Counted from the first letter of the stretch, positions 1 through 64,000 are shown. The stretch is 64,000 nucleotides of DNA from Microthyrium microscopicum (GCA_010405405.1 MU004231.1:1371784-1435783); one strand, 5' to 3'. The notes: generated by a model not told the origin, from the letters alone. Numbers and translations: made by a program.

Positions 1-3000
1 CAATTTAGATAGATCTATCTAATAGTCCTAAGTAGGATATATTTTTCCTTAGCTCTATTAATAGACGTACTTATTCTACTCTCTATAGCCCTATACTATC
101 TATAGCTACTAAATCTAACGAATTTACTACTAGTAGTTAGGGTAATAATATAGCTAGTAATTATAGTAATACTACTTATAGTAATAGTAATAGTAATAGA
201 AATAGTAATGCTAGTAGCTATATTAGTAAGGATATAGCTAGTAATATAGCTAATAGTATTAGTACTAGTACTTATAATAATATATCTAATAATAATCTTA
301 TTAGTAGTAATAACGCTATTAGTATTAATCTTATTATATATTTATTTAGTCTATAGTACGCTACTATATTAAATAAGTAGATAGAGTACTTATAAGATTT
401 TAATACTATAATTAAAGTTTTTATACTTTTAGCTATCTTTACTAATATACTTGCCTAAGAGGATAATAAAGCTAGTATTAATATTACCTCTCTAGGCTAA
501 TAATATTATAAAGATCTTATAAAAGCTTTACTTAAAAGATTACTATATATATAAGAAGATAAAAGGTTAGAAGCTAAGCTAGGGTAGGTAGAATCTTTAT
601 ATTATATAATTTTTAAGTAATAAGATATTATACTTATTACTAAGACTAGATATAGTAAGAGTATTATTTTTTAAGCTTTTAGTATTCTTACTAGTAAGGT
701 TACTCTTTAGGCTATTTTCCTTACTTTACTAAATTTAGAGTAGTATAAAGATATTATATAGCTCTCTAGTATAAACTTAGTTATTATTTATTTAGGGTTA
801 ATACTTAATAAATATGCTTAAGTCTATTATAGGTTACTTAATAGTACTATTACGTATTATTTACTTTCTTCTAAATAATTAATTAGTAAGTATATATAAA
901 AACTACTTTAAGATCCTTAATTCTAAAATAGACTTAGTCTAATTACTATTAATAAGAAATATTTTATTAAGAACTAGGGGAAATCCTTTTAAAAGGAATA
1001 TTCTTAGCTTTATATACTTTAAGATATTATTTCTTATTTTATTATTTAGTTTAGTTACTTAGGGACTTTAATAGCAAAAGCTAAGAAGTTTTTACTTAAT
1101 AAAGGAGGATTCTAGCTATATAAGGAATACTAAGATATTACTTATACTACTAGGTTTATCTATACTATTATTAATAGGCTAGATTTAGGTCTTTAACTCT
1201 TATATATTCTAAAAGAGAAGCTTAGTAATTAGTTAAGGTTAAACGTAGCCTTTAGTTAGGCTATTTAGAATTCTACTAATAGAGATTTATTTATAATACC
1301 TAAGTTTATACTATTAATTATAATTTTCTTAGATAAGCTATTAGATATAATATTTATTCTTAATTATCTATAATAAGCTCTAGTAAAGTTATATTCTAAC
1401 TTTACTTAGAGTAATTAGCTTTTTTTAGCTAGTATTTATACTATTATTTAATAATATACTAGACTAACTTAGAATTTTAATTAAGATTTATAATATATTT
1501 AGCTTAAGTAGTTTAATTTATTTTGCTATATTATAGTTATTATAACTATCCTTAATATAGGCGTTAATATTCTAAATATATATTACGTTATAATATAGAG
1601 TCTTCTATAAGGTAAAGTATTAGCTAATCTAGTTTAGAAGATTAGTTAAGTTAGTTATCCTAAAGCTAGTTATATTCTTTCTCTTTTACTAAAAATAGGT
1701 TTAGACTTACTACTACTTATCTTACCTAATCTAGATAACTAAACTTTCTTTAGAGTTAGGCTATTTAATTATATTCCTTCTTATCTACTAGTTATTATTT
1801 TTTTACTATACTAGTTATTTAATACTTAAGAGTAGTATTTAGTGCTAAAGTTTTCTTATAAGAAAGTAGATAATATATATATAGTAATAACTACTCTCTA
1901 GACTAGTATTAGTAAAGTTAATACTAAGGGCTATTTATTATTAGCTTTTAAGTTACTCTACGTAATATAAAATACTAATTTTACTACCTAACTAAGTACT
2001 TTAGTTACTACTTAGAAAGCTTAGGTATTTATTAATTTACTTAGTAGTCTAGTTACTATAGTTTCTACTAGTTATAACCTAAAAAGTAATAGACTACTAA
2101 ACTAGATATGCGTAGAAATTAGGTATAAGGCTATAATTAATTTTATCTAGTTAAAGTTAGTTAATAGTATACTATTATTAGATTCTAACCTTAGTTAGCT
2201 TTACTATTACTATTAAGTTATCCTAGACTACTTTAGAAACGTTAAATATTATTAAGGTACTTATATTAATTATAATTAATATTATAATATATATTAGCTA
2301 GATAAATTTATTATGCTACTACCTTAGCTTATTATAAAGAAGAAGCTAATAGTTCCTTATATAAAAATATAAAGGTAATATACTTTTAATAGCCTAAAAT
2401 AGTAAGCTACTACGTAGTTAGATAAGAAGTATTTAATTACTTATTAATAGCTCTTATTTAAGAAGTTTTAGTATATAGGCTAAACTAAGTTAGTTACTTT
2501 AAGTACTTTTTAGAATTTTACTAACTTTCTACCTTTTATAGATAATTCTATAAACCTAAATACTATATAGAATTAGATATATTTTATATATTCTCTTTTA
2601 TAGAAATAGAGAGTTATAAATATAGCTACTTATAGCTAATTATTAACCTTTCTTATTAGTTCTAACTATTAAGCTTACTATATAGTAGTATTTAAGTATA
2701 ATAAACCTTCTAGGTAGGCTAGTCCTATAGTACTATTATATTTATTTCCTATAGTTCTAAGTTTTAGTACTTATTACTATTTTCCTAAAAAAGTTAAGCT
2801 TATTAGTTCTTTACTAGTAAACTATTTATTAAGTTAAGTTACTTTAAGGTTTAAGTAGTTATTACCTATTATATGTCTAGCTACCTCTATTTTAGCTTCT
2901 TAACTAATATTTTTTTTATTATTATTATCTTAGCTCTTAGTAGTATTATCTATGCTTAGACTATTATCTTAAACTAGAACTAGGGTATCTCTTAATCTAA

Positions 3001-6000
3001 AGAAGAAATAAGAAAAAGGTTATCTTTATAAACCTAAATTAGCCTTTAAACTTTTAATTAATAAGAGTTTCTCTTAACTTTTACTTATAACGTTAACTCC
3101 TTTTTAGTATAATAGTAGTACTCTATATTCTTTCTTACTTAATATAGTTTTAGACTTATTTCTATTATATATACTATTACTAAATAAGCCTATAAGGTAT
3201 TAGCTATTAAACTATCTAAGTAGCTTCTTACTTTATAATACTAAAAGTAGTTAGTTAAGCTTACTATCTTACTCTTTAGTAACTAGTAGTTATAATAAAA
3301 AGTAATAATAAGGATTAGAAACTAGATATTAGCCTCTATATAATAATCTTAATTACTACTTTCCTTTATTCCTACTTTTTATAAATAGTCTAAATACTAT
3401 ATTATATAAAAGGATATAACGTAGCTTAGCTATCCTATAGTAAACCTAAGTAATTAATCTATCTTTAATATCTCTTTATAGTTTAGGAGAGACTACTATA
3501 CTAAGAAATAAGTTACCTTCTATATACTTATTCTATTCTTCTAATTTAGATACCTTTANNNNNNNNNNNNNNNNNNNNNNNNNNNNNNNNNNNNNNNNNN
3601 NNNNNNNNNNNNNNNNNNNNNNNNNNNNNNNNNNNNNNNNNNNNNNNNNNNNNNNNNNNNNNNNNNNNNNNNNNNNNNNNNNNNNNNNNNNNNNNNNNNN
3701 NNNNNNNNNNNNNAATATATCTATCTTAATAAATTTTAAATTATAATTTTATAATATCTTCTATATCTTTCCTCTACCTTAGCTATCTTAGATAGTACTA
3801 CTCTCTATTACTTTATTTTATTCTTAATTATCTATATATTATTATTATCCTTACTATATATTAAATTCTATCTTTAAATATTTAGTTATATACTTTTTCT
3901 TTTAAAATAATTTAATAGTTAAATGTTATTAAACGTTTTAATTAATAGATCTTAAAAAGTACGTTATAGAGTATTTTATTAATAAGATTAGAACTCCTAT
4001 TAGATTATATCTTTTATTACTTTCTTTTTTAAAACCTAACTTCTTATTAGTCTAAATTTACTATTAAATTATTTTTAAAGTTTACTAACTTTTTAAATAA
4101 TAGGAATATTTAAGGATTACTATTATAAGTAGTTAATAGTAACTATTATTAACTAAATAGGTAGTATTATTTATATAGATATCTTTAGTCTATATAATCT
4201 ACTATTTATAAAATCTCTTACTCTCTATATCTTTTTCCTCTTTCCTAAGTATTACTCTTTTAGCTTTAATCTATCTTTATAAGTTATTTAGTACTTATTA
4301 TACTTTTAAGTCTTATTATTTAGCCTCTAAGTAGCCTTTATTATATTCTTAGTTTATTTACTTATTAATAAGTACTTTAAGAAAAGTACTATCTATATAT
4401 TCCTCTACCTAGATAGTTATTATTACTATAAGCTATAATCTAGTTACTTTTACTTCTAAAACCCTTTATAAGTTATCTTTTAAGGTTCTTTATTAAGTAT
4501 CTAAGTAATAATTTATAGTCCTAATATTATTATACCTTAGTTAATCTTATTAGGTTATAGGCCTAATTTTAGCTTTTATAATAGCTATATTTCTTACGCT
4601 ACTTTCTATTAGCATTATAGTTAACTTTTTATTTTAGACTTATTTAATCTATATCTATATAGTTAGAAACTAGATATACTATCTACTTCTTAACTTTCTT
4701 TATTATCTTTTTTATAACCTACTTTTTTATTACCTTTAAGCTTTACTATTTCTATTAAGATACCTTTATTAATTTCTAAACCTATATTACTTAGTCTAAA
4801 TTCTTTATTTTCTTTAGATAAAGAGCTAAGAAATATTAATATTTTAGCTTTCTTTATTACTTTACTATTAAGATTGCTAAGTTTATATTATAATAGCCCT
4901 TTGCTTTTTGCCTAAGAGTTATTAGATATAGCTATATCTATAGAATTAGGTAAAGATAATAATATAGTATCTAAGTAAGAGAGTTAACTAAATAATAATA
5001 AAGTTATTTAATATATAGTTAAGAATAAGCTAACTTTAAATATAGCTTTTGCTTTATATTAAGATCTTTTTAAGTATAATAGTAATAAGTAGCTATATCT
5101 AAATAGTTAGCTATAGCTTTAAGTATCTTAAGAAACTAAGTCTTCTATTTTAAATTTAAATAAAGATAAGATACTCTTTTATTATATTCCTTATCTTCTT
5201 ATACCTTAATATTCTCTTTCTCTATAGCCTATAATAATTATAATGTTTATTTTTATTCCCTAACTTTTATTACTTAAGGAGGATTAGACTTAGTAGTACT
5301 TTACTTATAATTTAGTAACTAATTAGCTCTTTCTATTAGTATAACTATATATAGTTTATATTTTCTTTACTTTAATAGATTATAGTATCTTTAGTTTTAC
5401 TTAGTATAAACTTATTACTTCTTTACCTAAGTTTCTAAGTATTATACATTTACTATAGATATTTACTCTAAGATTTAGAGGATCTCTAGTTTATAATTTA
5501 AAGTTTATAGTATTAAATATTACGTTTATACTACGTTTAGCTTCTATAGTTTATAAAGCTATTTATATTACTTTTAAAGTTAATTAGTATAATTATACTA
5601 ACTTTAATTATTATAAGTTATACTCTATTAAAGAAGCTTACTAGTATCCTAATATACTAGAGTATTATTACTATCTTTAGTAGTACTTTTATCTTTTATT
5701 AAGTCTAATAAGTATTAGTATATTTTTAGATTATTTAAGCATTACTAATTAATAGGTATTAGGTTATTTAGAAGCTATTCTTATTTCTATATTTTATATT
5801 TATTAAGATATAGCTATTAATACTTACTATTACTACTAAGCTTAATAGCGTTAATTAAAGATAAAAGAGGCATAGAGAAAGTAGTATAAATTTACTAATA
5901 CTTAATATATATATTAGTTATTAGATACTTAAGCTAGGCATATATAATTTACTATTACTATATAGTAAGTTATTAATACTAATATTATTATAAATACGCC

Positions 6001-6765
6001 TTAGCTATAGTAGTAAAGACTAGTAGTTTATATTATTATTACTTTTATAGTTTTAACCTATCTTTCTTCCTTACTTTCTTAGCCTATAGGTTCTTCTTTA
6101 TATAATTAACTCTTAGCTTCTTTATAAGCTATATCTATACTTATATTAGTTTTTTTATCTCTTACTATTATTCTATTAGTAGAAAGTTTTTTATTTATTC
6201 TAGCTATTAATACTATACTAAGAGCGTCTTTACTTTTACTAATAAGATCTTCTTTACTTAGGTCTTTAGATAAAGATAGTAATAATAATAATTTTAATCT
6301 ATTTAGTAATAATTAAGAAATAAATAGTTTATTTATTAATAATAGGCATAATAAATAAGATAATAGTATTAAGACTTAGGCTATTACTTCTTTATAGCTA
6401 ATTATATATTTATAGACTAAAGCTAAAAACTATATTATAGCTAAACTTAAGAAAGAATTATAAGTTAAAGCTATACCTATTTCTTAACTATTAGCTTAGC
6501 TATATTATATACTTATACTAATTCTTTCTTATCTATTTTTAAATTTATAGTCTAGTTCTCCTATATTAGTTTAATATATATTAGGTCTAATTAAGCTAAT
6601 TAATCTACGTATAAGTAATAATAATTATTATTTTCTTCTTATAGCTTATTATTTATCTTCTTTCTAAGCTTTAGTTACCTTTATTATATTTAGCAATTAA
6701 TTAGTAATAAATTATTTATTTCTAATTTTCTTAACGTCTATTAACCCTTTTTATCTAATTGCCTT

Positions 6766-6930
6766 TATCTTAACTTCTACTCCTCTTATTAGTAATACCT
6801 ATATTACTAATAATTATAGTCTTATACTTTTACTTCTCTATCTATCTTATATCTTAACTTCTACTTCTCCTATTAGTAATACCTATATTATTAGTAATTA
6901 TAATCTTATATATCTACCTCTCTCTCTATT
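6766..6930. repeat. 84-bp direct duplication (2 copies), probably an in-frame repeat of a decayed minus-strand ORF
   Basis: tatcttaacttctac...attagtaatacctatatta recurs at 6766 and 6850. Confidence 0.7.
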
Positions 6931-7990
6931 TTGTCTTATAGATAGTATTTCTCTTACCTTAACTACTATATTATTTAAAGAGTCTAAATAAGGTCCTTAA
7001 AATAGAATTCCTTAGGTAAGGACTTTAAATAGTTTACTTTAGTATAACCTTACTTAATTTAGTTAGTAGTATTATAAAGATCTAGCTATATATAAAAATA
7101 ATGCTAAGTAATATAAATTTTAAGGTATTATAACTATTATAGAGACTAATCTTAGCTATTAGGTTTATAGTAATAATTAATATACGCATTATAAGGAAAG
7201 TAATTATAAATATTAAGTTTATACTAAATAGGGTTATAAAGTTATTAAGAACGTAACTAATAGCTATACTTAGTATTACTTTAAATCCTAAAAGAATAGC
7301 TACTTATTAGTAAATTACGTTTCTAATAAAGGACGCTATATTAAGGCTTAAAGTAAGGAAACTAAGAAGCGTTTAGTAAGTAAAGAGGCTTAGAAGTAAG
7401 CTAATAAGAAGAAAGCTTAGTAGTCTTACTAATAATAATTTAGTAATAAAGATTAGGATAAGGATAATAATAGTTAGTAGGTTATACCTTCTAAAACCTC
7501 TATCTCTAATTACTATAAGCCTAAGTATTAAGGGCCTCCTTTATTACCTTTACTAAGACTAGTAATAGAAGTTTAGTTTCTCTCCTTATATTAATAGTTA
7601 AGTTTAAATTATAGTTATTATAGATCCTATTATGTAGTTATAATTATATTTCTATTAAATCCTATTTAAATCTAAATCCTATAGTGCCTAAATTATATAA
7701 TCTAATTATTATTATAAAGGATATAGTCTATATACTTTATTATTATAAATTTTATATTACTTCCTTTTAGCTCTTAGTCTAAGATCCTCTATATATATAT
7801 TTCTATAGCTTTCTTTACTTTTACTAATATATTACTTATATATTCTATATATTTATTATATTTAATAGTAAGCTCCTTTAGTTCTTTAATAACGTTTTCT
7901 ATTATTATAGTTTTAGTAGGCTAGTACTATTAGACTTAGAACTCTTAAAGAATAATAGTATAAAGAATCTTTATAGCTAAGAGCAAAGTT

Positions 7991-8175
7991 ATTTATAATA
8001 CCTTAGTTTATACTTTTGCTATTCTAAGTTATAATAGTTATATAGAAAGATCTAGAGGAAAGATAAATAATATATTATAGCTAAGAGTAGATTTATTTAT
8101 AATACTTTAGTTTATAATTTTACTATCTTAAGTTATAATAGTAGTATAAAAGGTTTAGTAGAAAGGTAAATAATA
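7991..8175. repeat. ~104-bp degenerate direct duplication
   Basis: atttataatac(c/t)ttagtttata...taagttataatag at 7991 and 8095. Confidence 0.65.
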
Positions 8176-8605
8176 CTAATAGAGGAGTTTAGTAATATTA
8201 AGGTATAGAACTTAGTTTATTAAATATAAGTAACTAAGTATTTATAGTAAGTAGCTATATTATTATTTCTTAGTAAGGTTAAGCTAGAGGTAATTAAATA
8301 CTTAGATCTCTTATTTATAGAGCTATATTATAATTATTAATAAAGTTAAGTCCTATTATAGCTAGTATACTAGTAAATATACTATAAAGAATATTAAACA
8401 TTTTAAACGTTTTACTATAAATACTTATATAGCTCTAAATTAGTTTACCTACTTTTTCTAAATTCTAACTATATTATATACTTTTATATCTTAATCTTAT
8501 ATTTCTTATAATAGCTTTAAAAGACTTTTCTTTATATAGGCGTCTAGTAGTATTTATTACTATTTGCTTTATTTAAGAGCTTATATCTTAATGTCTAGAA
8601 ATATA

Positions 8606-8700
8606 TAATAACGTTTAATAACTTTTAATAACTTTTAATAACGTTTAATAACTTTTAATAATTTTTAATAATATTTAATAATATTTAATATCTTTTAATA
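8606..8700. repeat. 10-bp tandem array, ~9 copies (taataacgtt / taataacttt)
   Basis: Directly visible 10-nt periodicity. Confidence 0.85.
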
Positions 8701-11700
8701 GTTTTAGAAGCCTTTTATAAATTTTTGCTTTATATTACTATATATAACTTTATAATTATTCTTATTTATATTCTTAGTTAAAGGCCTTTATTATTTTCTC
8801 TTATACTACTCCTTAACTAACTTTAAATATAGTTATATAGGTTTCCTTCCTTAGAGGAGTAGTTATATTTAATAACTATATATATATTTTAGCTAATATA
8901 TTTTGTAATAAGAAAAGGTTAATATTTTAAGTTTATTATAATTTATTAATACTATAGGCTTACTTTTTCTTTTTTATATTATTCTATTTATTCTTACTAT
9001 GCTATCTATATAACTCTTTATATATAAAGTATTACCTATAATTAGTATTTCTATTTATTACTTTAAGTATCTTTAATTATTCTATATAGTTTATTATAAA
9101 GTATATTTTTAATAGTAGCGCTAGCGAGTTATAATTAAGAAAGAAGGTAACTTAAGTAGAATAATATTAAGAAATATTATATTTATATATTAGTAGTAAA
9201 ATTAAGCTACTATATAGGTTTAAGTCTTATTTAATTATTAGTAAATTATATCTAAATTTATACTAATAATAGCTATATAGGTTAAATAGTTTCTATTGTT
9301 TAACTTTACTAGGCTTAATCTTTTAACTTAAAATAATAAGCGTTACTCTTATCTATAGTATTCTATTTAAGAGTTATCTTACTATATATAGTAGCTTTAT
9401 CTAATTTATTTACTTTATAATTATCTACTAACCTAATATAAGCTATGTTATTTATTAATAATAGTTATTATTAGAAGTATAAGAGTCCTATATTTACTTT
9501 TTTATAAAAGATTAGAATAGCTTTAGTTTCTAAAAGAGAGAAATACTCTTAATAATATTATTACTAAAGTACTTAGTATTATTTATAAGTAACTATAAGC
9601 TATTAGTAATATCTTAGTACCTTAAAGAAGTATAAAATAGTACTTCTTTTCTTTAGCTTCTTTCTCTTCTTTACTCTATAATAATACTTATTTAGAATAC
9701 CTATTAGTATCTTAAACTCTTCTCTTACTTAATAATACTTTCTTTTAGTCTTTATAGTAGCTTAATATACGTTTAATAATAAAGGCTACGTAGTTTACTT
9801 TATACTATTTTTTTATACTTAGTATAGTTATATCTTATAATTCTATCTATTAGCCTTTCTTTACTATTATCTATTTAGCTTTTATTCCTATTATAGTTTA
9901 TATATTAAAAAAAATTAACTATTAATAGCTACTTAGTCCTTATCGTTACGTAGATTATAGGTTTATATTATTTTATAAAATACTTAGTACTATTAGTATT
10001 AGCCTTAGCCTACTATAGAATAATAATTTATTCTAGTATCTATAGTATATTATACTATATTTAGGTAGTTATATTAAATAGCGTAGTTAAAAGAAGTAGG
10101 TTATTATTAACTTTTATAATCCTCTTACCTATTAGATTTTTAAATATATTCTAGTCTTAATTAATATTAGTTATTTAGCCTTTATACTTATTAATTTTAC
10201 TAATTATTTAGTAGGATACTAATCTATAAGAGATATAGGGTTATGAGCTATATTTAAATAGTCTTAATAATAGTTCTACTAATTACCTCTCTAAAGTTGC
10301 TATCTAATATAGTTAAATACCTCCTAAACTACTAGTTAGGTAAGAATAGTTAACGTCTATTATAGAAGGCAATTCTATTACTAGTATTTTTATTAATAGT
10401 TATAGATAGCTTTATATAGGTTCTAATTAATATAAGTAGTATTAGCGTCACTATTTTATTAATAGATAAGTATTTAGATATTAGTAAGTTATAAAAGGTT
10501 ATATTAATTTATCTAGATAGTATTATAATAAATATAGATATTACATCTTATTTAGTACGTTATATAGTCTTATAAGTTTCTATTCCTTACTACTATATAA
10601 TCTTAAATAGCGCTAGTCTTAATTAAGTTAAATAGAGATCTCTCTAGCTTTTTAATTAGAAGAACTAACTTAGAACTAAAGTATTATAATATATATATAC
10701 CTAATAAATTAGTAGAGGAGAATCTAATACTTAGTTATTTAGCTTAGGAATAGCTTTTACTAGCATTAGTTAGTTATAAGGCTAGTTTTTAGTTAATAGA
10801 AGGTTACTAGTATAGTTACTATAATATAAAGCTACTTAGAGTAGACCTTATTTCTTTATATATAAGTACTATTAGTCTATTAGTTTAATATAGAGAAGTA
10901 GTAGCTATATTACTTTATTTATTCTAAAGTATATAAAACTTTTTAGCTTATAGGTAATAGCTATTATTAATATCTATTTCTATACGTACTATAATATAAT
11001 ATATAGTTATAAAAGTAGAGTATACTAAATACTTAAGACTAGAGTTAAATTAATTTTTTATAAATTTAATTAACTATTATATATTTTTATTATATTAAAG
11101 ATACTAGTATCCTAAATTAAATTAAATTAAACTTAGAATAAAAAAAGAACTAATAAAGTATATAAAATAAACCTTTTACCTTACTTCTATACTTAACCTT
11201 ATTCCTTTATTATAACTACTAATATTATTATCTCTAGCCTTAGAGTAAAGTAACTAACTTTATATATATTAAACTATTAAGATAGTATCTAAGTTAAAAG
11301 GTAAGGTCTATTATTATAAATAAATAGTATATAACTTATCTAATCTTTATCTACTTAAAAGTAGTTCTTTTATAAAATATAGTTAGGTATTATAATAGGA
11401 GTAAAATCTATATATTTAATAGTAGTTATAAACTTTATTAATACTATTAAGCATCTATATATAATATATAGGCTAATAATAGTTAGCATAAGTGTATATC
11501 TTCTTTTAACTATTAGGAATTAGGTAATCTAATATATAATAATTAGGGAATAGTTAATCTTTATCTATATTATTAGTATAAATCTATTTATACTTTTCGT
11601 TCTTCTATAAGTTAGTATAATAAACCTATATTAGATAAAGTAATTTAACTTACTAGGTCCTTATTATTAGCCTCTATAGTATAGTTAACGCTAAAGAGTA

Positions 11701-13164
11701 TAATAAATATTATATTAAATATAGTATTTATTTAACTATATTTACTATAGTCCTTAGTATCCTTAAATAAATTAGTTATATTAACCTCTAAGCTACTAAG
11801 CTTANNNNNNNNNNAAGGTTGTTATAGCTATGCTCTTTATTTACGTAATAAGTATACTTAAAGAGTATAAGGTAGAAGTTTTATTAAAGAGTTAGTTTAC
11901 TATTATTAATATACTAGATAATATAGTTTATAACCTTAGTAAATCTTTATACTTCTAAGATTATATCGTAGTTCTAATTCTTATTTTAATAAGGATTAAT
12001 TATAGCATATGCTCTAAAAACTATAGCGTATTTATTAGAGTAGCCTATAACTTATTATAAGTAGTTAGTTATATTAAATATTTACTTTTTTACTTACTAT
12101 ATATATATAGAGAGTTTAGTACTATTTATCTACTATAGTTATTAATATAATTTAATAATAGGACGAAGAATTAAAGATAGAATATTATAAGTATAAGAAT
12201 ATAATAGTATAAAAGTTATAAGGCTAGGAAGTTAAAAGTAGTTAGATAGAAAAAAAAGTAAGATAATAGAATAGGAATATTTATAGAAAATACTAAATAT
12301 TTAATTTCTAATCTAGACGTAAAAGTATCTAAATAGTAGCCTAAAGTTACTAATTATATATATTACTAACTTACGCATAGTTAATCCTTATATAAATTAA
12401 TATTACTAATTAAAGGAATATAAGAATATTCCTTAATAAGGAAGAGGAGAATATAAGTATTATTAAATATAATACTAAGTAGAACTTATAATAAGCATAC
12501 TATTAATTATACTTACTATTAATAACGTCTATCTAATAGACTAGCCCTCTTAAGTAACTAATTATTTATATAAATATTTATATAGAGGCTACTAAAGACT
12601 TCTTTCTTAGTAGTAAAGTACTTAGATAGAGCATTAATGCTAATAAGGCTATAAGAACTCTCTTTCTTAAACTAAAAGTAGTAATATTAGTATTATAAAG
12701 TAAATACTAGGTATCTAAAAACTATTTATCTAAATATATTAGACTTACTTATAGAATTATATAATATTTACTTAATTAGCAAAACGTTCTAGCTATAATA
12801 AATATATTATTAACTAAAATCTTCCTTATAGGCTCTAGTTAAGTATAATTTACTAAAGCTTACTTTAAAGTAGCTTCTTAACGTATGCTTCTACTTATAA
12901 AGTTAACTTCTTAGTAAATATTACTCTCTTATATCTTTATAAAAATTCTATAGTATATCTATTAATTCTTACTATAAATTCTTATAGTAATATTTATACT
13001 ATAATACTAAGTAAGTATTTAGCATTCTCTATAATTATATAAATAACTAAAGTAAAGTTAGTAAGCTCTTTAACTACTTAAATTAATTAAACTATTATTA
13101 TTAACCTAACTAAGCTAGACTTTCTTAATTAGTCTTCTCTCTTCTTAGCTAGTATAGAGACTAC

Positions 13165-13415
13165 TCTAGTTATTAATAGGAATAAGTAACTAATAATACT
13201 TAAATTAATTAACTTAATAGAGATAGACTTACTAAATTATTCTTCTTTTCTTCTAGTTAGTATTAATACTAGTCTAGTTATTAATTAAAAAGATTTAATA
13301 ATAATACCTAGATTAATAGACTTAATAGAGATTAAATTAGCTAAAGTTTTATTAGTCTTCTTAGTTAATGCTAATTATAGTTTAGTTATTAATTAGTTTA
13401 GTTTAATAATACTTT
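13165..13415. repeat. 108-bp degenerate tandem repeat (~2.3 copies; a multiple of 3, so possibly a 36-aa coding repeat)
   Basis: t(c/t)tagttattaat recurs at 13165, 13273 and 13381, with similar downstream sequence. Confidence 0.6.
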
Positions 13416-16400
13416 CTAAGGTAATAAGCAAGTTATATCTACTAATAGACTCCTAGCTAGATTTAACTATAAATTACTACTTTAATAAATAGTAGGTATA
13501 TTTAATTAATTTTATAAGTATTCTAACTATAGCGACGAGGTTTATAGCTAATTCTTATAATTTATTAGCCTTTAGATATAGTCTTATTACTANNNNNNNN
13601 NNAAGGCTTAATATTCTCTACCTTTATCTTAAGATTTATATATCTCTTAGGGATATAACTAAGATATATAGTAACTATCTTTACTTATAGTATAATAGTA
13701 GTTTACTCTATAGGCCTTATAAATATTATTATCTTTATAACGTATTAAGAAATATTAGTACTTTAGATTACGTAAGTATAGGTTTAAAGACTAGTACCTT
13801 TAAGATAATCTTACTATTATAATATCTATATACTACGTATATTTCCTTTCTAAGTTATATCTATTAGATTTTAATACTATTATAGTAGAGATTAAATATA
13901 AGAATTAAGGAAGTATTAATTTATTTTATATAGTTTATAGTTTAAGAAGTTTTAGTATTATATAGCATTCTAGCTATATATTAATTAAGTATTAAAAGAA
14001 TTATAGGATTAGGTTTTAAGTATGCCTAGTAATATATAGAATCTAAATATTAGGTTTAATACAAAAAAAAAGAAAGAATATATAAACTAGAGATATTAGT
14101 AGAATTTTAGTAATCTTTAATTATTCTTTAGGTTTCTCTCTTTAGTAGCTTAGGAAGAAAAGTATTAAGAATTTTATTAATTAATATATTATATACTATA
14201 ATAGTTATAAGATTACTACCTACTATTACCTATAAATTATCTATAGCCTAGCTAGGTAGATCTAGACCTTATTTAACTATCTATTTAAGTAGTTTTATAT
14301 ATTCTATTTTCTTCTTAGATAACTTAGCTTTAGACGCAAATAGTTTATTAATTAGGCCTAATATAAAAGATATATCCTAAGATTTACTTCTTAATAGTAT
14401 ATTGCTAAGTAAAATTTAACTACGCTTTAAAGGGCTAGTATTAAGAGATAACTAAGATTTGCTTTTAATAAGCTTAATAATATTTAGATTATTATTTATA
14501 AAGAAGTTATCTTCTAGTCTATATATATTAGGATTATTCTAAACGTAAGGATCTTATATTTTTAAGCTTTACTATACTTTACCTCTATTAGTAAAGTAGT
14601 AATTAATAAGTAATTTATAATGCTTTTTATTTTCTAAGTAAGTATATAGAATATTAGGCTTATAAAGATATAAAAGACTTTTCTATCTACTATCTTTATA
14701 GAATTATAAAACTATTTTTAGATACTTATTAATATAAGTAGGAACTAAGCTAGAATACTTAATATTATAAAACTCTTATATAATAAAGCTATTATATTTA
14801 ATCTTATTCTTATTAAGAGCATTAGCTTTATCTTAAGTCTCTTTATTATAAAGAATTAAGCTTTAAACGTTTAGCTAGTTAGTATATAGTAGGTAAGTAT
14901 TATAAGTAGGAGACTAGTTTATATTTATTACTTAACTTAATAGTCTATTATTTATTATTACTATAGTTATAGTTTACTCCTCTAGTTAAGGTATTAAAGA
15001 AATACGCTTAGTATTAGGATTAAGTAGAGTATTAGCTATATCTAGTTTTTATTTATAATTCTTATTTAGTACTAATATTTTAAGTTAAATATTAGGACGT
15101 TATTTATAAGTTATTAAATTCATAGTTTCTTATTAGGCTTAGAATTATATAATAGTAAGTAGAAGTCCTTCTTAAATATAGAAAGAGTCTTAAGAAATAC
15201 TACTAGCGTAAGTTATAAAGTTAAGTTATAATATAGTCTATAGAGAGTTTAGATATACATAAGTATTTTTAAGGTTAGCTAGTTATAGTTTAGGTAGAGT
15301 ATTATTAGCTACTTCCTAAATCTATTATATAAGATCCTATAAGTATTATAAGATAGGCATTAAGTATATTAAGATAATAGATAAGTAGTTAGGATATATA
15401 GGTAGAATATAGTTAGTTAAAGAATAGAGGAAGTATTTAGAATTAAACTATTAGTAGTTATAGACTTATAGTATAAATATAATAAAATTTTATAGAGTTT
15501 ATTAACGTTAAATAATTTATTATAACGTTAAAGCATTATTATAAAGATATTAGCTTAATAGTAGTAGGTTATATTAACGTTAGTCTATTATATTAGTTTA
15601 TTAGGCTACTTAATAACCTTAAGGCCTCTATCTAGTTTAGTTAGCAAACGTTTAAAAAGATTTAAAAGATTTAACAAACGTTTTAATTAGTTTTAAAAGA
15701 TTTAGTAAACCTTTTAATTAAATTTTATATCTTTTAAGCTTAAATAAAAGTATTAAGGATATTTAACATTAATTACTAAAGTAATAAGTATAGCATATTA
15801 ATCTAAACTAACTATATCTATAACTTACTAAATACTATATTCTATCTAAGTTTTATAGCTAAAGTTAAGAATATTATAAGAAACTAATATACTAGCTTCT
15901 TTTATATCTAACATTAGGTTATATATATTATAGTAAGCATTACTAGAAAGATAGCTTTTATTAGTTATACTTATTATAACCTTAACTATATTAATATACC
16001 TTAATATCTAGACCTACGTAATCCTTTTTAGCCTAAGGTTATAATAAAAAGAAGAGTAATATAAATAGCATAGTAGCTATATTTTATATTAAAGGCTATA
16101 GATAATAAAGTAAATAAGATAAATTAAATAAAGTAATAAAAAGTAGAAAGAGTAGTTAAGTAGACTTATAATAAATCTAGTAAAGAAATAATAGACTTAT
16201 ACTCTACCTTCTAAATAAAGAATATTAATTAATTAATAAGGTAAATATTATAAGGTTAAGATAAGGCATATCTTAGTAAGTAAAAAGAATTTATAATACT
16301 AATAGATAAGTATACTTATAATATTTAAAGAGTATATTTCTTATTTACCTAAATAGAAGATTATTAATATCTTAGCTAAACTTAAAAAGAATCCTAGCGT

Positions 16401-19400
16401 ATGCTATAGCTTATAATAATTAAAGAGAGTAGAGAATTAGAGGTCCTTATCCTTAATATTAGCTCTTATTATTTTAGATTAATTAAGAGTTAAAGTAATA
16501 TAGGTTAACATTAAATACGCTACTAGCGTATTTACTATATAATAATTATATATAATTAAAATAACCTAATTTTAGTTAAGACTTAAGAATAAATAAGGTA
16601 GTAGGCTATAAATATTCTTTAAGTTTCTAAGATAGAGAGTTAGTTATTAAGTTATTTAATAGATACTACTTAATAAAGAGGACTATTTATATAAATAATA
16701 TATAATTTAGATTATATATAAGAAATAGAGTAGTAGGCTAGTATTTTATCTAGTATATTAATATAAAAGGATATCTTAAGTAATACTTATTATTTTAAGA
16801 AGTATTTTTAGGCGTTAACTAAGTACTCTAATCTTTAAGCGTAAGAATACTTAGAATATTAAGTTTATTAGTAATGTAAAGATTAGGGGATTAATATTAG
16901 TTAGTTAATATAACTAACTAAAGTCTATATATCTTAAGCATAGCTAATTAGTAAGGAATAGATAAAATACTTAGTATTTAACCTATTTCTATTAGGTTAA
17001 AAGGAACTAATAAGATAATTATAATTATAGGGTAGCGATTAGGCGTTTAAATAGCTATTACTTACTATAAGCTTTTAAGATAAAGAAAACTTAAAAATAT
17101 TTTTAGAACCTACTATTTCTTAGTTTTGCTTTAGTTAATCTTAGAAAGATAATCTATATTTAGATATTACTTAATTAGTTAAAGGTTAGTATATAAATAA
17201 GGCGTTAGTAGTACTTAATATTTACTAACTAAGTAAATAATAAACTAAATAATATAATATAATAATTTTTTCTTAAGGCAAAAAAATTACGCCTTTTTAT
17301 TTAGCATAGCTACTATCTTTTAATAAATTCTATACTTATTAATCTATTATCCTAAGCTAGGAGTTTATCTTATAATTAAGTAAAGTAGACTTAATTAATA
17401 AGGTTCTAATAAACTCTCCTTAGGAATACTATAGACTATTAATTAAGCTTATCTATAGTACCTTAGTATAGTAATATATCTTCTAAAGATAAAGCGAAAG
17501 GACGATATATAGAATATTATTAATTTAGAAGTATATATAAAGTAGTATATTTTTTAGTAAATAAAAACATTTAGGTAAGTAGTAAGCCTATTAATATTAG
17601 GACGCGTTAAAGGTTTTAATAATATAGACTAAATAAATATTTAGCTAGTATTAACTACGTTATAGCGCTTTCCTTAATAATACTAAATTAGATTAAACCT
17701 TTGCTTACCTTTTATTATTTACCTCTTATTATACTATATCTTCTTATATATTAAACTACTATATTAGAAATTTAGAATAATTAAATATTATATTTCCTTA
17801 AAGCTTTAAAAAGTAGCAAAGCTAGACGTATATAGTACTAAGTAAAGATTAATATTATTATTAAAAAGATTTAAAGATTTACTAGTAATACCTTATTACT
17901 ATTCTTTTATATTATAACTAATCCTATAGTATAACAAGTTTCTACTTAATACTAACGTTTATACTAAGATAGAGGTTAAGTAATTTAGTAAGCCTATATA
18001 TAATTTCCTTATAGTAATTAAAAGAAAGATTAAATAAGAAGAGTTTAATAACTAGCTCTATAAAGAGTATTTAATATATAATAAGACACGTAGTTATAAT
18101 ATAATTATATAAGTAGTTAAAAGGCTTAAGAAATAGATATAATATTAAATTATACTAATATATATATTTATATTCTAACGTTTATAGTATTAAGGTTATC
18201 TTAAATATTACTAAAGCCCTTTAAACTAGATGCTTATATATATATTCTAATACCTTAATATTATTTTAATAAATATGCTTAACTACTTAGACTAAAGCAG
18301 TATAAAGTTATATAGTGCTATAGTAATAGAATTATTTAAAGTATATATAAATATAGTTAGCCTTATTAAGGAGCTCTACGTAACTAGATAGAAGATAATA
18401 ATAGTATAATTAAAAGTTTTATATAACGCAATACTTAGTACGTAATTAATAATAAGATTAATAAGACTAGCTTTATAATACTAGAATAGGGTTATATCCT
18501 TATATATTTAAATAAATATTTAATACAAACTTATAATTAGACTATTTATATATTAATAACTATTACCTTTATATTATAGTTAGTATATCTTATTATAAAA
18601 TCTAGTATAAAGAATTAGACTATAAGATAGTAAGTACTAACTCTATACTAATTAATATTATCATATTAAAATATAGTAGTAATCTAATAAAAGTTTCTAA
18701 GAATATTTAATATTTATAATAACTTAGCTAGAGAGTTAGAACAATACTAGCTATTTTACTAGTATACTAAGTATTTAACGTAATTTTTTTTACTTCTCTT
18801 CTTTATTATCTTTTTAGTATCTAAATTTAGTTTATTTAATTTATAGAAATACTACCCTAAAAAAATAAAAATATTATTTTTAATTATATTATAATTAGTA
18901 CTATTAAATACGTTAATAATATAACGTAATAGTACTTATATATCTTAATTATTATAATAAACCTACTAAAAATACTATTAGTATATAACTATAATAGTAG
19001 ATAATCTAATAGTTAAAAGCATGCTATTCTCTAACCTTAGAATAGAAATATAAGAAAGTCTTATTTACTAACTTATATGCTATAAGTATATAAAACGTCT
19101 ACCTACAAAATTAATAGAAGTTAGAACTCTTACTTATAAAATTATATTTATCTATTATAACTAGGTACTAGAATCTTAATATTATATAGAGCTAACTTCT
19201 AGTAATTACCTATTTAGTACGCTTACTATAAAAATATAAAAGTTTTAGAACTCTTACTAGCTAAAAGTTTAATATATAGCTTAGCTAAAAGTTTATAAAT
19301 ATATAATACTATTCTTAGTAGCTAGTTATAAGCTATTTATCCTTTCTACCTAAATTAACTATAATTTATTAGTTATACTTAACTATACTTATTATAGGTA

Positions 19401-20463
19401 TATAGTACTAATTATCTAAGTTCTTATCTAGTAAGAGTACTATAATGTTTATAAGTAAGAAGGATATAATAAGTATAGAGTAAGTAAAGAGAGAAGTAAG
19501 AATTTATATAGTAGTAGTTTATACGTTAAGAAGAAGCAAAGTATTAAAGATAGTAAATAAATATAATATAGGTCTATTAATAAAGGTCTTAGATTAAATA
19601 GTAAAAAAGGCAAGTAATAACTATTAAAATAGGACTAGCTAATATTTAATATAGTATTAAACTTACTATTAATTAATAATATGCTAAAGAATAAGTAAAT
19701 ATAAATAAAATAATAATAAGTTAGTTAATTAGCAATTCTATAATAAGAATAGAGATAAGAATATAGTACTAAGTCTAACTTTTATAAGTTATAAAGAAAA
19801 GAATAGAGTAGTAGAAATATAGTAAGTATATAGAAGGATATAAAAAAATAAACTAGATAAATAAAGCTAATAATATATATTTTACAAAAGATATTAAAAT
19901 AGTAATAGTTAAAATAATATAGAGTAAGTAGCTCTTACTTAATAAGATATAATTTATCTAGATAGACGTTTCTATTAGTATTTAAACCTTTACTAACTAT
20001 TAAATATTATAAGACTTTACCTTATTTATCCTAGATTTTTAATATTTTAATAACGTTTAATTAGTCTTAACCTATAATAATAACAAAATTCCTATTATAA
20101 GATATAAATACTAACTTTATATTCTATATTATTTATATAGTTATTTTACTTCTACTTTATACTATAAAGTTATTATAATATCTAAGGTTATTATACTAGA
20201 AATATAATAAAATTAGGTAGTTAAATAATAAGTATTTAGTTATATCTTCTAGATTAGGTAGAAATAGTAAATAATAATGCTTTATATATTTATAAAGAAT
20301 ATAATTAATAAGTATATATATTAGATATAAGAGTAGAAGAGTACTAAGATTAATATAGTTATAAAGAATTAAAGAAAAAATATAGTATTAAGTAAGCTAT
20401 TAGAACTATTTAGTAATACCTAGTATAGTAATAATAAAAAAGACTTTATTATGCTAACTTAAT

Positions 20464-21075
20464 AGATAATAAAGATAGTATCCCTAAGTTAAATCTATCT
20501 TAGTATACTTTTAAGAGCTACTACTTAGCTAATAAAGATACTATTCTTAAATTAAAACTAGCGTGACTATTTTAGAGAACTATTATATAACTAATATAAA
20601 TACTATTCTTAGATTAAAACTAACGTAACTATTTTTAATTAATATAAATTAGCTAATATAGAAACTATCCTTAGATTAAAACTAATACAACTATTTTTAA
20701 TTAATATAAATTAGCTAATATAAAAACTATCTCTAAATTAAAACTAACGTAACTATTTTTAATTAATACGAATTAGCTAACATAGAAACTATCCCTAAAT
20801 TAAAACTAATATAACTATTTTTAAGTAATATAAATTAGCTAATAAAGAAACCATCCCTAAATTAAAACTACTATAGCTATTTTTAAGTAATATAATATAG
20901 CTAATAAAGAAACTATCCCTAAATTAAAACTACTATAGTTGTTTTTAAACAATATAATATAGCTAATAAAGAAACTATACCTAAATTATAATTACTATAG
21001 CTATTTTTAAACGATATAATATAGCTAATAAAGAAACTATACCTAAATTAAAATTACTATAGCCTTTTTAAATAT
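20464..21075. repeat. 62-bp minisatellite, ~10 copies
   Basis: The agctaa(t/c) anchor recurs at 20527, 20589 (aactaat), 20651, 20713, 20775, 20837, 20899, 20961 and 21023 (exact 62-bp spacing), plus a diverged copy at 20464. Confidence 0.93.
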
Positions 21076-24000
21076 ATATTATATAGGTAGCATAGCTAAT
21101 ACTAGTACGTTAGATTCTAAGGAGCAATTTTTAAGAGGTACTTATCTAACTATATAATTAGTATAAATACTTACTAACTACGTAAGATTTTAGCCTTTAA
21201 GAGAATATACTATATATATTTTATATATTATATAGAAATATATCTTCCTTACTTATATCTAGGACGTATACTCTATCTAACATAAATATATTTAGATATT
21301 TATAATACCTTAATAAATAAATAGAAAGTAATTAGTAGATACAAAATATAGTAAAAGTCTATATAATATATAAGTATATTCCTTAAAGTATAGCTATTTA
21401 TATAAGGTATATTATAAGATTCTATATATTAAAAAGGCTAAAATATACTAATACATTAGAAGTAATACTATAAGTTATATATTTCTAAATTATTTGCTAT
21501 AACTATAGTATATATAAGAATAAAGATAAGCTTACTTACTAAAGTATTTAAATCGTAAAAGGATAATTAAAGTTAGAAATAAAAAATAACGTAAGTTATA
21601 TATAAAAGCTAAACCTTAGGTAAGTATATTATTTAACATTAGCCTAAATAAGTCTAACGTTAAATAATATACCTAGTTAACGCTTTAACGTTAGGCTATA
21701 GATAGAGTAAATATTAAGCTAATATTATAGTTTCTTAAGTTAAATCTTTAAATATTAAGATTAACTAAACTAGTAAGCTAATTAATACTAAATCTTTAAT
21801 TCCTTAGCTATAGACTTTACTAACTTATTTATAATATTAATTATTAACTCTAGTTTCTAAAAAATAGTAAGAAGTAAATATAAATAACTACTATCTTTAA
21901 TATAATATAAGCGTAATATAGGCTAATTATTACGTATAAGTAAGTATAACTAGTTTATTAACTAGTTTTACTAATTACTATATTAAGATAGATAAAAGCA
22001 GGATAGTAGGTTTAAGATAACTAAGTAGAATTAAATAAGTAACTAAATTAATAGCTATTTGTATTATATTTATATAAGTAAGTATTCCTTAAATTTTAGA
22101 TTTTCTATATACTAATACTATATTCCTATTACTTATTATATATATAGATATATTAAATTAGCCTTAAGATGCCTAGTTTATAATAAAATATATTATTACG
22201 TTTATTACTATCTATAAAATATACTAGAAGTAAAACTTAACTAAATGCTTATTATAGCCTTTTAATTACTTATAACTATTGCCTAAAATAAGATAGTTAA
22301 AAGAGTTCTAGAAATAGCCTATTATAATACTATAGGCTTTTATAATTATTAGCTAAGAAGGACTAGTTAAATTAAGTAATAGTAAAATACTAATTATAGC
22401 TATATTAACTCTTACAACTATTGCTTATTAAGATGTATCTAATTTAAGTATTAAAGAAAGTCCCTATTCTAACACTATAAGCTAATCCATAAGTCTAAAT
22501 ACTCTAAAGAATACTACTACTAAAGCTAAGAACCTACCTATCTGCTATTAACCTAATAAAAACTATCTATTAATTTATATAGAAGATATAACGTAACTAT
22601 TACTCTTTAGTAGTTATTAAATTATATAGTTACTTATACTAGGTAGAATTCTACTTATTAGTAATATAGCCTTTATAATTAATTAAGATAATAGTATTTA
22701 GGCATAGGGCTAAACTTAATATCTACTAAACTAGTACTATATATACTATATAAAGATATAAGGCTATTTACTTTATTCTTTATATAATTAGTAATATAGT
22801 ACTTATAAATAAGTAAGATAGTATCTAGGGCCTTAATAACTTTTACTAAATAAGTATCTAAGCTAATACAAAAGAATATAACCTAGTTACGCTAACTAAA
22901 GTCTTAGTATTAATATCCTTAGATATAACTTATAAATTATATCTTAACTTAACCTTATTATTCTTACCTACTAAGCCCTTCTCTATCTTTTTAATAAGAC
23001 TAAGTAAATTACTTAAATTTATACTACTCTTAATACTTATGCTAGCTTTATTAACCCTAACTTACTTACTATTTAGACTTTTCTCTTCTATATCTTTTAT
23101 TACTTTTACTAACTACACTATTACTATCTTGCACAATCTTACTCTATAAGCTTACTAGCTTATTAAAGGAGGTAAACTATTTAACGCTTATAACGTGTTT
23201 TGTTATACTATTAAACTTAATGCTATTATTTTACTTAATTATAATAGTATACACAAATTAGTTAATAGTCTTTAAGTAACTAATATTATTTACTAAGTTA
23301 ACTAGGATAAAGGCGTAGGCCTATATAATAATTTTAGGGCTACTTATTATAGTAGTATAAATATCTATATCTACTACTTAGAAGAATATAGCTAGAGTAA
23401 AGATAGAAAGTACTATAACTATACTAGGATACTACTTAGAGCTATTACTTATATTATATTTAGATAAGCTCTCTATTAATATAATAAGGTATAAAGGACT
23501 TTGCTCTATAGTAGATAACTATAGAGTAGTTAAACTAATTATAACTAGTATTATAACTACTTTAAAGTTAATCTAAGACGAAAAGAATAAGAAACAAGAA
23601 TTAGAGTACTATAAAGTCTAGAAAGTACTTATTTAGGTAATCTAGCCTAGTAATAATATTACAATTAACGAATTTTATAATATAATAATAGCTACCTTTA
23701 TTAATTACTATAAAGAAGTCTACTCTATAGTACTACTATAGAGTAGCTAGACTACCTCTAACTAGTAGTTATTATAACTACTTTAGAGTAGTTTCTATAT
23801 AAAGATTGCACATAAGGAAGTTAAATATAGCTTATTATTAAAATATACTAGTTATACTCTTATAATAGGTATTTACCTAAGTTCTAGCTATATAAGGAAG
23901 TGTAAGTATTAATTTTAAGTAGGATAAAGATAGAGCTATTAAGAGCTAAATGCCTAAAACTATAGGTATAGTAATATCTTTATTAATAATATAGTATACC

Positions 24001-24885
24001 TTTAATAAAAGCTACTAAATAGATCTAAACGTATATTAATTTATAGTAATATTACTCTACTACTTTTAAATTATATCTTTACTATCTTAAAACTAATATA
24101 GTATTTAGTAATAACGCCTAAGAACTATAGGCATAGTAGCTAGATACTTAGAACTATAAATATAAAATAAGTAGAGCTTCTACCTTCTTACTAATATCTT
24201 GCTATAAATTAACTATACTTCTAAGACTTTATAGTCTTTTAGTAGATATTAAAAGAATAAGCGTAGCTTATAATACTAATATTAAAGTAAATAGAGTAAT
24301 TAAAGACTATATTCTAAGTAATATAAGACTTAGCATAGGTAGCGTCTTCTCCTTATTATACTTATCTTATATTATAATAATGCTAATAATATTAATACTT
24401 ATTAGTCTACTAAGGACGTACTTTTTCTTATTATATTTCTTTAGTTCTTTTAGGCTATTTATTCTTAGAAAGTAATTTTATAGCCTTAGCTATAATTTCT
24501 ATATAAAACTTTACGCATCTTAATAAAAGATTTATTATTTAATCCCTAGTACGTATAAGGGATTTAGAAATTAGTATATAGAGGATAGTTTATAGAATTA
24601 TTACTAAATAAAGGTAGAATAGCTAGGTAGGCTAATTAATCTTTAACTTCTTCCTTAGTATATTGTATATCTATTAGTAATATAATTTTAAGTTGCTTAC
24701 TATTAGAGTTAGTAGTTCTACTAAGTAAAATAATAAATAAAGATAGAATTCTAAAGGATAAAATATTACGTAGTAGTAAGAGTTTATAGTAAGTTATAGT
24801 TTATATAAATATATTATATTATATATCTTTATATAATAGCAAATAGCTTTACGTAATATTATATAATATTAAACGTATTAATTGC

Positions 24886-24964
24886 TATTAAACTATATTA
24901 AACTATATTAAACTATATTAAACTATATTAAATAATATTAAACATTATTAAACATTATTAAATA
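24886..24964. repeat. 10-bp tandem array, ~8 copies (aactatatta / aacattatta)
   Basis: Directly visible periodicity; followed by taaacgttttaaacgtttta at ~24993. Confidence 0.85.
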
Positions 24965-26584
24965 CTTTTATATAAATACTTAAATAAATACCTAAACGTT
25001 TTAAACGTTTTAGCTTAGATTAGGAGTTACTAAAATATAAGAACCTAGGTAATAAGTTATTATTTAAGATACTTTTACTAATAGTCTTTACGTAATAGAA
25101 TACGTATTTTTAATAAGTTTATTTTACCTAATTATATTTACCTAATTAACTATAAATTAATACTTATAATAGTAATTATTCTTTTACTAGACTATCTATA
25201 TAAATAATATATTCTATATCTTATAAGTAATAGCATTTTATTTTAATATATTATATAAAAAAGAATTATTAATATACTAATCTTTTCTATAATAACCTAG
25301 CCTAGCTATCTTTATTAATAGGGTTCTATATATTTACTAATAAAAAAATAAGAACTTTATAAATACTTTTGCTAATAGTACTAGAAAGTAGTCTAATGTA
25401 GTATTTTATAATTAAATTAGGCTATACTAAGAGTAAATTAATATAATGGTTTTCTTTTTTAATAACTAATAGTAAATATCTTTAAGTCTACCTATTAGCG
25501 CTTATAATTAGTACTAGCCTTAATAGCTAAGGAATAATATATATAACTAGCTATAATACCTCTAATTAACGTACTCTAGTATACTACCTATACTTAGNNN
25601 NNNNNNNNNNNNNNNNNNNNNNNNNNNNNNNNNNNNNNNNNNNNNNNNNNNNNNNNNNNNNNNNNNNNNNNNNNNNNNNNNNNNNNNNNNNNNNNNNNNN
25701 NNNNNNNNNNNNNNNNNNNNNNNNNNNNNNNNNNNNNNNNNNNNNNNNNNNNNNNNNNNNNNNNNNNNNNNNNNNNNNNNNNNNNNNNNNNNNNNNNNNN
25801 NNNNNNNNNNNNNNNNNNNNNNNNNNNNNNNNNNNNNNNNNNNNNNNNNNNNNNNNNNNNNNNNNNNNNNNNNNNNNNNNNNNNNNNNNNNNNNNNNNNN
25901 NNNNNNNNNNNNNNNNNNNNNNNNNNNNNNNNNNNNNNNNNNNNNNNNNNNNNNNNNNNNNNNNNNNNNNNNNNNNNNNNNNNNNNNNNNNNNNNNNNNN
26001 NNNNNNNNNNNNNNNNNNNNNNNNNNNNNNNNNNNNNNNNNNNNNNNNNNNNNNNNNNNNNNNNNNNNNNNNNNNNNNNNNNNNNNNNNNNNNNNNNNNN
26101 NNNNNNNNNNNNNNNNNNNNNNNNNNNNNNNNNNNNNNNNNNNNNNNNNNNNNNNNNNNNNNNNNNNNNNNNNNNNNNNNNNNNNNNNNNNNNNNNNNNN
26201 NNNNNNNNNNNNNNNNNNNNNNNNNNNNNNNNNNNNNNNNNNNNNNNNNNNNNNNNNNNNNNNNNNNNNNNNNNNNNNNNNNNNNNNNNNNNNNNNNNNN
26301 NNNNNNNNNNNNNNNNNNNNNNNNNNNNNNNNNNNNNTATTAATTATATTAAACTCTACTTAACTAAATAACCTAAATGCCTTAAAAGTAATATTATTAA
26401 AACTAAATTATTATTAAATATACTATATAAGTAACCTAACGTATTACTAATATAATATTTTCTCTTCTTTATTATAACTTCTATCTTTTTAGTATTATTA
26501 TTTAAGTATATAAAATACTATATAGGACTAAAGACTAGATAATAATTTAGGAAGCTACTACTATATAATAGCTTATTATTAAAG

Positions 26585-26790
26585 ATTTAACTATAGGAAG
26601 GTTCTAATATAGAATACTAACTAGTTTTATAGTAATACTCTAAAAGCTAGAAAGTTCTAATTAGGACTACTTTTTAACTCTTTAGTAACGATTTAAAAGC
26701 TAGGATATTTAAATTAGGACTATCTACTAGTTATTTAGTAATAATCTAAAAGCTAACGTATTTAAGTTAGGACTACTTACTAGTAAACTA
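26585..26790. repeat. 53-bp degenerate tandem repeat (~4 copies)
   Basis: taaaagct...ttaggacta anchors at 26641, 26694 and 26747; weaker copy at 26588. Confidence 0.65.
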
Positions 26791-28195
26791 ATATTATATT
26801 TACTAGCTACTCTCTTTAAACTTTACTATATAATAAAATAAATAAGTAGTAAGTATAATATATTTCTTAAGTTATATATTTTAAGAAATTTCTAATATTG
26901 TAGTAGTCCTTAGACTAGTAATTACGCTATAATTTTAGCTATATTACCCTAAGCCTCTCTCTAAAGGATTCTTATTAAAGTTAAAACTATAATTATATAA
27001 GACTTAGAGCTATTTAAGGAGCCTAATACTTTAAGAAAGTTATCTAGGACTATTTATTAGTTTTTTAGCCTTATTTTAATAGCTAGAATATTTAAGTTAG
27101 AACTACCTAAAGATTAACTATCTAAACTTAAGATATATTTATTATCTATTTAGGTTACTACTATTACTAGCCCTTAGGAAAATATTTATCTAAACTTTAA
27201 TACGAATAAAATTAGCTTACTATAGCAATTATTCTTTATATAATATTAGACTTAAAAGATCTAAGTCTCTATTATTACTTATACTTAGAAATATCTTAAT
27301 CTAAAGCCTAATATAACTAGGAGTAGCTTATTATAGTATAAACTATATTTAAATATAACGTTAATAATAATAAGTATACGCTAAATCTAGCCTTTAATAT
27401 ATTTAAACTACGTAATAAATATAACTAGGAGTAGTTAAGCCTATTCTAAGTAGACCTTAATGTTATTTAATACTCCTTATAACTACTAAGCTCCTAAAAG
27501 CTTTAGGAATTTACTTACTTACTACAATACTAGTTATATTTAAATATAAGGTTTTAAATTAGAAGAGTATATTAGTATATAATATACTAAGTAGTAACGA
27601 TAAGGACCTCTAGCCTAAATTAAAGTTAATAACTATAGGTAGTAAATACTTACTAAACTACTCTTTTATATATACTAATAGGAGTACTAGTTATTATAAA
27701 TAAATAATTAAATATAATAGTATATTAGCACTACTTAAAGTTAGTAACTATAGTATATATAAAAGGTAAGTTACTCTTTATATTATTTAACTAAGACTAA
27801 TATCTATAGCATTATACTCTCTTAGTTTTATGCTCTTAATAATACTACTAATATAACTATTAACTACTCTTCTCTAAATTATAAATATCCTTATAGACTA
27901 CCTAAGATATACTTAGCCTTATATTTTTAAAACTAATAATGCTAATATCTTTATATTAATGAGAAGTTTAAATTTACTTATAGCATATTAGCTATATTAA
28001 AAATAGACTTAAATATTAGCAAAAATACTCCTATATATTCTACTTAAGACTATATTAATTAACGCTAAGAATTATAAATATGCTAGTTATTAGCTATCCT
28101 ATTTAATTAATAGAATAAGCTACCTAAATAGTAAAAGCTAAATATAAAGGTAAAAATATGCTTAAAAAGCCTAACTTAAGAAGCTTATAGATAGA

Positions 28196-28516
28196 ATACG
28201 CTATTAAAACTTATACTACTAATATAGTAAAAGTTAAGGCTAGGTTATTAAAATCTCTAAGTTTAATAATAGGACTCTCCTTTATATTAATAAGGCTTAT
28301 ATATAAGATACGCTACTAGAACTTATACTATTAATATAGCTAAAATTAAGGCTAGGTAATTAAAATCTCTAAGTTTAATAATAGGAACCTTTTTTATATT
28401 AATAAGGCTTACGTATAAGATATACTACTAGAACTTGTACTATTAATATAGTTAAAATTAAGGCTAGGTTATAAAATTTCTAAAACTAATAACGCTAACC
28501 TTCTCTATATTAATAA
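28196..28516. repeat. 112-bp tandem repeat (~2.8 copies)
   Basis: ata(cg/ta)cta..a.aact...aaggctagg at 28196, 28308 and 28420. Confidence 0.88.
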
Positions 28517-30399
28517 GAAATCTAAATTCACTTATAGTATATTGCCTTCCTTAATTATAAACGTAATTATATATAGAAATAATTATAAATATATTCCTTA
28601 AGATAATCCTAACTAACTTTAAAAACTATAAATATACTAAAAGCTAGTTAATACTAACTAACTAATATCTTTTAAATTAATAATAGAAACCTTATACTTC
28701 TAAGGATAATATATAGTTTACTATAGGCTTATTATTAAGTACCTTAAATATAGGCTCCTAGTAAAATAAGCCTATTATTAGCTACCTTAAGTATAGGTTT
28801 ATAGACAAGCTAAAATAGTCCTAGTTAAATTAATTAAGGCTAGTTGTCTAATATTAAGAATTTTAAATATACTAAACTTAAACTCTTGCCTATTATACGT
28901 TTAATAAAACTAGAATCTTTTAGTTATATAGTAGATTATAAAGAAATACTTAAATAACTAAAAATACTATATTAATTAAAGATAATAGCTTTATTATAGT
29001 ATTAAAATATAACTAAAGAAACTAGTAAGACTTAACTATTACTTAGTAAAGATATAATTATTTAAAACTTAGAGCTATTTAATAAGCTAACTTTATATAG
29101 TATCTATAAAGAGTATTAGTTTCTTTCTAAGCTAATAAACTTTAACTTTATTCTTAAAATTTTAGTTAATAAATTTTAAGTCTTATACTATAAATAGTAT
29201 AAAAGTTTTTACCTATATTATAAGTTTAATATTATATAGGGGTATAATAAAGACTAGTTCTTAAAAACGCTTTATTATCTAAGTACTAAAACTAATCTAT
29301 TTATCTAGTAAGAATAATAGATTAGTAATAATAAATAAGAGAATAAAAAATACCTTTCTATATACTCTATTTACCTTAATAGCGTTAATACTTAGCTAAT
29401 TAATCCTATAGAACTAGCCTTAATAAATAAAGTAGCTTATTATATACTACGCTATTAAGAACTACTTTAATAACTAGGTAGTTTAGAATATTAGACTTAA
29501 TATATATTATTAAGTTGCTATAGTATTATCTAGCTACCTTTAAGTTATATTTTTAATATCTTAAAACTAAGAAAGTTTCTAGTAATAACGTCTAGGATAA
29601 AAAGAATAAAAAATAAGAAGCAAATTATTATAAAGTCTAGGAAGTATTTTTTTATACTATTTAGTTTATAAATAAAATACTTAAAAGTATTCTTTATATA
29701 TAAACAAAATAGAATAAACTATATATTAGCTAAAATAAAGTATCTATATCTTAATACGTATAGTTTAACTAAATAAGGTATCTTAATATTATTAAATTAG
29801 CTCTAATTATCTAATATATTTAGTAAAAGTACTTATACGCTATTTCTTATTTATAGCTACTTTATATATATATAGATAAGGAATAGTAGTTAGTATATAA
29901 CTAATAAGTTAATTTAACTATTAGTAAGTAAGAGAACTATAACTAAGGCAATATTTATATTAGTTTATATTACTTAGGAGAAATACTACGTTATAGTATA
30001 AAAAGATATAGGTAGTATATAGTTTAAAGTAATTAACTTTTAAACTATAACTAGCTTATATTAATAAAGGCTAATAGATAATTACTTATAAATAACTATA
30101 TAAATATAATTACTATAGTAGTAACTAGAATCTATAGGAATTCTACGAAATATTATAATATAAGGAACTAACGTATAAGGTATTATATTAATTTTAATCC
30201 TCTCTAATATCTTATTATAGGTCTTAACTAACTATATCCTAAAATATACCTTACTATAAGTACTAATATAATTTAAACTATAAATATAATACTACTATAA
30301 AAGGGTTTAGACATTAGATTATTCTATATTATACCTTTATTAAATTAAGAGTAGAAAACTTAAGGATTTCTAGTGCTTTATAATTAAAGTTATCTTTAA

Positions 30400-33300
30400 T
30401 AGGTTTAAAACTATTATTATTATACTTATTAAAATAAGCGTTAATAAGTAACTTATTATTATTATCTATATTAATATTCTCTTCTATATAAAGGTTAAAT
30501 AGAATCTAGTTGTTTAATTTACTAATATTAGGTCTAGTTATAGTATTAAGGTTATTATTATTTAGATCTTATTACTCTATATATAATATTAAAAAATCTA
30601 AATTAGGAATATTATTATTAACTATATTATTCTTACTAAGGAGTCTAAACCTACTCTTTTTAGCCTATAAAGGAAGTATAAAGGTATTATTAAACTTATT
30701 AATAAATACCTAAAGCTTTTCTCTAAACTAGGTAAAGATATTAAGAGATAAATATAGCTCTTTAGCGCTAATAATAAGCTCCTAAGGCTTAGTATATCTA
30801 TTCTTATTTAGATTAATTACCTAAAGATATATATTATTAATAATAATTACTATTTTATAATCTTTATTAGTACGTTACTTAAACTTAAACTTAAATAGAT
30901 TCTAAAGCTTATAAGAATATATACTACCTAAATAGATATAATTAAACGTAACCTAAGGATTATAAGTAGAATTCTTATAACTCTTTATATTAATTTTATA
31001 AATATTATTTAGATATTTAAGTCTAAGATCCTATACCTTAAATAACTTCTTATTACCTTTCTAATTAATAAAAACAGAATATAGAATAGCCTTATAGAGT
31101 TATAGCGTATATACTCTAAGTAATAATAACTATTACTAGTATAATAAAAGATATATATATTTATATTAGTTTACCTTAGTAAAAAAGATAGTTATATGTA
31201 GAAGTAATAACTAGAATAGACTAATATTACCTATTTTAATTACTTATTTATAATAAAGGAAGAATAAAACTTCCTAAAGATACTAATACTACGTTTAAAA
31301 GTTAAGGTCTTTATAGTCGCTAATAAAAGATATACTCCTATTTTAGGCTTCTTTAAATAAAGTCTTATCTTATATCTACTTAAAAATACTAATATACTTA
31401 TTAAGAGTTAGATAATTAATAATATTATTAATTTTAGTTTAGTTAGCATAAAACCCTAGATTATTATTAATACTCTTACAAAACTTCTTTTTAAAAAAAA
31501 TATATAGAAAGATAGACTCTACGCGTAACCTAAACTTATAAAGTAATAGTAGCTCTACTTTATTAAACTTTAGGTTAGCTTATAAAGGGATTAGACGTTC
31601 TTAGAAACTAGTATCTATATCTAATATATAAACTTTATTAAGATAAAAAGTATTACCTATAATACTTAAATATATACGTATTAATACTTATTAATAGTTA
31701 AACCCTATATATTAATTTTTAAAATATAGTAAGATAAAATCTTTATAATTAAATAGTAAATAGGCTTTAACCTACTTAGTCTTTATAGTATAACTATTTA
31801 ATAGTAATAACTAATCTTTATAAACTAGAAATAAATAAGTTTAGAAATTATCCTCCTCTTTATAACTTATATTTTAAGGTACTATTAGGCGTAAAGGTAG
31901 TTTATCTTTATTAGTTTCTATATATATAGTATTAATATAATAATTAAATATCTTATTAGTACTAAGTATAGGAAGAGTATATAATTTTAACCTTAGTTAG
32001 TTATAAAATATCTAATAGAATATTTAATACGTACTAGCCTTAGTACTAGGATTATTATATATAGTACTAAGTTAAAAATATTTAATAGTAGTTAGAGAGA
32101 TAATATCTATAGAAGGCTAAGTAAGAACTTTATTCTTACTATTCTTAAATATATTTTTTTAAAAGTTTAGATACTATTCTAAAAGCTACTTATATAAAAG
32201 TACTAATTATAAAACTAGACTATACTATTTAGGTTTATAAGTATCTATATTAATTCCTAAAATAAAAGGTAAGTTAAATATAGTTTTAATATCTAATAGA
32301 ATAGTAAAGTTAAAATTAATTTTAAGAAAGCCTTCCTAAGAAATAGAAGGATACTTAGTAAGAACTATTACTATAAAATTTAGCTATTTAGTTATATTAC
32401 TATTAACCTTATTACGCTTAGTATTTTATATATTATAGTTATTAAAAGTTATAGCTTAATTACTATTTTCTTAGGCTATACTTTTTAAGAGAGCCTAAAA
32501 AAAGGTTAGTATATATAACTAGATATAAAACGTAATTAGCTAATACTAAATAAATACTAAGAAGGAAAGTATATAATATACCCTAAAAGTAAAGAATAAA
32601 GTTTATATAATATTTCTTAACGACTTATTTAAAACGTTTAAGACTATTTAAAACGTTTAAGTCTCTTAAAATATTTATACTATTTAAAGAGTTAGTATTA
32701 TATTAAACGTTTTAAACGTTTTAAACGTTTTAAAGGGTAGTAGTAAATAATTACGTATCTTTAAAGTAACTAATAATTAAATGCTAATATTTATAATAGC
32801 TATATATAAATATAAGATAAAGAGAACGTTTTAATAATATACCTTAGCTTCTTCTAAAATAGTATTTAATATATTTAGAGATATAGTATAACTATACGTA
32901 ATACTTATCCTATTTAATAATTCTATTAATTACCTCTTTATACTAGTTATATAAAGATATATACCTAGAGTCTTAAAAAGAAAATTTAACTATTATTACT
33001 ATTAAAAGTAGTAAACTATAGCTATTATATAATAGATAGCTTATTTAGCAATTATTTTACTCTAAGAAGTATTTTCTTTAGCTAGCTAATTATATTACTA
33101 ATTACGTATTAATCTTAGAAGGAATACTATTTACTAAGAAGTATATATTTCTATATTAGTTATAGTAGAAAAGAAGGTAAGATTTATAATAGGAATATCT
33201 ATAAAGAATTTACTAAACTAGATAAATCTTTATAGAAAAGGAAAGAGCTCTTACTTAAGGGAAGATTTAAATATAAGAAGAGAAATAAGCTAATCTTTCT

Positions 33301-33550
33301 TAAGGTACTTTACTAATAAAGTAAATAATATTTTTATAATACGTATAAGTATAGTATATTAAAGCTATACTATATAAAGATATAAATTCTCTATATAGAT
33401 AATTTTGCTAGTATAAGTAGTATTTCTAATAAATATATAAATTAATTATAAAAAAGAAATATTTTTAGCTAATATAAACTAAATAAACTTATATAGTATC
33501 CTATTAGTTATAAATATATTATAAGTACTATAAGTAGGTAAATCTAAAGT
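30400..33550 (-). pseudogene. RIP-inactivated DUF6589-family (Academ/AcademH-like) transposase remnant; limits approximate
   Basis: Minus-strand reading with RIP (TA<-CA/TG) reversed by eye gives, in family order: 'NFLPKTLGIYLHTTGVKRRLIELLNRMGITCSY' (~32890-32990), 'VTFDNY' (~32440), 'PGTKAGTYQIFHQIFHNQLGL' (~31990-32050), 'IKIGDIG' (~31214-31240) and 'VNWKGN..FK..DLGLEHLNN.YK' (~30995-31070). A probable intron at ~32495-32820 ends in ACTAAC..TTTTAG. Confidence 0.72.
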
Positions 33551-34012
33551 TATAGCTAATAATATAGTAGAAATAAGTACTAAAGTAAATAATATAGTAC
33601 TACTAAATAATATACTAATAAATACTATATAAGAAAGAGTATACAAAGTAGCTAAAAGAGAGAGTATAGTTAAAAGAATAAAATAACTATTTCGTTATTA
33701 TAAGAATAATTATAGTAAAATATATAAGTAAGTAAATAGGGCGTATAGTTAAGTTAATCTTTATAGTAGTATACTATATTACTAATAGTTAGAAAAATTA
33801 CTAAAAAATAACTAGTAAGTAGTATAAGTAATTAAAAAGTAATAAATACTAATTAAATAATAAAATTAAATATAATAAGAAAGATCTTGCGTATAAAAAA
33901 TATAGATAAAACTAAGAATAAGCTAAAATAGATATAATATATAGCGTATAAGTCTTTCTTAGACTCTTAAGGAAGAATTAGGTTAATAGAGTATAATTAG
34001 TAGGTTTAAGGG

Positions 34013-34075
34013 GTTAAACGTTTTTAAAAGTTAACTAACCTAATAGGGTTAGTTAACGTTTGACAAACGTTTAAC
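34013..34075. repeat. 63-bp hairpin (28/29-bp near-perfect inverted arms, 6-nt loop) at the AT/GC boundary
   Basis: gttaaacgtttttaaaagttaactaacc-taatag-ggttagttaacgtttgacaaacgtttaac; the outer 11 bp and inner 11 bp of the arms are perfectly complementary. Confidence 0.85.
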
Positions 34076-34733
34076 TTCTTCCCGTAGAGAGTCTGAGTCC
34101 ACTGAGATAAATTCTTAGCCTTGCAACGTCATGAATCAGCCCAATTGGCCAATCAGCATTTCGAGCAAGAAAGAACAAAACTCGAGATTAGACAAAATGA
34201 ATGGCGCGCTCCCAGCGAGTGCGATGGCTCCCGTACGAAGCGATCTGGTATCGAGTGCTTTATTTACCATTGAGCGCCTTCAGATTTGGACATTTTGTAT
34301 CATGCGATGGGAAATATACTACCTTTTGATTAATAGCGTTCGTGTGGGAGCCATCGACGCTGATGGGAGAACGTTAGTTATTATGTCCATCGGATGATAT
34401 GTTAGAGACATGGGATGTGATGTATACACAGTCGATGCTGCAGGCTGGCATTATTTATCATGATGGCGAGACAAGCCTAATACATACAGCCCATAATCCT
34501 TTCCTTTCCATGCAATACGTAGGTACCCAGCGTAACAGCGCCTAAAAAAAGGAATATAATATATATCCATATGCATGCTATACGTAGCACCACCATGATC
34601 TCGTACGCCGAACCATATCATCATGCCATCCGATCCAATCCCATGTCCAGCGTCCGAAATATGCCCATTCATGCCCAACCCATATCATCATACACATACC
34701 GAGCCAAACCGCCAGAATCCATTCAAGGGTTCT

Positions 34734-36295
<1,562 letters not shown>

Positions 36296-37160
36296 GGCGG
36301 GCGGACGGCAGGCTGGTGGTCGCTCTGCCGAGAGCGATTGGAATGGAAACGAGGAGGATGAGGATGAGTAGTACGATGGTCAGGCTGTTTGATGGTGCGA
36401 TGTGAAATAAGTGGTTGGAGTGGTGTGGTAGATTGTTGGGATCGAGTGGAGGATGAAGTAGAATGGTCAGATGGATCTGGAATCTGGATGATTTGCGGCT
36501 CTGATTGTGGACCGTGGTAAGGTGGATAGGTTGACGGGTTATTGGGAAACTATGTCATGGTACCAGGCTAGACTGGCAAGACTGCGAGACTTAGACTGGG
36601 CAGCAGTTGTTGCCGAGGGTTGTTTGGTACCAAGTACCAAGTACCAAGTTACAAGTACTACTAACTTAGAGGCTGTGGAACCGCCAGACTGCGACTGGTC
36701 GTGTGTAATAATGCTAGGTAGGCTTGTTTGAATGTGACAGCACGGGTCAAGTCACTATTCAAGGACGGCCAATTTGAGTCAGGAGTAGTCGAGAGTAGGA
36801 GATTGATGGGGAAAGGAGCAAATTGAATAGCAACCAAGCACGAATTGTCCACCCAATATGCAAGATTTCATAGAAGTTCTAGAAAGCAGTTTCTACACAA
36901 TAATCTGACGGATGAATGAGGGAAAGAGTGGGGTGGAGTTCTAGAAAAAGCAACCACCAGTCATGACTGCTGAGTACTCGACATCAAACAACCATTTTCG
37001 AAGTAACATCATCAAAACTGTTACACCTATTCTCAAGATCTGAAGCACCCACAAGTAAAACATAATCCCAGCGAGCGACAATCCTGGTCCTCGTGGATCC
37101 ACGGTCCACCAGTCGAGTTTCGGACTTTTCCACTCCACGTGCCCGATCCACGCTTAGATC

Positions 37161-37312
37161 TGTTGCAAGAATATGAGAAATAAAGCGTGGTTGATTACTA
37201 TAGGAGTCTAAGGGCCTAATATAGTTTTTAAGATACGCTAATTAGGGGATTATATTATCCCTAATTAGGTTTTATAATTATCTAATCCCTTAGTATATTC
37301 TTTATTATAATA
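37161..37312. repeat. LTR (3' LTR relative to the minus-strand pol)
   Basis: Begins tgttgcaagaatatgagaaataaagcgtgg; colinear without gaps with 47852-48003, differing by C>T/G>A changes. Confidence 0.93.
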
Positions 37313-40300
37313 TCTTTCCTTACTAGCGTAAACTCTCTTAAAATTATAAATCTTATAGCTATAGCTTTAATAAATAAGTAAAATAAAAAGAATATTATAA
37401 TAACTAATAAGAAATCTTTACTTAGGAACTAAGTTTATTATCTTAGTTATACTAGATAGTAATCTTTAAGATATTATTCTCTAAGAACTTTTCCTAAAAT
37501 CTTAATTAAACTATTATAAATAGTACTTAGGTATTTATAGCTCCTTAATCCTTTTAAGAAGGTTTATCTATATAGGAGCTATTAATAGTAGTATATTAAG
37601 AAATTATAAAGGATTTATATAGGTATACTAAGGCTACTTAATTTAGTAAGGAATATATATAATCTATATATTAAGGCCTTAAAAAGTAAAGTTTATAAGA
37701 AGTAATATATAAGTAGTAATAAAGAACTAAGTAGTAATTACTAGTTTAAGTAAATATAAGAATAAGAGCTTAATTCTATATTTATAAAGCTTTATAATCT
37801 ATCATCTTCTCTTCTTCTTCTTTATTATACTTTTATAATACTTTTAAGCTAATAGAAGTAAATTCTCTCTTATACTTCTAATATTATTAAATATAAATAA
37901 CTTTATATACTTTCTCTACTTAAAACTTACTATTTATATTTCCTAAGGCTCTTAAAATAGCTTTTTTAAGTACTCTAAAAAAGAGTAGTTCTTAAAAGTC
38001 TAATAAAAGAAACTCTTCTTATTTAGGTATTTATTAGAAAATTATTAACGCTTTAAAGGAAAATAAGTAGAAGTAGCTTTTACTTTATATAACCTATTTA
38101 CGTAAGAAGGTTAAGACTAAGGTTCTATCTTTTTTACTAAGTTATAAGAAAACTCTTAAGAAATTAGTTTATAACTTAGTTAAGCGTTATTCCTATTTTA
38201 TAAGTTTTTAGCTAATTAACTAAATCTTAGAAACTAATAAGGAGGAGGAAGATTTCTTTAGTAATATTACTAGTAATATCTCTTATCTTTATTATAAGTT
38301 TCTAATACTTTTTATAATACTAAGAATATCTTATTAAATAGTTTTTATTAATAATACTTCTACTTAAGAATTAGTATATATAATAAGAAGTTTAGACTTA
38401 TTAAAAAGTAATTATAAAGCTAAGTATAAAACTTTTATACCCTTTAACTTATTATAAATATACTTATTTTATACTAGGACTCTTATAATAGTCTTAACTT
38501 ATAAGTATAAAGCTATTAAAAAGAAGTTAGTAAACTTAGTAAAGTATAAAGAGTTTATAAAATAAGAAGTAAAAGGTTATATAAGTTAACTAGTCTTTAC
38601 TAATAAGAGCTTAAAAGAGACTTATAAGCTTATTAAAACTATTAAAGCTATACGTAATAAATATAAGTAAGAAATAAAGTAAGCTAAACTTTAAAAGTAT
38701 AAATATAAGGCAAGCTTAATAATAATTCTTAAAGAGCTATTTACTACGTATAGTTATATAAATATAGTAAGACTAACTACTAAGAAGAGTATAGATTATT
38801 AAGAGAAGTAAGTAAAGTTCTTAGACTCTAACTAGTATCTTACTTTTAAGAATATTAAACTCTTAAAGAAGAAAGTAACTTAGGAATTACTCTTTTAGCT
38901 TTTAAAGTATTACTAGAAAGATAATAGTATTCTAGTAAAAGTTACTAATATCTTAATACTTATATCTTAGTAAAGAATCTATTAGTATTTAAGTACTTTA
39001 CTCTTAATTAAGAATATTCTATTATTATCTTCTTATTTAAAGACTTTTATAATATATATAACTATAGAAGAAAAGTAAGAAAAAGCTTATAAGCATTACT
39101 AAGACTTATTATAAGTTTATACTTATAATAGATATATTATTAGTATATATAAAAGGAATAAGGCTTCTTTCCTAAATAGCGCCTATATTAACTATATATT
39201 TAATAGTAAGCCTTAAACTTATTTATTTTATAAAGACTATATTTTACTATAAAGTTAAAAGAAAGATCTAAATTCTATTATTATTTAATTATTTACTTCT
39301 CCTAGTATTCCTAAGTTACTAATTAATAAGGAGTACTTTAAAATAGTTAAAATTATTATAGAATTAGTAGCCTAGGTAAAGCTCTTAGAGAATAATAAGA
39401 AGAAGTAGGCATAGGCCTTAAAGAAATAGAACTTTATAGGATTATAGTAAAATATATAGTAGTAGTTCTTTAATATTTCTATATTTTCTAGTCTTATCTT
39501 ATTAATTTATTAAAAAGTAGACTTTAGTAATAGTCCTAAGGATTACTAAGGAGATTTAAAGATAACTTATTATATTTAAATATTCTTAATAATAGTCCTA
39601 AGGATTACTAGGAAGATCTAAGGGTTTAGCTTATTTATTATAGCTTATAATAGTTTACTTAAATTAATAATAAAATAAAAGTAATTTCTTATAAATAGTT
39701 TCTTAAATAAATATAATTAGGAAAGGTTATAAAAGAGATAATAAAAGGTTAATTTTTCTTTTCTTTCTTATAAGTATCTTACCTATATCTATATATAGGA
39801 TAATTTCTTATCTAGGAGTAGCTTTCTACTATCTTTATTCTAATCCTAAATATTATAGGCTAGTACTAGGGTATATAGAACTACTAAGTATTATAGTTAG
39901 CCTAAATATATTAATATTTTATAAGAATTCTTTAGTTATATCTATTTCTTATAATAGACTAAGTTTAGAGTAATTTATAAGAAAAACTTTTACTTTTATA
40001 GTATTTAGTAATAAAGGATTAATACCCTAATAGTCTTCTTTAGAATTAGATACCTATTTATATAGATCTATTACTTTTAGTATAGGCGTATAGATAATTA
40101 AAGTAGTAATTCTATTATAGCTTCTTAGCTTTAATAATTTATCTCTTTACTCTTATTATTCTAGTAATATAAAGATTAATTCTTAATCTACTATAGCTAA
40201 GAGGATTTCCTTCTTTACTAAGCTTTAATTTAGGAGAGTAGAAATATTATTATTCTTCTCTCTTATTAAATCTTATAGTACTATAGAATATTCTATCTTC

Positions 40301-43300
40301 TATATAATTTATTCTATTTACTTTAGATTACTTTACGCTAAAGTTAAAATTAGATTAGAAAGAATATATTCTAATATTATAGAAGTCTCTAAGTTACTAC
40401 TTAGGTTATAAATAATTATTATAAGATATTTCTTTTTATATCTATAAATACCTACTTTAGCTTTTTAAACTTTTCTTATAAAGTTAAGAAGAATAATAAG
40501 TAGACTTAGATAATATCTCTTAGTACTAAATCTCTTAATATTAATTAACTTTACTAAAAGATTTTTTAATCTATTAAGCTAGTTTTTCTTAGTTATAGTA
40601 AATATATTTATTTTACTTTTATACTCTTTATCTAAAATACCTTTAAGATTATTCTTACTTAGTTATTTATACTTAAAGTATAGCTAGTTTTAGTAATAAT
40701 ATTTATTTTCTTTTTATATATATATCTATATAAGGTAATTTCTATAGATAAGATTTTTAAGTACTCTTTTATTAAGTATTTTAAGAGCGTATATTTTTAG
40801 AGAGTAAACTTTTAAGACTTTATAAAAACTAAACTATATTACTTAGAACTTAGTTTTATTTAAGTTTTTAAGAAGTATATAAGAACTTATAGGAAACTTA
40901 ATAATAAAGTTCTTTTTTAAAATTATATTACTATTAATAAGGTTTAAAGCTATAGCTTATTTTAATAAAGCGTTATAATAGATTTATTTAGTAATTCTAA
41001 TCTTCTTTAGGCAATTTTTAGTAATTATATAGATAAGAGATATAATACTAGTTAATTTAGTCTATTTATCTTTCTTTACTTAGTTTATTTTAAAGTCTTT
41101 AGAATCTTTTTTATAGATAAGAAAAAAGGAAGATATTCCTAATATAGTATAAGCTTATACCTTAGTAGTATAAACTATCTAATTTAGATATAGATCTTAG
41201 TTAGCTATAAGTTTTTCTTTTAAGAACTTAGTTAAGAATATGCCTAGTAGGCTATTAAATCTCTTAATTTTCTTATTAGACTAAGAGTTATATAAGGCTA
41301 TTAAGTAGTACTTAGTCTTTATCTATTATAATAAAGATAGAATTACGTCTAAGATAAACTAAGGTCTATTATCTAAAGTTAATAATTAAGGAAGACTATA
41401 TTTTAAAATAATTTTCTTATAAATAAATTCTATAACTATAGAAGTAATAATATTTAGTACTACTTCTATAATAAGCTATCTTATAGTATAATTAATTATA
41501 TAGATAATATACTAGTTTCTAAGGAGACTCTATAAAAGTTTACTAATTAGGTTAATTTTCTAAGCCTTAAATAGCTATAAGTTTTATACTTAATAGTAAG
41601 ACTTATACTTAGGTCTACTTTAATCTATCTATTAAACTTAATATATAAAATAGAACTTAATAAATTCCTAGAAGTTATTCTTTATTCTAGGCTACTAACC
41701 TTTTAGTTTAAAGATACTAGTAAGGCCTATATATAATAGGTACCTATACTAATTATATACTTTCTTAATAAGGTCTTAGTAATAAAGAAGATAAATATAA
41801 AGTAAACTAGTAAGTATCTTAGCTTTAGTAGAATCTTTCTTTAAAAATAGATACTTATATTTCTTTTTAATATTACTATTAAGGTTAATTTAAAAATAAT
41901 TAAGAACGCCTTTTTAGAGCCTTTTCTATACGTTAGTAAAGATAGTATAATTTTTTTTTTTTAATACTTCTTATAAGCCCTATATATAGAAAGCTTCTTA
42001 TTTTTTCTACTTTTATAAAGATTTTAATAAAGTAGCTTATACCTTAGAAGATAAATTATTATTACTATTTTTAGGTTCTATTTCTTAGATAATATTAATT
42101 TATTCTTCTTAAAAGTTTAGGTAGTAACTAAGAGTATTAGAAACTACTACTTAAGAACCTTTATAATATATAAAGATAAGATTAAATTCTTAGAACTCTT
42201 TAATTTATTAAGTAATATATTAAGTATTATTCTTAATTATATTTATATACTATAAGTTATTATAATTTATAATTACTTTAGTAGTCTTTCTTAAGAAGTA
42301 GTATTAGTATTTTCTAATTATATCCTTAACTATAAGAAGCTTTTTCTTATATACTAGATAGTTAAGTTTAGCTCTATTTAGCTTATAGCTATTAAAAGTA
42401 ATTAAGTACTATTTACTCTAGTTATTTTCTTATACTAGCTTATAACTAATTATATAATTTAAAGTATTTATCTAGAGCTTTATAAGCTTTTATAAGTTAT
42501 ATACTACTAAGATAGGTAATAAAGTTAATAGGGTCTTAATTCTATTAAAGGCTATAATATATTAATAGGTCTAAGTAATAGGGTAGTATTTCTTTTTCTT
42601 AATATCTAGGTTAGCCTTCTTTAAGAGATTAAAAATAAGAGTAGTAATCTTAGTAAAGTTCTTAATATATTATTAGTAGTATAAGATAAGATTAAGGAAT
42701 TAATATACTTTATATATATTCTTAAGTATAGGCTAAGACTTAATTAAGGTAGTCTTTTTATATAAAGATTAGATTTACTAACCTTTTACTTTATAGCTAT
42801 AGAATTTAATCTTCTTAACTTTAAAGACGTATTTATTAAAATAAGTATAGAGCTTATTATCTTAAAAGATCTTTAGAACTTAGATAATATACTTATAATA
42901 TTTCTTTATAATATCTAAGTAAATAATAATATTATTTAAGTAAATAACTATATAGGTTAATAAAAAAGGTTAGAGAAGTATATTTATTATACGCTAAAAG
43001 AATAATAGTATATTTATTAATCTAAAAGGTATAATAAGGAACTTATACTTCTTAGACTTAGTATTAAAGGCTATTTTCTTAATATCTTTTTTTACTATAT
43101 AGACTTACTAATAGCTTAATAGAAAGTTAAGCTTAGAAAAGAATCTTACTTTACTAATAGTATTAAAATACTTATTAATCTATAATAAAGAATAAATATT
43201 CTTATATATAACTATATTAAGTAGATAATAGTTAATATATATTCTCTATTTTCTTTTTAGCTTTAGTATAAATAGAATAAAGAAACTCTAAGGACTTCCT

Positions 43301-46300
43301 AAGACTTTAATAAGTCCTTTAGTAAGTAGTTCTTAAATCTACTTTTCTTACTCTTTTAGTTATAGGCTAAATATTTAATAATAAGCTTAGTTATAAAGAG
43401 GAGCGTTCTTTATAAGGATTTTATAATTAAACTTAAAGTATAGTAAAAGTTTAGGAAGAGTATAATAAAAGGATCTATAATAATTATTTAAAAGTTTCTA
43501 TATATCTTTATCTTTTAGAGTAAGTTTATTAATATTAAGGTTATTAGTTATTAAGAAGATATTAGGCTATTCTTATATTCCTTAAATTAGCTAAAGAACG
43601 CCCTTAATTTTATTTTTTACTCTTTTTACCTTATTCTAAAGTACTTAAAAAATTATATAGAAAGAGCTAGCTATAAACTACTCTATTTATTCTAGGTAGC
43701 TCTTTTTATTCTAAAGAGGCTCTACTTAGTATTTTATAGTAAGCTTATAAGTATATAAGTCTTTTAAGTATTACTCTATAAGCTTAATTTGTTCTATTAT
43801 CTAATTAATTTATAGATTATATAACTAGAACTATAAGAGTTTAAAAATAATATTAAGATTAAAGATATCTAGGATATAAGCCTTAAAGTAGCTATAAAAG
43901 GTCTTAATATAATAAGGTAAGTAAATTCTAAAGGAAGTTATAACTATATAGCTATTTATAAAAGTAACTTCTTTCTTTAGAATAGATATTATAAAAGCTT
44001 TAAGTTTTTTAATAATCTTTTAATTAATATAAATAGAGTTAGCTCTTAAGTCTAAGAAAGCTACTATCTTAATAGAATAATTTTTATAATATAAATAAAT
44101 AAGTAAATATAAGAGAGTATTACTATATTTATTTATATAGTTAAGAAAAGCTTATTAATTATTATATAGATAAGTAGAGTATTCTAATTCTAAGCTAGAA
44201 GATTCTTATTTATCTTTTAATAATAGTAGTTTTTTAAACCTTATTATTACTAGTTAGGCTTTTTATAATTTATAGCATAGTAGCTAAGTTTACTATAATT
44301 TTAATATTTAAGTTTAAAATTATTTATAAGAGCTTTTCTACCTTTAGAGTCCTTTTTATAAGAAGATTATAACTTCTTATTAAAGTTAAATTTCTTAAAG
44401 TATTAAGTATTATATTATCCTCTAGAATAGTAACTATAGCTATTTATAGTATTAAGCTATCTTAAATTATTATTATCTAACTTAGGCTTATTATTAGTAT
44501 AGCTATTATTATTAACTTCCTTAAAATATTTCTTAGAATTAATATCTAGGGTAGGCTCTTTATCTTTTTTAAAACTAGAAAAGATTTTATTAAGCTATCC
44601 TAACTTATAAGTATTATAAGTATTATATACGTTTTTATAGAAGTCTATATTATATTTAATAATCTCTTATTTAAAGGCTAAAATATTAACTATAAGGTTA
44701 AGAATAGTACTATACTTATACTTAGTTTTAAAAGTAATCTATTTTTTAAAGCCTTCTTAAATTTAGATACCTAATTTATAATTAGTAGATATAAAATTTA
44801 TTTAAGTCTATAGAATATAAAGATAATAAATAAATTCCTTAGTAAATAAAACTTATAATATATAGTCTTACTAGATACTAATCTTAAGTATATCTTTTTT
44901 AATACTAAATATAGATTAAAAATAAGTAAAGAAGTAAGATAAACTTTTAAGTATTTTAAACTCCTCTATAACTTATTATTAGGCTAAATTAGCCTATAGA
45001 AGACGTTACTTAATAAAGAGATATTTTCTAACCTTAGTAATTTTCTACTACTTAAGTAGAGTAGAATCTAATAGAATAATATCCTTACTAGCCTTAAAAG
45101 TATAAAGAAGGCTCTTAGCCTAAGTATTATATTTACTTAGTTTCTTAGAGAATAAACTATTAGAAGGTATCTTAAACTTAGTTAAATATTATCTTTATTC
45201 CTAAGGAATATTTCTTATTATCTTAATAAGTTTTTAGAGGCTAAAAGTTTAGAAGAGTAATTTAATAGTTTTATCTAACTTCTTACTTAGCTTTCTTATA
45301 AAGTCTAAGTAAGTAATATTTATTTATAAAGTATCTTAAGTTAATACCTACATCTAAATATAAGCCTTAATTTTATTTACCTAGTAATCTTAAGTATATA
45401 GAGTAAACTTACTTATATTAAGATAAGAAGTTAATTTAGTAATATAATTTACTATTTTCTACTACTAAGTATATTAGACGTCCTTTATAGGTTTAGGGCT
45501 ATAATCTTATTTAATTTACCTATTAGTAGTAAAGTAAAATAGTATTCCTTAAGGAAGAGTAGGCCTATTTATAGACTACTAATTTCTATTATTATTACGT
45601 TAGAAAGTTTAGTTATAAGCTTAAAGAACGTAATTAGGTTCCTTAGAAGTATAATTCTAAGCCTAAGAAAGAGTTTATAGTTTAATAAAAGAATAGTTAA
45701 TAGTCTAGAGATTAACTTACTATATACTAATAAAATAGTTTAAAGCTTAGGACTCTAATTACTAAATATTAATAACCTAAGTTATAAGGTTAAGACTAGG
45801 ATTTAGTATATTAGAAAGATTATTTAGTAATATAGAAGTAAGTTACTTATTCTAAGAACTTAAGTTAGTAACCTAAGCTTAGTATTATACTTACTAGGTA
45901 TTTTATTTTATAGCTTAAGCTATAATATTATTATACTAGTTATTTATTTTAGTAAAGAGGAGTAATAGTTTTAATAAAGAGTATAATCTTAGTAAAGTAA
46001 AAAAAGAGTCTTAAGGTCTAGACGTTTCTATACTAAAGTTAATTAAATAGAATTTAAAGTTAAGAAATTATTCTAAGGTAGATTTTTATACTTTCTTAGT
46101 ATAGATAAAATCTTAATCTAATTTCCTAAGATAACCTAAGGCTAAGAGTCTATATTATTACTTATTAGCTTTAATTTATATAGTAAAGTTCTTATAACGT
46201 TATCTTAAGGAATTTTCTAAGGAAAAGTTCCTATATTTTATCTAATAGTTATATAATTAACGTAGCAAAGGTTAGTAAGGATAAGGAGAGTATTATTATA

Positions 46301-47851
46301 AAAGAAATAATTCTTATAATATATTTAATAATCCTTAAAGTAGTAGTTTAAATTAAAAATAATTTAAGACATTTTTTAGGATATATTATATATATATATA
46401 TAAATCTTGTTTATTATTTTTTAGCTATACTAATAGGCTATACAGACGTTACTCTTAATAAGTAAATAAAAACCCTTATTTAATTAGCTAATCTACCTAA
46501 ATCTAGCTAAGCTAGCTTACTCTAAGCCTAAGGCCTAGTCTAGCTTTAGCTAACCCCTATATATTTAGTAAACTAAGGCGCTAACTATATAAGAGAAAAC
46601 CCTACTATTATATTCTATATACTAATTTATACTAAGGCTAATAATATACTCTACTAAGCTTTATTAACCTCCTAAGCTATAGAAGCTTTAGTAGATTAAG
46701 AATAGCTAAATTCTAAGGAATATCTAGCCTATTAGCACTTCTTTAAGCATATTATTTATTATAGGGAAGTATATTCTTCTAATTAGTCTACTACTTTAAG
46801 TTTTTAAAGTTACTAATATTATTATCTCTAAGGGGCTAAGATTCTTTCCTTATTATTATATTAAATTCCTCTATTTATGCTATAATACTAAGTCTAAGAT
46901 AGCGCTAATAGTCTACTAAGAGCTATCTATTTACGCTATGCTTTACTTTTAAGCTAAGATCTAAGTCCTTTAGCTTAGTATATTTTAAGTTACTTTCCTT
47001 AAGTCTACTAGCTTATTTCTATAGCGCTATATTTGTACTAACCTAAGAGTACTATACTTACTAAGCTATAGTGTTTTAGATCCTATAATTTACTATTGTA
47101 TTATTTAGTTTAATCTTTACCTTAACTAATTATAGCTAGATTTTAGGCTTATTAAGCTAAGGCTACTCCTTTAATTTAATTACTAAGAGCTATAAAAAAA
47201 TTAGCTTTAGTATACTAAATTTACTACGCTTTAGTAATATTATAGCTTTATTTATATATAGCTTTACGTACTATATAGCTAGTAGCTAGTTTTTAATTAT
47301 ATAATTTTTAATGCTAGTCTATTATTATTAGTAAGGCTTTAATAAGAATAATCTTGTAACTATATATAGTAGTTACGTAATATAAAAATTTATACTTTTT
47401 ATAATATATTAAAAAGAGCTATAGCTTATTCTTTATACTTACTAAAAAGGGAAGGTAAACCTTTCCTAAAAAGGGGTAATTATAGCTTTAAAAGCAAGGA
47501 ATAATTACCTTTTTAGAGTAGTAAGGAAGATAGGAATTAAACCTATGCCCTATAGATTCTTAAGCAGGTAGGGCCTACTACAAGATTGTAAGTACTACTA
47601 CTATACTACTTCCCCTAGGATATATTATAGTAAGGAATATTATTATATATAAATCTTAAGAATCGTTTTCTAATATATAGTTACTAGGTATTAGGCTATA
47701 ATAAGGCTAGCTAATTAAGGAATAATATTCTTAGAGTATATTCTACTAGATGTTAATCCTAAGTAATTATTAATAATAAGGTAAATCTAGGGATTTCTAT
47801 AAGAGGTCTATTATTTAGAGGTTCTAATTAAATTAAATTATTACTACTAGA

Positions 47852-48003
47852 TATTATAAGAATATAAGAAATAAAGCGTAGTTAATTACTATAAGAGTCT
47901 AAGGGCCTAATATAGTTTTTAGGACACGCTAATTAGGGGATTATGTCATCCCTGATCAGGTCCTACGATTATCTAATCCCTTGGCATGTTCTTCATCACA
48001 ACA
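47852..48003. repeat. LTR (5' LTR relative to the minus-strand pol)
   Basis: Ends ...cccttggcatgttcttcatcacaaca, followed by ggatc (48004-48008), matching agatc (37156-37160). Confidence 0.93.
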
Positions 48004-48406
48004 GGATCCCGCCGTTATTCAGGTTCCATCAAAATGAGAAGCATTGCCCATGTCATTACCCATCATGTCCTGTTGATACGGCACTCTTCGTCGAGAATAT
48101 CTTGAGTTCTGATGCCTCATGGTAAAGCTGCTTTTGTAAGTTGCATCTCACGCGTTTTGAGTTTGTCTTGCGGTCAGCATATCGTATATCGTTCTGCATG
48201 CAATACCAGGCGACTTTTATGTCTCGCAGCTGAGAGGCAGTTACGGTTGTCTAAAACGTATGTATAGTTGTGGACGTCGCCACGAGATGAAGATTACCAA
48301 GGCGCCTTTTTCCATCCATTCCTTTTAGCTGGGGGTATTCGCAGTAAGCCACCTGAAAACACCAACTCCTAAAACCCTCAAGGAAAACAGCATATAAACG
48401 TACTTC

Positions 48407-51400
48407 TCATCTGCCATAGTGCCCGTGTAAAGACAAGTCGACACCTTTTTCGAATCGTGGATCAGTCTGGTAATCTAGTGTAGGTCGCTGGGGAATTGAA
48501 GATATAGGAAACGGCGATGGGTTTCTGGGAGTGAGTGCCTGAGCTGGCAATTCAGGAACACCGTTTTGGTTGTCGGCCCATTTGTTGATGGATCCCAGCA
48601 TCACCTTCCACATATTGCCGCCTACACGGACTCCTCGGTGCGTGAAGGTCTCGAAAGGTTCATTGTCCACGATGTCGAACGCAATCTTTTCGTACTTCTT
48701 CAAGTCATCCCAGCGGTCTAGTCGCACGTAGACTTTGGCATCATCGCCGAGTTGGACAAATTGAATGCCAAATTGTGTATCAGGCAGTCCAGCGGTGTGG
48801 AGTGCTGCGACTAAATCACGAATATAGTCTGTAATGTCATCGTTGCCTTCAGGTTGCCAGGCATTGCCGTCTGTCAGCACGTAGAGAATTGTCTTCTTCG
48901 GCTTTGTTCGAAACACGCGGCTAGTGGAATAGTCTTGAACTCGAGTACGATAGTCGTTCAAGAACTCTCCTATGGTCCCTCTCAAATTGGTGAATCGCTT
49001 GCCAGGAATGAGCGATGGGTTATTCCTTTCAATTTCGGTTACCAAAGCGGTAATGTGGGTGAAAGTTGTTCTCGATCTCCATGAAAATCTCTTTTGTCGA
49101 GAAGAGTCGATGGTAAACCGAAGATCTATGCCATCATCATCAAAGCCTTTGGGCATGTACCCAATGTTCTTGCCAAAAGTGATCACTTTATCCCAGTGGC
49201 TGGTCATAGTGTGAGAACTATCAATGAAAAATATCTAAGCAAGTGTTAGCCGACATAACTGATTGAACTGCGCCCCAGTCTGGTACTGACGAAATCGCGC
49301 TTGTCTAATTCAGGGTGCCATTGCTTGTCCAAACCAGTTCGTTCGTCCCTCCAGCCCTTTATTTCATCTATCGTCCAGAATGGCACAGGGGCTGCCTGGG
49401 CTGCCTGGGCTGCAGGCACAGAGTGGACGTCTGTTAAAGTTGCCTTTCTCGTGCAAGGTACCTTGTCCCTAGTATCAACTTGCTTTTCTGAGCATGATAG
49501 GCCTGGCTGGCCTGTAGGCTTGACTTGAGGGGATATTGGGACAGCTCTTGGCTCTCCATTGAAGGGAGAGGCGGGTGAGATCACAGGCCTCTTACTGAAG
49601 GATATGCTATGACGAAGCCCTTGGTGTGCTTGATCGTGAACTCCATAAGTGTTGTCAGCACTGCTACTTGCGGCTTGGGAGTAGTGTGTGTCTGTATCTG
49701 TGAATGCTGTGTTTATGGATGTTCCTGAGTTTCGACGTAGTTTTAACGACAGTCTGTTGTCGTTGCCATGATGGTCTAGACCTCCGGGACTAGCCGAGAG
49801 AATTGGGCTGGGTTCAGTCCCTTCTAGAGTTCTGAAAGGCGGTGAGTAAGGTATGAAGCTTCCAGTCGTTCTCACACCAGTCGGGTCACTAGCAACTCGG
49901 CCCTGCAGGGCGGGCTGACCATCTACAAGAGGATATGCTGGAGCGGGTAGGCTTTGTGTCATTCCGGCTTCTGCTTTGTCTAGAAATTTCTGAATCATTA
50001 TCCATGCCGGATGGTGGTAGAAACGCTCGTCGAAGTTACTAAGCATAAAGGGTATTATATCGTCCAACACTTTCCGGGTGATAACATCGTTCTTCTTCAG
50101 GTGGTTCTCTATCAGACATTGGTGATGGCGGTGAACGTACGGAAGGACATCCGTGCCATCGTGGAAGCTGTCTGGGTCACCAAACGCATGATCTTGGCGA
50201 CTTTGGATCCTTTGATTTTCATATGCTGTAATACCGGCTTGACCTTTAAGCACCCAGGTCGCAGCAAGCGACATAATGGCACCAAATGACCAGACATCGG
50301 CCTTTGGTGATATTCGAAGATCAGTCCGGAGGGCAATAGGAATCTCAGGATTGTAATGTTCAGGCGGACCTAAATTACCTGGTTAGCAGATATGTAAACA
50401 CAATGATTCTCAAAGGGCACATACCGAATGTTCGGCTTCCGTTAGGATAGGAGTTGCGAAGGTGATGACCATCACTGGACATTGCTTAAGCGCGACAAAG
50501 ACCTAGGTCTCCTAGTTTGGACGAGTAGCTATATGGATTGTGGCTTCTACCTTTGACGACCAGTATGTTGCGTGGGGTCACGTCTGAATGTACGCTACGT
50601 TTCTTAGTAACTGTCTGAGGTTTTACGTTCGGCCTACATGAGGACTTACCGATGAATTTCATTCCCATTTGTAGAGGGAATTGATCGATCTGTGTTGCTG
50701 ATCTTGTTGAGGGCGCGTGGTATCTGTAATAAACTTCTCCAGAATATGAAAACATCGGCATAGGTTTGAGGGGGTGTAGTGGTTCTGAAGTAATCTTCTA
50801 GAGTCCCTCCATCTGCGTATTCGAGAATGATGTTGAATGTCTGATCATGCTGAAAACTACCGTGATAGCGAATGATGTTGGGATCGACTCTGGTTTGGTT
50901 GTTTCTAAGGGCAATATGTGACTCGTTTTCCAAGCGGAAAGCATTTTGATCTTCTACCTTGAAAGACTTCAAGACATATAGATGAAGACTTTCAGCAGGC
51001 TGGTTGTCAAGCCGATCATAGGCAGGATGAATCTCGATAAGATATGTCGTTCCGAAGCCACCGCAACTCAGCTGCTTTACACAGCGGAATGGTAGGATGC
51101 GCCGAGCGTCAAACGTTAATTCGCGATGATAATCGATTTCGGGAGGACAGAACTTCCATTGCATATCCTGGAAATCGCGCCAAAATTGTGGGGGAAAGTG
51201 TTAAGGACATGATCCGTCGAAAGGTAGATTTGCATCCGCCAGGTTAGGATGTTTGAGAAAATGCTTAATCCAGCTACCCTTATTGATACAAAGCAAGATA
51301 GAAAAGATCTTGATAGAGCCAGCACTAATTTCCTTTAAAGCCACGGGGTCTTGATTATCGTTGTTACGGAATACTGCGTCGACAATTCTGCGAAGGTTAT

Positions 51401-51590
51401 GGGTTTCAAAGAAGGATCTGAGGGCATTGATTGGCACGTATAAAGCGTCTTGGTCAGCTACAGTTGACCACTCGTCTTGACTGGGTCGTATTCCTTGCTC
51501 CTGGTGACTGTCGATGAATTCTTGAAACTCATATAGGGCTTCGTGAAAGGGAGCTTCCTCACCAGGTGCGTACGAGTCCAAATCTTGCAT
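48407..51590 (-). pseudogene. Ser/Thr protein kinase - vWA-domain fusion (~1005 codons; exons 51590-50650, 50594-50425, 50369-49291, 49234-48407) with two in-frame TAA stops (51203-51201, 50488-50486)
   Basis: Kinase motifs GGFGTTY, YVLKSF, IILEYADGGTL, VHSDVTPRNILV, KLGDLGL, GSRTFGPPE and KADVWSFG. C-terminal vWA motifs IFFIDSSHTM, DDDGIDLRF, YVLTDG and FGIQFVQLGDD. The frame continues unchanged through both TAA codons. Confidence 0.85.
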
Positions 51591-52367
51591 CGTGAACTGA
51601 GAGAAACCGATGATTGTTCCTGGCAAATCGCGAAAGCCAGACAAGAAGACAGCTCTTGGATGACAGGTTAAGCGAAGATGGTAAGAGTAGAAGTAAAACA
51701 ATACTCTAACGTCCACGAAGTCGAAAGAACGGCATGTCAAGTAGGACGAGGACGCGGGAAAGATAATCCTTGCAAGGACAATAAACGTTGTATAAGGTAG
51801 GCTGGAAAAAAAGGTGAGGCGGATGGGAACTTGGGATGCAAACTAAGGAATCCCAACAAGGTCTGGGGCTGAAGCAATAGGCTTTCATACATACGTTGCG
51901 GGAAAGAACTTGGAAGATAGCTCAAGACCGACAAAATAGACCGATTGGCTTTCGCTCTTGGTGCTTGGTGCTCTGCCTTACCAGACACTGCCACTTCTTC
52001 AGAGGGCAGATTGATCAAGCTGCATAAGTGAGATAGCAAAAGGCGGCTCTATTCTGCAGGACTACCATTCAAAGGCACTCGATGTCCTCAAGTAGCTACT
52101 TTGTCATGTAGCGATTTCATCAGGCTGAGGCTGAGGCCGGGGCCGGAGGCCGGTCAGGCAGACTAAATGTATTGAGATATGTCTTCCGAAAGGTGTGGTG
52201 GGCTGAGCGACTAGGACAATATGCCTCGTTCATCAGAACCGCACGCAACCAAAAGCAACTATACTTGACAGATTCTAAATAGTCTAATGTACGTGGCGTT
52301 ATACCGAACAATGGAAAGATTTGAGCCGGAAATGTGAACTGAATCGCTGTAATATGGCGTATTCTTG

Positions 52368-54402
52368 CTATTGGCCAGACTGATTGTTCTGCCGACGCTG
52401 CTGTAGCCTCCTCTGTTCAATACAATGCGATACATATGACAGAGGAAAAGTTATAAACGTGATGGGAGCCGAGATTGCGAAGAACGTCCCTAAAGCCTGC
52501 CAGGTTCAAAGTAAGCCTTCAACCAAAAGAGTACTAAACACTTAAGTAGTAGAGAAGATGAAGAGGCAAAAACGCGTCACATACCTGAGGAACGAAAACC
52601 CTACGAGGTTTTCCAGAATCGGATGGCCATTGAACAATATCGGTACTCATTAGACTCTAGGAAGCGATTAGTCTTGTATCCTTGTTTCATGAGGAGAGAA
52701 TACTTACTGATATGAACGTGCTGGGTAGGAATAGAAGAGTAACTACAGTGATGATTCGCATGAAGATAGTTTCCTGTTCAGTTCTAAATGAAACATCTGA
52801 CATTTGCTGCGCCATGTATTTCATCTCGATGGCTGTTTTGTGGCTTTCAATCGCCGTTTTCTGAGCCTCTTTGCCTAGGAACAGGTTGAGAGTCATGTTA
52901 GTGTGCTCCACGACACAGAGCAAAAGCTCCTTACGTTCTTTTAACAGCTGATGCAAGGCAGTAGCTCTCGACTCTAGCATTGCAAGATCTGAGATGGCGT
53001 TATCAGAGTGCTCGGCGAATTCAGTGACTGCGTCCTCGCAGTCCTGTTTTAGCTTGTCGGGCAGGTCCTTTTTTTTTATCAGACTCTGATAGTACTTTGA
53101 GATTTTCTCCAGAATATGTTTGTTCATTCCTAGTACAAAAATGACTTCATTTACCTTCTCCACTAAGTGTTGAACCCTTTGTAGATCTTTCAATGAAAAC
53201 TTGGTGTTGAAATTGCTTTCAAAGTCTTTTGATTCGTGGAGAGATAGCAACGGTACTGCTTGATCAGTTGAGGGAAGAACTGGACGACTTGATCTGAGGC
53301 CGAATCCCGTTGAGCGGTGGGCTAGCCTTGAAAGCCGTCCAGTATCTTGCCGCTGAAGGGAAGAGAATGTCAAAGACCTCTGAAACTTTGAAAGTAAGAC
53401 CTCTCGATCGCTAGTTGGAGCCTCCATCTCGGCAACCGTAGCGTCCGACGTTGCTTCTTGAGTAATTTCTTCCAGATGCTCGAGGTACCTCCTCCAACCC
53501 TCGGTACACCACTCATGAATCACTTGGTGCTGCATCATAGACGCCTGAAAAGCAGACTCAACAGTGTCCAAATTTGTAAATTTGAAGCCCCTGTTTCCAC
53601 TGGCAGTCTCCTGTATGCGCTTTCTTAATAGGCTGTTCGCTTTGATTATGATCCAGACAGCTCGGCCAAATTTCACATCAAAGGAGTGATAGACGGCTGC
53701 TTGGCGTATGGACCATGGAGAGCCATGGGCTGTTTTCTTGAACTCAACAGATCGAAGATTATAACACATTTGTATTTGAAGTCCAGAACGACCCAACTCG
53801 GGGATTTGCTGCTGAGCTAGGAAATTACTGAGACTGTTCTCAGCTCTGAAGCTGCTGAAATGGGCATCTTTGGCATTTTCCTGATCCCCAAAAGGAAACA
53901 AATGGTCCAGATATACTGGCATAACCTGATGATGTGACAACACAGATGTGAACATATCTCGAGTGACACTCAGGGGATCTCGCGAAGACCGGGCTTGAAA
54001 GAATCTGTATTAAAGTTTAGTGTTGATGTGACATTCTGAGATGTGATGGTTATTGATGGCCACGTACACTGCTCGATACAAGGGATCGCACTGTTCTTGT
54101 GAATCAGATCGCCTAAGGCGTTGTTGGAGTTGAGTATCGTTTTCGACTTGCAAGAAGCCCAAGCCTAAATACTGCATTTAGCAACGAAACTCACAAGATA
54201 CCCAGCTTCAGAGCGTACTAGGACATCCTCTCTCAAGCTCAAGGAGCCCAACATTCAACTTTCCATCTTGATCAAATAATCGCTCCTCTTCCTTGTTAAG
54301 TCGTTCAAAGTTTTCTTTCAAAAGATAGTCGCTTTGCCGTGGCGACACAAGCTCGAGAGGGTACTTCTTAGCACATAAGAACGACCTAGTGAAACAGTCC
54401 AT
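52368..54402 (-). CDS. Fungal CorA-like domain protein with two C-terminal TM helices (592 aa; exons 54402-54219, 54164-54068, 54004-52708, 52656-52585, 52496-52368)
   Basis: Motifs DPLYRAVFF..SRDPLSVTRDMF..HQVMPVYLDHLFPFG, CYNLRSVE, WSIRQAAVYHSFD..GRAVWIIIKAN, a long helical stalk, then ETIFMRIITVVTLLFLPSTFIS-SLMSTDI and a second hydrophobic helix. GT..AG introns keep the frame (1779 nt). Confidence 0.82.
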
Positions 54403-55586
54403 CTGTCAACCAAATTGAATAAGTCAGCTTGCAGTACGTGTATCAAGCTCTTCATGTCGTACTATGGATAGCTCATTCTTCGAACACTTCCCAGATGGTA
54501 TGGAACTATTGATATATCTTGAGCTTTACGAGAGATAATCTGTGAAGAAGGCGGGCAGTGCTGGCTCTGCCTACCTAAATCAGTCCTGTCGCCGCTTGAC
54601 CGGTCCACTCAGATTAGCCTGCGACAACAGAAGCTGCGGATGAAAATTGAAGTCAAAATTCAATACACCTGAGTAAATTCGCCTCAATTACGAATCCCAG
54701 AGAGGAGGGGTTAGGAGCATGTCCAAAAGTGCCATTATAATACCTCACAACAACGTTGCAACCACCATATCCTACAGGTATGCTCTGCCCAAGTGGCATT
54801 TTCCAAGGAGCTTTAGGCTCTCAATGCGTGACATGCGAGGCGAATTAGGTATATACAGCCGACTTACGTGTAAATCAAGAAAAGCCGATTGTCTTCCCCC
54901 GTTGGCAAGGCGGACGCCCGCATCGTCCTCGCTGGATTTTCTATCAGGCTGAGCCCTTCGAAGGCAAATTTCACCTACCCAACGGTGGCCTTGCCACTTC
55001 CAAGGGCATGGGAAGCTTCTGTAATCGTGAAGGACGCTAAACAACGGCTTTTAGTCCAATCAGTTGATATTATCGAAGCCTTGAGGCTCAATTAGCTTCA
55101 AAAAATGGCTTCCAAGACATACGAAATATGTCAGTCAGCTACCAAGGCTGGACAGCTTTTCTCATACACTCAAGAGTGGACCAATTGTCGAGAATATGTC
55201 TTCCTATCTGTTAGTATTGCGTCTATTGGAGACTCTGTAGCGATGACTTGGCTTCCTGTAGCTGGAGAAGGAGACGCAATGCAAGCGGAGTTCAGACCAC
55301 TTTATAGGGCTCCGCGAGGTTTTCTCTAAGACTGCAGTCCGTTGGTCACAGTTTCTCAAGAAGTTGCTTTGGGTAGTATTGGCATTGGCGCCTAGACTAC
55401 AGTCAACGTCGTAGTTCCCCTCCACCTACACCAGAGTAGAGTAGATTTGGTTCGTCAGGCATCCTAGGTTGTAGTCGGCACGCTCGAACGCAAATCCAAC
55501 TGTGTGTGATGGAAGAACCCGCATGCCCATTATTCTTCCATGGCGAAGCTGCTTTTTCCACAGTTCCAAGCTCATCAGCTTCAAAA

Positions 55587-55914
55587 CTAGTCGCTGTCAT
55601 GCTCCCGTACTCTGAGCTTTCTGAGCTTTTTTCGTTGAGCCTAAGGGTAGTACTTAAATTGTGAAATGGTGTTGGTCAATGTCGTACTTACACTGTCTAA
55701 TTTGGCTGGTATTTTGAAGCAATAATGATCCGCAAGGAACTGTCCGAGTAAGAAGACTGCCAGCAATATACCTTGGTACTCAGTGAGGGTCGCTTACATG
55801 TACCTTGAAATCCGACGCGCCGTAATCAGGCCATTCTTCTTGTAGAAAACCCTCAACAATTTGTTGCGTCAAATCGTAATGTTCCACTTTGTCATCCACA
55901 AAAGCGTCCGTCAT
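55587..55914 (-). CDS. Small 72-aa hypothetical protein, 3 exons (55914-55798, 55739-55692, 55640-55587); absent from the ORF track
   Basis: ATG plus two phase-0 introns (58 nt GTAAGC..CAG; 51 nt GTAAGT..TAG) give MTDAFVDDKVEHYDLTQQIVEGFLQEEWPDYGASDFKVH-FLADHYCFKIPAKLDS-AQRKKLRKLRVREHDSD*. Confidence 0.68.
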
Positions 55915-56781
55915 AGTTGCGCTGTAGTTTATGGATTCAATCCTATAACAGATAAGCTCCGAGGTAACTTGCCAAGAGCTGGGGTCGTATCAGAGCTCGT
56001 GCGATTTCGATGACCTACGTTAGTGTGCAGAAGCGGCTAATAGGACATGAAGGCAGAAAAGGCAGGCCGAGACGGATTTGCAGGTTCGCGAACAAAGCTG
56101 AGAAAGGGCGTAAGATGCTAAATCACTGAAGACGCCCCAAGTGAGTGAAAGCGAAGAGATGGAAAAGCCACTGTTCTTTCCATCAGTCGCATGATTTGGT
56201 TGCCTTGTTTGGAGCGTGCTTGGTCATTTGACGACGGAGAGAGCCTTCAAATCTTTGGCAGACCGAGGAGCATGGCTGACATCGATTTGATTGCAGGCCA
56301 GCCTTGCTGGACGGGAACACTCGGCTACGAGGGTAGGAAAATGATCGAATCCTGTTTGAGACGGGGAATCTACTTCGTTGCTTCCACCTGCTGGATACTG
56401 TAGCAGTAATAGAAAGGCAATCGAAGGATGTGAAGCTATACAGCGCATATAAAGAGGAAGTGACCTCATTTGAGGGGTCTATACCCTTACATGCTGTACG
56501 GTCGAAAGGAGCCCCAAAGGCCCCCCGGCTTTAGCAGCCCTGGCATCAAGATACCATGTTAAACTGGACATTGGATCGAAGCGCCTCACTGCATAGCATG
56601 AAAGAGGCAGACTGATCGCGAATGATAATGCAAGTAGTCATGATTTCATCATGTACAGCGCTCAGTGCCCCAACTGCTGAATTTAGCAGAGCCTCATTGT
56701 GTGACGGCGCAAATAGGCAAAACAGCGCAAGAGTCTATCTGATAATCTTGATTTTGATATTAGTACAAGTTCGCACACCCT

Positions 56782-57588
56782 TTATGCTGATGCTCGGGTA
56801 TTTAGGATCAAAGCCACAATCAACCTGTAGATGTTAGCCAAGCGTCCGCGTCGAAAGGCAAATTTGGGATAGCAAACCCATAAAGTCCTAGGACTTCGGC
56901 AAAAATAAGAATCAAAACCATTCCTACGAAAATCCTTGATTGTTGCATGTATGACCGTACTCCCTATCACCGTATTAGCACCGCCCATAATGTGGTGATC
57001 TGCGATCATACCATATCTCCCACGATTCCTATCGCATATCCAGCTGCCAGACCAGAGAGGCCCACTGACATGCCCGCGGCTAGATGTAAGAAGGCATTGA
57101 ATAGAGGATATGTTTCATCTGGTTTGATGCTTCCCGCGACGAGAACGGATATAACGAGGGCGTAAACGGCAATAATACCAGACATGACGACAGGAATGAG
57201 GGACTATAGCAGAGTAAGATTGTGTTTACGATCAAATCTCGGGATCAACTACCTTCATGATCAGGTCAGGTCTGTATGTACCAATACCAGCGATACCAAT
57301 TCCAGACTTGGCGGTTCCGAAGGCGGCTCCCAGACCTTTGCGATGTTAGTGAAGGAGCTAGAAAGCAATCGTGAAGGGATCAACTGACATCCGAATATCA
57401 TCTATGCGTGGAAAGGCGGTTAGCAAAGCTACTGAAAGCTAGATTGAAGTGATGAACATACTGCAAAGGCTATGCCACCCTATGAGATGTTAGTGATGAT
57501 GAACTTCATGCTGAGATATGATGATACTCACCATTCCGAAGAAGGGGGCGAACTTTGGGGAGAACTGGGATTCGAGAGCGGCGTCCAT
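56782..57588 (-). CDS. VMA11: V-type H+-ATPase proteolipid subunit c' (163 aa; exons 57588-57532, 57479-57462, 57401-57389, 57335-57253, 57203-57012, 56963-56878, 56824-56782)
   Basis: Spliced product [71 protein letters not shown]...[28 protein letters not shown], with the conserved TM4 Glu; missed by the ORF track because of micro-exons. Confidence 0.93.
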
Positions 57589-58258
57589 GATGGCACGATT
57601 GACGATGTATGAGCCGGTGCTGAGCGGGAGTAGCTAGAGTAGTGACCCGAGTGCAATAGCTCTGTTGGTGGTGATATCTCTTCTGGAGGTTGAAGCAAGG
57701 CGGAGCCGGAGATAGGCGCGAGCTTGCTAGGACGCTGAATAAGAATTCAACACAAAGTCTTGGCATGACTAGCGACGTATTAGCTGTATCAGAAGCACCA
57801 GCCAACCTTCCAACACCACTGCCATCTCGTCCTTCAATGTTCTTGCTCTTCATCAGCGCCTTACTCTGTCCCTTCAATACTTTCTAGCCTTGTTCAGCTA
57901 TCTCAATCTACGGCGTGCTTCTACTGCTTTTACCTTGTTCTTTCACGGCCGAATCGCTTCTCACTTCATCCGCGTTCCTCCTCTTTCTCGTCGCCGGGCC
58001 CTTCATACTGCTCCCTGCACGGCCCGATCCGCTGTTGAACATACTCAGTTGCTTGTCGTTGTTACTTCCTTGGTCAGCTTGCGTTTACAGCGTCGATAGT
58101 TGCAGCTCTCCGTTCTCGTCATCTCCGACTGCCAATCACTTTCGATCCGCTGCAAATATCCGACTGACTGCGGGCCAAACCCGCGGTATTCACCTGCTGA
58201 GGGTGCTTGTGCACTTGGATATATAGTTCCTGAGAGACTCTTGTTTTACCACAGCTAC
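57589..58258. promoter_or_regulatory. Divergent (head-to-head) intergenic/promoter region shared by VMA11 and ROM2
   Basis: ~670 bp between opposite start codons; pyrimidine-rich on + before ROM2. ttttaccacag just before the ROM2 ATG may be a 5'-UTR intron acceptor. Confidence 0.5.
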
Positions 58259-61200
58259 ATGGCAGGATACAATCAACAACAGCAACCACCACATCATGGC
58301 CGTGGCTACCCCGCCGAGCAGCAGCGGGATGCTGCCTATAACGAAACCTATGCCGGTCGCTCTCAGACAATGACCTCACAATCATACCAATCGTACCCGC
58401 AGGAAAGAGCGCAAACAATCTCGGCCCAAACGATGGACAGAATGCAGCGCGGCCCGCCTTTATACAACCAGCCTGGAAACGGATACCCACCACCAATGCC
58501 CAATCAATATCAAGGTGGACATCCTCAGCCAATGCGTGCTCCAACCATGCCTGTTCCGCGATCAGGAGGCCAACCTCAATACCCACCGTCCCATCAGATG
58601 CCTCCACAACAATATAATCAGTTTCCTCCTCGAGCCGAATCCCGCCCGCAAACAGGTCGCGCATACCCCAACGGCGCACCACCCAATCGATATCCGCCGC
58701 AAGGTCAGCAAGCCCTGCCGGAGCAATATCAGAGAGCGCAAACGCTTACCTCATCGCGACCTCAGATGTATCCAACTCCTGGAGGTGGGTACAATGTTGC
58801 GCCTGCCCAGACATTTCGACAACAGCAATACAATCCCATGAACCGAACCACTGCTCAAGGAAGAGTGGTCCCGGAACGCCAGGATGAGCGGACGTTGTCT
58901 CTGTCTTCTTATGGTAGAGAGGAACACTCTCATCAAACCATGAGTGGCAGAGTGATCCCTTCCAGAAAACGAGAATCTAACGAAACTCTTCCAGATCGAA
59001 GCTCCCAAGGATCAATACCAACATCTCCAGTCAACGCAAGACAACGGACTGGCAGCCAATCAAGCCACCCGTCTCGCAGTTTTTCGATGGCGTCGACTAT
59101 AATAGATGGCCAAAAAGCTAATGGTGTGCCATCCAGCGCTCAGTCACAGCAAGGCGTAATCATACATCAGCGTCGTGCGCCTCTTGTCTACCCAGCTCTA
59201 TTGTCAAGAGTGGCCGATTCCTTCAAAGACAGAATCAATCTTCTTGATCAGAGCAAGGATGGTTTGGACTACAAGAGTGCCTTTACGGGAGAGGACGCGG
59301 TAACCACAATTGCTTATATCATCAAGACAACTGATCGAAATCTGGCTCTTCTCCTTGGCCGTTCCCTGGATGCCCAAAAATTCTTCCATGATGTTACGTA
59401 CGCTCATAGACTACGAGATTTGCGTTCTGAACTCTATCAATTCCAGGAAACTGTCGTTGAGGATGTGTCAGAGGTCAATGGTGTGTTTACTCTGCTCACT
59501 GAGTGTTACTCTCCCACGTGTACCCGAGATCGTCTCTGCTATTCGATTGCATGCCCTCGCAGACTTGAACAACAAGCTCGATTAAAAATGCGACCTCAAC
59601 CTATCCTCAAACGTGCTGATTCGCATACAAGTTTACATGACGAAGGTGCAGATGACCATACTCTTTGGAGTACCACGGTATCTAAAGCAGTACTTGATAG
59701 CGTCAGCGACAAAGAGAAGAAACGCCAGGAAGTCATCTATGAACTGGCCTACACCGAACGCGATTTCGTCAAGGACATAGAGTACATGCGAGATTTCTGG
59801 ATGAAACCATTGCGAGACTCACGAGATTCGCCGATACCGATTCATAGACGCGAGGAATTCATCAAGGCGGTCTTCAGCAACATCTCGGAGGTGTACGGTG
59901 TCAACTCCAAATTGGCAGAAGCCCTGACGAAACGACAACAAGAAAGTACTGTTGTCCGTAGCATTGGAGACATTTTCCTCGAACATGTGCCGCGCTTCAA
60001 GCCTTTCATCACCTATGGTTCACATCAATTGTTTGGAAAGCACGCTTTTGAGACCGAGAAGAAATCAAATCCGGCATTTGCAAAGTTCGTACAAGATACT
60101 GAAAGAATGAAGGAATCGCGCAAACTTGAACTCAATGGTTATCTTACGAAGCCCACCACGAGATTGGCGCGTTATCCTCTTCTACTAGAAGGAATCATGA
60201 AAAACACGCCAGATGAAGATCCCGACAAGAAGAATATTCCAAAGGCCATTGCTCTAGTTAAAGAGTTCCTGGGCAAGGTCAACGAGGAATCTGGCCGAGC
60301 CGAGAATGCTTTCACTTTGATGAACTTGGATAGGGACCTCAATTGGCGTCAGGTTGAGAAAATGGATCTGAGGCTCACTGAGGCAAACCGCCAGCTGCTC
60401 TTCAAAGGAATGTTGAAACGACAACCACAGGATCAGCAGGGTGATATTCAAGCTTATCTCTTTGACCATGCTGTACTCCTTGTGAGAGTCAAGACAATCA
60501 ATAAGAAGGAAGATTTGAAAGTGTTCCGAAAGCCGATTCCGCTTGAGCTACTCACCATTGCGGAAATGAACGAGATGATTCACAAAGGCGTTGTGAAACG
60601 CACTTCGGGCCTCATTGGTGGTAGATCTCAGACTATGACTAGTCAAAGTGACAAGAATGGTGCCAAGCAAGGATTGCCTATTACTTTCAAGCATCTTGGT
60701 AAAGGTGGTTATGATATCACATTGTATTGCTCAACACCGATTCAACAACAAAAATGGATGGAGATGATCGATACACAACAACGACAGCTTCGAGAGTCTA
60801 GCAACGTCTATACCAAAACGATTCTCAACGAGGGCTTTTTCAATTCCACCAACCGAGTCAATTGCTGCGTGCCGATGGGTAGGAACTGTAGCTTCATTAC
60901 TTTTTCAATATACTAACAGCTCGGTAGATGGTGGCCGAAAGCTTGTTCTTGGAACAGAAGCTGGCGTATATGTTTGTGACAGTAAACCCAAGGATTCATC
61001 AGTGAAGCCGAAACGAGTCCTGGATCTCCGATCGGTGACATCCATCGAAGTGCTCGAATCGCACCAAATATTTCTGGTATTGTCGGATAAGACTGTCTTT
61101 TCGTACTCCCTCGACGCATTGGAGTCGGAAGACAGCGCTGCAGCCAGCAAACGTGGTCGCAAGATATGTCACGCGAACTTCTTCAAGGCAGGCGTCTGTC

Positions 61201-62204
61201 AAGGTCAACAGATTGTCTGCTGTGTAAAGACCTCTGCCCTGTCCTCCACCATCAAGGTCTACGAACCAATGGATTCCATGGCCAAAAAGTCAAAGAAGTC
61301 AGGCTTTGCTAAGATGCTGACTACTAGCCAAGACGTCTTGAAGCCTTTAAGAGTAAGTACACCCTGGTCTCTATTTCCTAGTTTTCAAAAGTTCCTCGAA
61401 GATACACCCGAAGATGTACTTGCAGTTTTGCAGGGGATGTCGTCTATAGATGGCCAGTTATTCTTTGACTGCCTGGCCGCTATGGGCAATGTCACATTGA
61501 TAACTTTATCAAGCACCGCAAAAATACAGTAACTAACGAATACATAATAGGAAATTTTCATCCCAACCGAATCCTCAAGCATCCATTTCTTGCGCTCGAA
61601 AATCTGTGTTGGTTGCGCTCGTGGGTTTGAGGTTGTTAGTCTGGAGACCCTTGAGGCTCAATCCCTTCTCGATCAGGCAGATACCTCGCTTGATTTCGTT
61701 CAGCGGAAAGAAAACATCAAGCCTGTGCACATTGAGCGAATGGCTGCAGAGTTCCTGCTCTGCTATACTGACTATTCATTCTTCGTAAACCGTAATGGTT
61801 GGCGCGCGAAGCCCGACTGGATTATTTCTTGGGAAGGTACTCCTCAAGCTTTCGCTGTCTTCAATCCATATATCCTGGCTTTCGAACCGAACTTCATCGA
61901 GATTCGACATATGGATGATGGGCGATTGCTGCACATCTCAACCGCTAACAAGATACGCATGCTCCATTCATCATCACGAGAGGTAATTACATAACAGCCT
62001 CTTTGACTTTAGACAATTTCACTGACAATTTCATAGATTCTATACGCCTACGAAGACGAAACAGGCGATGATGTTATCGCCAGCATAGATTTCTGGGGCA
62101 GTAAGGACAATCAACCACAACAGTCTGGTCCTACGCAACAGCGCATCGCCATCAACGCTCCACCAAACGCCGCGCCAACCTACGGTAAAGAATATCGGCA
62201 CTAA
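58259..62204 (+). CDS. ROM2: Rho1 guanine-nucleotide exchange factor (DEP-DH-PH-CNH); exons 58259-60878, 60928-61352, 61551-61982, 62037-62204
   Basis: P/Q-rich N-terminus; DEP region 'TTDRNLALLLGRSLDAQKFFHDVTY', 'CYSPTCTRDRLCYSIACPRRLEQQ'; DH 'EKKRQEVIYEL..TERDFVKD', 'SRKLELNGYLTKPTTRLARYPLLL'; CNH 'SLLDQADTSLDFV', 'FVNRNGWRA'. Start codon inferred. Confidence 0.94.
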
Positions 62205-63195
62205 GCCGGTTCTTTTGCCAATGTACTATCACAGTCTTCTGGATACTCGTGGTGTCCATCGTTCTTGAGGCGTTTTTGCTTAGCGGGCGTGCAAATTGCG
62301 TTGCATTATTTAGGCGAAGGAGGCCTGTCTTTTTGGATCGAAAATAGGAACTGGTGTTTTCTGCAAAGCTTTGTTTTCTAGACGGGCATTGGGATCAAGG
62401 AGTTTCGTGTTCGTCATGTTGCAGCTTGTGGGCCTTGTATCTCGAAGGCTTGTTGAGTTTATGAGCGTTCTAGGTGTTTTTGTTTGCGAATGGGGGTTTT
62501 TGATGTAGCCTTGTACTTTGTGCAGAATGAGTGTGACAATATACTTCAACTTGGCAAGACCAGAAATCGTGGTTTCAAAGAATTATTGATTGCCTTTGTG
62601 AATACGCAAAGCCTACATGCTTAAAAAGGTCAAATGGCCTTTTCATGATCAAACCGATAATGATCAAACCGATAACATCGCATCTCGCATTCGATGGCAT
62701 CCATAGCACTCGATCAAGAACATTTTCTATGGGGGTCATCGAAAGCAATCGGAGATACATGTTTCTATCGGTTTCATTGCATGTTGTTGAGATACAAGGC
62801 TGAAAACACCACTTCATCTGTCTAAGATCAATCCACAAAACGTCGTATTTCCAGACGAGTTTGATAGAAGGCGTTCATGGTCGAGTGCTATGGCTGCCAT
62901 CGAATGCGATGTGAAACACGATATTTTTCATGCTTCATCGGATATCCTCAATGAGTGCGTGTTTGCACGGGGAATATTCGCCCCGACTTCTAAGAAATAA
63001 GAATGTATTTGCAAGTAAACCAAGGGGTATGTTGGTATCAAAGCCAACTCCTCTGCAACATGCTTGCCGTAAGACACGCCAAACACCAACGAAATCCAAC
63101 AATCCTCCACATCATAGCCAGCCGAAGCCCGCTGCCCATATACTCAATGGGCATTACTCTTCGCCCAACGTAAGGCTATTCAAAGCTTGATACTA

Positions 63196-64000
63196 CTAAG
63201 GCTGTGTATTAATCTCATAACCCAACAAGGTCTCCGTCGTCATCCCCTCCCAACCCCTATTCCCCGCCGTGCTAATCAAAAACCTGCCCGTCGGATCCAG
63301 GAACAAGTGCGACACCACGCCAGTTCGATGACCCGGTACGATCAAGAACGGCACCACTGCCGCCCCCTTGCCACCCTCACCTAGCTCGTCGTTGCGCAGA
63401 TCGTACAGTCTGAGAATGTCATGGCTGGCACAAATTAAGTGGCGGCCATTCGGCATGGCCCGTAGCGCAGAAACTGCTTTGGAGCTGCCTGGTAGTTTGA
63501 GCGTGCGTACAGGCTCACGTAGTGATTTGTGGAGCGAGTATTCCTCGACGCAGTTGTTGCGTCGGCCGGCGTAGATGAAGTTTCCGTCGGGAGACCAGCA
63601 GGCGGACATGCACCAGGGTGGTGTTCCCATGCGGGGAGGGAGAGTTGTAATGGGGTTCTGCATGCGGCGATCCCAGATGCGGAGAGTTCCAGAGATGGAG
63701 GCGTCGAGAAAGGTTGTTTCGGATGAAGGGGTTATATCGTTATTGGTGTCGGGGAGGGAGGGGTGCAGGGTTGATGTTGTTGAGGCTTGTTCGTCGGAGT
63801 GTGGGAGGGATTGAGCCACGGTTTGATTCGCTGATGGTGCTTCTGATGGTTCTGCGACGGCGGTGGGCTGAGATTCGGCGGGTGGTTCAGTGTCGATGTC
63901 CATTTGAGTATCGGAGGGGGCTTTGGTTTCTATATCGAGTGTATCCAGGGGGTTGTCTTCGACAGTTTGTTGTTGGGGCGCGCTTGCGATGGCTCGACTG
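63196..64000 (-). CDS. SPT8: SAGA complex WD40 subunit Spt8, 3' portion (continues beyond the window)
   Basis: GTLRIWDRR, GTPPWCMSACWSPDGNFIYAGRRN, ICASHDILRLYDL, PFLIVPGHRTGVVS, ISTAGNRGWEG; frame open to the window end. Confidence 0.88.
   Translation of the reverse strand, partial: SRAIASAPQQQTVEDNPLDTLDIETKAPSDTQMDIDTEPPAESQPTAVAEPSEAPSANQTVAQSLPHSDEQASTTSTLHPSLPDTNNDITPSSETTFLDASISGTLRIWDRRMQNPITTLPPRMGTPPWCMSACWSPDGNFIYAGRRNNCVEEYSLHKSLREPVRTLKLPGSSKAVSALRAMPNGRHLICASHDILRLYDLRNDELGEGGKGAAVVPFLIVPGHRTGVVSHLFLDPTGRFLISTAGNRGWEGMTTETLLGYEINTQP

Follow-up and report, generated by a model that had tools for sequence, protein, structure and literature searches.

The stretch of Microthyrium microscopicum DNA analysed here (GCA_010405405.1 MU004231.1:1371784-1435783, 64,000 nucleotides, hereafter the window) begins with about 34 kb of RIP-mutated sequence that carries the relics of two genes, one near each end. 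The features are listed below, with strand where one applies.

1-34,110: part of a putative element lying inside the window, delimited by RIP indices, gene relics at both ends and a single family terminus
510-1,628, plus strand: relic of a RecQ-like SF2 helicase gene (family HMM i-E 7.7e-27, 82 bits)
3,200-30,400: interior between the converging genes, approximately 27 kb, containing gaps
3,931-3,938: interior AAACGTTT site
8,405-8,700: interior AAACGTTT site (8405) and a 10-bp array, TAATAACKTT x9.5 (8606-8700)
14,865-15,725: interior AAACGTTT sites at 14865, 15646 and 15676, with an AACGTT cluster and a 31-bp array
24,866-25,010: 10-bp array, reverse complement of the 8606-8700 unit, then TAAACGTTT x2
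30,662-32,470, minus strand: relic of a DUF6589 domain, the putative transposase (family HMM E 1e-55, 177.6 bits)
32,579-32,768: AAACGTTT array and palindrome at the junction of the two transposase exons, five motif copies
32,831-33,127, minus strand: relic of an upstream exon or ORF of the transposase gene (family HMM i-E 1e-8; tblastn with N_L009, E 9e-7)
34,008-34,080: subterminal palindrome (hairpin) with two AAACGTTT copies (z -5.9; z -4.5 on the 120-nt end)
34,091-34,110, minus strand: right terminus, read inward TTATCTCAGTGGACTCAGAC, with the same start as the ends of 10 metagenome relatives
37,161-48,003: Gypsy-type LTR retrotransposon forming a second RIP block (LTRs, target duplication, RT_RNaseH_2)

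GC content in 1-34,000 is 0.12-0.24 (per-kb values), compared with 0.44-0.55 in genic DNA. TpA/ApT is 1.55-1.80 in the block and 0.58-0.90 in genic DNA, and (CpA+TpG)/(ApC+GpT) is 0.03-0.15 and 1.18-1.47, respectively. By both indices, the one high and the other low, 1-34,000 is RIP-mutated, in agreement with the initial annotation, which placed a RIP block at 1-34,086; the block continues past the left edge of the window. In mid-block CpA depletion is less marked (0.08-0.15 at 14-26 kb) than at both ends (0.03-0.04), hinting at different histories. The four gaps mentioned in the same annotation correspond to runs of N at 3559-3713, 11805-11814, 13593-13602 and 25598-26337. Scans of 1-34,110 for tRNA and Rfam families gave no matches.

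The DUF6589 remnant, described earlier as pointing inward from the right edge, was recovered in one frame (nt 32,470-30,662) and covers positions 6-552 of the 600 in the family profile. Pfam PF20231 scored it at 24.6 bits (E 1.3e-5), under the curated cut-off of 27, and a word-based protein search with the relic returned no matches, whereas a full phmmer search against 1.84 billion proteins returned 82 at E<=1e-3 (best 3.2e-19). All 16 of the homologues scanned carry DUF6589 (188-244 bits, E 2e-55 to 4e-72), a domain of unknown function in Pfam, and by this homology the relic is classed as a RIP-damaged member of the family. In relatives the transposase gene has an upstream exon or ORF of about 300-390 aa, in which no Pfam family was found; the corresponding relic at 33,127-32,831 places the start of the gene near 33,750, approximately 0.36 kb inside the element end.

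A fold model was made of P0003, a DUF6589 homologue and not the relic itself (pLDDT 83, pTM 0.82). Its best structural match was the P element transposase (Z 9.7, rmsd 5.6, 280 aligned), and it also matched Hermes (Z 9.1, rmsd 6.5, 265 aligned) and ISCth4 (Z 8.5, rmsd 4.4, 202 aligned), the Z values of the model being only moderately above background. Transposases, integrases or RAG made up 31 of the 34 top structural matches, and a Foldseek search of the model against the PDB gave no match at E<=1e-3. In the model, as in the P element and Hermes (hAT) proteins, an RNase H-like core carries a large helical insertion, although sequence identity is only 9-10 % and Z of 9-10 is moderate. As judged from this relative, the DUF6589 protein is predicted to have a fold like that of DDE (RNase H-like) transposases. 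To our knowledge, P and hAT elements do not have a helicase gene.

The initial annotation took DUF6589 to be the only decodable gene of transposable-element type and proposed looking for a RecQ-like helicase; one was found with a family HMM at the far left of the block. The helicase relic aligns to positions 77-459 of the 975-position profile, the C-terminal half beyond nt 1,628 not being recognised by this HMM. Helicase ORFs from the relatives L006, L008 and L001 matched it in tblastn at E 4e-13 to 9e-15, and the helicase of L009 matches E. coli RecQ at 2.2e-19. The six-frame Pfam scan missed this relic, its sole match across the whole block being the weak one to DUF6589. Each of the two genes is present as a single relic within 64 kb, and they converge from opposite ends of the block, 27 kb apart. 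In metagenome relatives a DUF6589 ORF is likewise followed by a converging DEAD+Helicase_C ORF (929-1,068 aa) in five of the five loci with enough flank (L006, L008, L009, L010 and L014), and L001 has the same converging pair with 6.2 kb between the genes. This slot measures 0.05-6.2 kb in intact relatives, compared with about 27 kb in the window, and the elements themselves are 7,662 bp end to end in L010 and at least 13.5 kb in another relative.

A common terminus, 5'-TTATCTCAG, was identified by local alignment and exact 8-mer as the end sequence of 10 metagenome relatives with mutually unrelated flanks; L009 and L018 share 45 identical inner bases there and differ in their flanks. In the window it occurs once in 64 kb, searched as a RIP-degenerate pattern, at 34,110. 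The right end of the element thus lies 24 bp beyond the 34,086 given previously. RIP mutation reaches approximately 34,070, within 40 bp of the terminus, and 34,091-34,110 is free of it. The left end is predicted to lie outside the window, some 80-180 bp to the left of nt 1. In blastn the end of the window did not match the relatives, and in a RIP-aware alignment of the terminal 120 nt no second copy scored above shuffles. Degenerate searches gave chance numbers of matches, both with the end motif noted earlier (4, 2.0 expected) and with the true terminus at three mismatches (12, 10.9 expected), and both were discarded. L010 carries 22-nt inverted ends with 91 % identity; by eye, the flanks of its TTATCTCAG ends have no common direct repeat of 1-12 bp, and the left flank is itself an element repeat unit. 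The conserved TTATCTCAG terminus offers a means of locating copies of the family and setting their limits.

The hairpin reported near the boundary was confirmed at 34,008-34,080, with none of 200 shuffles folding as well. It was rejected as a family trait, as only one of nine relatives' ends (L030) has a comparable structure. The AAACGTTT motif, said earlier to run from the terminus through the transposase intron to about 3930, is indeed enriched: 0.5-2.6 copies were expected and 14 are present, every one of them inside the block, and the second RIP block and the genic DNA of the window have none. The interior holds seven of these copies in five clusters (0.35-1.8 expected, worst-case P 0.0024). 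Relatives have short motifs of their own (22 copies in L001, for instance) at both ends, at the exon junction of the transposase gene (L001:1475; L005:1498-1640) and in the slot separating the two genes, and the layout of AAACGTTT in the window is like theirs.

No Pfam family was found in six frames of the interior, a scan that is insensitive on RIP-mutated DNA, and 505 ORFs from the relatives' loci gave no match to it. As Pfam also missed the helicase and scored DUF6589 below cut-off, the empty interior is weak evidence. A codon-like period-3 signal is present over 3.7-7.4 kb, on the left side of the interior only; over 16-30 kb the signal is near null (the 95% null is exceeded in 7 of 45 windows and in 4 of 18), and cargo genes are accordingly not apparent there. 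None was identified in the interior as a whole. The 15 ORFs in the interiors of relatives gave one weak Gypsy SH3 match, two stray matches and no clear cargo; in the enlarged slot of L001 there is a weak trace of a Gypsy-integrase SH3 domain (25.5 bits, below cut-off). Searches of the interior of the block for an LTR-like pair, an RT/RNase H trace or a second terminus found none. The methods for LTRs and RT that were negative there detected both in the neighbouring block, which is more strongly RIP-mutated. That block (37,161-48,003) is an LTR retrotransposon, with two LTRs (152 bp, TG..CA), a 5-bp target duplication (flanks agatc / GGATC, 4 of 5 positions agreeing) and an RT_RNaseH_2 domain (42 bits, above cut-off).

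Taken together, positions 1-34,110 are tentatively read, with a little under even confidence, as nearly all of one dead, RIP-mutated cut-and-paste element of about 34.3 kb, with helicase and DUF6589 at opposite ends. Such an element would encode two converging genes, a RecQ-like SF2 helicase on the left and a two-exon DUF6589 protein on the right. The DUF6589 enzyme may bind arrays of a short motif close to the ends (in this copy, AAACGTTT), cut at the conserved TTATCTCAG termini and reinsert the DNA, presumably assisted by the helicase. The length of the window copy, about four times that of intact relatives, would be due to the approximately 27 kb in the slot between the genes. We lean towards most of this interior having already been part of the element at its last duplication, making it a long-bodied variant, because it carries motif arrays of the element itself, shows no sign of foreign elements and is RIP-mutated along its whole length, and RIP requires duplicated sequence. 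Of the giant cargo-carrying element first suggested, the single element of about 34 kb stands as the simplest reading, given one gene pair and one terminus, but the cargo does not, as no cargo gene was identified.

Alternatively, an ordinary helicase-plus-DUF6589 element of approximately 8-14 kb could have been swollen later by nested repeats and then RIP-mutated, the 34 kb never having moved whole. This is plausible, if less than probable. RIP-mutated AT-rich blocks are commonly nested mosaics, there is a Gypsy-type LTR element only 3 kb away, relatives are 7.7 kb and at least 13.5 kb long, and the slot of L001 holds its weak retroelement trace; the difference in RIP index between ends and middle also agrees with it, and Pfam is too insensitive to exclude decayed elements. 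However, the methods that detected the LTRs and RT_RNaseH in the neighbouring block found neither a further terminus nor an LTR pair or RT/RNase H trace in the interior, and AAACGTTT occurs there in five clusters over 3.9-25 kb, which it would take at least four separate insertions to split apart. It is also conceivable, though improbable, that two truncated copies, a helicase fragment on the left and a DUF6589 fragment on the right, are separated by unrelated RIP-mutated repeats in a repeat graveyard; the left boundary lies beyond the window with RIP-mutated DNA running off the edge, the helicase is unrecognisable past nt 1,628, and the four gaps break continuity. Yet the order and strands of the relics fit the converging layout of the family exactly, each gene occurs once and no extra terminus was found in 34 kb, and two independent truncations leaving complementary, correctly oriented halves are less parsimonious than one element.

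Starships of the Pezizomycotina are led by a captain, a DUF3435 tyrosine recombinase, which is the first gene at one end. They too are fungal, measure tens of kilobases and can be killed by RIP, and the size of the block is within their range. The block is nevertheless very unlikely to be a giant element of the Starship type, or ordinary genes duplicated as a segment and RIP-mutated, in which the DUF6589 element is a passenger, even with the periodicity over 3.7-7.4 kb suggesting former genes. DUF6589 is the gene closest to the right end and the helicase is the leftmost, no captain having been found; six-frame Pfam scans, insensitive as they are, contained no DUF3435 or other tyrosine-recombinase, integrase or RT family, as the initial annotation had also noted in setting the block apart from Starships; and the RIP boundary falls within 40 bp of the terminus of the DUF6589 family.

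For the single helicase-plus-DUF6589 element, the closest comparison is with AcademH, a lineage of Academ reportedly set out by Kojima in 2020 in Mobile DNA 11:15. AcademH elements are described as fungal DNA transposons with a transposase, a DEAD/Helicase_C helicase and inverted termini, low-copy in Ascomycota (PMC10045372, PMC10799480), and with a target-site duplication of 9-10 bp (PMC10045372). The window element likewise has an SF2 helicase beside its transposase, in the relic (i-E 7.7e-27) and in the RecQ-like DEAD+Helicase_C ORFs of the relatives, and it differs in that the window copy is about 34 kb long with 27 kb between the genes. The element may thus be called AcademH-like by gene architecture alone, sequence homology of DUF6589 to Academ transposases forming no part of the basis. 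The target duplication of Kolobok elements is TTAA, which the inverted TTATCTCAG termini of the family do not suggest. KolobokH is likewise described as a DNA transposon with a DEAD/Helicase_C helicase (PMC10799480).

In the literature searched, DUF6589 was named solely as a possible virulence factor. The domain now gains a context in its helicase partner, the conserved TTATCTCAG termini and a predicted DDE-transposase-like fold, and a concrete reading as the putative transposase of a helicase-encoding DNA transposon, which would stand even if the interior did not move. The slot between the converging genes, 0.05-6 kb in relatives and 27 kb here, appears to be where the elements grow. If the interior was mobilised together with the element, giant and potentially cargo-carrying transposons would have a second route in fungi, through a DDE enzyme and a helicase in place of the tyrosine recombinase of Starships. 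A whole lineage, in this ascomycete, of giant (34-45 kb) DDE-type transposons, with DUF6589 and a RecQ-like helicase at opposite ends and a central slot moving tens of kilobases as one unit, is a bolder and on balance unlikely proposition; if true, fungi would have a second class of giant transposon, with a mechanism unrelated to that of Starships. Searches of the literature turned up no account of giant Academ-type elements.

An apparent inverted repeat of 430 bp between 8.6 kb and 24.9 kb was rejected, as it consists of the two 10-bp arrays, and without them 19 of 150 controls score as high. Self-comparison in a purine/pyrimidine alphabet was noisy, with decoys reaching 252 bits, and only tandem arrays and the LTRs of the second block exceeded the decoy maximum. 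The pair 24,034-24,123/29,508-29,597 scored 141 bits in the two-letter comparison, below that maximum, yet was found by plain blastn with E 2.7e-14.

Positions 1-34,000 of the window carry heavy repeat-induced point mutation (RIP), with a G+C content per kb of 12-24 % versus 44-55 % in genic DNA, a TpA/ApT ratio of 1.55-1.80 (0.58-0.90 in genic DNA) and a (CpA+TpG)/(ApC+GpT) ratio of 0.03-0.15 (1.18-1.47 in genic DNA). This first block continues past the left window edge and contains four runs of N (155, 10, 10 and 740 bases). A second RIP block lies at approximately 37.2-48.0 kb. The features located in the blocks and between them were:

510-1,628, plus strand: helicase relic (relatives' profile, positions 77-459 of 975, i-E 7.7e-27)
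8,606-8,700 and 24,866-24,962: two 10-bp arrays, mutual reverse complements
32,470-30,662, minus strand: DUF6589 transposase relic (relatives' profile, positions 6-552 of 600, E 1e-55)
33,127-32,831, minus strand: relic of the ORF upstream of the DUF6589 gene (relatives' profile, i-E 1e-8)
34,111-37,160 (approximately 3 kb): normal island with a multi-exon protein kinase gene (Pkinase), minus strand
37,161-48,003 (10,843 bp), minus strand: LTR retrotransposon forming the second RIP block, with LTRs and an RT-RNase H relic
37,161-37,312 and 47,852-48,003: LTRs of 152 bp each, TG..CA

Over 1-34,200, Pfam scanning in six frames with stops read as X yielded a single weak match, to PF20231 (DUF6589), in the minus strand near nt 31,408-30,980 (24.6 bits, below the cut-off of 27 bits; E 1.3e-5). 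A word-based homology search with this relic as query gave no match; a full phmmer search against 1.84 billion proteins gave 82 matches at E<=1e-3 (best 3.2e-19), and the DUF6589 domain was present in all 16 of those scanned (E 2e-55 to 4e-72). The source names of these proteins were 'hypothetical' or 'DUF6589 domain-containing protein'. When all 82 were compared with the window by tblastn, 60 of 61 alignments fell at a single locus, 30,611-32,116, and the remaining one at 32,843-32,986.

An alignment of 14 phmmer matches was used to obtain 33 metagenome loci with intact relatives. Upstream of their DUF6589 ORF, which is about 600 amino acids long, lies one of some 300-390 amino acids without a Pfam family. 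A converging ORF of 929-1,068 amino acids with DEAD and Helicase_C domains was found downstream of the DUF6589 ORF at all five loci with enough downstream DNA (L006, L008, L009, L010 and L014), and L001 has the same helicase type 6.2 kb farther along. A large ORF tested in locus L029 proved to be an unrelated LINE reverse transcriptase. Among solved structures the L009 helicase is nearest to the RecQ family (E. coli RecQ, 2.2e-19, then WRN, RECQ4, RECQ5, RECQ1 and BLM). With the relatives' helicases, tblastn matched window nt 504-1,595 on the plus strand (E 4e-13 to 9e-15). When the six-frame X-translation of the whole 64 kb was searched with profiles made from the relatives, no second copy of the helicase, upstream ORF or DUF6589 gene appeared. 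Both the DUF6589 relic of the initial annotation and the RecQ-like helicase that it had envisaged as a partner were thus recovered. A hexamer-like (AGTAAT)n repeat with a very strong period-3 signal is located at 146-313, just upstream of the helicase relic.

At 11 ends of 10 loci the conserved part of the relatives opens with the 8-mer TTATCTCA and then a CAGAC or CTCAG box, and the 25 bases preceding TTATCTCA are different in every case. In local alignments of the window edge with the relatives' ends, the common box scored above all 60 shuffles in three of 12 comparisons. The ends at L009:8260(-) and L018:4236(-) share 45 identical inner bases and have different flanks, which indicates recent activity of the family in some environmental fungus. 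In locus L010 both ends carry the box, inverted relative to each other and separated by 7,662 bp; L001 shows a single end, and its length is at least 13.46 kb. A 130-bp unit was observed at L010:7-139, just outside the left TTATCTCAG box, and three copies of it, in inverted orientation, at L010:3296-3570 between the genes; either the element reaches past the TTATCTCAG box or it adjoins a piece of itself.

A single copy of the 8-mer is present in the window, on the minus strand at 34,110, and the bases directly after 34,110 are ATTCTTAGCC. Because TTATCTCA and the RIP-degenerate form of both boxes match the window only there, the right end of the element lies at 34,110, 24 bp past the 34,086 initially proposed, which the terminus box of the relatives does not bear out. 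The final 40 or so bases of the element were spared by RIP. No second end rose above chance level when the window was searched for one. The left end should lie approximately 80-180 bp before nt 1, as predicted from the distance between end and helicase ORF in L010 (362 nt) and L009 (461 nt).

The initial annotation had noticed the palindrome, at 34,008-34,080, and the family of AAACGTTT motifs, and both are confirmed (palindrome, z -5.9). There are 14 copies of AAACGTTT in the window against 0.47-2.64 expected under Markov models of order 1-3; all are in the first block and none in the second block or genic DNA. The interior between the genes (3.2-30.4 kb) has seven copies in five clusters (expected 0.35-1.77), with a worst-case Poisson P of 0.0024; tandem copies are non-independent. 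The relatives have short motifs of their own in the same layout (at both ends, where the two transposase ORFs meet, and in the gap separating the genes), including 22 copies of AACTTCTG in L001, and a comparable hairpin is present at only one of nine relatives' ends. The flanks of the two 10-bp arrays have no significant likeness.

That Pfam found no domain in the interior is weak evidence, because the same scan missed the helicase relic, yet the scan retains some value, because it detected RT_RNaseH_2 in the more strongly mutated second block. When 505 ORFs of the relatives' loci were compared with the interior, there was no match. Windows with a codon-like period-3 signal exceeding the 95 % null were counted by region.

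Windows with period-3 signal
Helicase relic: 4 of 4
Transposase relic: 11 of 12
3.7-7.4 kb: 12 of 16
7.4-16 kb: 13 of 34
16-25.6 kb: 7 of 45
26.3-30.4 kb: 4 of 18
Second block: 32 of 50

By these counts, the left part of the interior probably includes some former coding sequence, and the right part little. No cargo gene was identified in the interior by six-frame Pfam scans, the relatives' ORFs or the period-3 test. At 14-26 kb CpA depletion (0.08-0.15) is weaker than at either gene-bearing end (0.03-0.04). Tandem arrays total roughly 2.5 kb in the first block, those of the interior including 62-bp units (nine, 20,463-21,134) and 112-bp units (three, 28,176-28,517), and arrays between the two genes are present in the relatives too.

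We tentatively read the first block as one dead helicase-plus-DUF6589 transposon copy of approximately 34.3 kb, the long interior of which was its own at the last duplication. Almost as probable is a copy of ordinary size that was swollen by later insertions. The gap between the genes is about 27 kb in the window, and 49 bp (L009) to 6.2 kb (L001) in the relatives. Within the slot of L001, the largest relative, a weak match to a Tf2-type integrase SH3 domain (L001:5336-5785, minus strand; 25.5 bits, cut-off 30) hints that slots can grow by retroelement insertion. A purine/pyrimidine self-comparison recovered the LTRs of the second block at 310 bits; in the first block tandem arrays alone exceeded the decoy maximum, and a short split duplication at about 24.0 and 29.5 kb (plain blastn E 2.7e-14) stayed under it.

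That the relics are two unrelated fragments appears improbable; the left helicase points right and the right transposase left, and their order is that of the relatives. An element of another kind is very improbable. Passages in two papers describe AcademH elements as having target duplications of 9-10 bp (PMC10045372) and DEAD/Helicase_C helicases, with low copy numbers in Ascomycota (PMC10799480). The helicase-plus-transposase architecture of the window element fits AcademH, the likeness being one of architecture alone. A literature search for a giant Academ-type transposon with a helicase gave only unrelated work, and in the literature searched DUF6589 is named in one paper, where it is put forward as a possible virulence factor.

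A transposase-type fold is likely, although not certain, for DUF6589. The relative P0003, modelled from a 41-sequence alignment, gave a confident model (mean pLDDT 83.2, pTM 0.82), for which Foldseek found no match in the PDB at E<=1e-3. In an exhaustive structural alignment with 48,161 chains, the top match was Drosophila P element transposase (Z 9.7, rmsd 5.6, 280 aligned), followed by Hermes (Z 9.1, rmsd 6.5, 265 aligned) and ISCth4 (Z 8.5, rmsd 4.4, 202 aligned), these Z values being only moderately above the level reached by unrelated models. Retroviral integrase cores, Tn5, IstA, RAG1, Mu, Sleeping Beauty and Mos1 ranked lower, and transposases, integrases or RAG made up 31 of the 34 top rows.

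The 5-mers flanking the neighbouring retrotransposon (agatc and GGATC) are identical at four of five positions, one transition apart. Its RT-RNase H relic, at approximately 42,220-42,552 on the minus strand, matched RT_RNaseH_2 (42 bits, E 1e-10) and RT_RNaseH (32 bits) in Pfam; the same scan of the plus strand of this block found none. An Rfam tRNA match at 47,522-47,615 on the minus strand (38.6 bits, gathering score 29; 94 nt for a 71-position model) sits in the RIP-mutated retrotransposon about 240 bp inward of the right LTR. ARAGORN called no tRNA there; the match could represent a dead tRNA gene carrying an insertion, or else a fragment derived from a tRNA or related to a primer. The kinase gene of the island, called pkaB in the initial annotation, is unmutated though flanked on both sides by RIP-killed elements; the end of the DUF6589 element is about 0.6 kb downstream of it. 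The RIP signal ends at most about 40 bp from the end of the DUF6589 element, and in both LTRs of the retrotransposon it fades out within the repeat, the inner part being affected and the outer part not.

Follow-up and report, generated by a model that had tools for sequence, protein, structure and literature searches.

A recurrent fungal cassette of microprotein, CorA-like and kinase-vWA genes, a possible undescribed module for membrane signalling or cell death

The 64-kb stretch of Microthyrium microscopicum DNA analyzed here (the window) carries, between positions 48407 and 55914, three genes that encode a microprotein, a CorA-like protein and a kinase-vWA protein (Table 1). An earlier note on this DNA had described a co-oriented trio flanked by the core genes VMA11, ROM2 and SPT8, and both points were borne out: all three genes lie on the minus strand, and the flanking genes were identified by Pfam as a V-ATPase proteolipid, a ROM2-like RhoGEF and SPT8. 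Below 48 kb, the DNA is ~20% GC with RIP indices of 1.69 and 0.03. No second copy of the cassette was found within the window.

We compared positions 48000-57600 with the data sets X5, X1 and X3 and found zero letter differences, X1 and X3 possibly being the assembly's own source data. X5 is presumed to be RNA, and the GT..AG joints in its contigs agree with this. All four introns of the CorA-like gene (five exons) and all three introns of the kinase-vWA gene (four exons) were present in X5 contigs, and our splice model of the CorA-like gene was identical, letter for letter, to the database protein P0002 (592 aa, BT63DRAFT_421197). The X5 contig that crosses both genes does not imply a single transcript.

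Table 1. Positions of the cassette genes and their features in the window
Feature	Position	Strand	Details
Microprotein gene, 72 aa	55587..55914	-	exons 55914-55798, 55739-55692, 55640-55587 (stop included)
CorA-like gene (P0002, 592 aa)	52368..54402	-	exons 54402-54218, 54163-54068, 54004-52708, 52656-52584, 52495-52368
Spacer, CorA-like stop to kinase start	51591..52367	-	one unbroken X5 contig spans both genes
N-domain–Ser/Thr kinase–linker–vWA gene, disrupted	48407..51590	-	exons 51590-50650, 50594-50423, 50367-49291, 49234-48407
First in-frame TAA, codon 130	51201..51203	-	inside conserved N-terminal domain, just before conserved HFP...QW.FC block
Second in-frame TAA, codon 350	50486..50488	-	five residues past kinase DLG motif
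vWA-like domain exon, 275 aa	48410..49234	-	MIDAS-type motif D-S-S-H-T in window copy

The kinase-vWA gene is interrupted by two in-frame TAA codons. Since X5, X1 and X3 all agree with the window at every letter, these stops are not an assembly slip. The codon-130 TAA lies in an exon of an X5 contig whose letters are identical to those of the window, and the exon containing the codon-350 TAA (50594-50423) is likewise retained in the X5 contig; the database model P0065 splices out the latter stop together with the catalytic loop. If X5 is RNA, the gene is apparently still transcribed. On the first exon of the window copy, Pkinase was detected with an E-value of 1.7e-5 at 24.8 bits, compared with a threshold of 31.7, and among the 50 relatives of the vWA part that have at least 500 aa it was found above threshold, N-terminal to the vWA part, in 38, the other 12 being without a kinase. 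The VAIK Lys, the alpha-C Glu, the catalytic Asp and Asn and the DLG motif were kept across 29 aligned relatives, and the kinase of the family is apparently active. The window copy keeps the same residues, with the catalytic-loop Lys replaced by Thr, and its sequence indicates a kinase by descent that is broken here. As the kinase-vWA gene contains two nonsense codons while the microprotein and CorA-like genes are intact, we regard the window copy as a kinase-null allele of the cassette.

The C-terminal domain was recognized by structure. Its model (pLDDT 80.3) was compared with the PDB using Foldseek, and all matches listed (ranks to 50) were vWA or beta-I domains, with E-values from 1e-5 to 1.5e-3; they included integrin beta subunits, RGLG1/2, CMG2/ANTXR, BON1, BatB and a Catenulispora vWA protein. 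The modelled domain accordingly has the alpha/beta Rossmann-like vWA fold, as far as prediction can tell. Pfam gave no match on the window exon up to E = 1, and a profile search retrieved nothing from PDB sequences. P0075 was the one protein of the 50 long relatives to pass the Pfam vWA model (PF00092; 24.4 compared with 23.8 bits), P0106 falling below the cut-off. The MIDAS consensus of the family reads DDSxSM, then ...FT... and ...LTDG; in the window copy the last Ser of DxSxS is replaced by Thr (DxSxT). In P0168, a single gene model of 3799 aa, a vWA-like domain is joined to NB-ARC, TPR and ankyrin domains.

We then considered the arrangement in other fungi. The metagenome scan started from the CorA-like family alone and retained the best 80 of its 159 relatives; these 80 loci collapsed into 54 non-redundant groups. 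Within this sample, a kinase-vWA gene lies next to the CorA-like gene in 32 of the 54 groups, and the full trio is present in 26. In 23 of the 32 groups the kinase-vWA gene is in tandem, downstream of the microprotein/CorA-like pair; in eight it is divergent and upstream, and in one it is upstream on the same strand. Only one group (L048) was without it despite adequate flanks, and 21 were too short for judgement; when loci with full 10-kb flanks were counted, the kinase gene was present in 22 of 23. The microprotein was missing from L039/L056. No conserved fourth neighbour was observed, in other words, no flanking ORF was common to more than four of the 54 groups. Parts of the arrangement also occur in three named species. 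In Lepidopterella palustris, the kinase-vWA protein (OCK86348.1) is followed directly, by accession and on the same scaffold, by the CorA-like protein (OCK86349.1), and both also lie on a single 7,263-bp contig, and in Lachnellula cervina both proteins are encoded on a contig of 39,220 bp. Breadth across species was judged from sequence divergence and these few named proteins.

With the full gene set recurring in 26 groups, and no other flanking ORF in more than four, the arrangement is far beyond chance. The trees of the CorA-like and kinase genes mirror each other (24 loci; Mantel r 0.895, reached by 0 of 5000 permutations) and have 15 of 21 bipartitions in common, although mirrored trees are also expected if both genes merely track the species tree. 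These comparisons suggest that the two genes diversified together while their surroundings changed. A chance neighbourhood of three functionally unconnected genes has in its favour that genes lying side by side in eukaryotes mostly have nothing to do with each other, and nothing further; it is contradicted by recurrence in 26-32 non-redundant groups with unrelated flanks, by the named-genome cases and by the mirrored trees, and is hardly credible. The same recurrence bears on the module proposed in the earlier note, since it is the opposite of the unlinked homologues that would speak against such a module, and the proposal is strongly supported.

Several cassettes share the same data set prefixes, and nonsense-interrupted copies occur at a few other loci. 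One near-identical pair of loci differs by RIP-like C-to-T and G-to-A changes, among them CAG to TAG. A toxin-antidote element that is selfish or mobile, for instance a meiotic-drive-like or addiction cassette, could account for linkage because such an element spreads as a unit, the CorA-like protein acting as the poison and the microprotein or the kinase as the antidote. The varying flanks, the three gene orders, the several copies obtained from one data set, the RIP-like differences with CAG to TAG, and the RIP-degraded block adjoining the window copy would all fit such an element. However, no recurrent transposase, terminal repeat or mobility gene was found in the flanks, the window contains a single copy, and the trees indicate deep and orderly co-divergence, so that we consider this explanation highly improbable.

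The protein database searched contained no annotated entry for the microprotein, and no database protein of 37-121 aa shared words with it. The length of 72 aa given in the earlier note proved exact when read from the X5 splice joints and translated. The ORF begins with the ATG at 55914 and ends with the stop at 55589-55587, its three exons contributing 39, 16 and 17 codons, and the spliced X5 contigs define introns at 55797-55740 and ~55691-55641. A profile of exon 1 was found upstream on the CorA strand in 36 of 54 locus groups; where at least 1.2 kb of upstream DNA was present, 33 of 36 groups had the microprotein there in the same orientation. The exon-2 motif was found in 37 of 37 cases, an ATG no more than 11 codons upstream in 33 of 36, and the exon-3 tail motif in 10 loci. 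The start, the two intron positions and three peptide motifs are conserved across loci, where the predicted size is 60-72 aa, and the pooled pN/pS was 0.47 (10 independent pairs, with only ~44 codons). These values indicate a coding gene under purifying selection.

The microprotein shares the strand of the CorA-like gene throughout and lies 556-1153 nt ahead of the first CorA-like match, and the N-termini of the CorA-like gene models of Lepidopterella palustris and Melanomma pulvis-pyrius are microprotein sequence. It might be a uORF or an alternative set of 5' exons of the CorA-like gene, the unit being a two-gene pair. The route to such an N-terminus joins exons 1-2 to an internal acceptor before the conserved VMP.FLDF block; two independent database models, P0018 and P0013, make exactly that in-frame junction, and the junction is in frame in the window too. 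However, the X5 contig splices exon 2 to the stop-ending exon 3, no contig contains the long junction, and at least 10 loci keep the exon-3 tail motif. The two database models may copy one prediction error, and the interval ~54357-54635 between the genes is uncovered by X5 contigs (depth bins), a gap that proves nothing. We consider this reading quite improbable.

The CorA-like protein has two C-terminal TM helices, and its AlphaFold2 model (pLDDT 73.9) contains helices at 417-530 and 549-591. When this model was searched against the PDB using Foldseek, every match listed (ranks to 50) was Thermotoga maritima CorA, with E-values of 7e-8 to 3.5e-5, a probability of 1.00 and TM scores (target) of 0.47-0.63. 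The protein is thus predicted to have the CorA fold, with a cytosolic alpha/beta domain, a very long stalk helix that extends into TM1, and a second TM at the C-terminus. CorA was not found when a profile of 20 relatives was compared with PDB sequences, and the Pfam CorA match on the main exon was below threshold (E 0.016; 15.0 bits compared with a cut-off of 27). In the precomputed table, PF01544 matched P0002 only (1 of 63), whereas PF26616.1, which appears in UniRef titles as 'CorA-like transporter domain', matched 63 of 63 including P0002; our Pfam scan of the window exon gave no PF26616 row, and this assignment therefore rests on the precomputed table. Relatives were 28-45% identical, a variable and poorly modelled insert of ~75 residues (286-360) precedes the stalk, and a FLP.TF-type TM1 sequence is conserved in the family.

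At the site of the GMN motif of CorA, the window protein reads SLMSTD; for 20 relatives the consensus is STxMSTDI. None of the 20 aligned family members has GMN at the outer end of TM1, and the only GMN tripeptide of P0002 lies, unconserved, in the cytosolic stalk. This absence argues against classical Mg2+ transport and says nothing positive. A conserved single-copy Mg2+ transporter, which the earlier note had named as the contrary case, does not agree with a best non-self relative at 39% identity and MSTD in place of GMN. A broader version would have the trio serve housekeeping ion homeostasis with no role in conflict: the CorA-like protein would be a transporter of divalent cations or other ions, the kinase would tune it to supply, the MIDAS would sense metal and the microprotein would be a chaperone. 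This could explain the CorA fold, the metal-binding type of MIDAS motif, the apparent expression in ordinary culture and the purifying selection on the microprotein. However, the missing GMN, the low identity among relatives, the several cassettes per data set prefix, the nonsense-interrupted copies and the dispensability of the kinase in the M. microscopicum genome are all against it, and we regard it as fairly unlikely.

Taken together, the trio suggests a module for membrane signalling or cell death that has not been described before. The reading that we favour, tentatively and at slightly less than even odds, is a conserved, co-inherited cassette of Pezizomycotina with a kinase-regulated CorA-type pore or channel and a microprotein subunit. 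The CorA-like protein would form an oligomeric membrane pore or channel, pentameric by analogy, with the microprotein as an accessory or inhibitory subunit. The kinase-vWA protein, whose linker is disordered and whose N-domain is fungal-specific, would dock via the vWA/MIDAS face and phosphorylate the CorA-like protein in its cytosolic part, such as the loop 286-360, leading to opening or closing. The output would be a controlled flux of ions or a permeabilised membrane, and the setting would most likely be one of stress, non-self or cell death. The earlier note had proposed the vWA domain as the sensor, the kinase as the switch, the CorA-like protein as the effector and the microprotein as a regulator or antidote, roles that are putative.

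A stronger form is a cassette for regulated cell death or innate immunity, in which the kinase-vWA protein would sense a non-self or danger cue and activate the CorA-fold pore, restrained or assembled by the microprotein. The cell-death part is drawn from a functional analogy with the CorA effectors of type III CRISPR systems, and this form is conceivable, if on the unlikely side. If it is true, recurrent null alleles such as the window copy would turn the cassette into an origin of allorecognition or of presence/absence polymorphism in immunity. For Podospora anserina S, a shorter family model exists; together with the nonsense-interrupted copies and a candidate gene in Morchella (PMC8940278), this only hints at a role in allorecognition. 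No NLR domains were found in the three cassette proteins, and no conserved NACHT/NB-ARC neighbour in the flanks.

The cassette has no described counterpart. No description of the combination of microprotein, CorA-like and kinase-vWA genes was found in the literature searched, which agrees with what the earlier note had said for fungi. The CorA/Mrs2/Alr1 channels (PF01544; T. maritima 4i0u, 3jcf and 8tmi) resemble the CorA-like protein in the N-terminal alpha/beta domain, the long stalk helix and the two TMs; the cassette family differs in having (T/S)xMSTD for GMN, the ~75-residue insert, fast evolution and linkage to kinase-vWA and microprotein genes. Some type III CRISPR systems use CorA-family membrane effectors. 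These would be alike in that a CorA-fold protein acts on the membrane as a switchable effector instead of importing Mg2+, a role that is proposed for the cassette; however, they are prokaryotic, respond to a nucleotide second messenger and lie beside CRISPR genes, features that the cassette lacks, and the comparison covers the shared fold. In bacteria, vWA and Ser/Thr kinase genes (with PP2C) form neighbourhoods in stress or conflict contexts, such as yegI-yegK-yegL and the TerY-type triads. There too a MIDAS-bearing vWA is paired with a eukaryote-type Ser/Thr kinase, but as separate proteins with a phosphatase, whereas the cassette has fused domains, no conserved flanking phosphatase and a CorA-fold partner.

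Among fungi, mimpvic32 of Morchella importuna encodes a CorA-like domain (PF01544) and is a candidate vegetative-incompatibility gene, highly polymorphic between incompatible parents (PMC8940278). It differs in its 765-773 aa, its 8 introns and its Pezizomycete host, and in the section of the paper considered it is a mapping candidate only, with no mention of a kinase-vWA or microprotein neighbour (PMC8940278). In RIPK3–MLKL necroptosis, a kinase phosphorylates a protein that becomes a membrane cation channel (PMC12881547), which is also the logic of the mechanism proposed here. MLKL is a four-helix-bundle pseudokinase and not a CorA fold, with no vWA, microprotein or gene linkage. Kinase fusion proteins with a vWA domain (WTK6-vWA) are reported as a class of innate-immunity receptors in wheat and its relatives and are cytosolic with the kinase fused to a C-terminal vWA, as in the fungal protein (PMC11297308). 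They are plant tandem-kinase proteins without the fungal N-domain, a linked CorA-like gene or a microprotein, and common descent of the two is unlikely. If the immunity reading of the cassette is true, its kinase-vWA sensor would be convergent with the plant kinase-vWA resistance proteins, and its pore with the CRISPR-associated CorA effectors.

The source organism, Microthyrium microscopicum, is a Dothideomycete, and the first part of the window (bases 1-48000) displays approximately 20% GC, except for a 3-kb island at 34-37 kb, together with extreme RIP indices (TpA/ApT, 1.69; (CpA+TpG)/(ApC+GpT), 0.03). From 48 kb onward, normal composition and genes are found. An earlier note had described three same-strand genes with a flank of core genes; all three were located on the minus strand, and the neighbours beyond this cassette were found to be a V-ATPase proteolipid gene, a ROM2-like RhoGEF gene (DEP-RhoGEF-PH-CNH) and SPT8. 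A retrotransposon was also sought in the flank, and the four scanned ORFs of at least 120 aa in the GC island had no Pfam match. A second copy of the cassette was sought in the window and was not found. The island itself has 46-50% GC, with a GC skew of 0.32 at 36-37 kb. In addition, a 94-nt tRNA match (38.6 bits), which probably holds an intron given its span, lies where the RIP-degraded AT-rich block meets the gene island.

Contigs from the coded sequencing run X5 showed 13 joints on the stretch, 12 of which had CT..AC ends on the plus strand, corresponding to GT..AG introns on the minus strand. Because of these GT..AG joints, which support what is otherwise a guess, we treated X5 as an RNA-derived run. 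By these joints, the kinase-vWA and V-ATPase genes each have three introns, whereas the CorA-like gene has four and the microprotein gene two. The spliced CorA-like model was identical to the database protein P0002 (592 aa), and the microprotein exons (39 + 16 + 17) gave the 72 aa claimed in the earlier note.

Other contigs and joints on this region are listed in the table. One X5 contig of 5961 nt runs unbroken over the kinase-vWA gene, a 777-nt spacer and the CorA-like gene, and another of 2565 nt covers the V-ATPase gene, the microprotein gene and approximately 950 nt past the microprotein stop; these could be transcripts that overlap or read through, or neighbours merged by the assembly. 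On the 5' side of the V-ATPase gene, an X5 joint that skips 195 nt, with CT..CA ends and 30 other letters between its sides, is dissimilar to the clean X5 introns elsewhere. Four contigs of 164-274 nt from X6, a DNA run from another coded organism and study, have a low depth (2.4-4.5), and all belong to the class with at least 99% identity to the stretch.

Positions of the features discussed, in the window unless a metagenome locus is named
Feature	Sequence	Position	Strand
AT-rich block	window	1-48000	
GC island	window	34000-37000	
tRNA match	window	47522-47615	-
Kinase-vWA gene	window	48407..51590	-
Public kinase-vWA model P0065	window	48407-51164	-
Second in-frame TAA (codon 350)	window	50486..50488	-
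First in-frame TAA (codon 130)	window	51201..51203	-
CorA-like gene	window	52368..54402	-
Microprotein gene	window	55587..55914	-
X5 contig, 5961 nt	window	48000-54004	
X5 contig, 2565 nt	window	54636-57203	
X5 joint with CT..CA ends	window	57335-57531	
Four X6 contigs	window	within 49957-56312	
HET-domain ORF	locus L059	14968-16971	-
Segment compared with L028	locus L029	13400-13900	
Segment compared with L029	locus L028	13413-13912	

Pfam searches with pieces of the window gave no vWA match and only sub-threshold CorA and Pkinase matches, and the C-terminal exon of the kinase gene had no Pfam match. Because profile searches of PDB sequences, run with the vWA-like and the CorA-like alignment, also returned nothing significant, the folds were established by models. 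For the AlphaFold2 model of the CorA-like protein (20 relatives as input; pLDDT 73.9), the PDB matches listed among the best 50 from Foldseek were all Thermotoga maritima CorA (E 7e-8 to 3.5e-5, probability 1.00). At the outer end of TM1, this family carries (T/S)xMSTD instead of GMN. PF26616 was found on all 63 sequence relatives in a precomputed table; the closest non-self relative shares 39% identity, and the named relatives belong to Pezizomycotina without exception.

The C-terminal exon of the kinase gene had 540 relatives among cluster representatives and yielded a model with a pLDDT of 80.3, whose listed PDB matches among the best 50 from Foldseek were all vWA or beta-I domains (integrin beta subunits, RGLG1/2, CMG2/ANTXR, BON1, BatB and a Catenulispora vWA protein). 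The family consensus is DDSxSM ... FT ... LTDG, and the window copy reads DSSHT. Since a Pkinase domain lies N-terminal to the vWA-like part in 38 of the 50 relatives of at least 500 aa, the kinase-vWA fusion is a family trait. Over 29 aligned relatives, the VAIK Lys, the alpha-C Glu, the catalytic Asp and Asn, and the DLG motif are preserved, and a conserved N-domain of approximately 165 aa spans the position of the first stop without interruption. In the Atlas, by structure, the fold of this N-domain was seen in Ascomycota kinase clusters only. One vWA-like relative, P0168 (3799 aa), has no Pkinase match and is modelled with NB-ARC, TPR, an NPHP3-type NTPase domain and ankyrin repeats in addition; either genes were merged in this model, or the protein connects this vWA type with NLR-like proteins.

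In the window, the kinase-vWA reading frame comprises 1005 codons and is interrupted by TAA at codons 130 and 350. The exons that hold both stops are kept in the X5 contig, and there were zero letter differences between the window and X5, X1 or X3, although X1 and X3 are possibly the assembly's own source. In the public model P0065 (823 aa), the protein begins past the first stop, and the second is spliced out in a long intron along with the catalytic loop and DLG; X5 did not support this intron. It is false, and the public model evades both stops. With both stops in retained exons, no letter differences and the P0065 intron unsupported, the window gene is therefore a null allele, apparently a transcribed one if X5 is RNA, and the kinase is dispensable in the M. 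microscopicum genome. Both stops read TAA in a context where a CAA to TAA change would fit, and RIP leakage from the adjacent AT-rich block was considered as their source; however, this idea was unsupported, as the RIP indices of the gene are normal (0.69 and 1.24, compared with 1.69 and 0.03 in the block). The cassette parts belong to known folds, but the window copies depart from the described families in several features, with no GMN, sub-threshold Pfam matches and a broken kinase.

As a check on its proposal, the earlier note had called for counts of linkage in other genomes, and linkage of the CorA-like and kinase-vWA genes was indeed observed elsewhere. In Lepidopterella palustris, the kinase-vWA and CorA-like proteins have consecutive accessions (OCK86348.1 and OCK86349.1) on one 249,128-bp scaffold, and versions of both also occur on a single 7,263-bp contig; in Lachnellula cervina, both proteins are encoded on one contig of 39,220 bp. 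We further scanned metagenome contigs with an alignment of 20 CorA-like relatives, requesting 10 kb per side, retained the loci of the best 80 of 159 confirmed relatives, and searched these with pieces of the window and L. palustris kinase-vWA proteins. Among these best 80, a gene for the N-domain kinase adjoins the CorA-like gene in 22 of the 23 loci with full flanks; locus L048 has no kinase gene, and L055 has no vWA match.

Grouping at a nucleotide identity of at least 95% reduced the best 80 of 159 to 54 groups, to which the following counts refer. The kinase gene adjoins the CorA-like gene in 32 groups, of which 23 have it in tandem downstream, 8 have it upstream in divergent orientation, and 1 has it upstream on the same strand. 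It is absent from one group whose flanks reach at least 5 kb upstream and 3 kb downstream, and the flanks of 21 groups are too short to judge. The complete three-gene set was present in 26 groups. Over all layouts, the order of microprotein then CorA-like gene is constant, and the kinase gene either follows this pair or diverges from the promoter side of the microprotein. A fourth conserved gene was sought in the flanks and none was found, the widest-spread flank ORFs occurring in 4 groups. The flank ORFs that recur, none of them in more than 4 groups, encode an alcohol dehydrogenase, a HET-domain protein and an amino-acid permease, and those scanned are ordinary genes. The HET-domain ORF (E 2e-26 in L059) also flanks L035 and L042, giving three locus groups, a recurrence that may reflect chance, given how many HET genes such fungi carry.

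In the same set of 54 groups (best 80 of 159), the exon-1 profile of the microprotein matched upstream on the CorA strand in 36 groups, and the microprotein was found in 33 of the 36 groups with at least 1.2 kb upstream; it was missing from L039/L056, L048 and L047/L068, the last having a weak opposite-strand match only. The distance to the first CorA-like match was 556-1153 nt (median 769), and an ATG lay at most 11 codons upstream in 33/36. A second motif, (N/T)D.Y.FW(I/V)PR.LT, occurs 63-151 nt further on and ends at GT (37/37), and a strict pattern recovered a short exon 3, with a tail of the AE..E(L/I)..LR type, in 10 loci. The pooled pN/pS was 0.47, computed from 10 independent pairs and approximately 44 codons only. 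These sequence comparisons mark the microprotein gene as genuine and conserved. A word-based search found no protein of 37-121 aa that shares words with it, so gene callers mostly miss it.

An Atlas search by features gave no usable matches, and the search by structure yielded only leads for the microprotein, namely Ascomycota clusters (75 and 101 aa) and a kinase cluster of 852 aa. The N-terminus of the L. palustris CorA-like model (P0018) is homologous to the window microprotein (a 50-aa match at 40% identity, with E 2e-6 against a set of 216 sequences), and the Melanomma pulvis-pyrius model (P0013) is fused in the same manner. Both models join microprotein exons 1-2 in frame to the CorA-like body at a conserved ...HQ|VMP.FLDF site, a junction that is either genuine, as an alternative isoform, or an annotation error that was propagated. 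We rejected the idea that the microprotein is a duplicated CorA-like N-terminus (hhalign probability 0.2%). A complex prediction for the L. palustris microprotein (P0018 residues 1-50) and the CorA-like N-domain (P0216 residues 1-295), in which alignments were unused, scored 0.00, which is evidence for neither side.

We compared the CorA-like and kinase trees obtained from profile-guided alignments of 23 loci and the window. The trees have identical major clades and 15 of 21 bipartitions in common, and the patristic distances correlate with r = 0.895, a value reached in 0 of 5000 permutations; such mirrored trees are also expected from shared species history. However, several loci carry identical data-set prefixes, a hint that one genome may contain multiple cassettes. 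The window copy forms the longest branch in both trees.

Interrupted copies also occur elsewhere. In-frame stops break continuous profile alignments in three kinase genes (L029, L076 and L078) and are also found in three CorA-like groups (L008/L009, L048 and L075), and metagenome errors could contribute to these. Between L029 and the 95%-identical L028, the differences are largely C-to-T and G-to-A, and one of them turns CAG into TAG, a nonsense codon in the kinase N-domain of L029; the pattern looks like RIP on one copy. In Podospora anserina S mat+, the family member P0218 (PODANS_5_8300), which was compared with P0119, P0219 and P0220, is a 511-aa model without the N-domain and the vWA part, whereas the length in sibling species is 1054-1055 aa. 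Sequencing-run assemblies give 167-, 588- and 1055-aa forms; polymorphism of PODANS_5_8300, or a broken copy in the model strain, is a possible explanation.

Going beyond the folds, motifs, linkage and co-divergence, we tentatively propose that the cassette would form a CorA-type pore under kinase control, with a small accessory subunit, a statement that, taken as a whole, we consider slightly less probable than its negation. For its role, we lean toward stress, non-self or cell death rather than routine ion supply, because the family lacks GMN, diverges fast and occurs in repeated, sometimes dead copies, and because the kinase is dispensable in the M. microscopicum genome. The tamer reading, a kinase-gated ion channel, would provide a function-linked context for the large family of 'hypothetical' PF26616 proteins and for a family of fungal kinases with an uncharacterised N-domain. 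Because natural null alleles exist and a family member is present in the genetic model P. anserina, the cassette is directly testable. The analysis also exposed systematic annotation errors or doubtful models, namely a false intron that rescues a broken kinase and a microprotein fused into the CorA-like models of two other genomes.

Searches of the openly accessible literature, main texts only, found nothing on PF26616, the P. anserina locus names or a fungal combination of CorA-like protein, kinase and vWA, in agreement with the earlier note, which knew of no functional description in fungi. Likewise, in this literature, we found no described counterpart for the system as a whole. At present, only a few types of module account for regulated cell death and immunity in fungi, namely NLRs that carry HeLo or HET domains, gasdermin paired with a protease, and patatin paired with SEC9. 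If the cell-death or immunity role is true, this cassette, in which an unannotated microprotein accompanies a CorA-fold membrane protein and a kinase-vWA protein, would be a further conserved module beside them. Its effector fold and its sensor architecture would both be new, and it would exemplify a microprotein overlooked or mis-fused by gene callers. The nearest systems found are a Morchella candidate incompatibility gene with a CorA domain (PMC8940278), plant resistance proteins of the kinase-vWA type (PMC11297308) and the logic of RIPK3-MLKL (PMC12881547).
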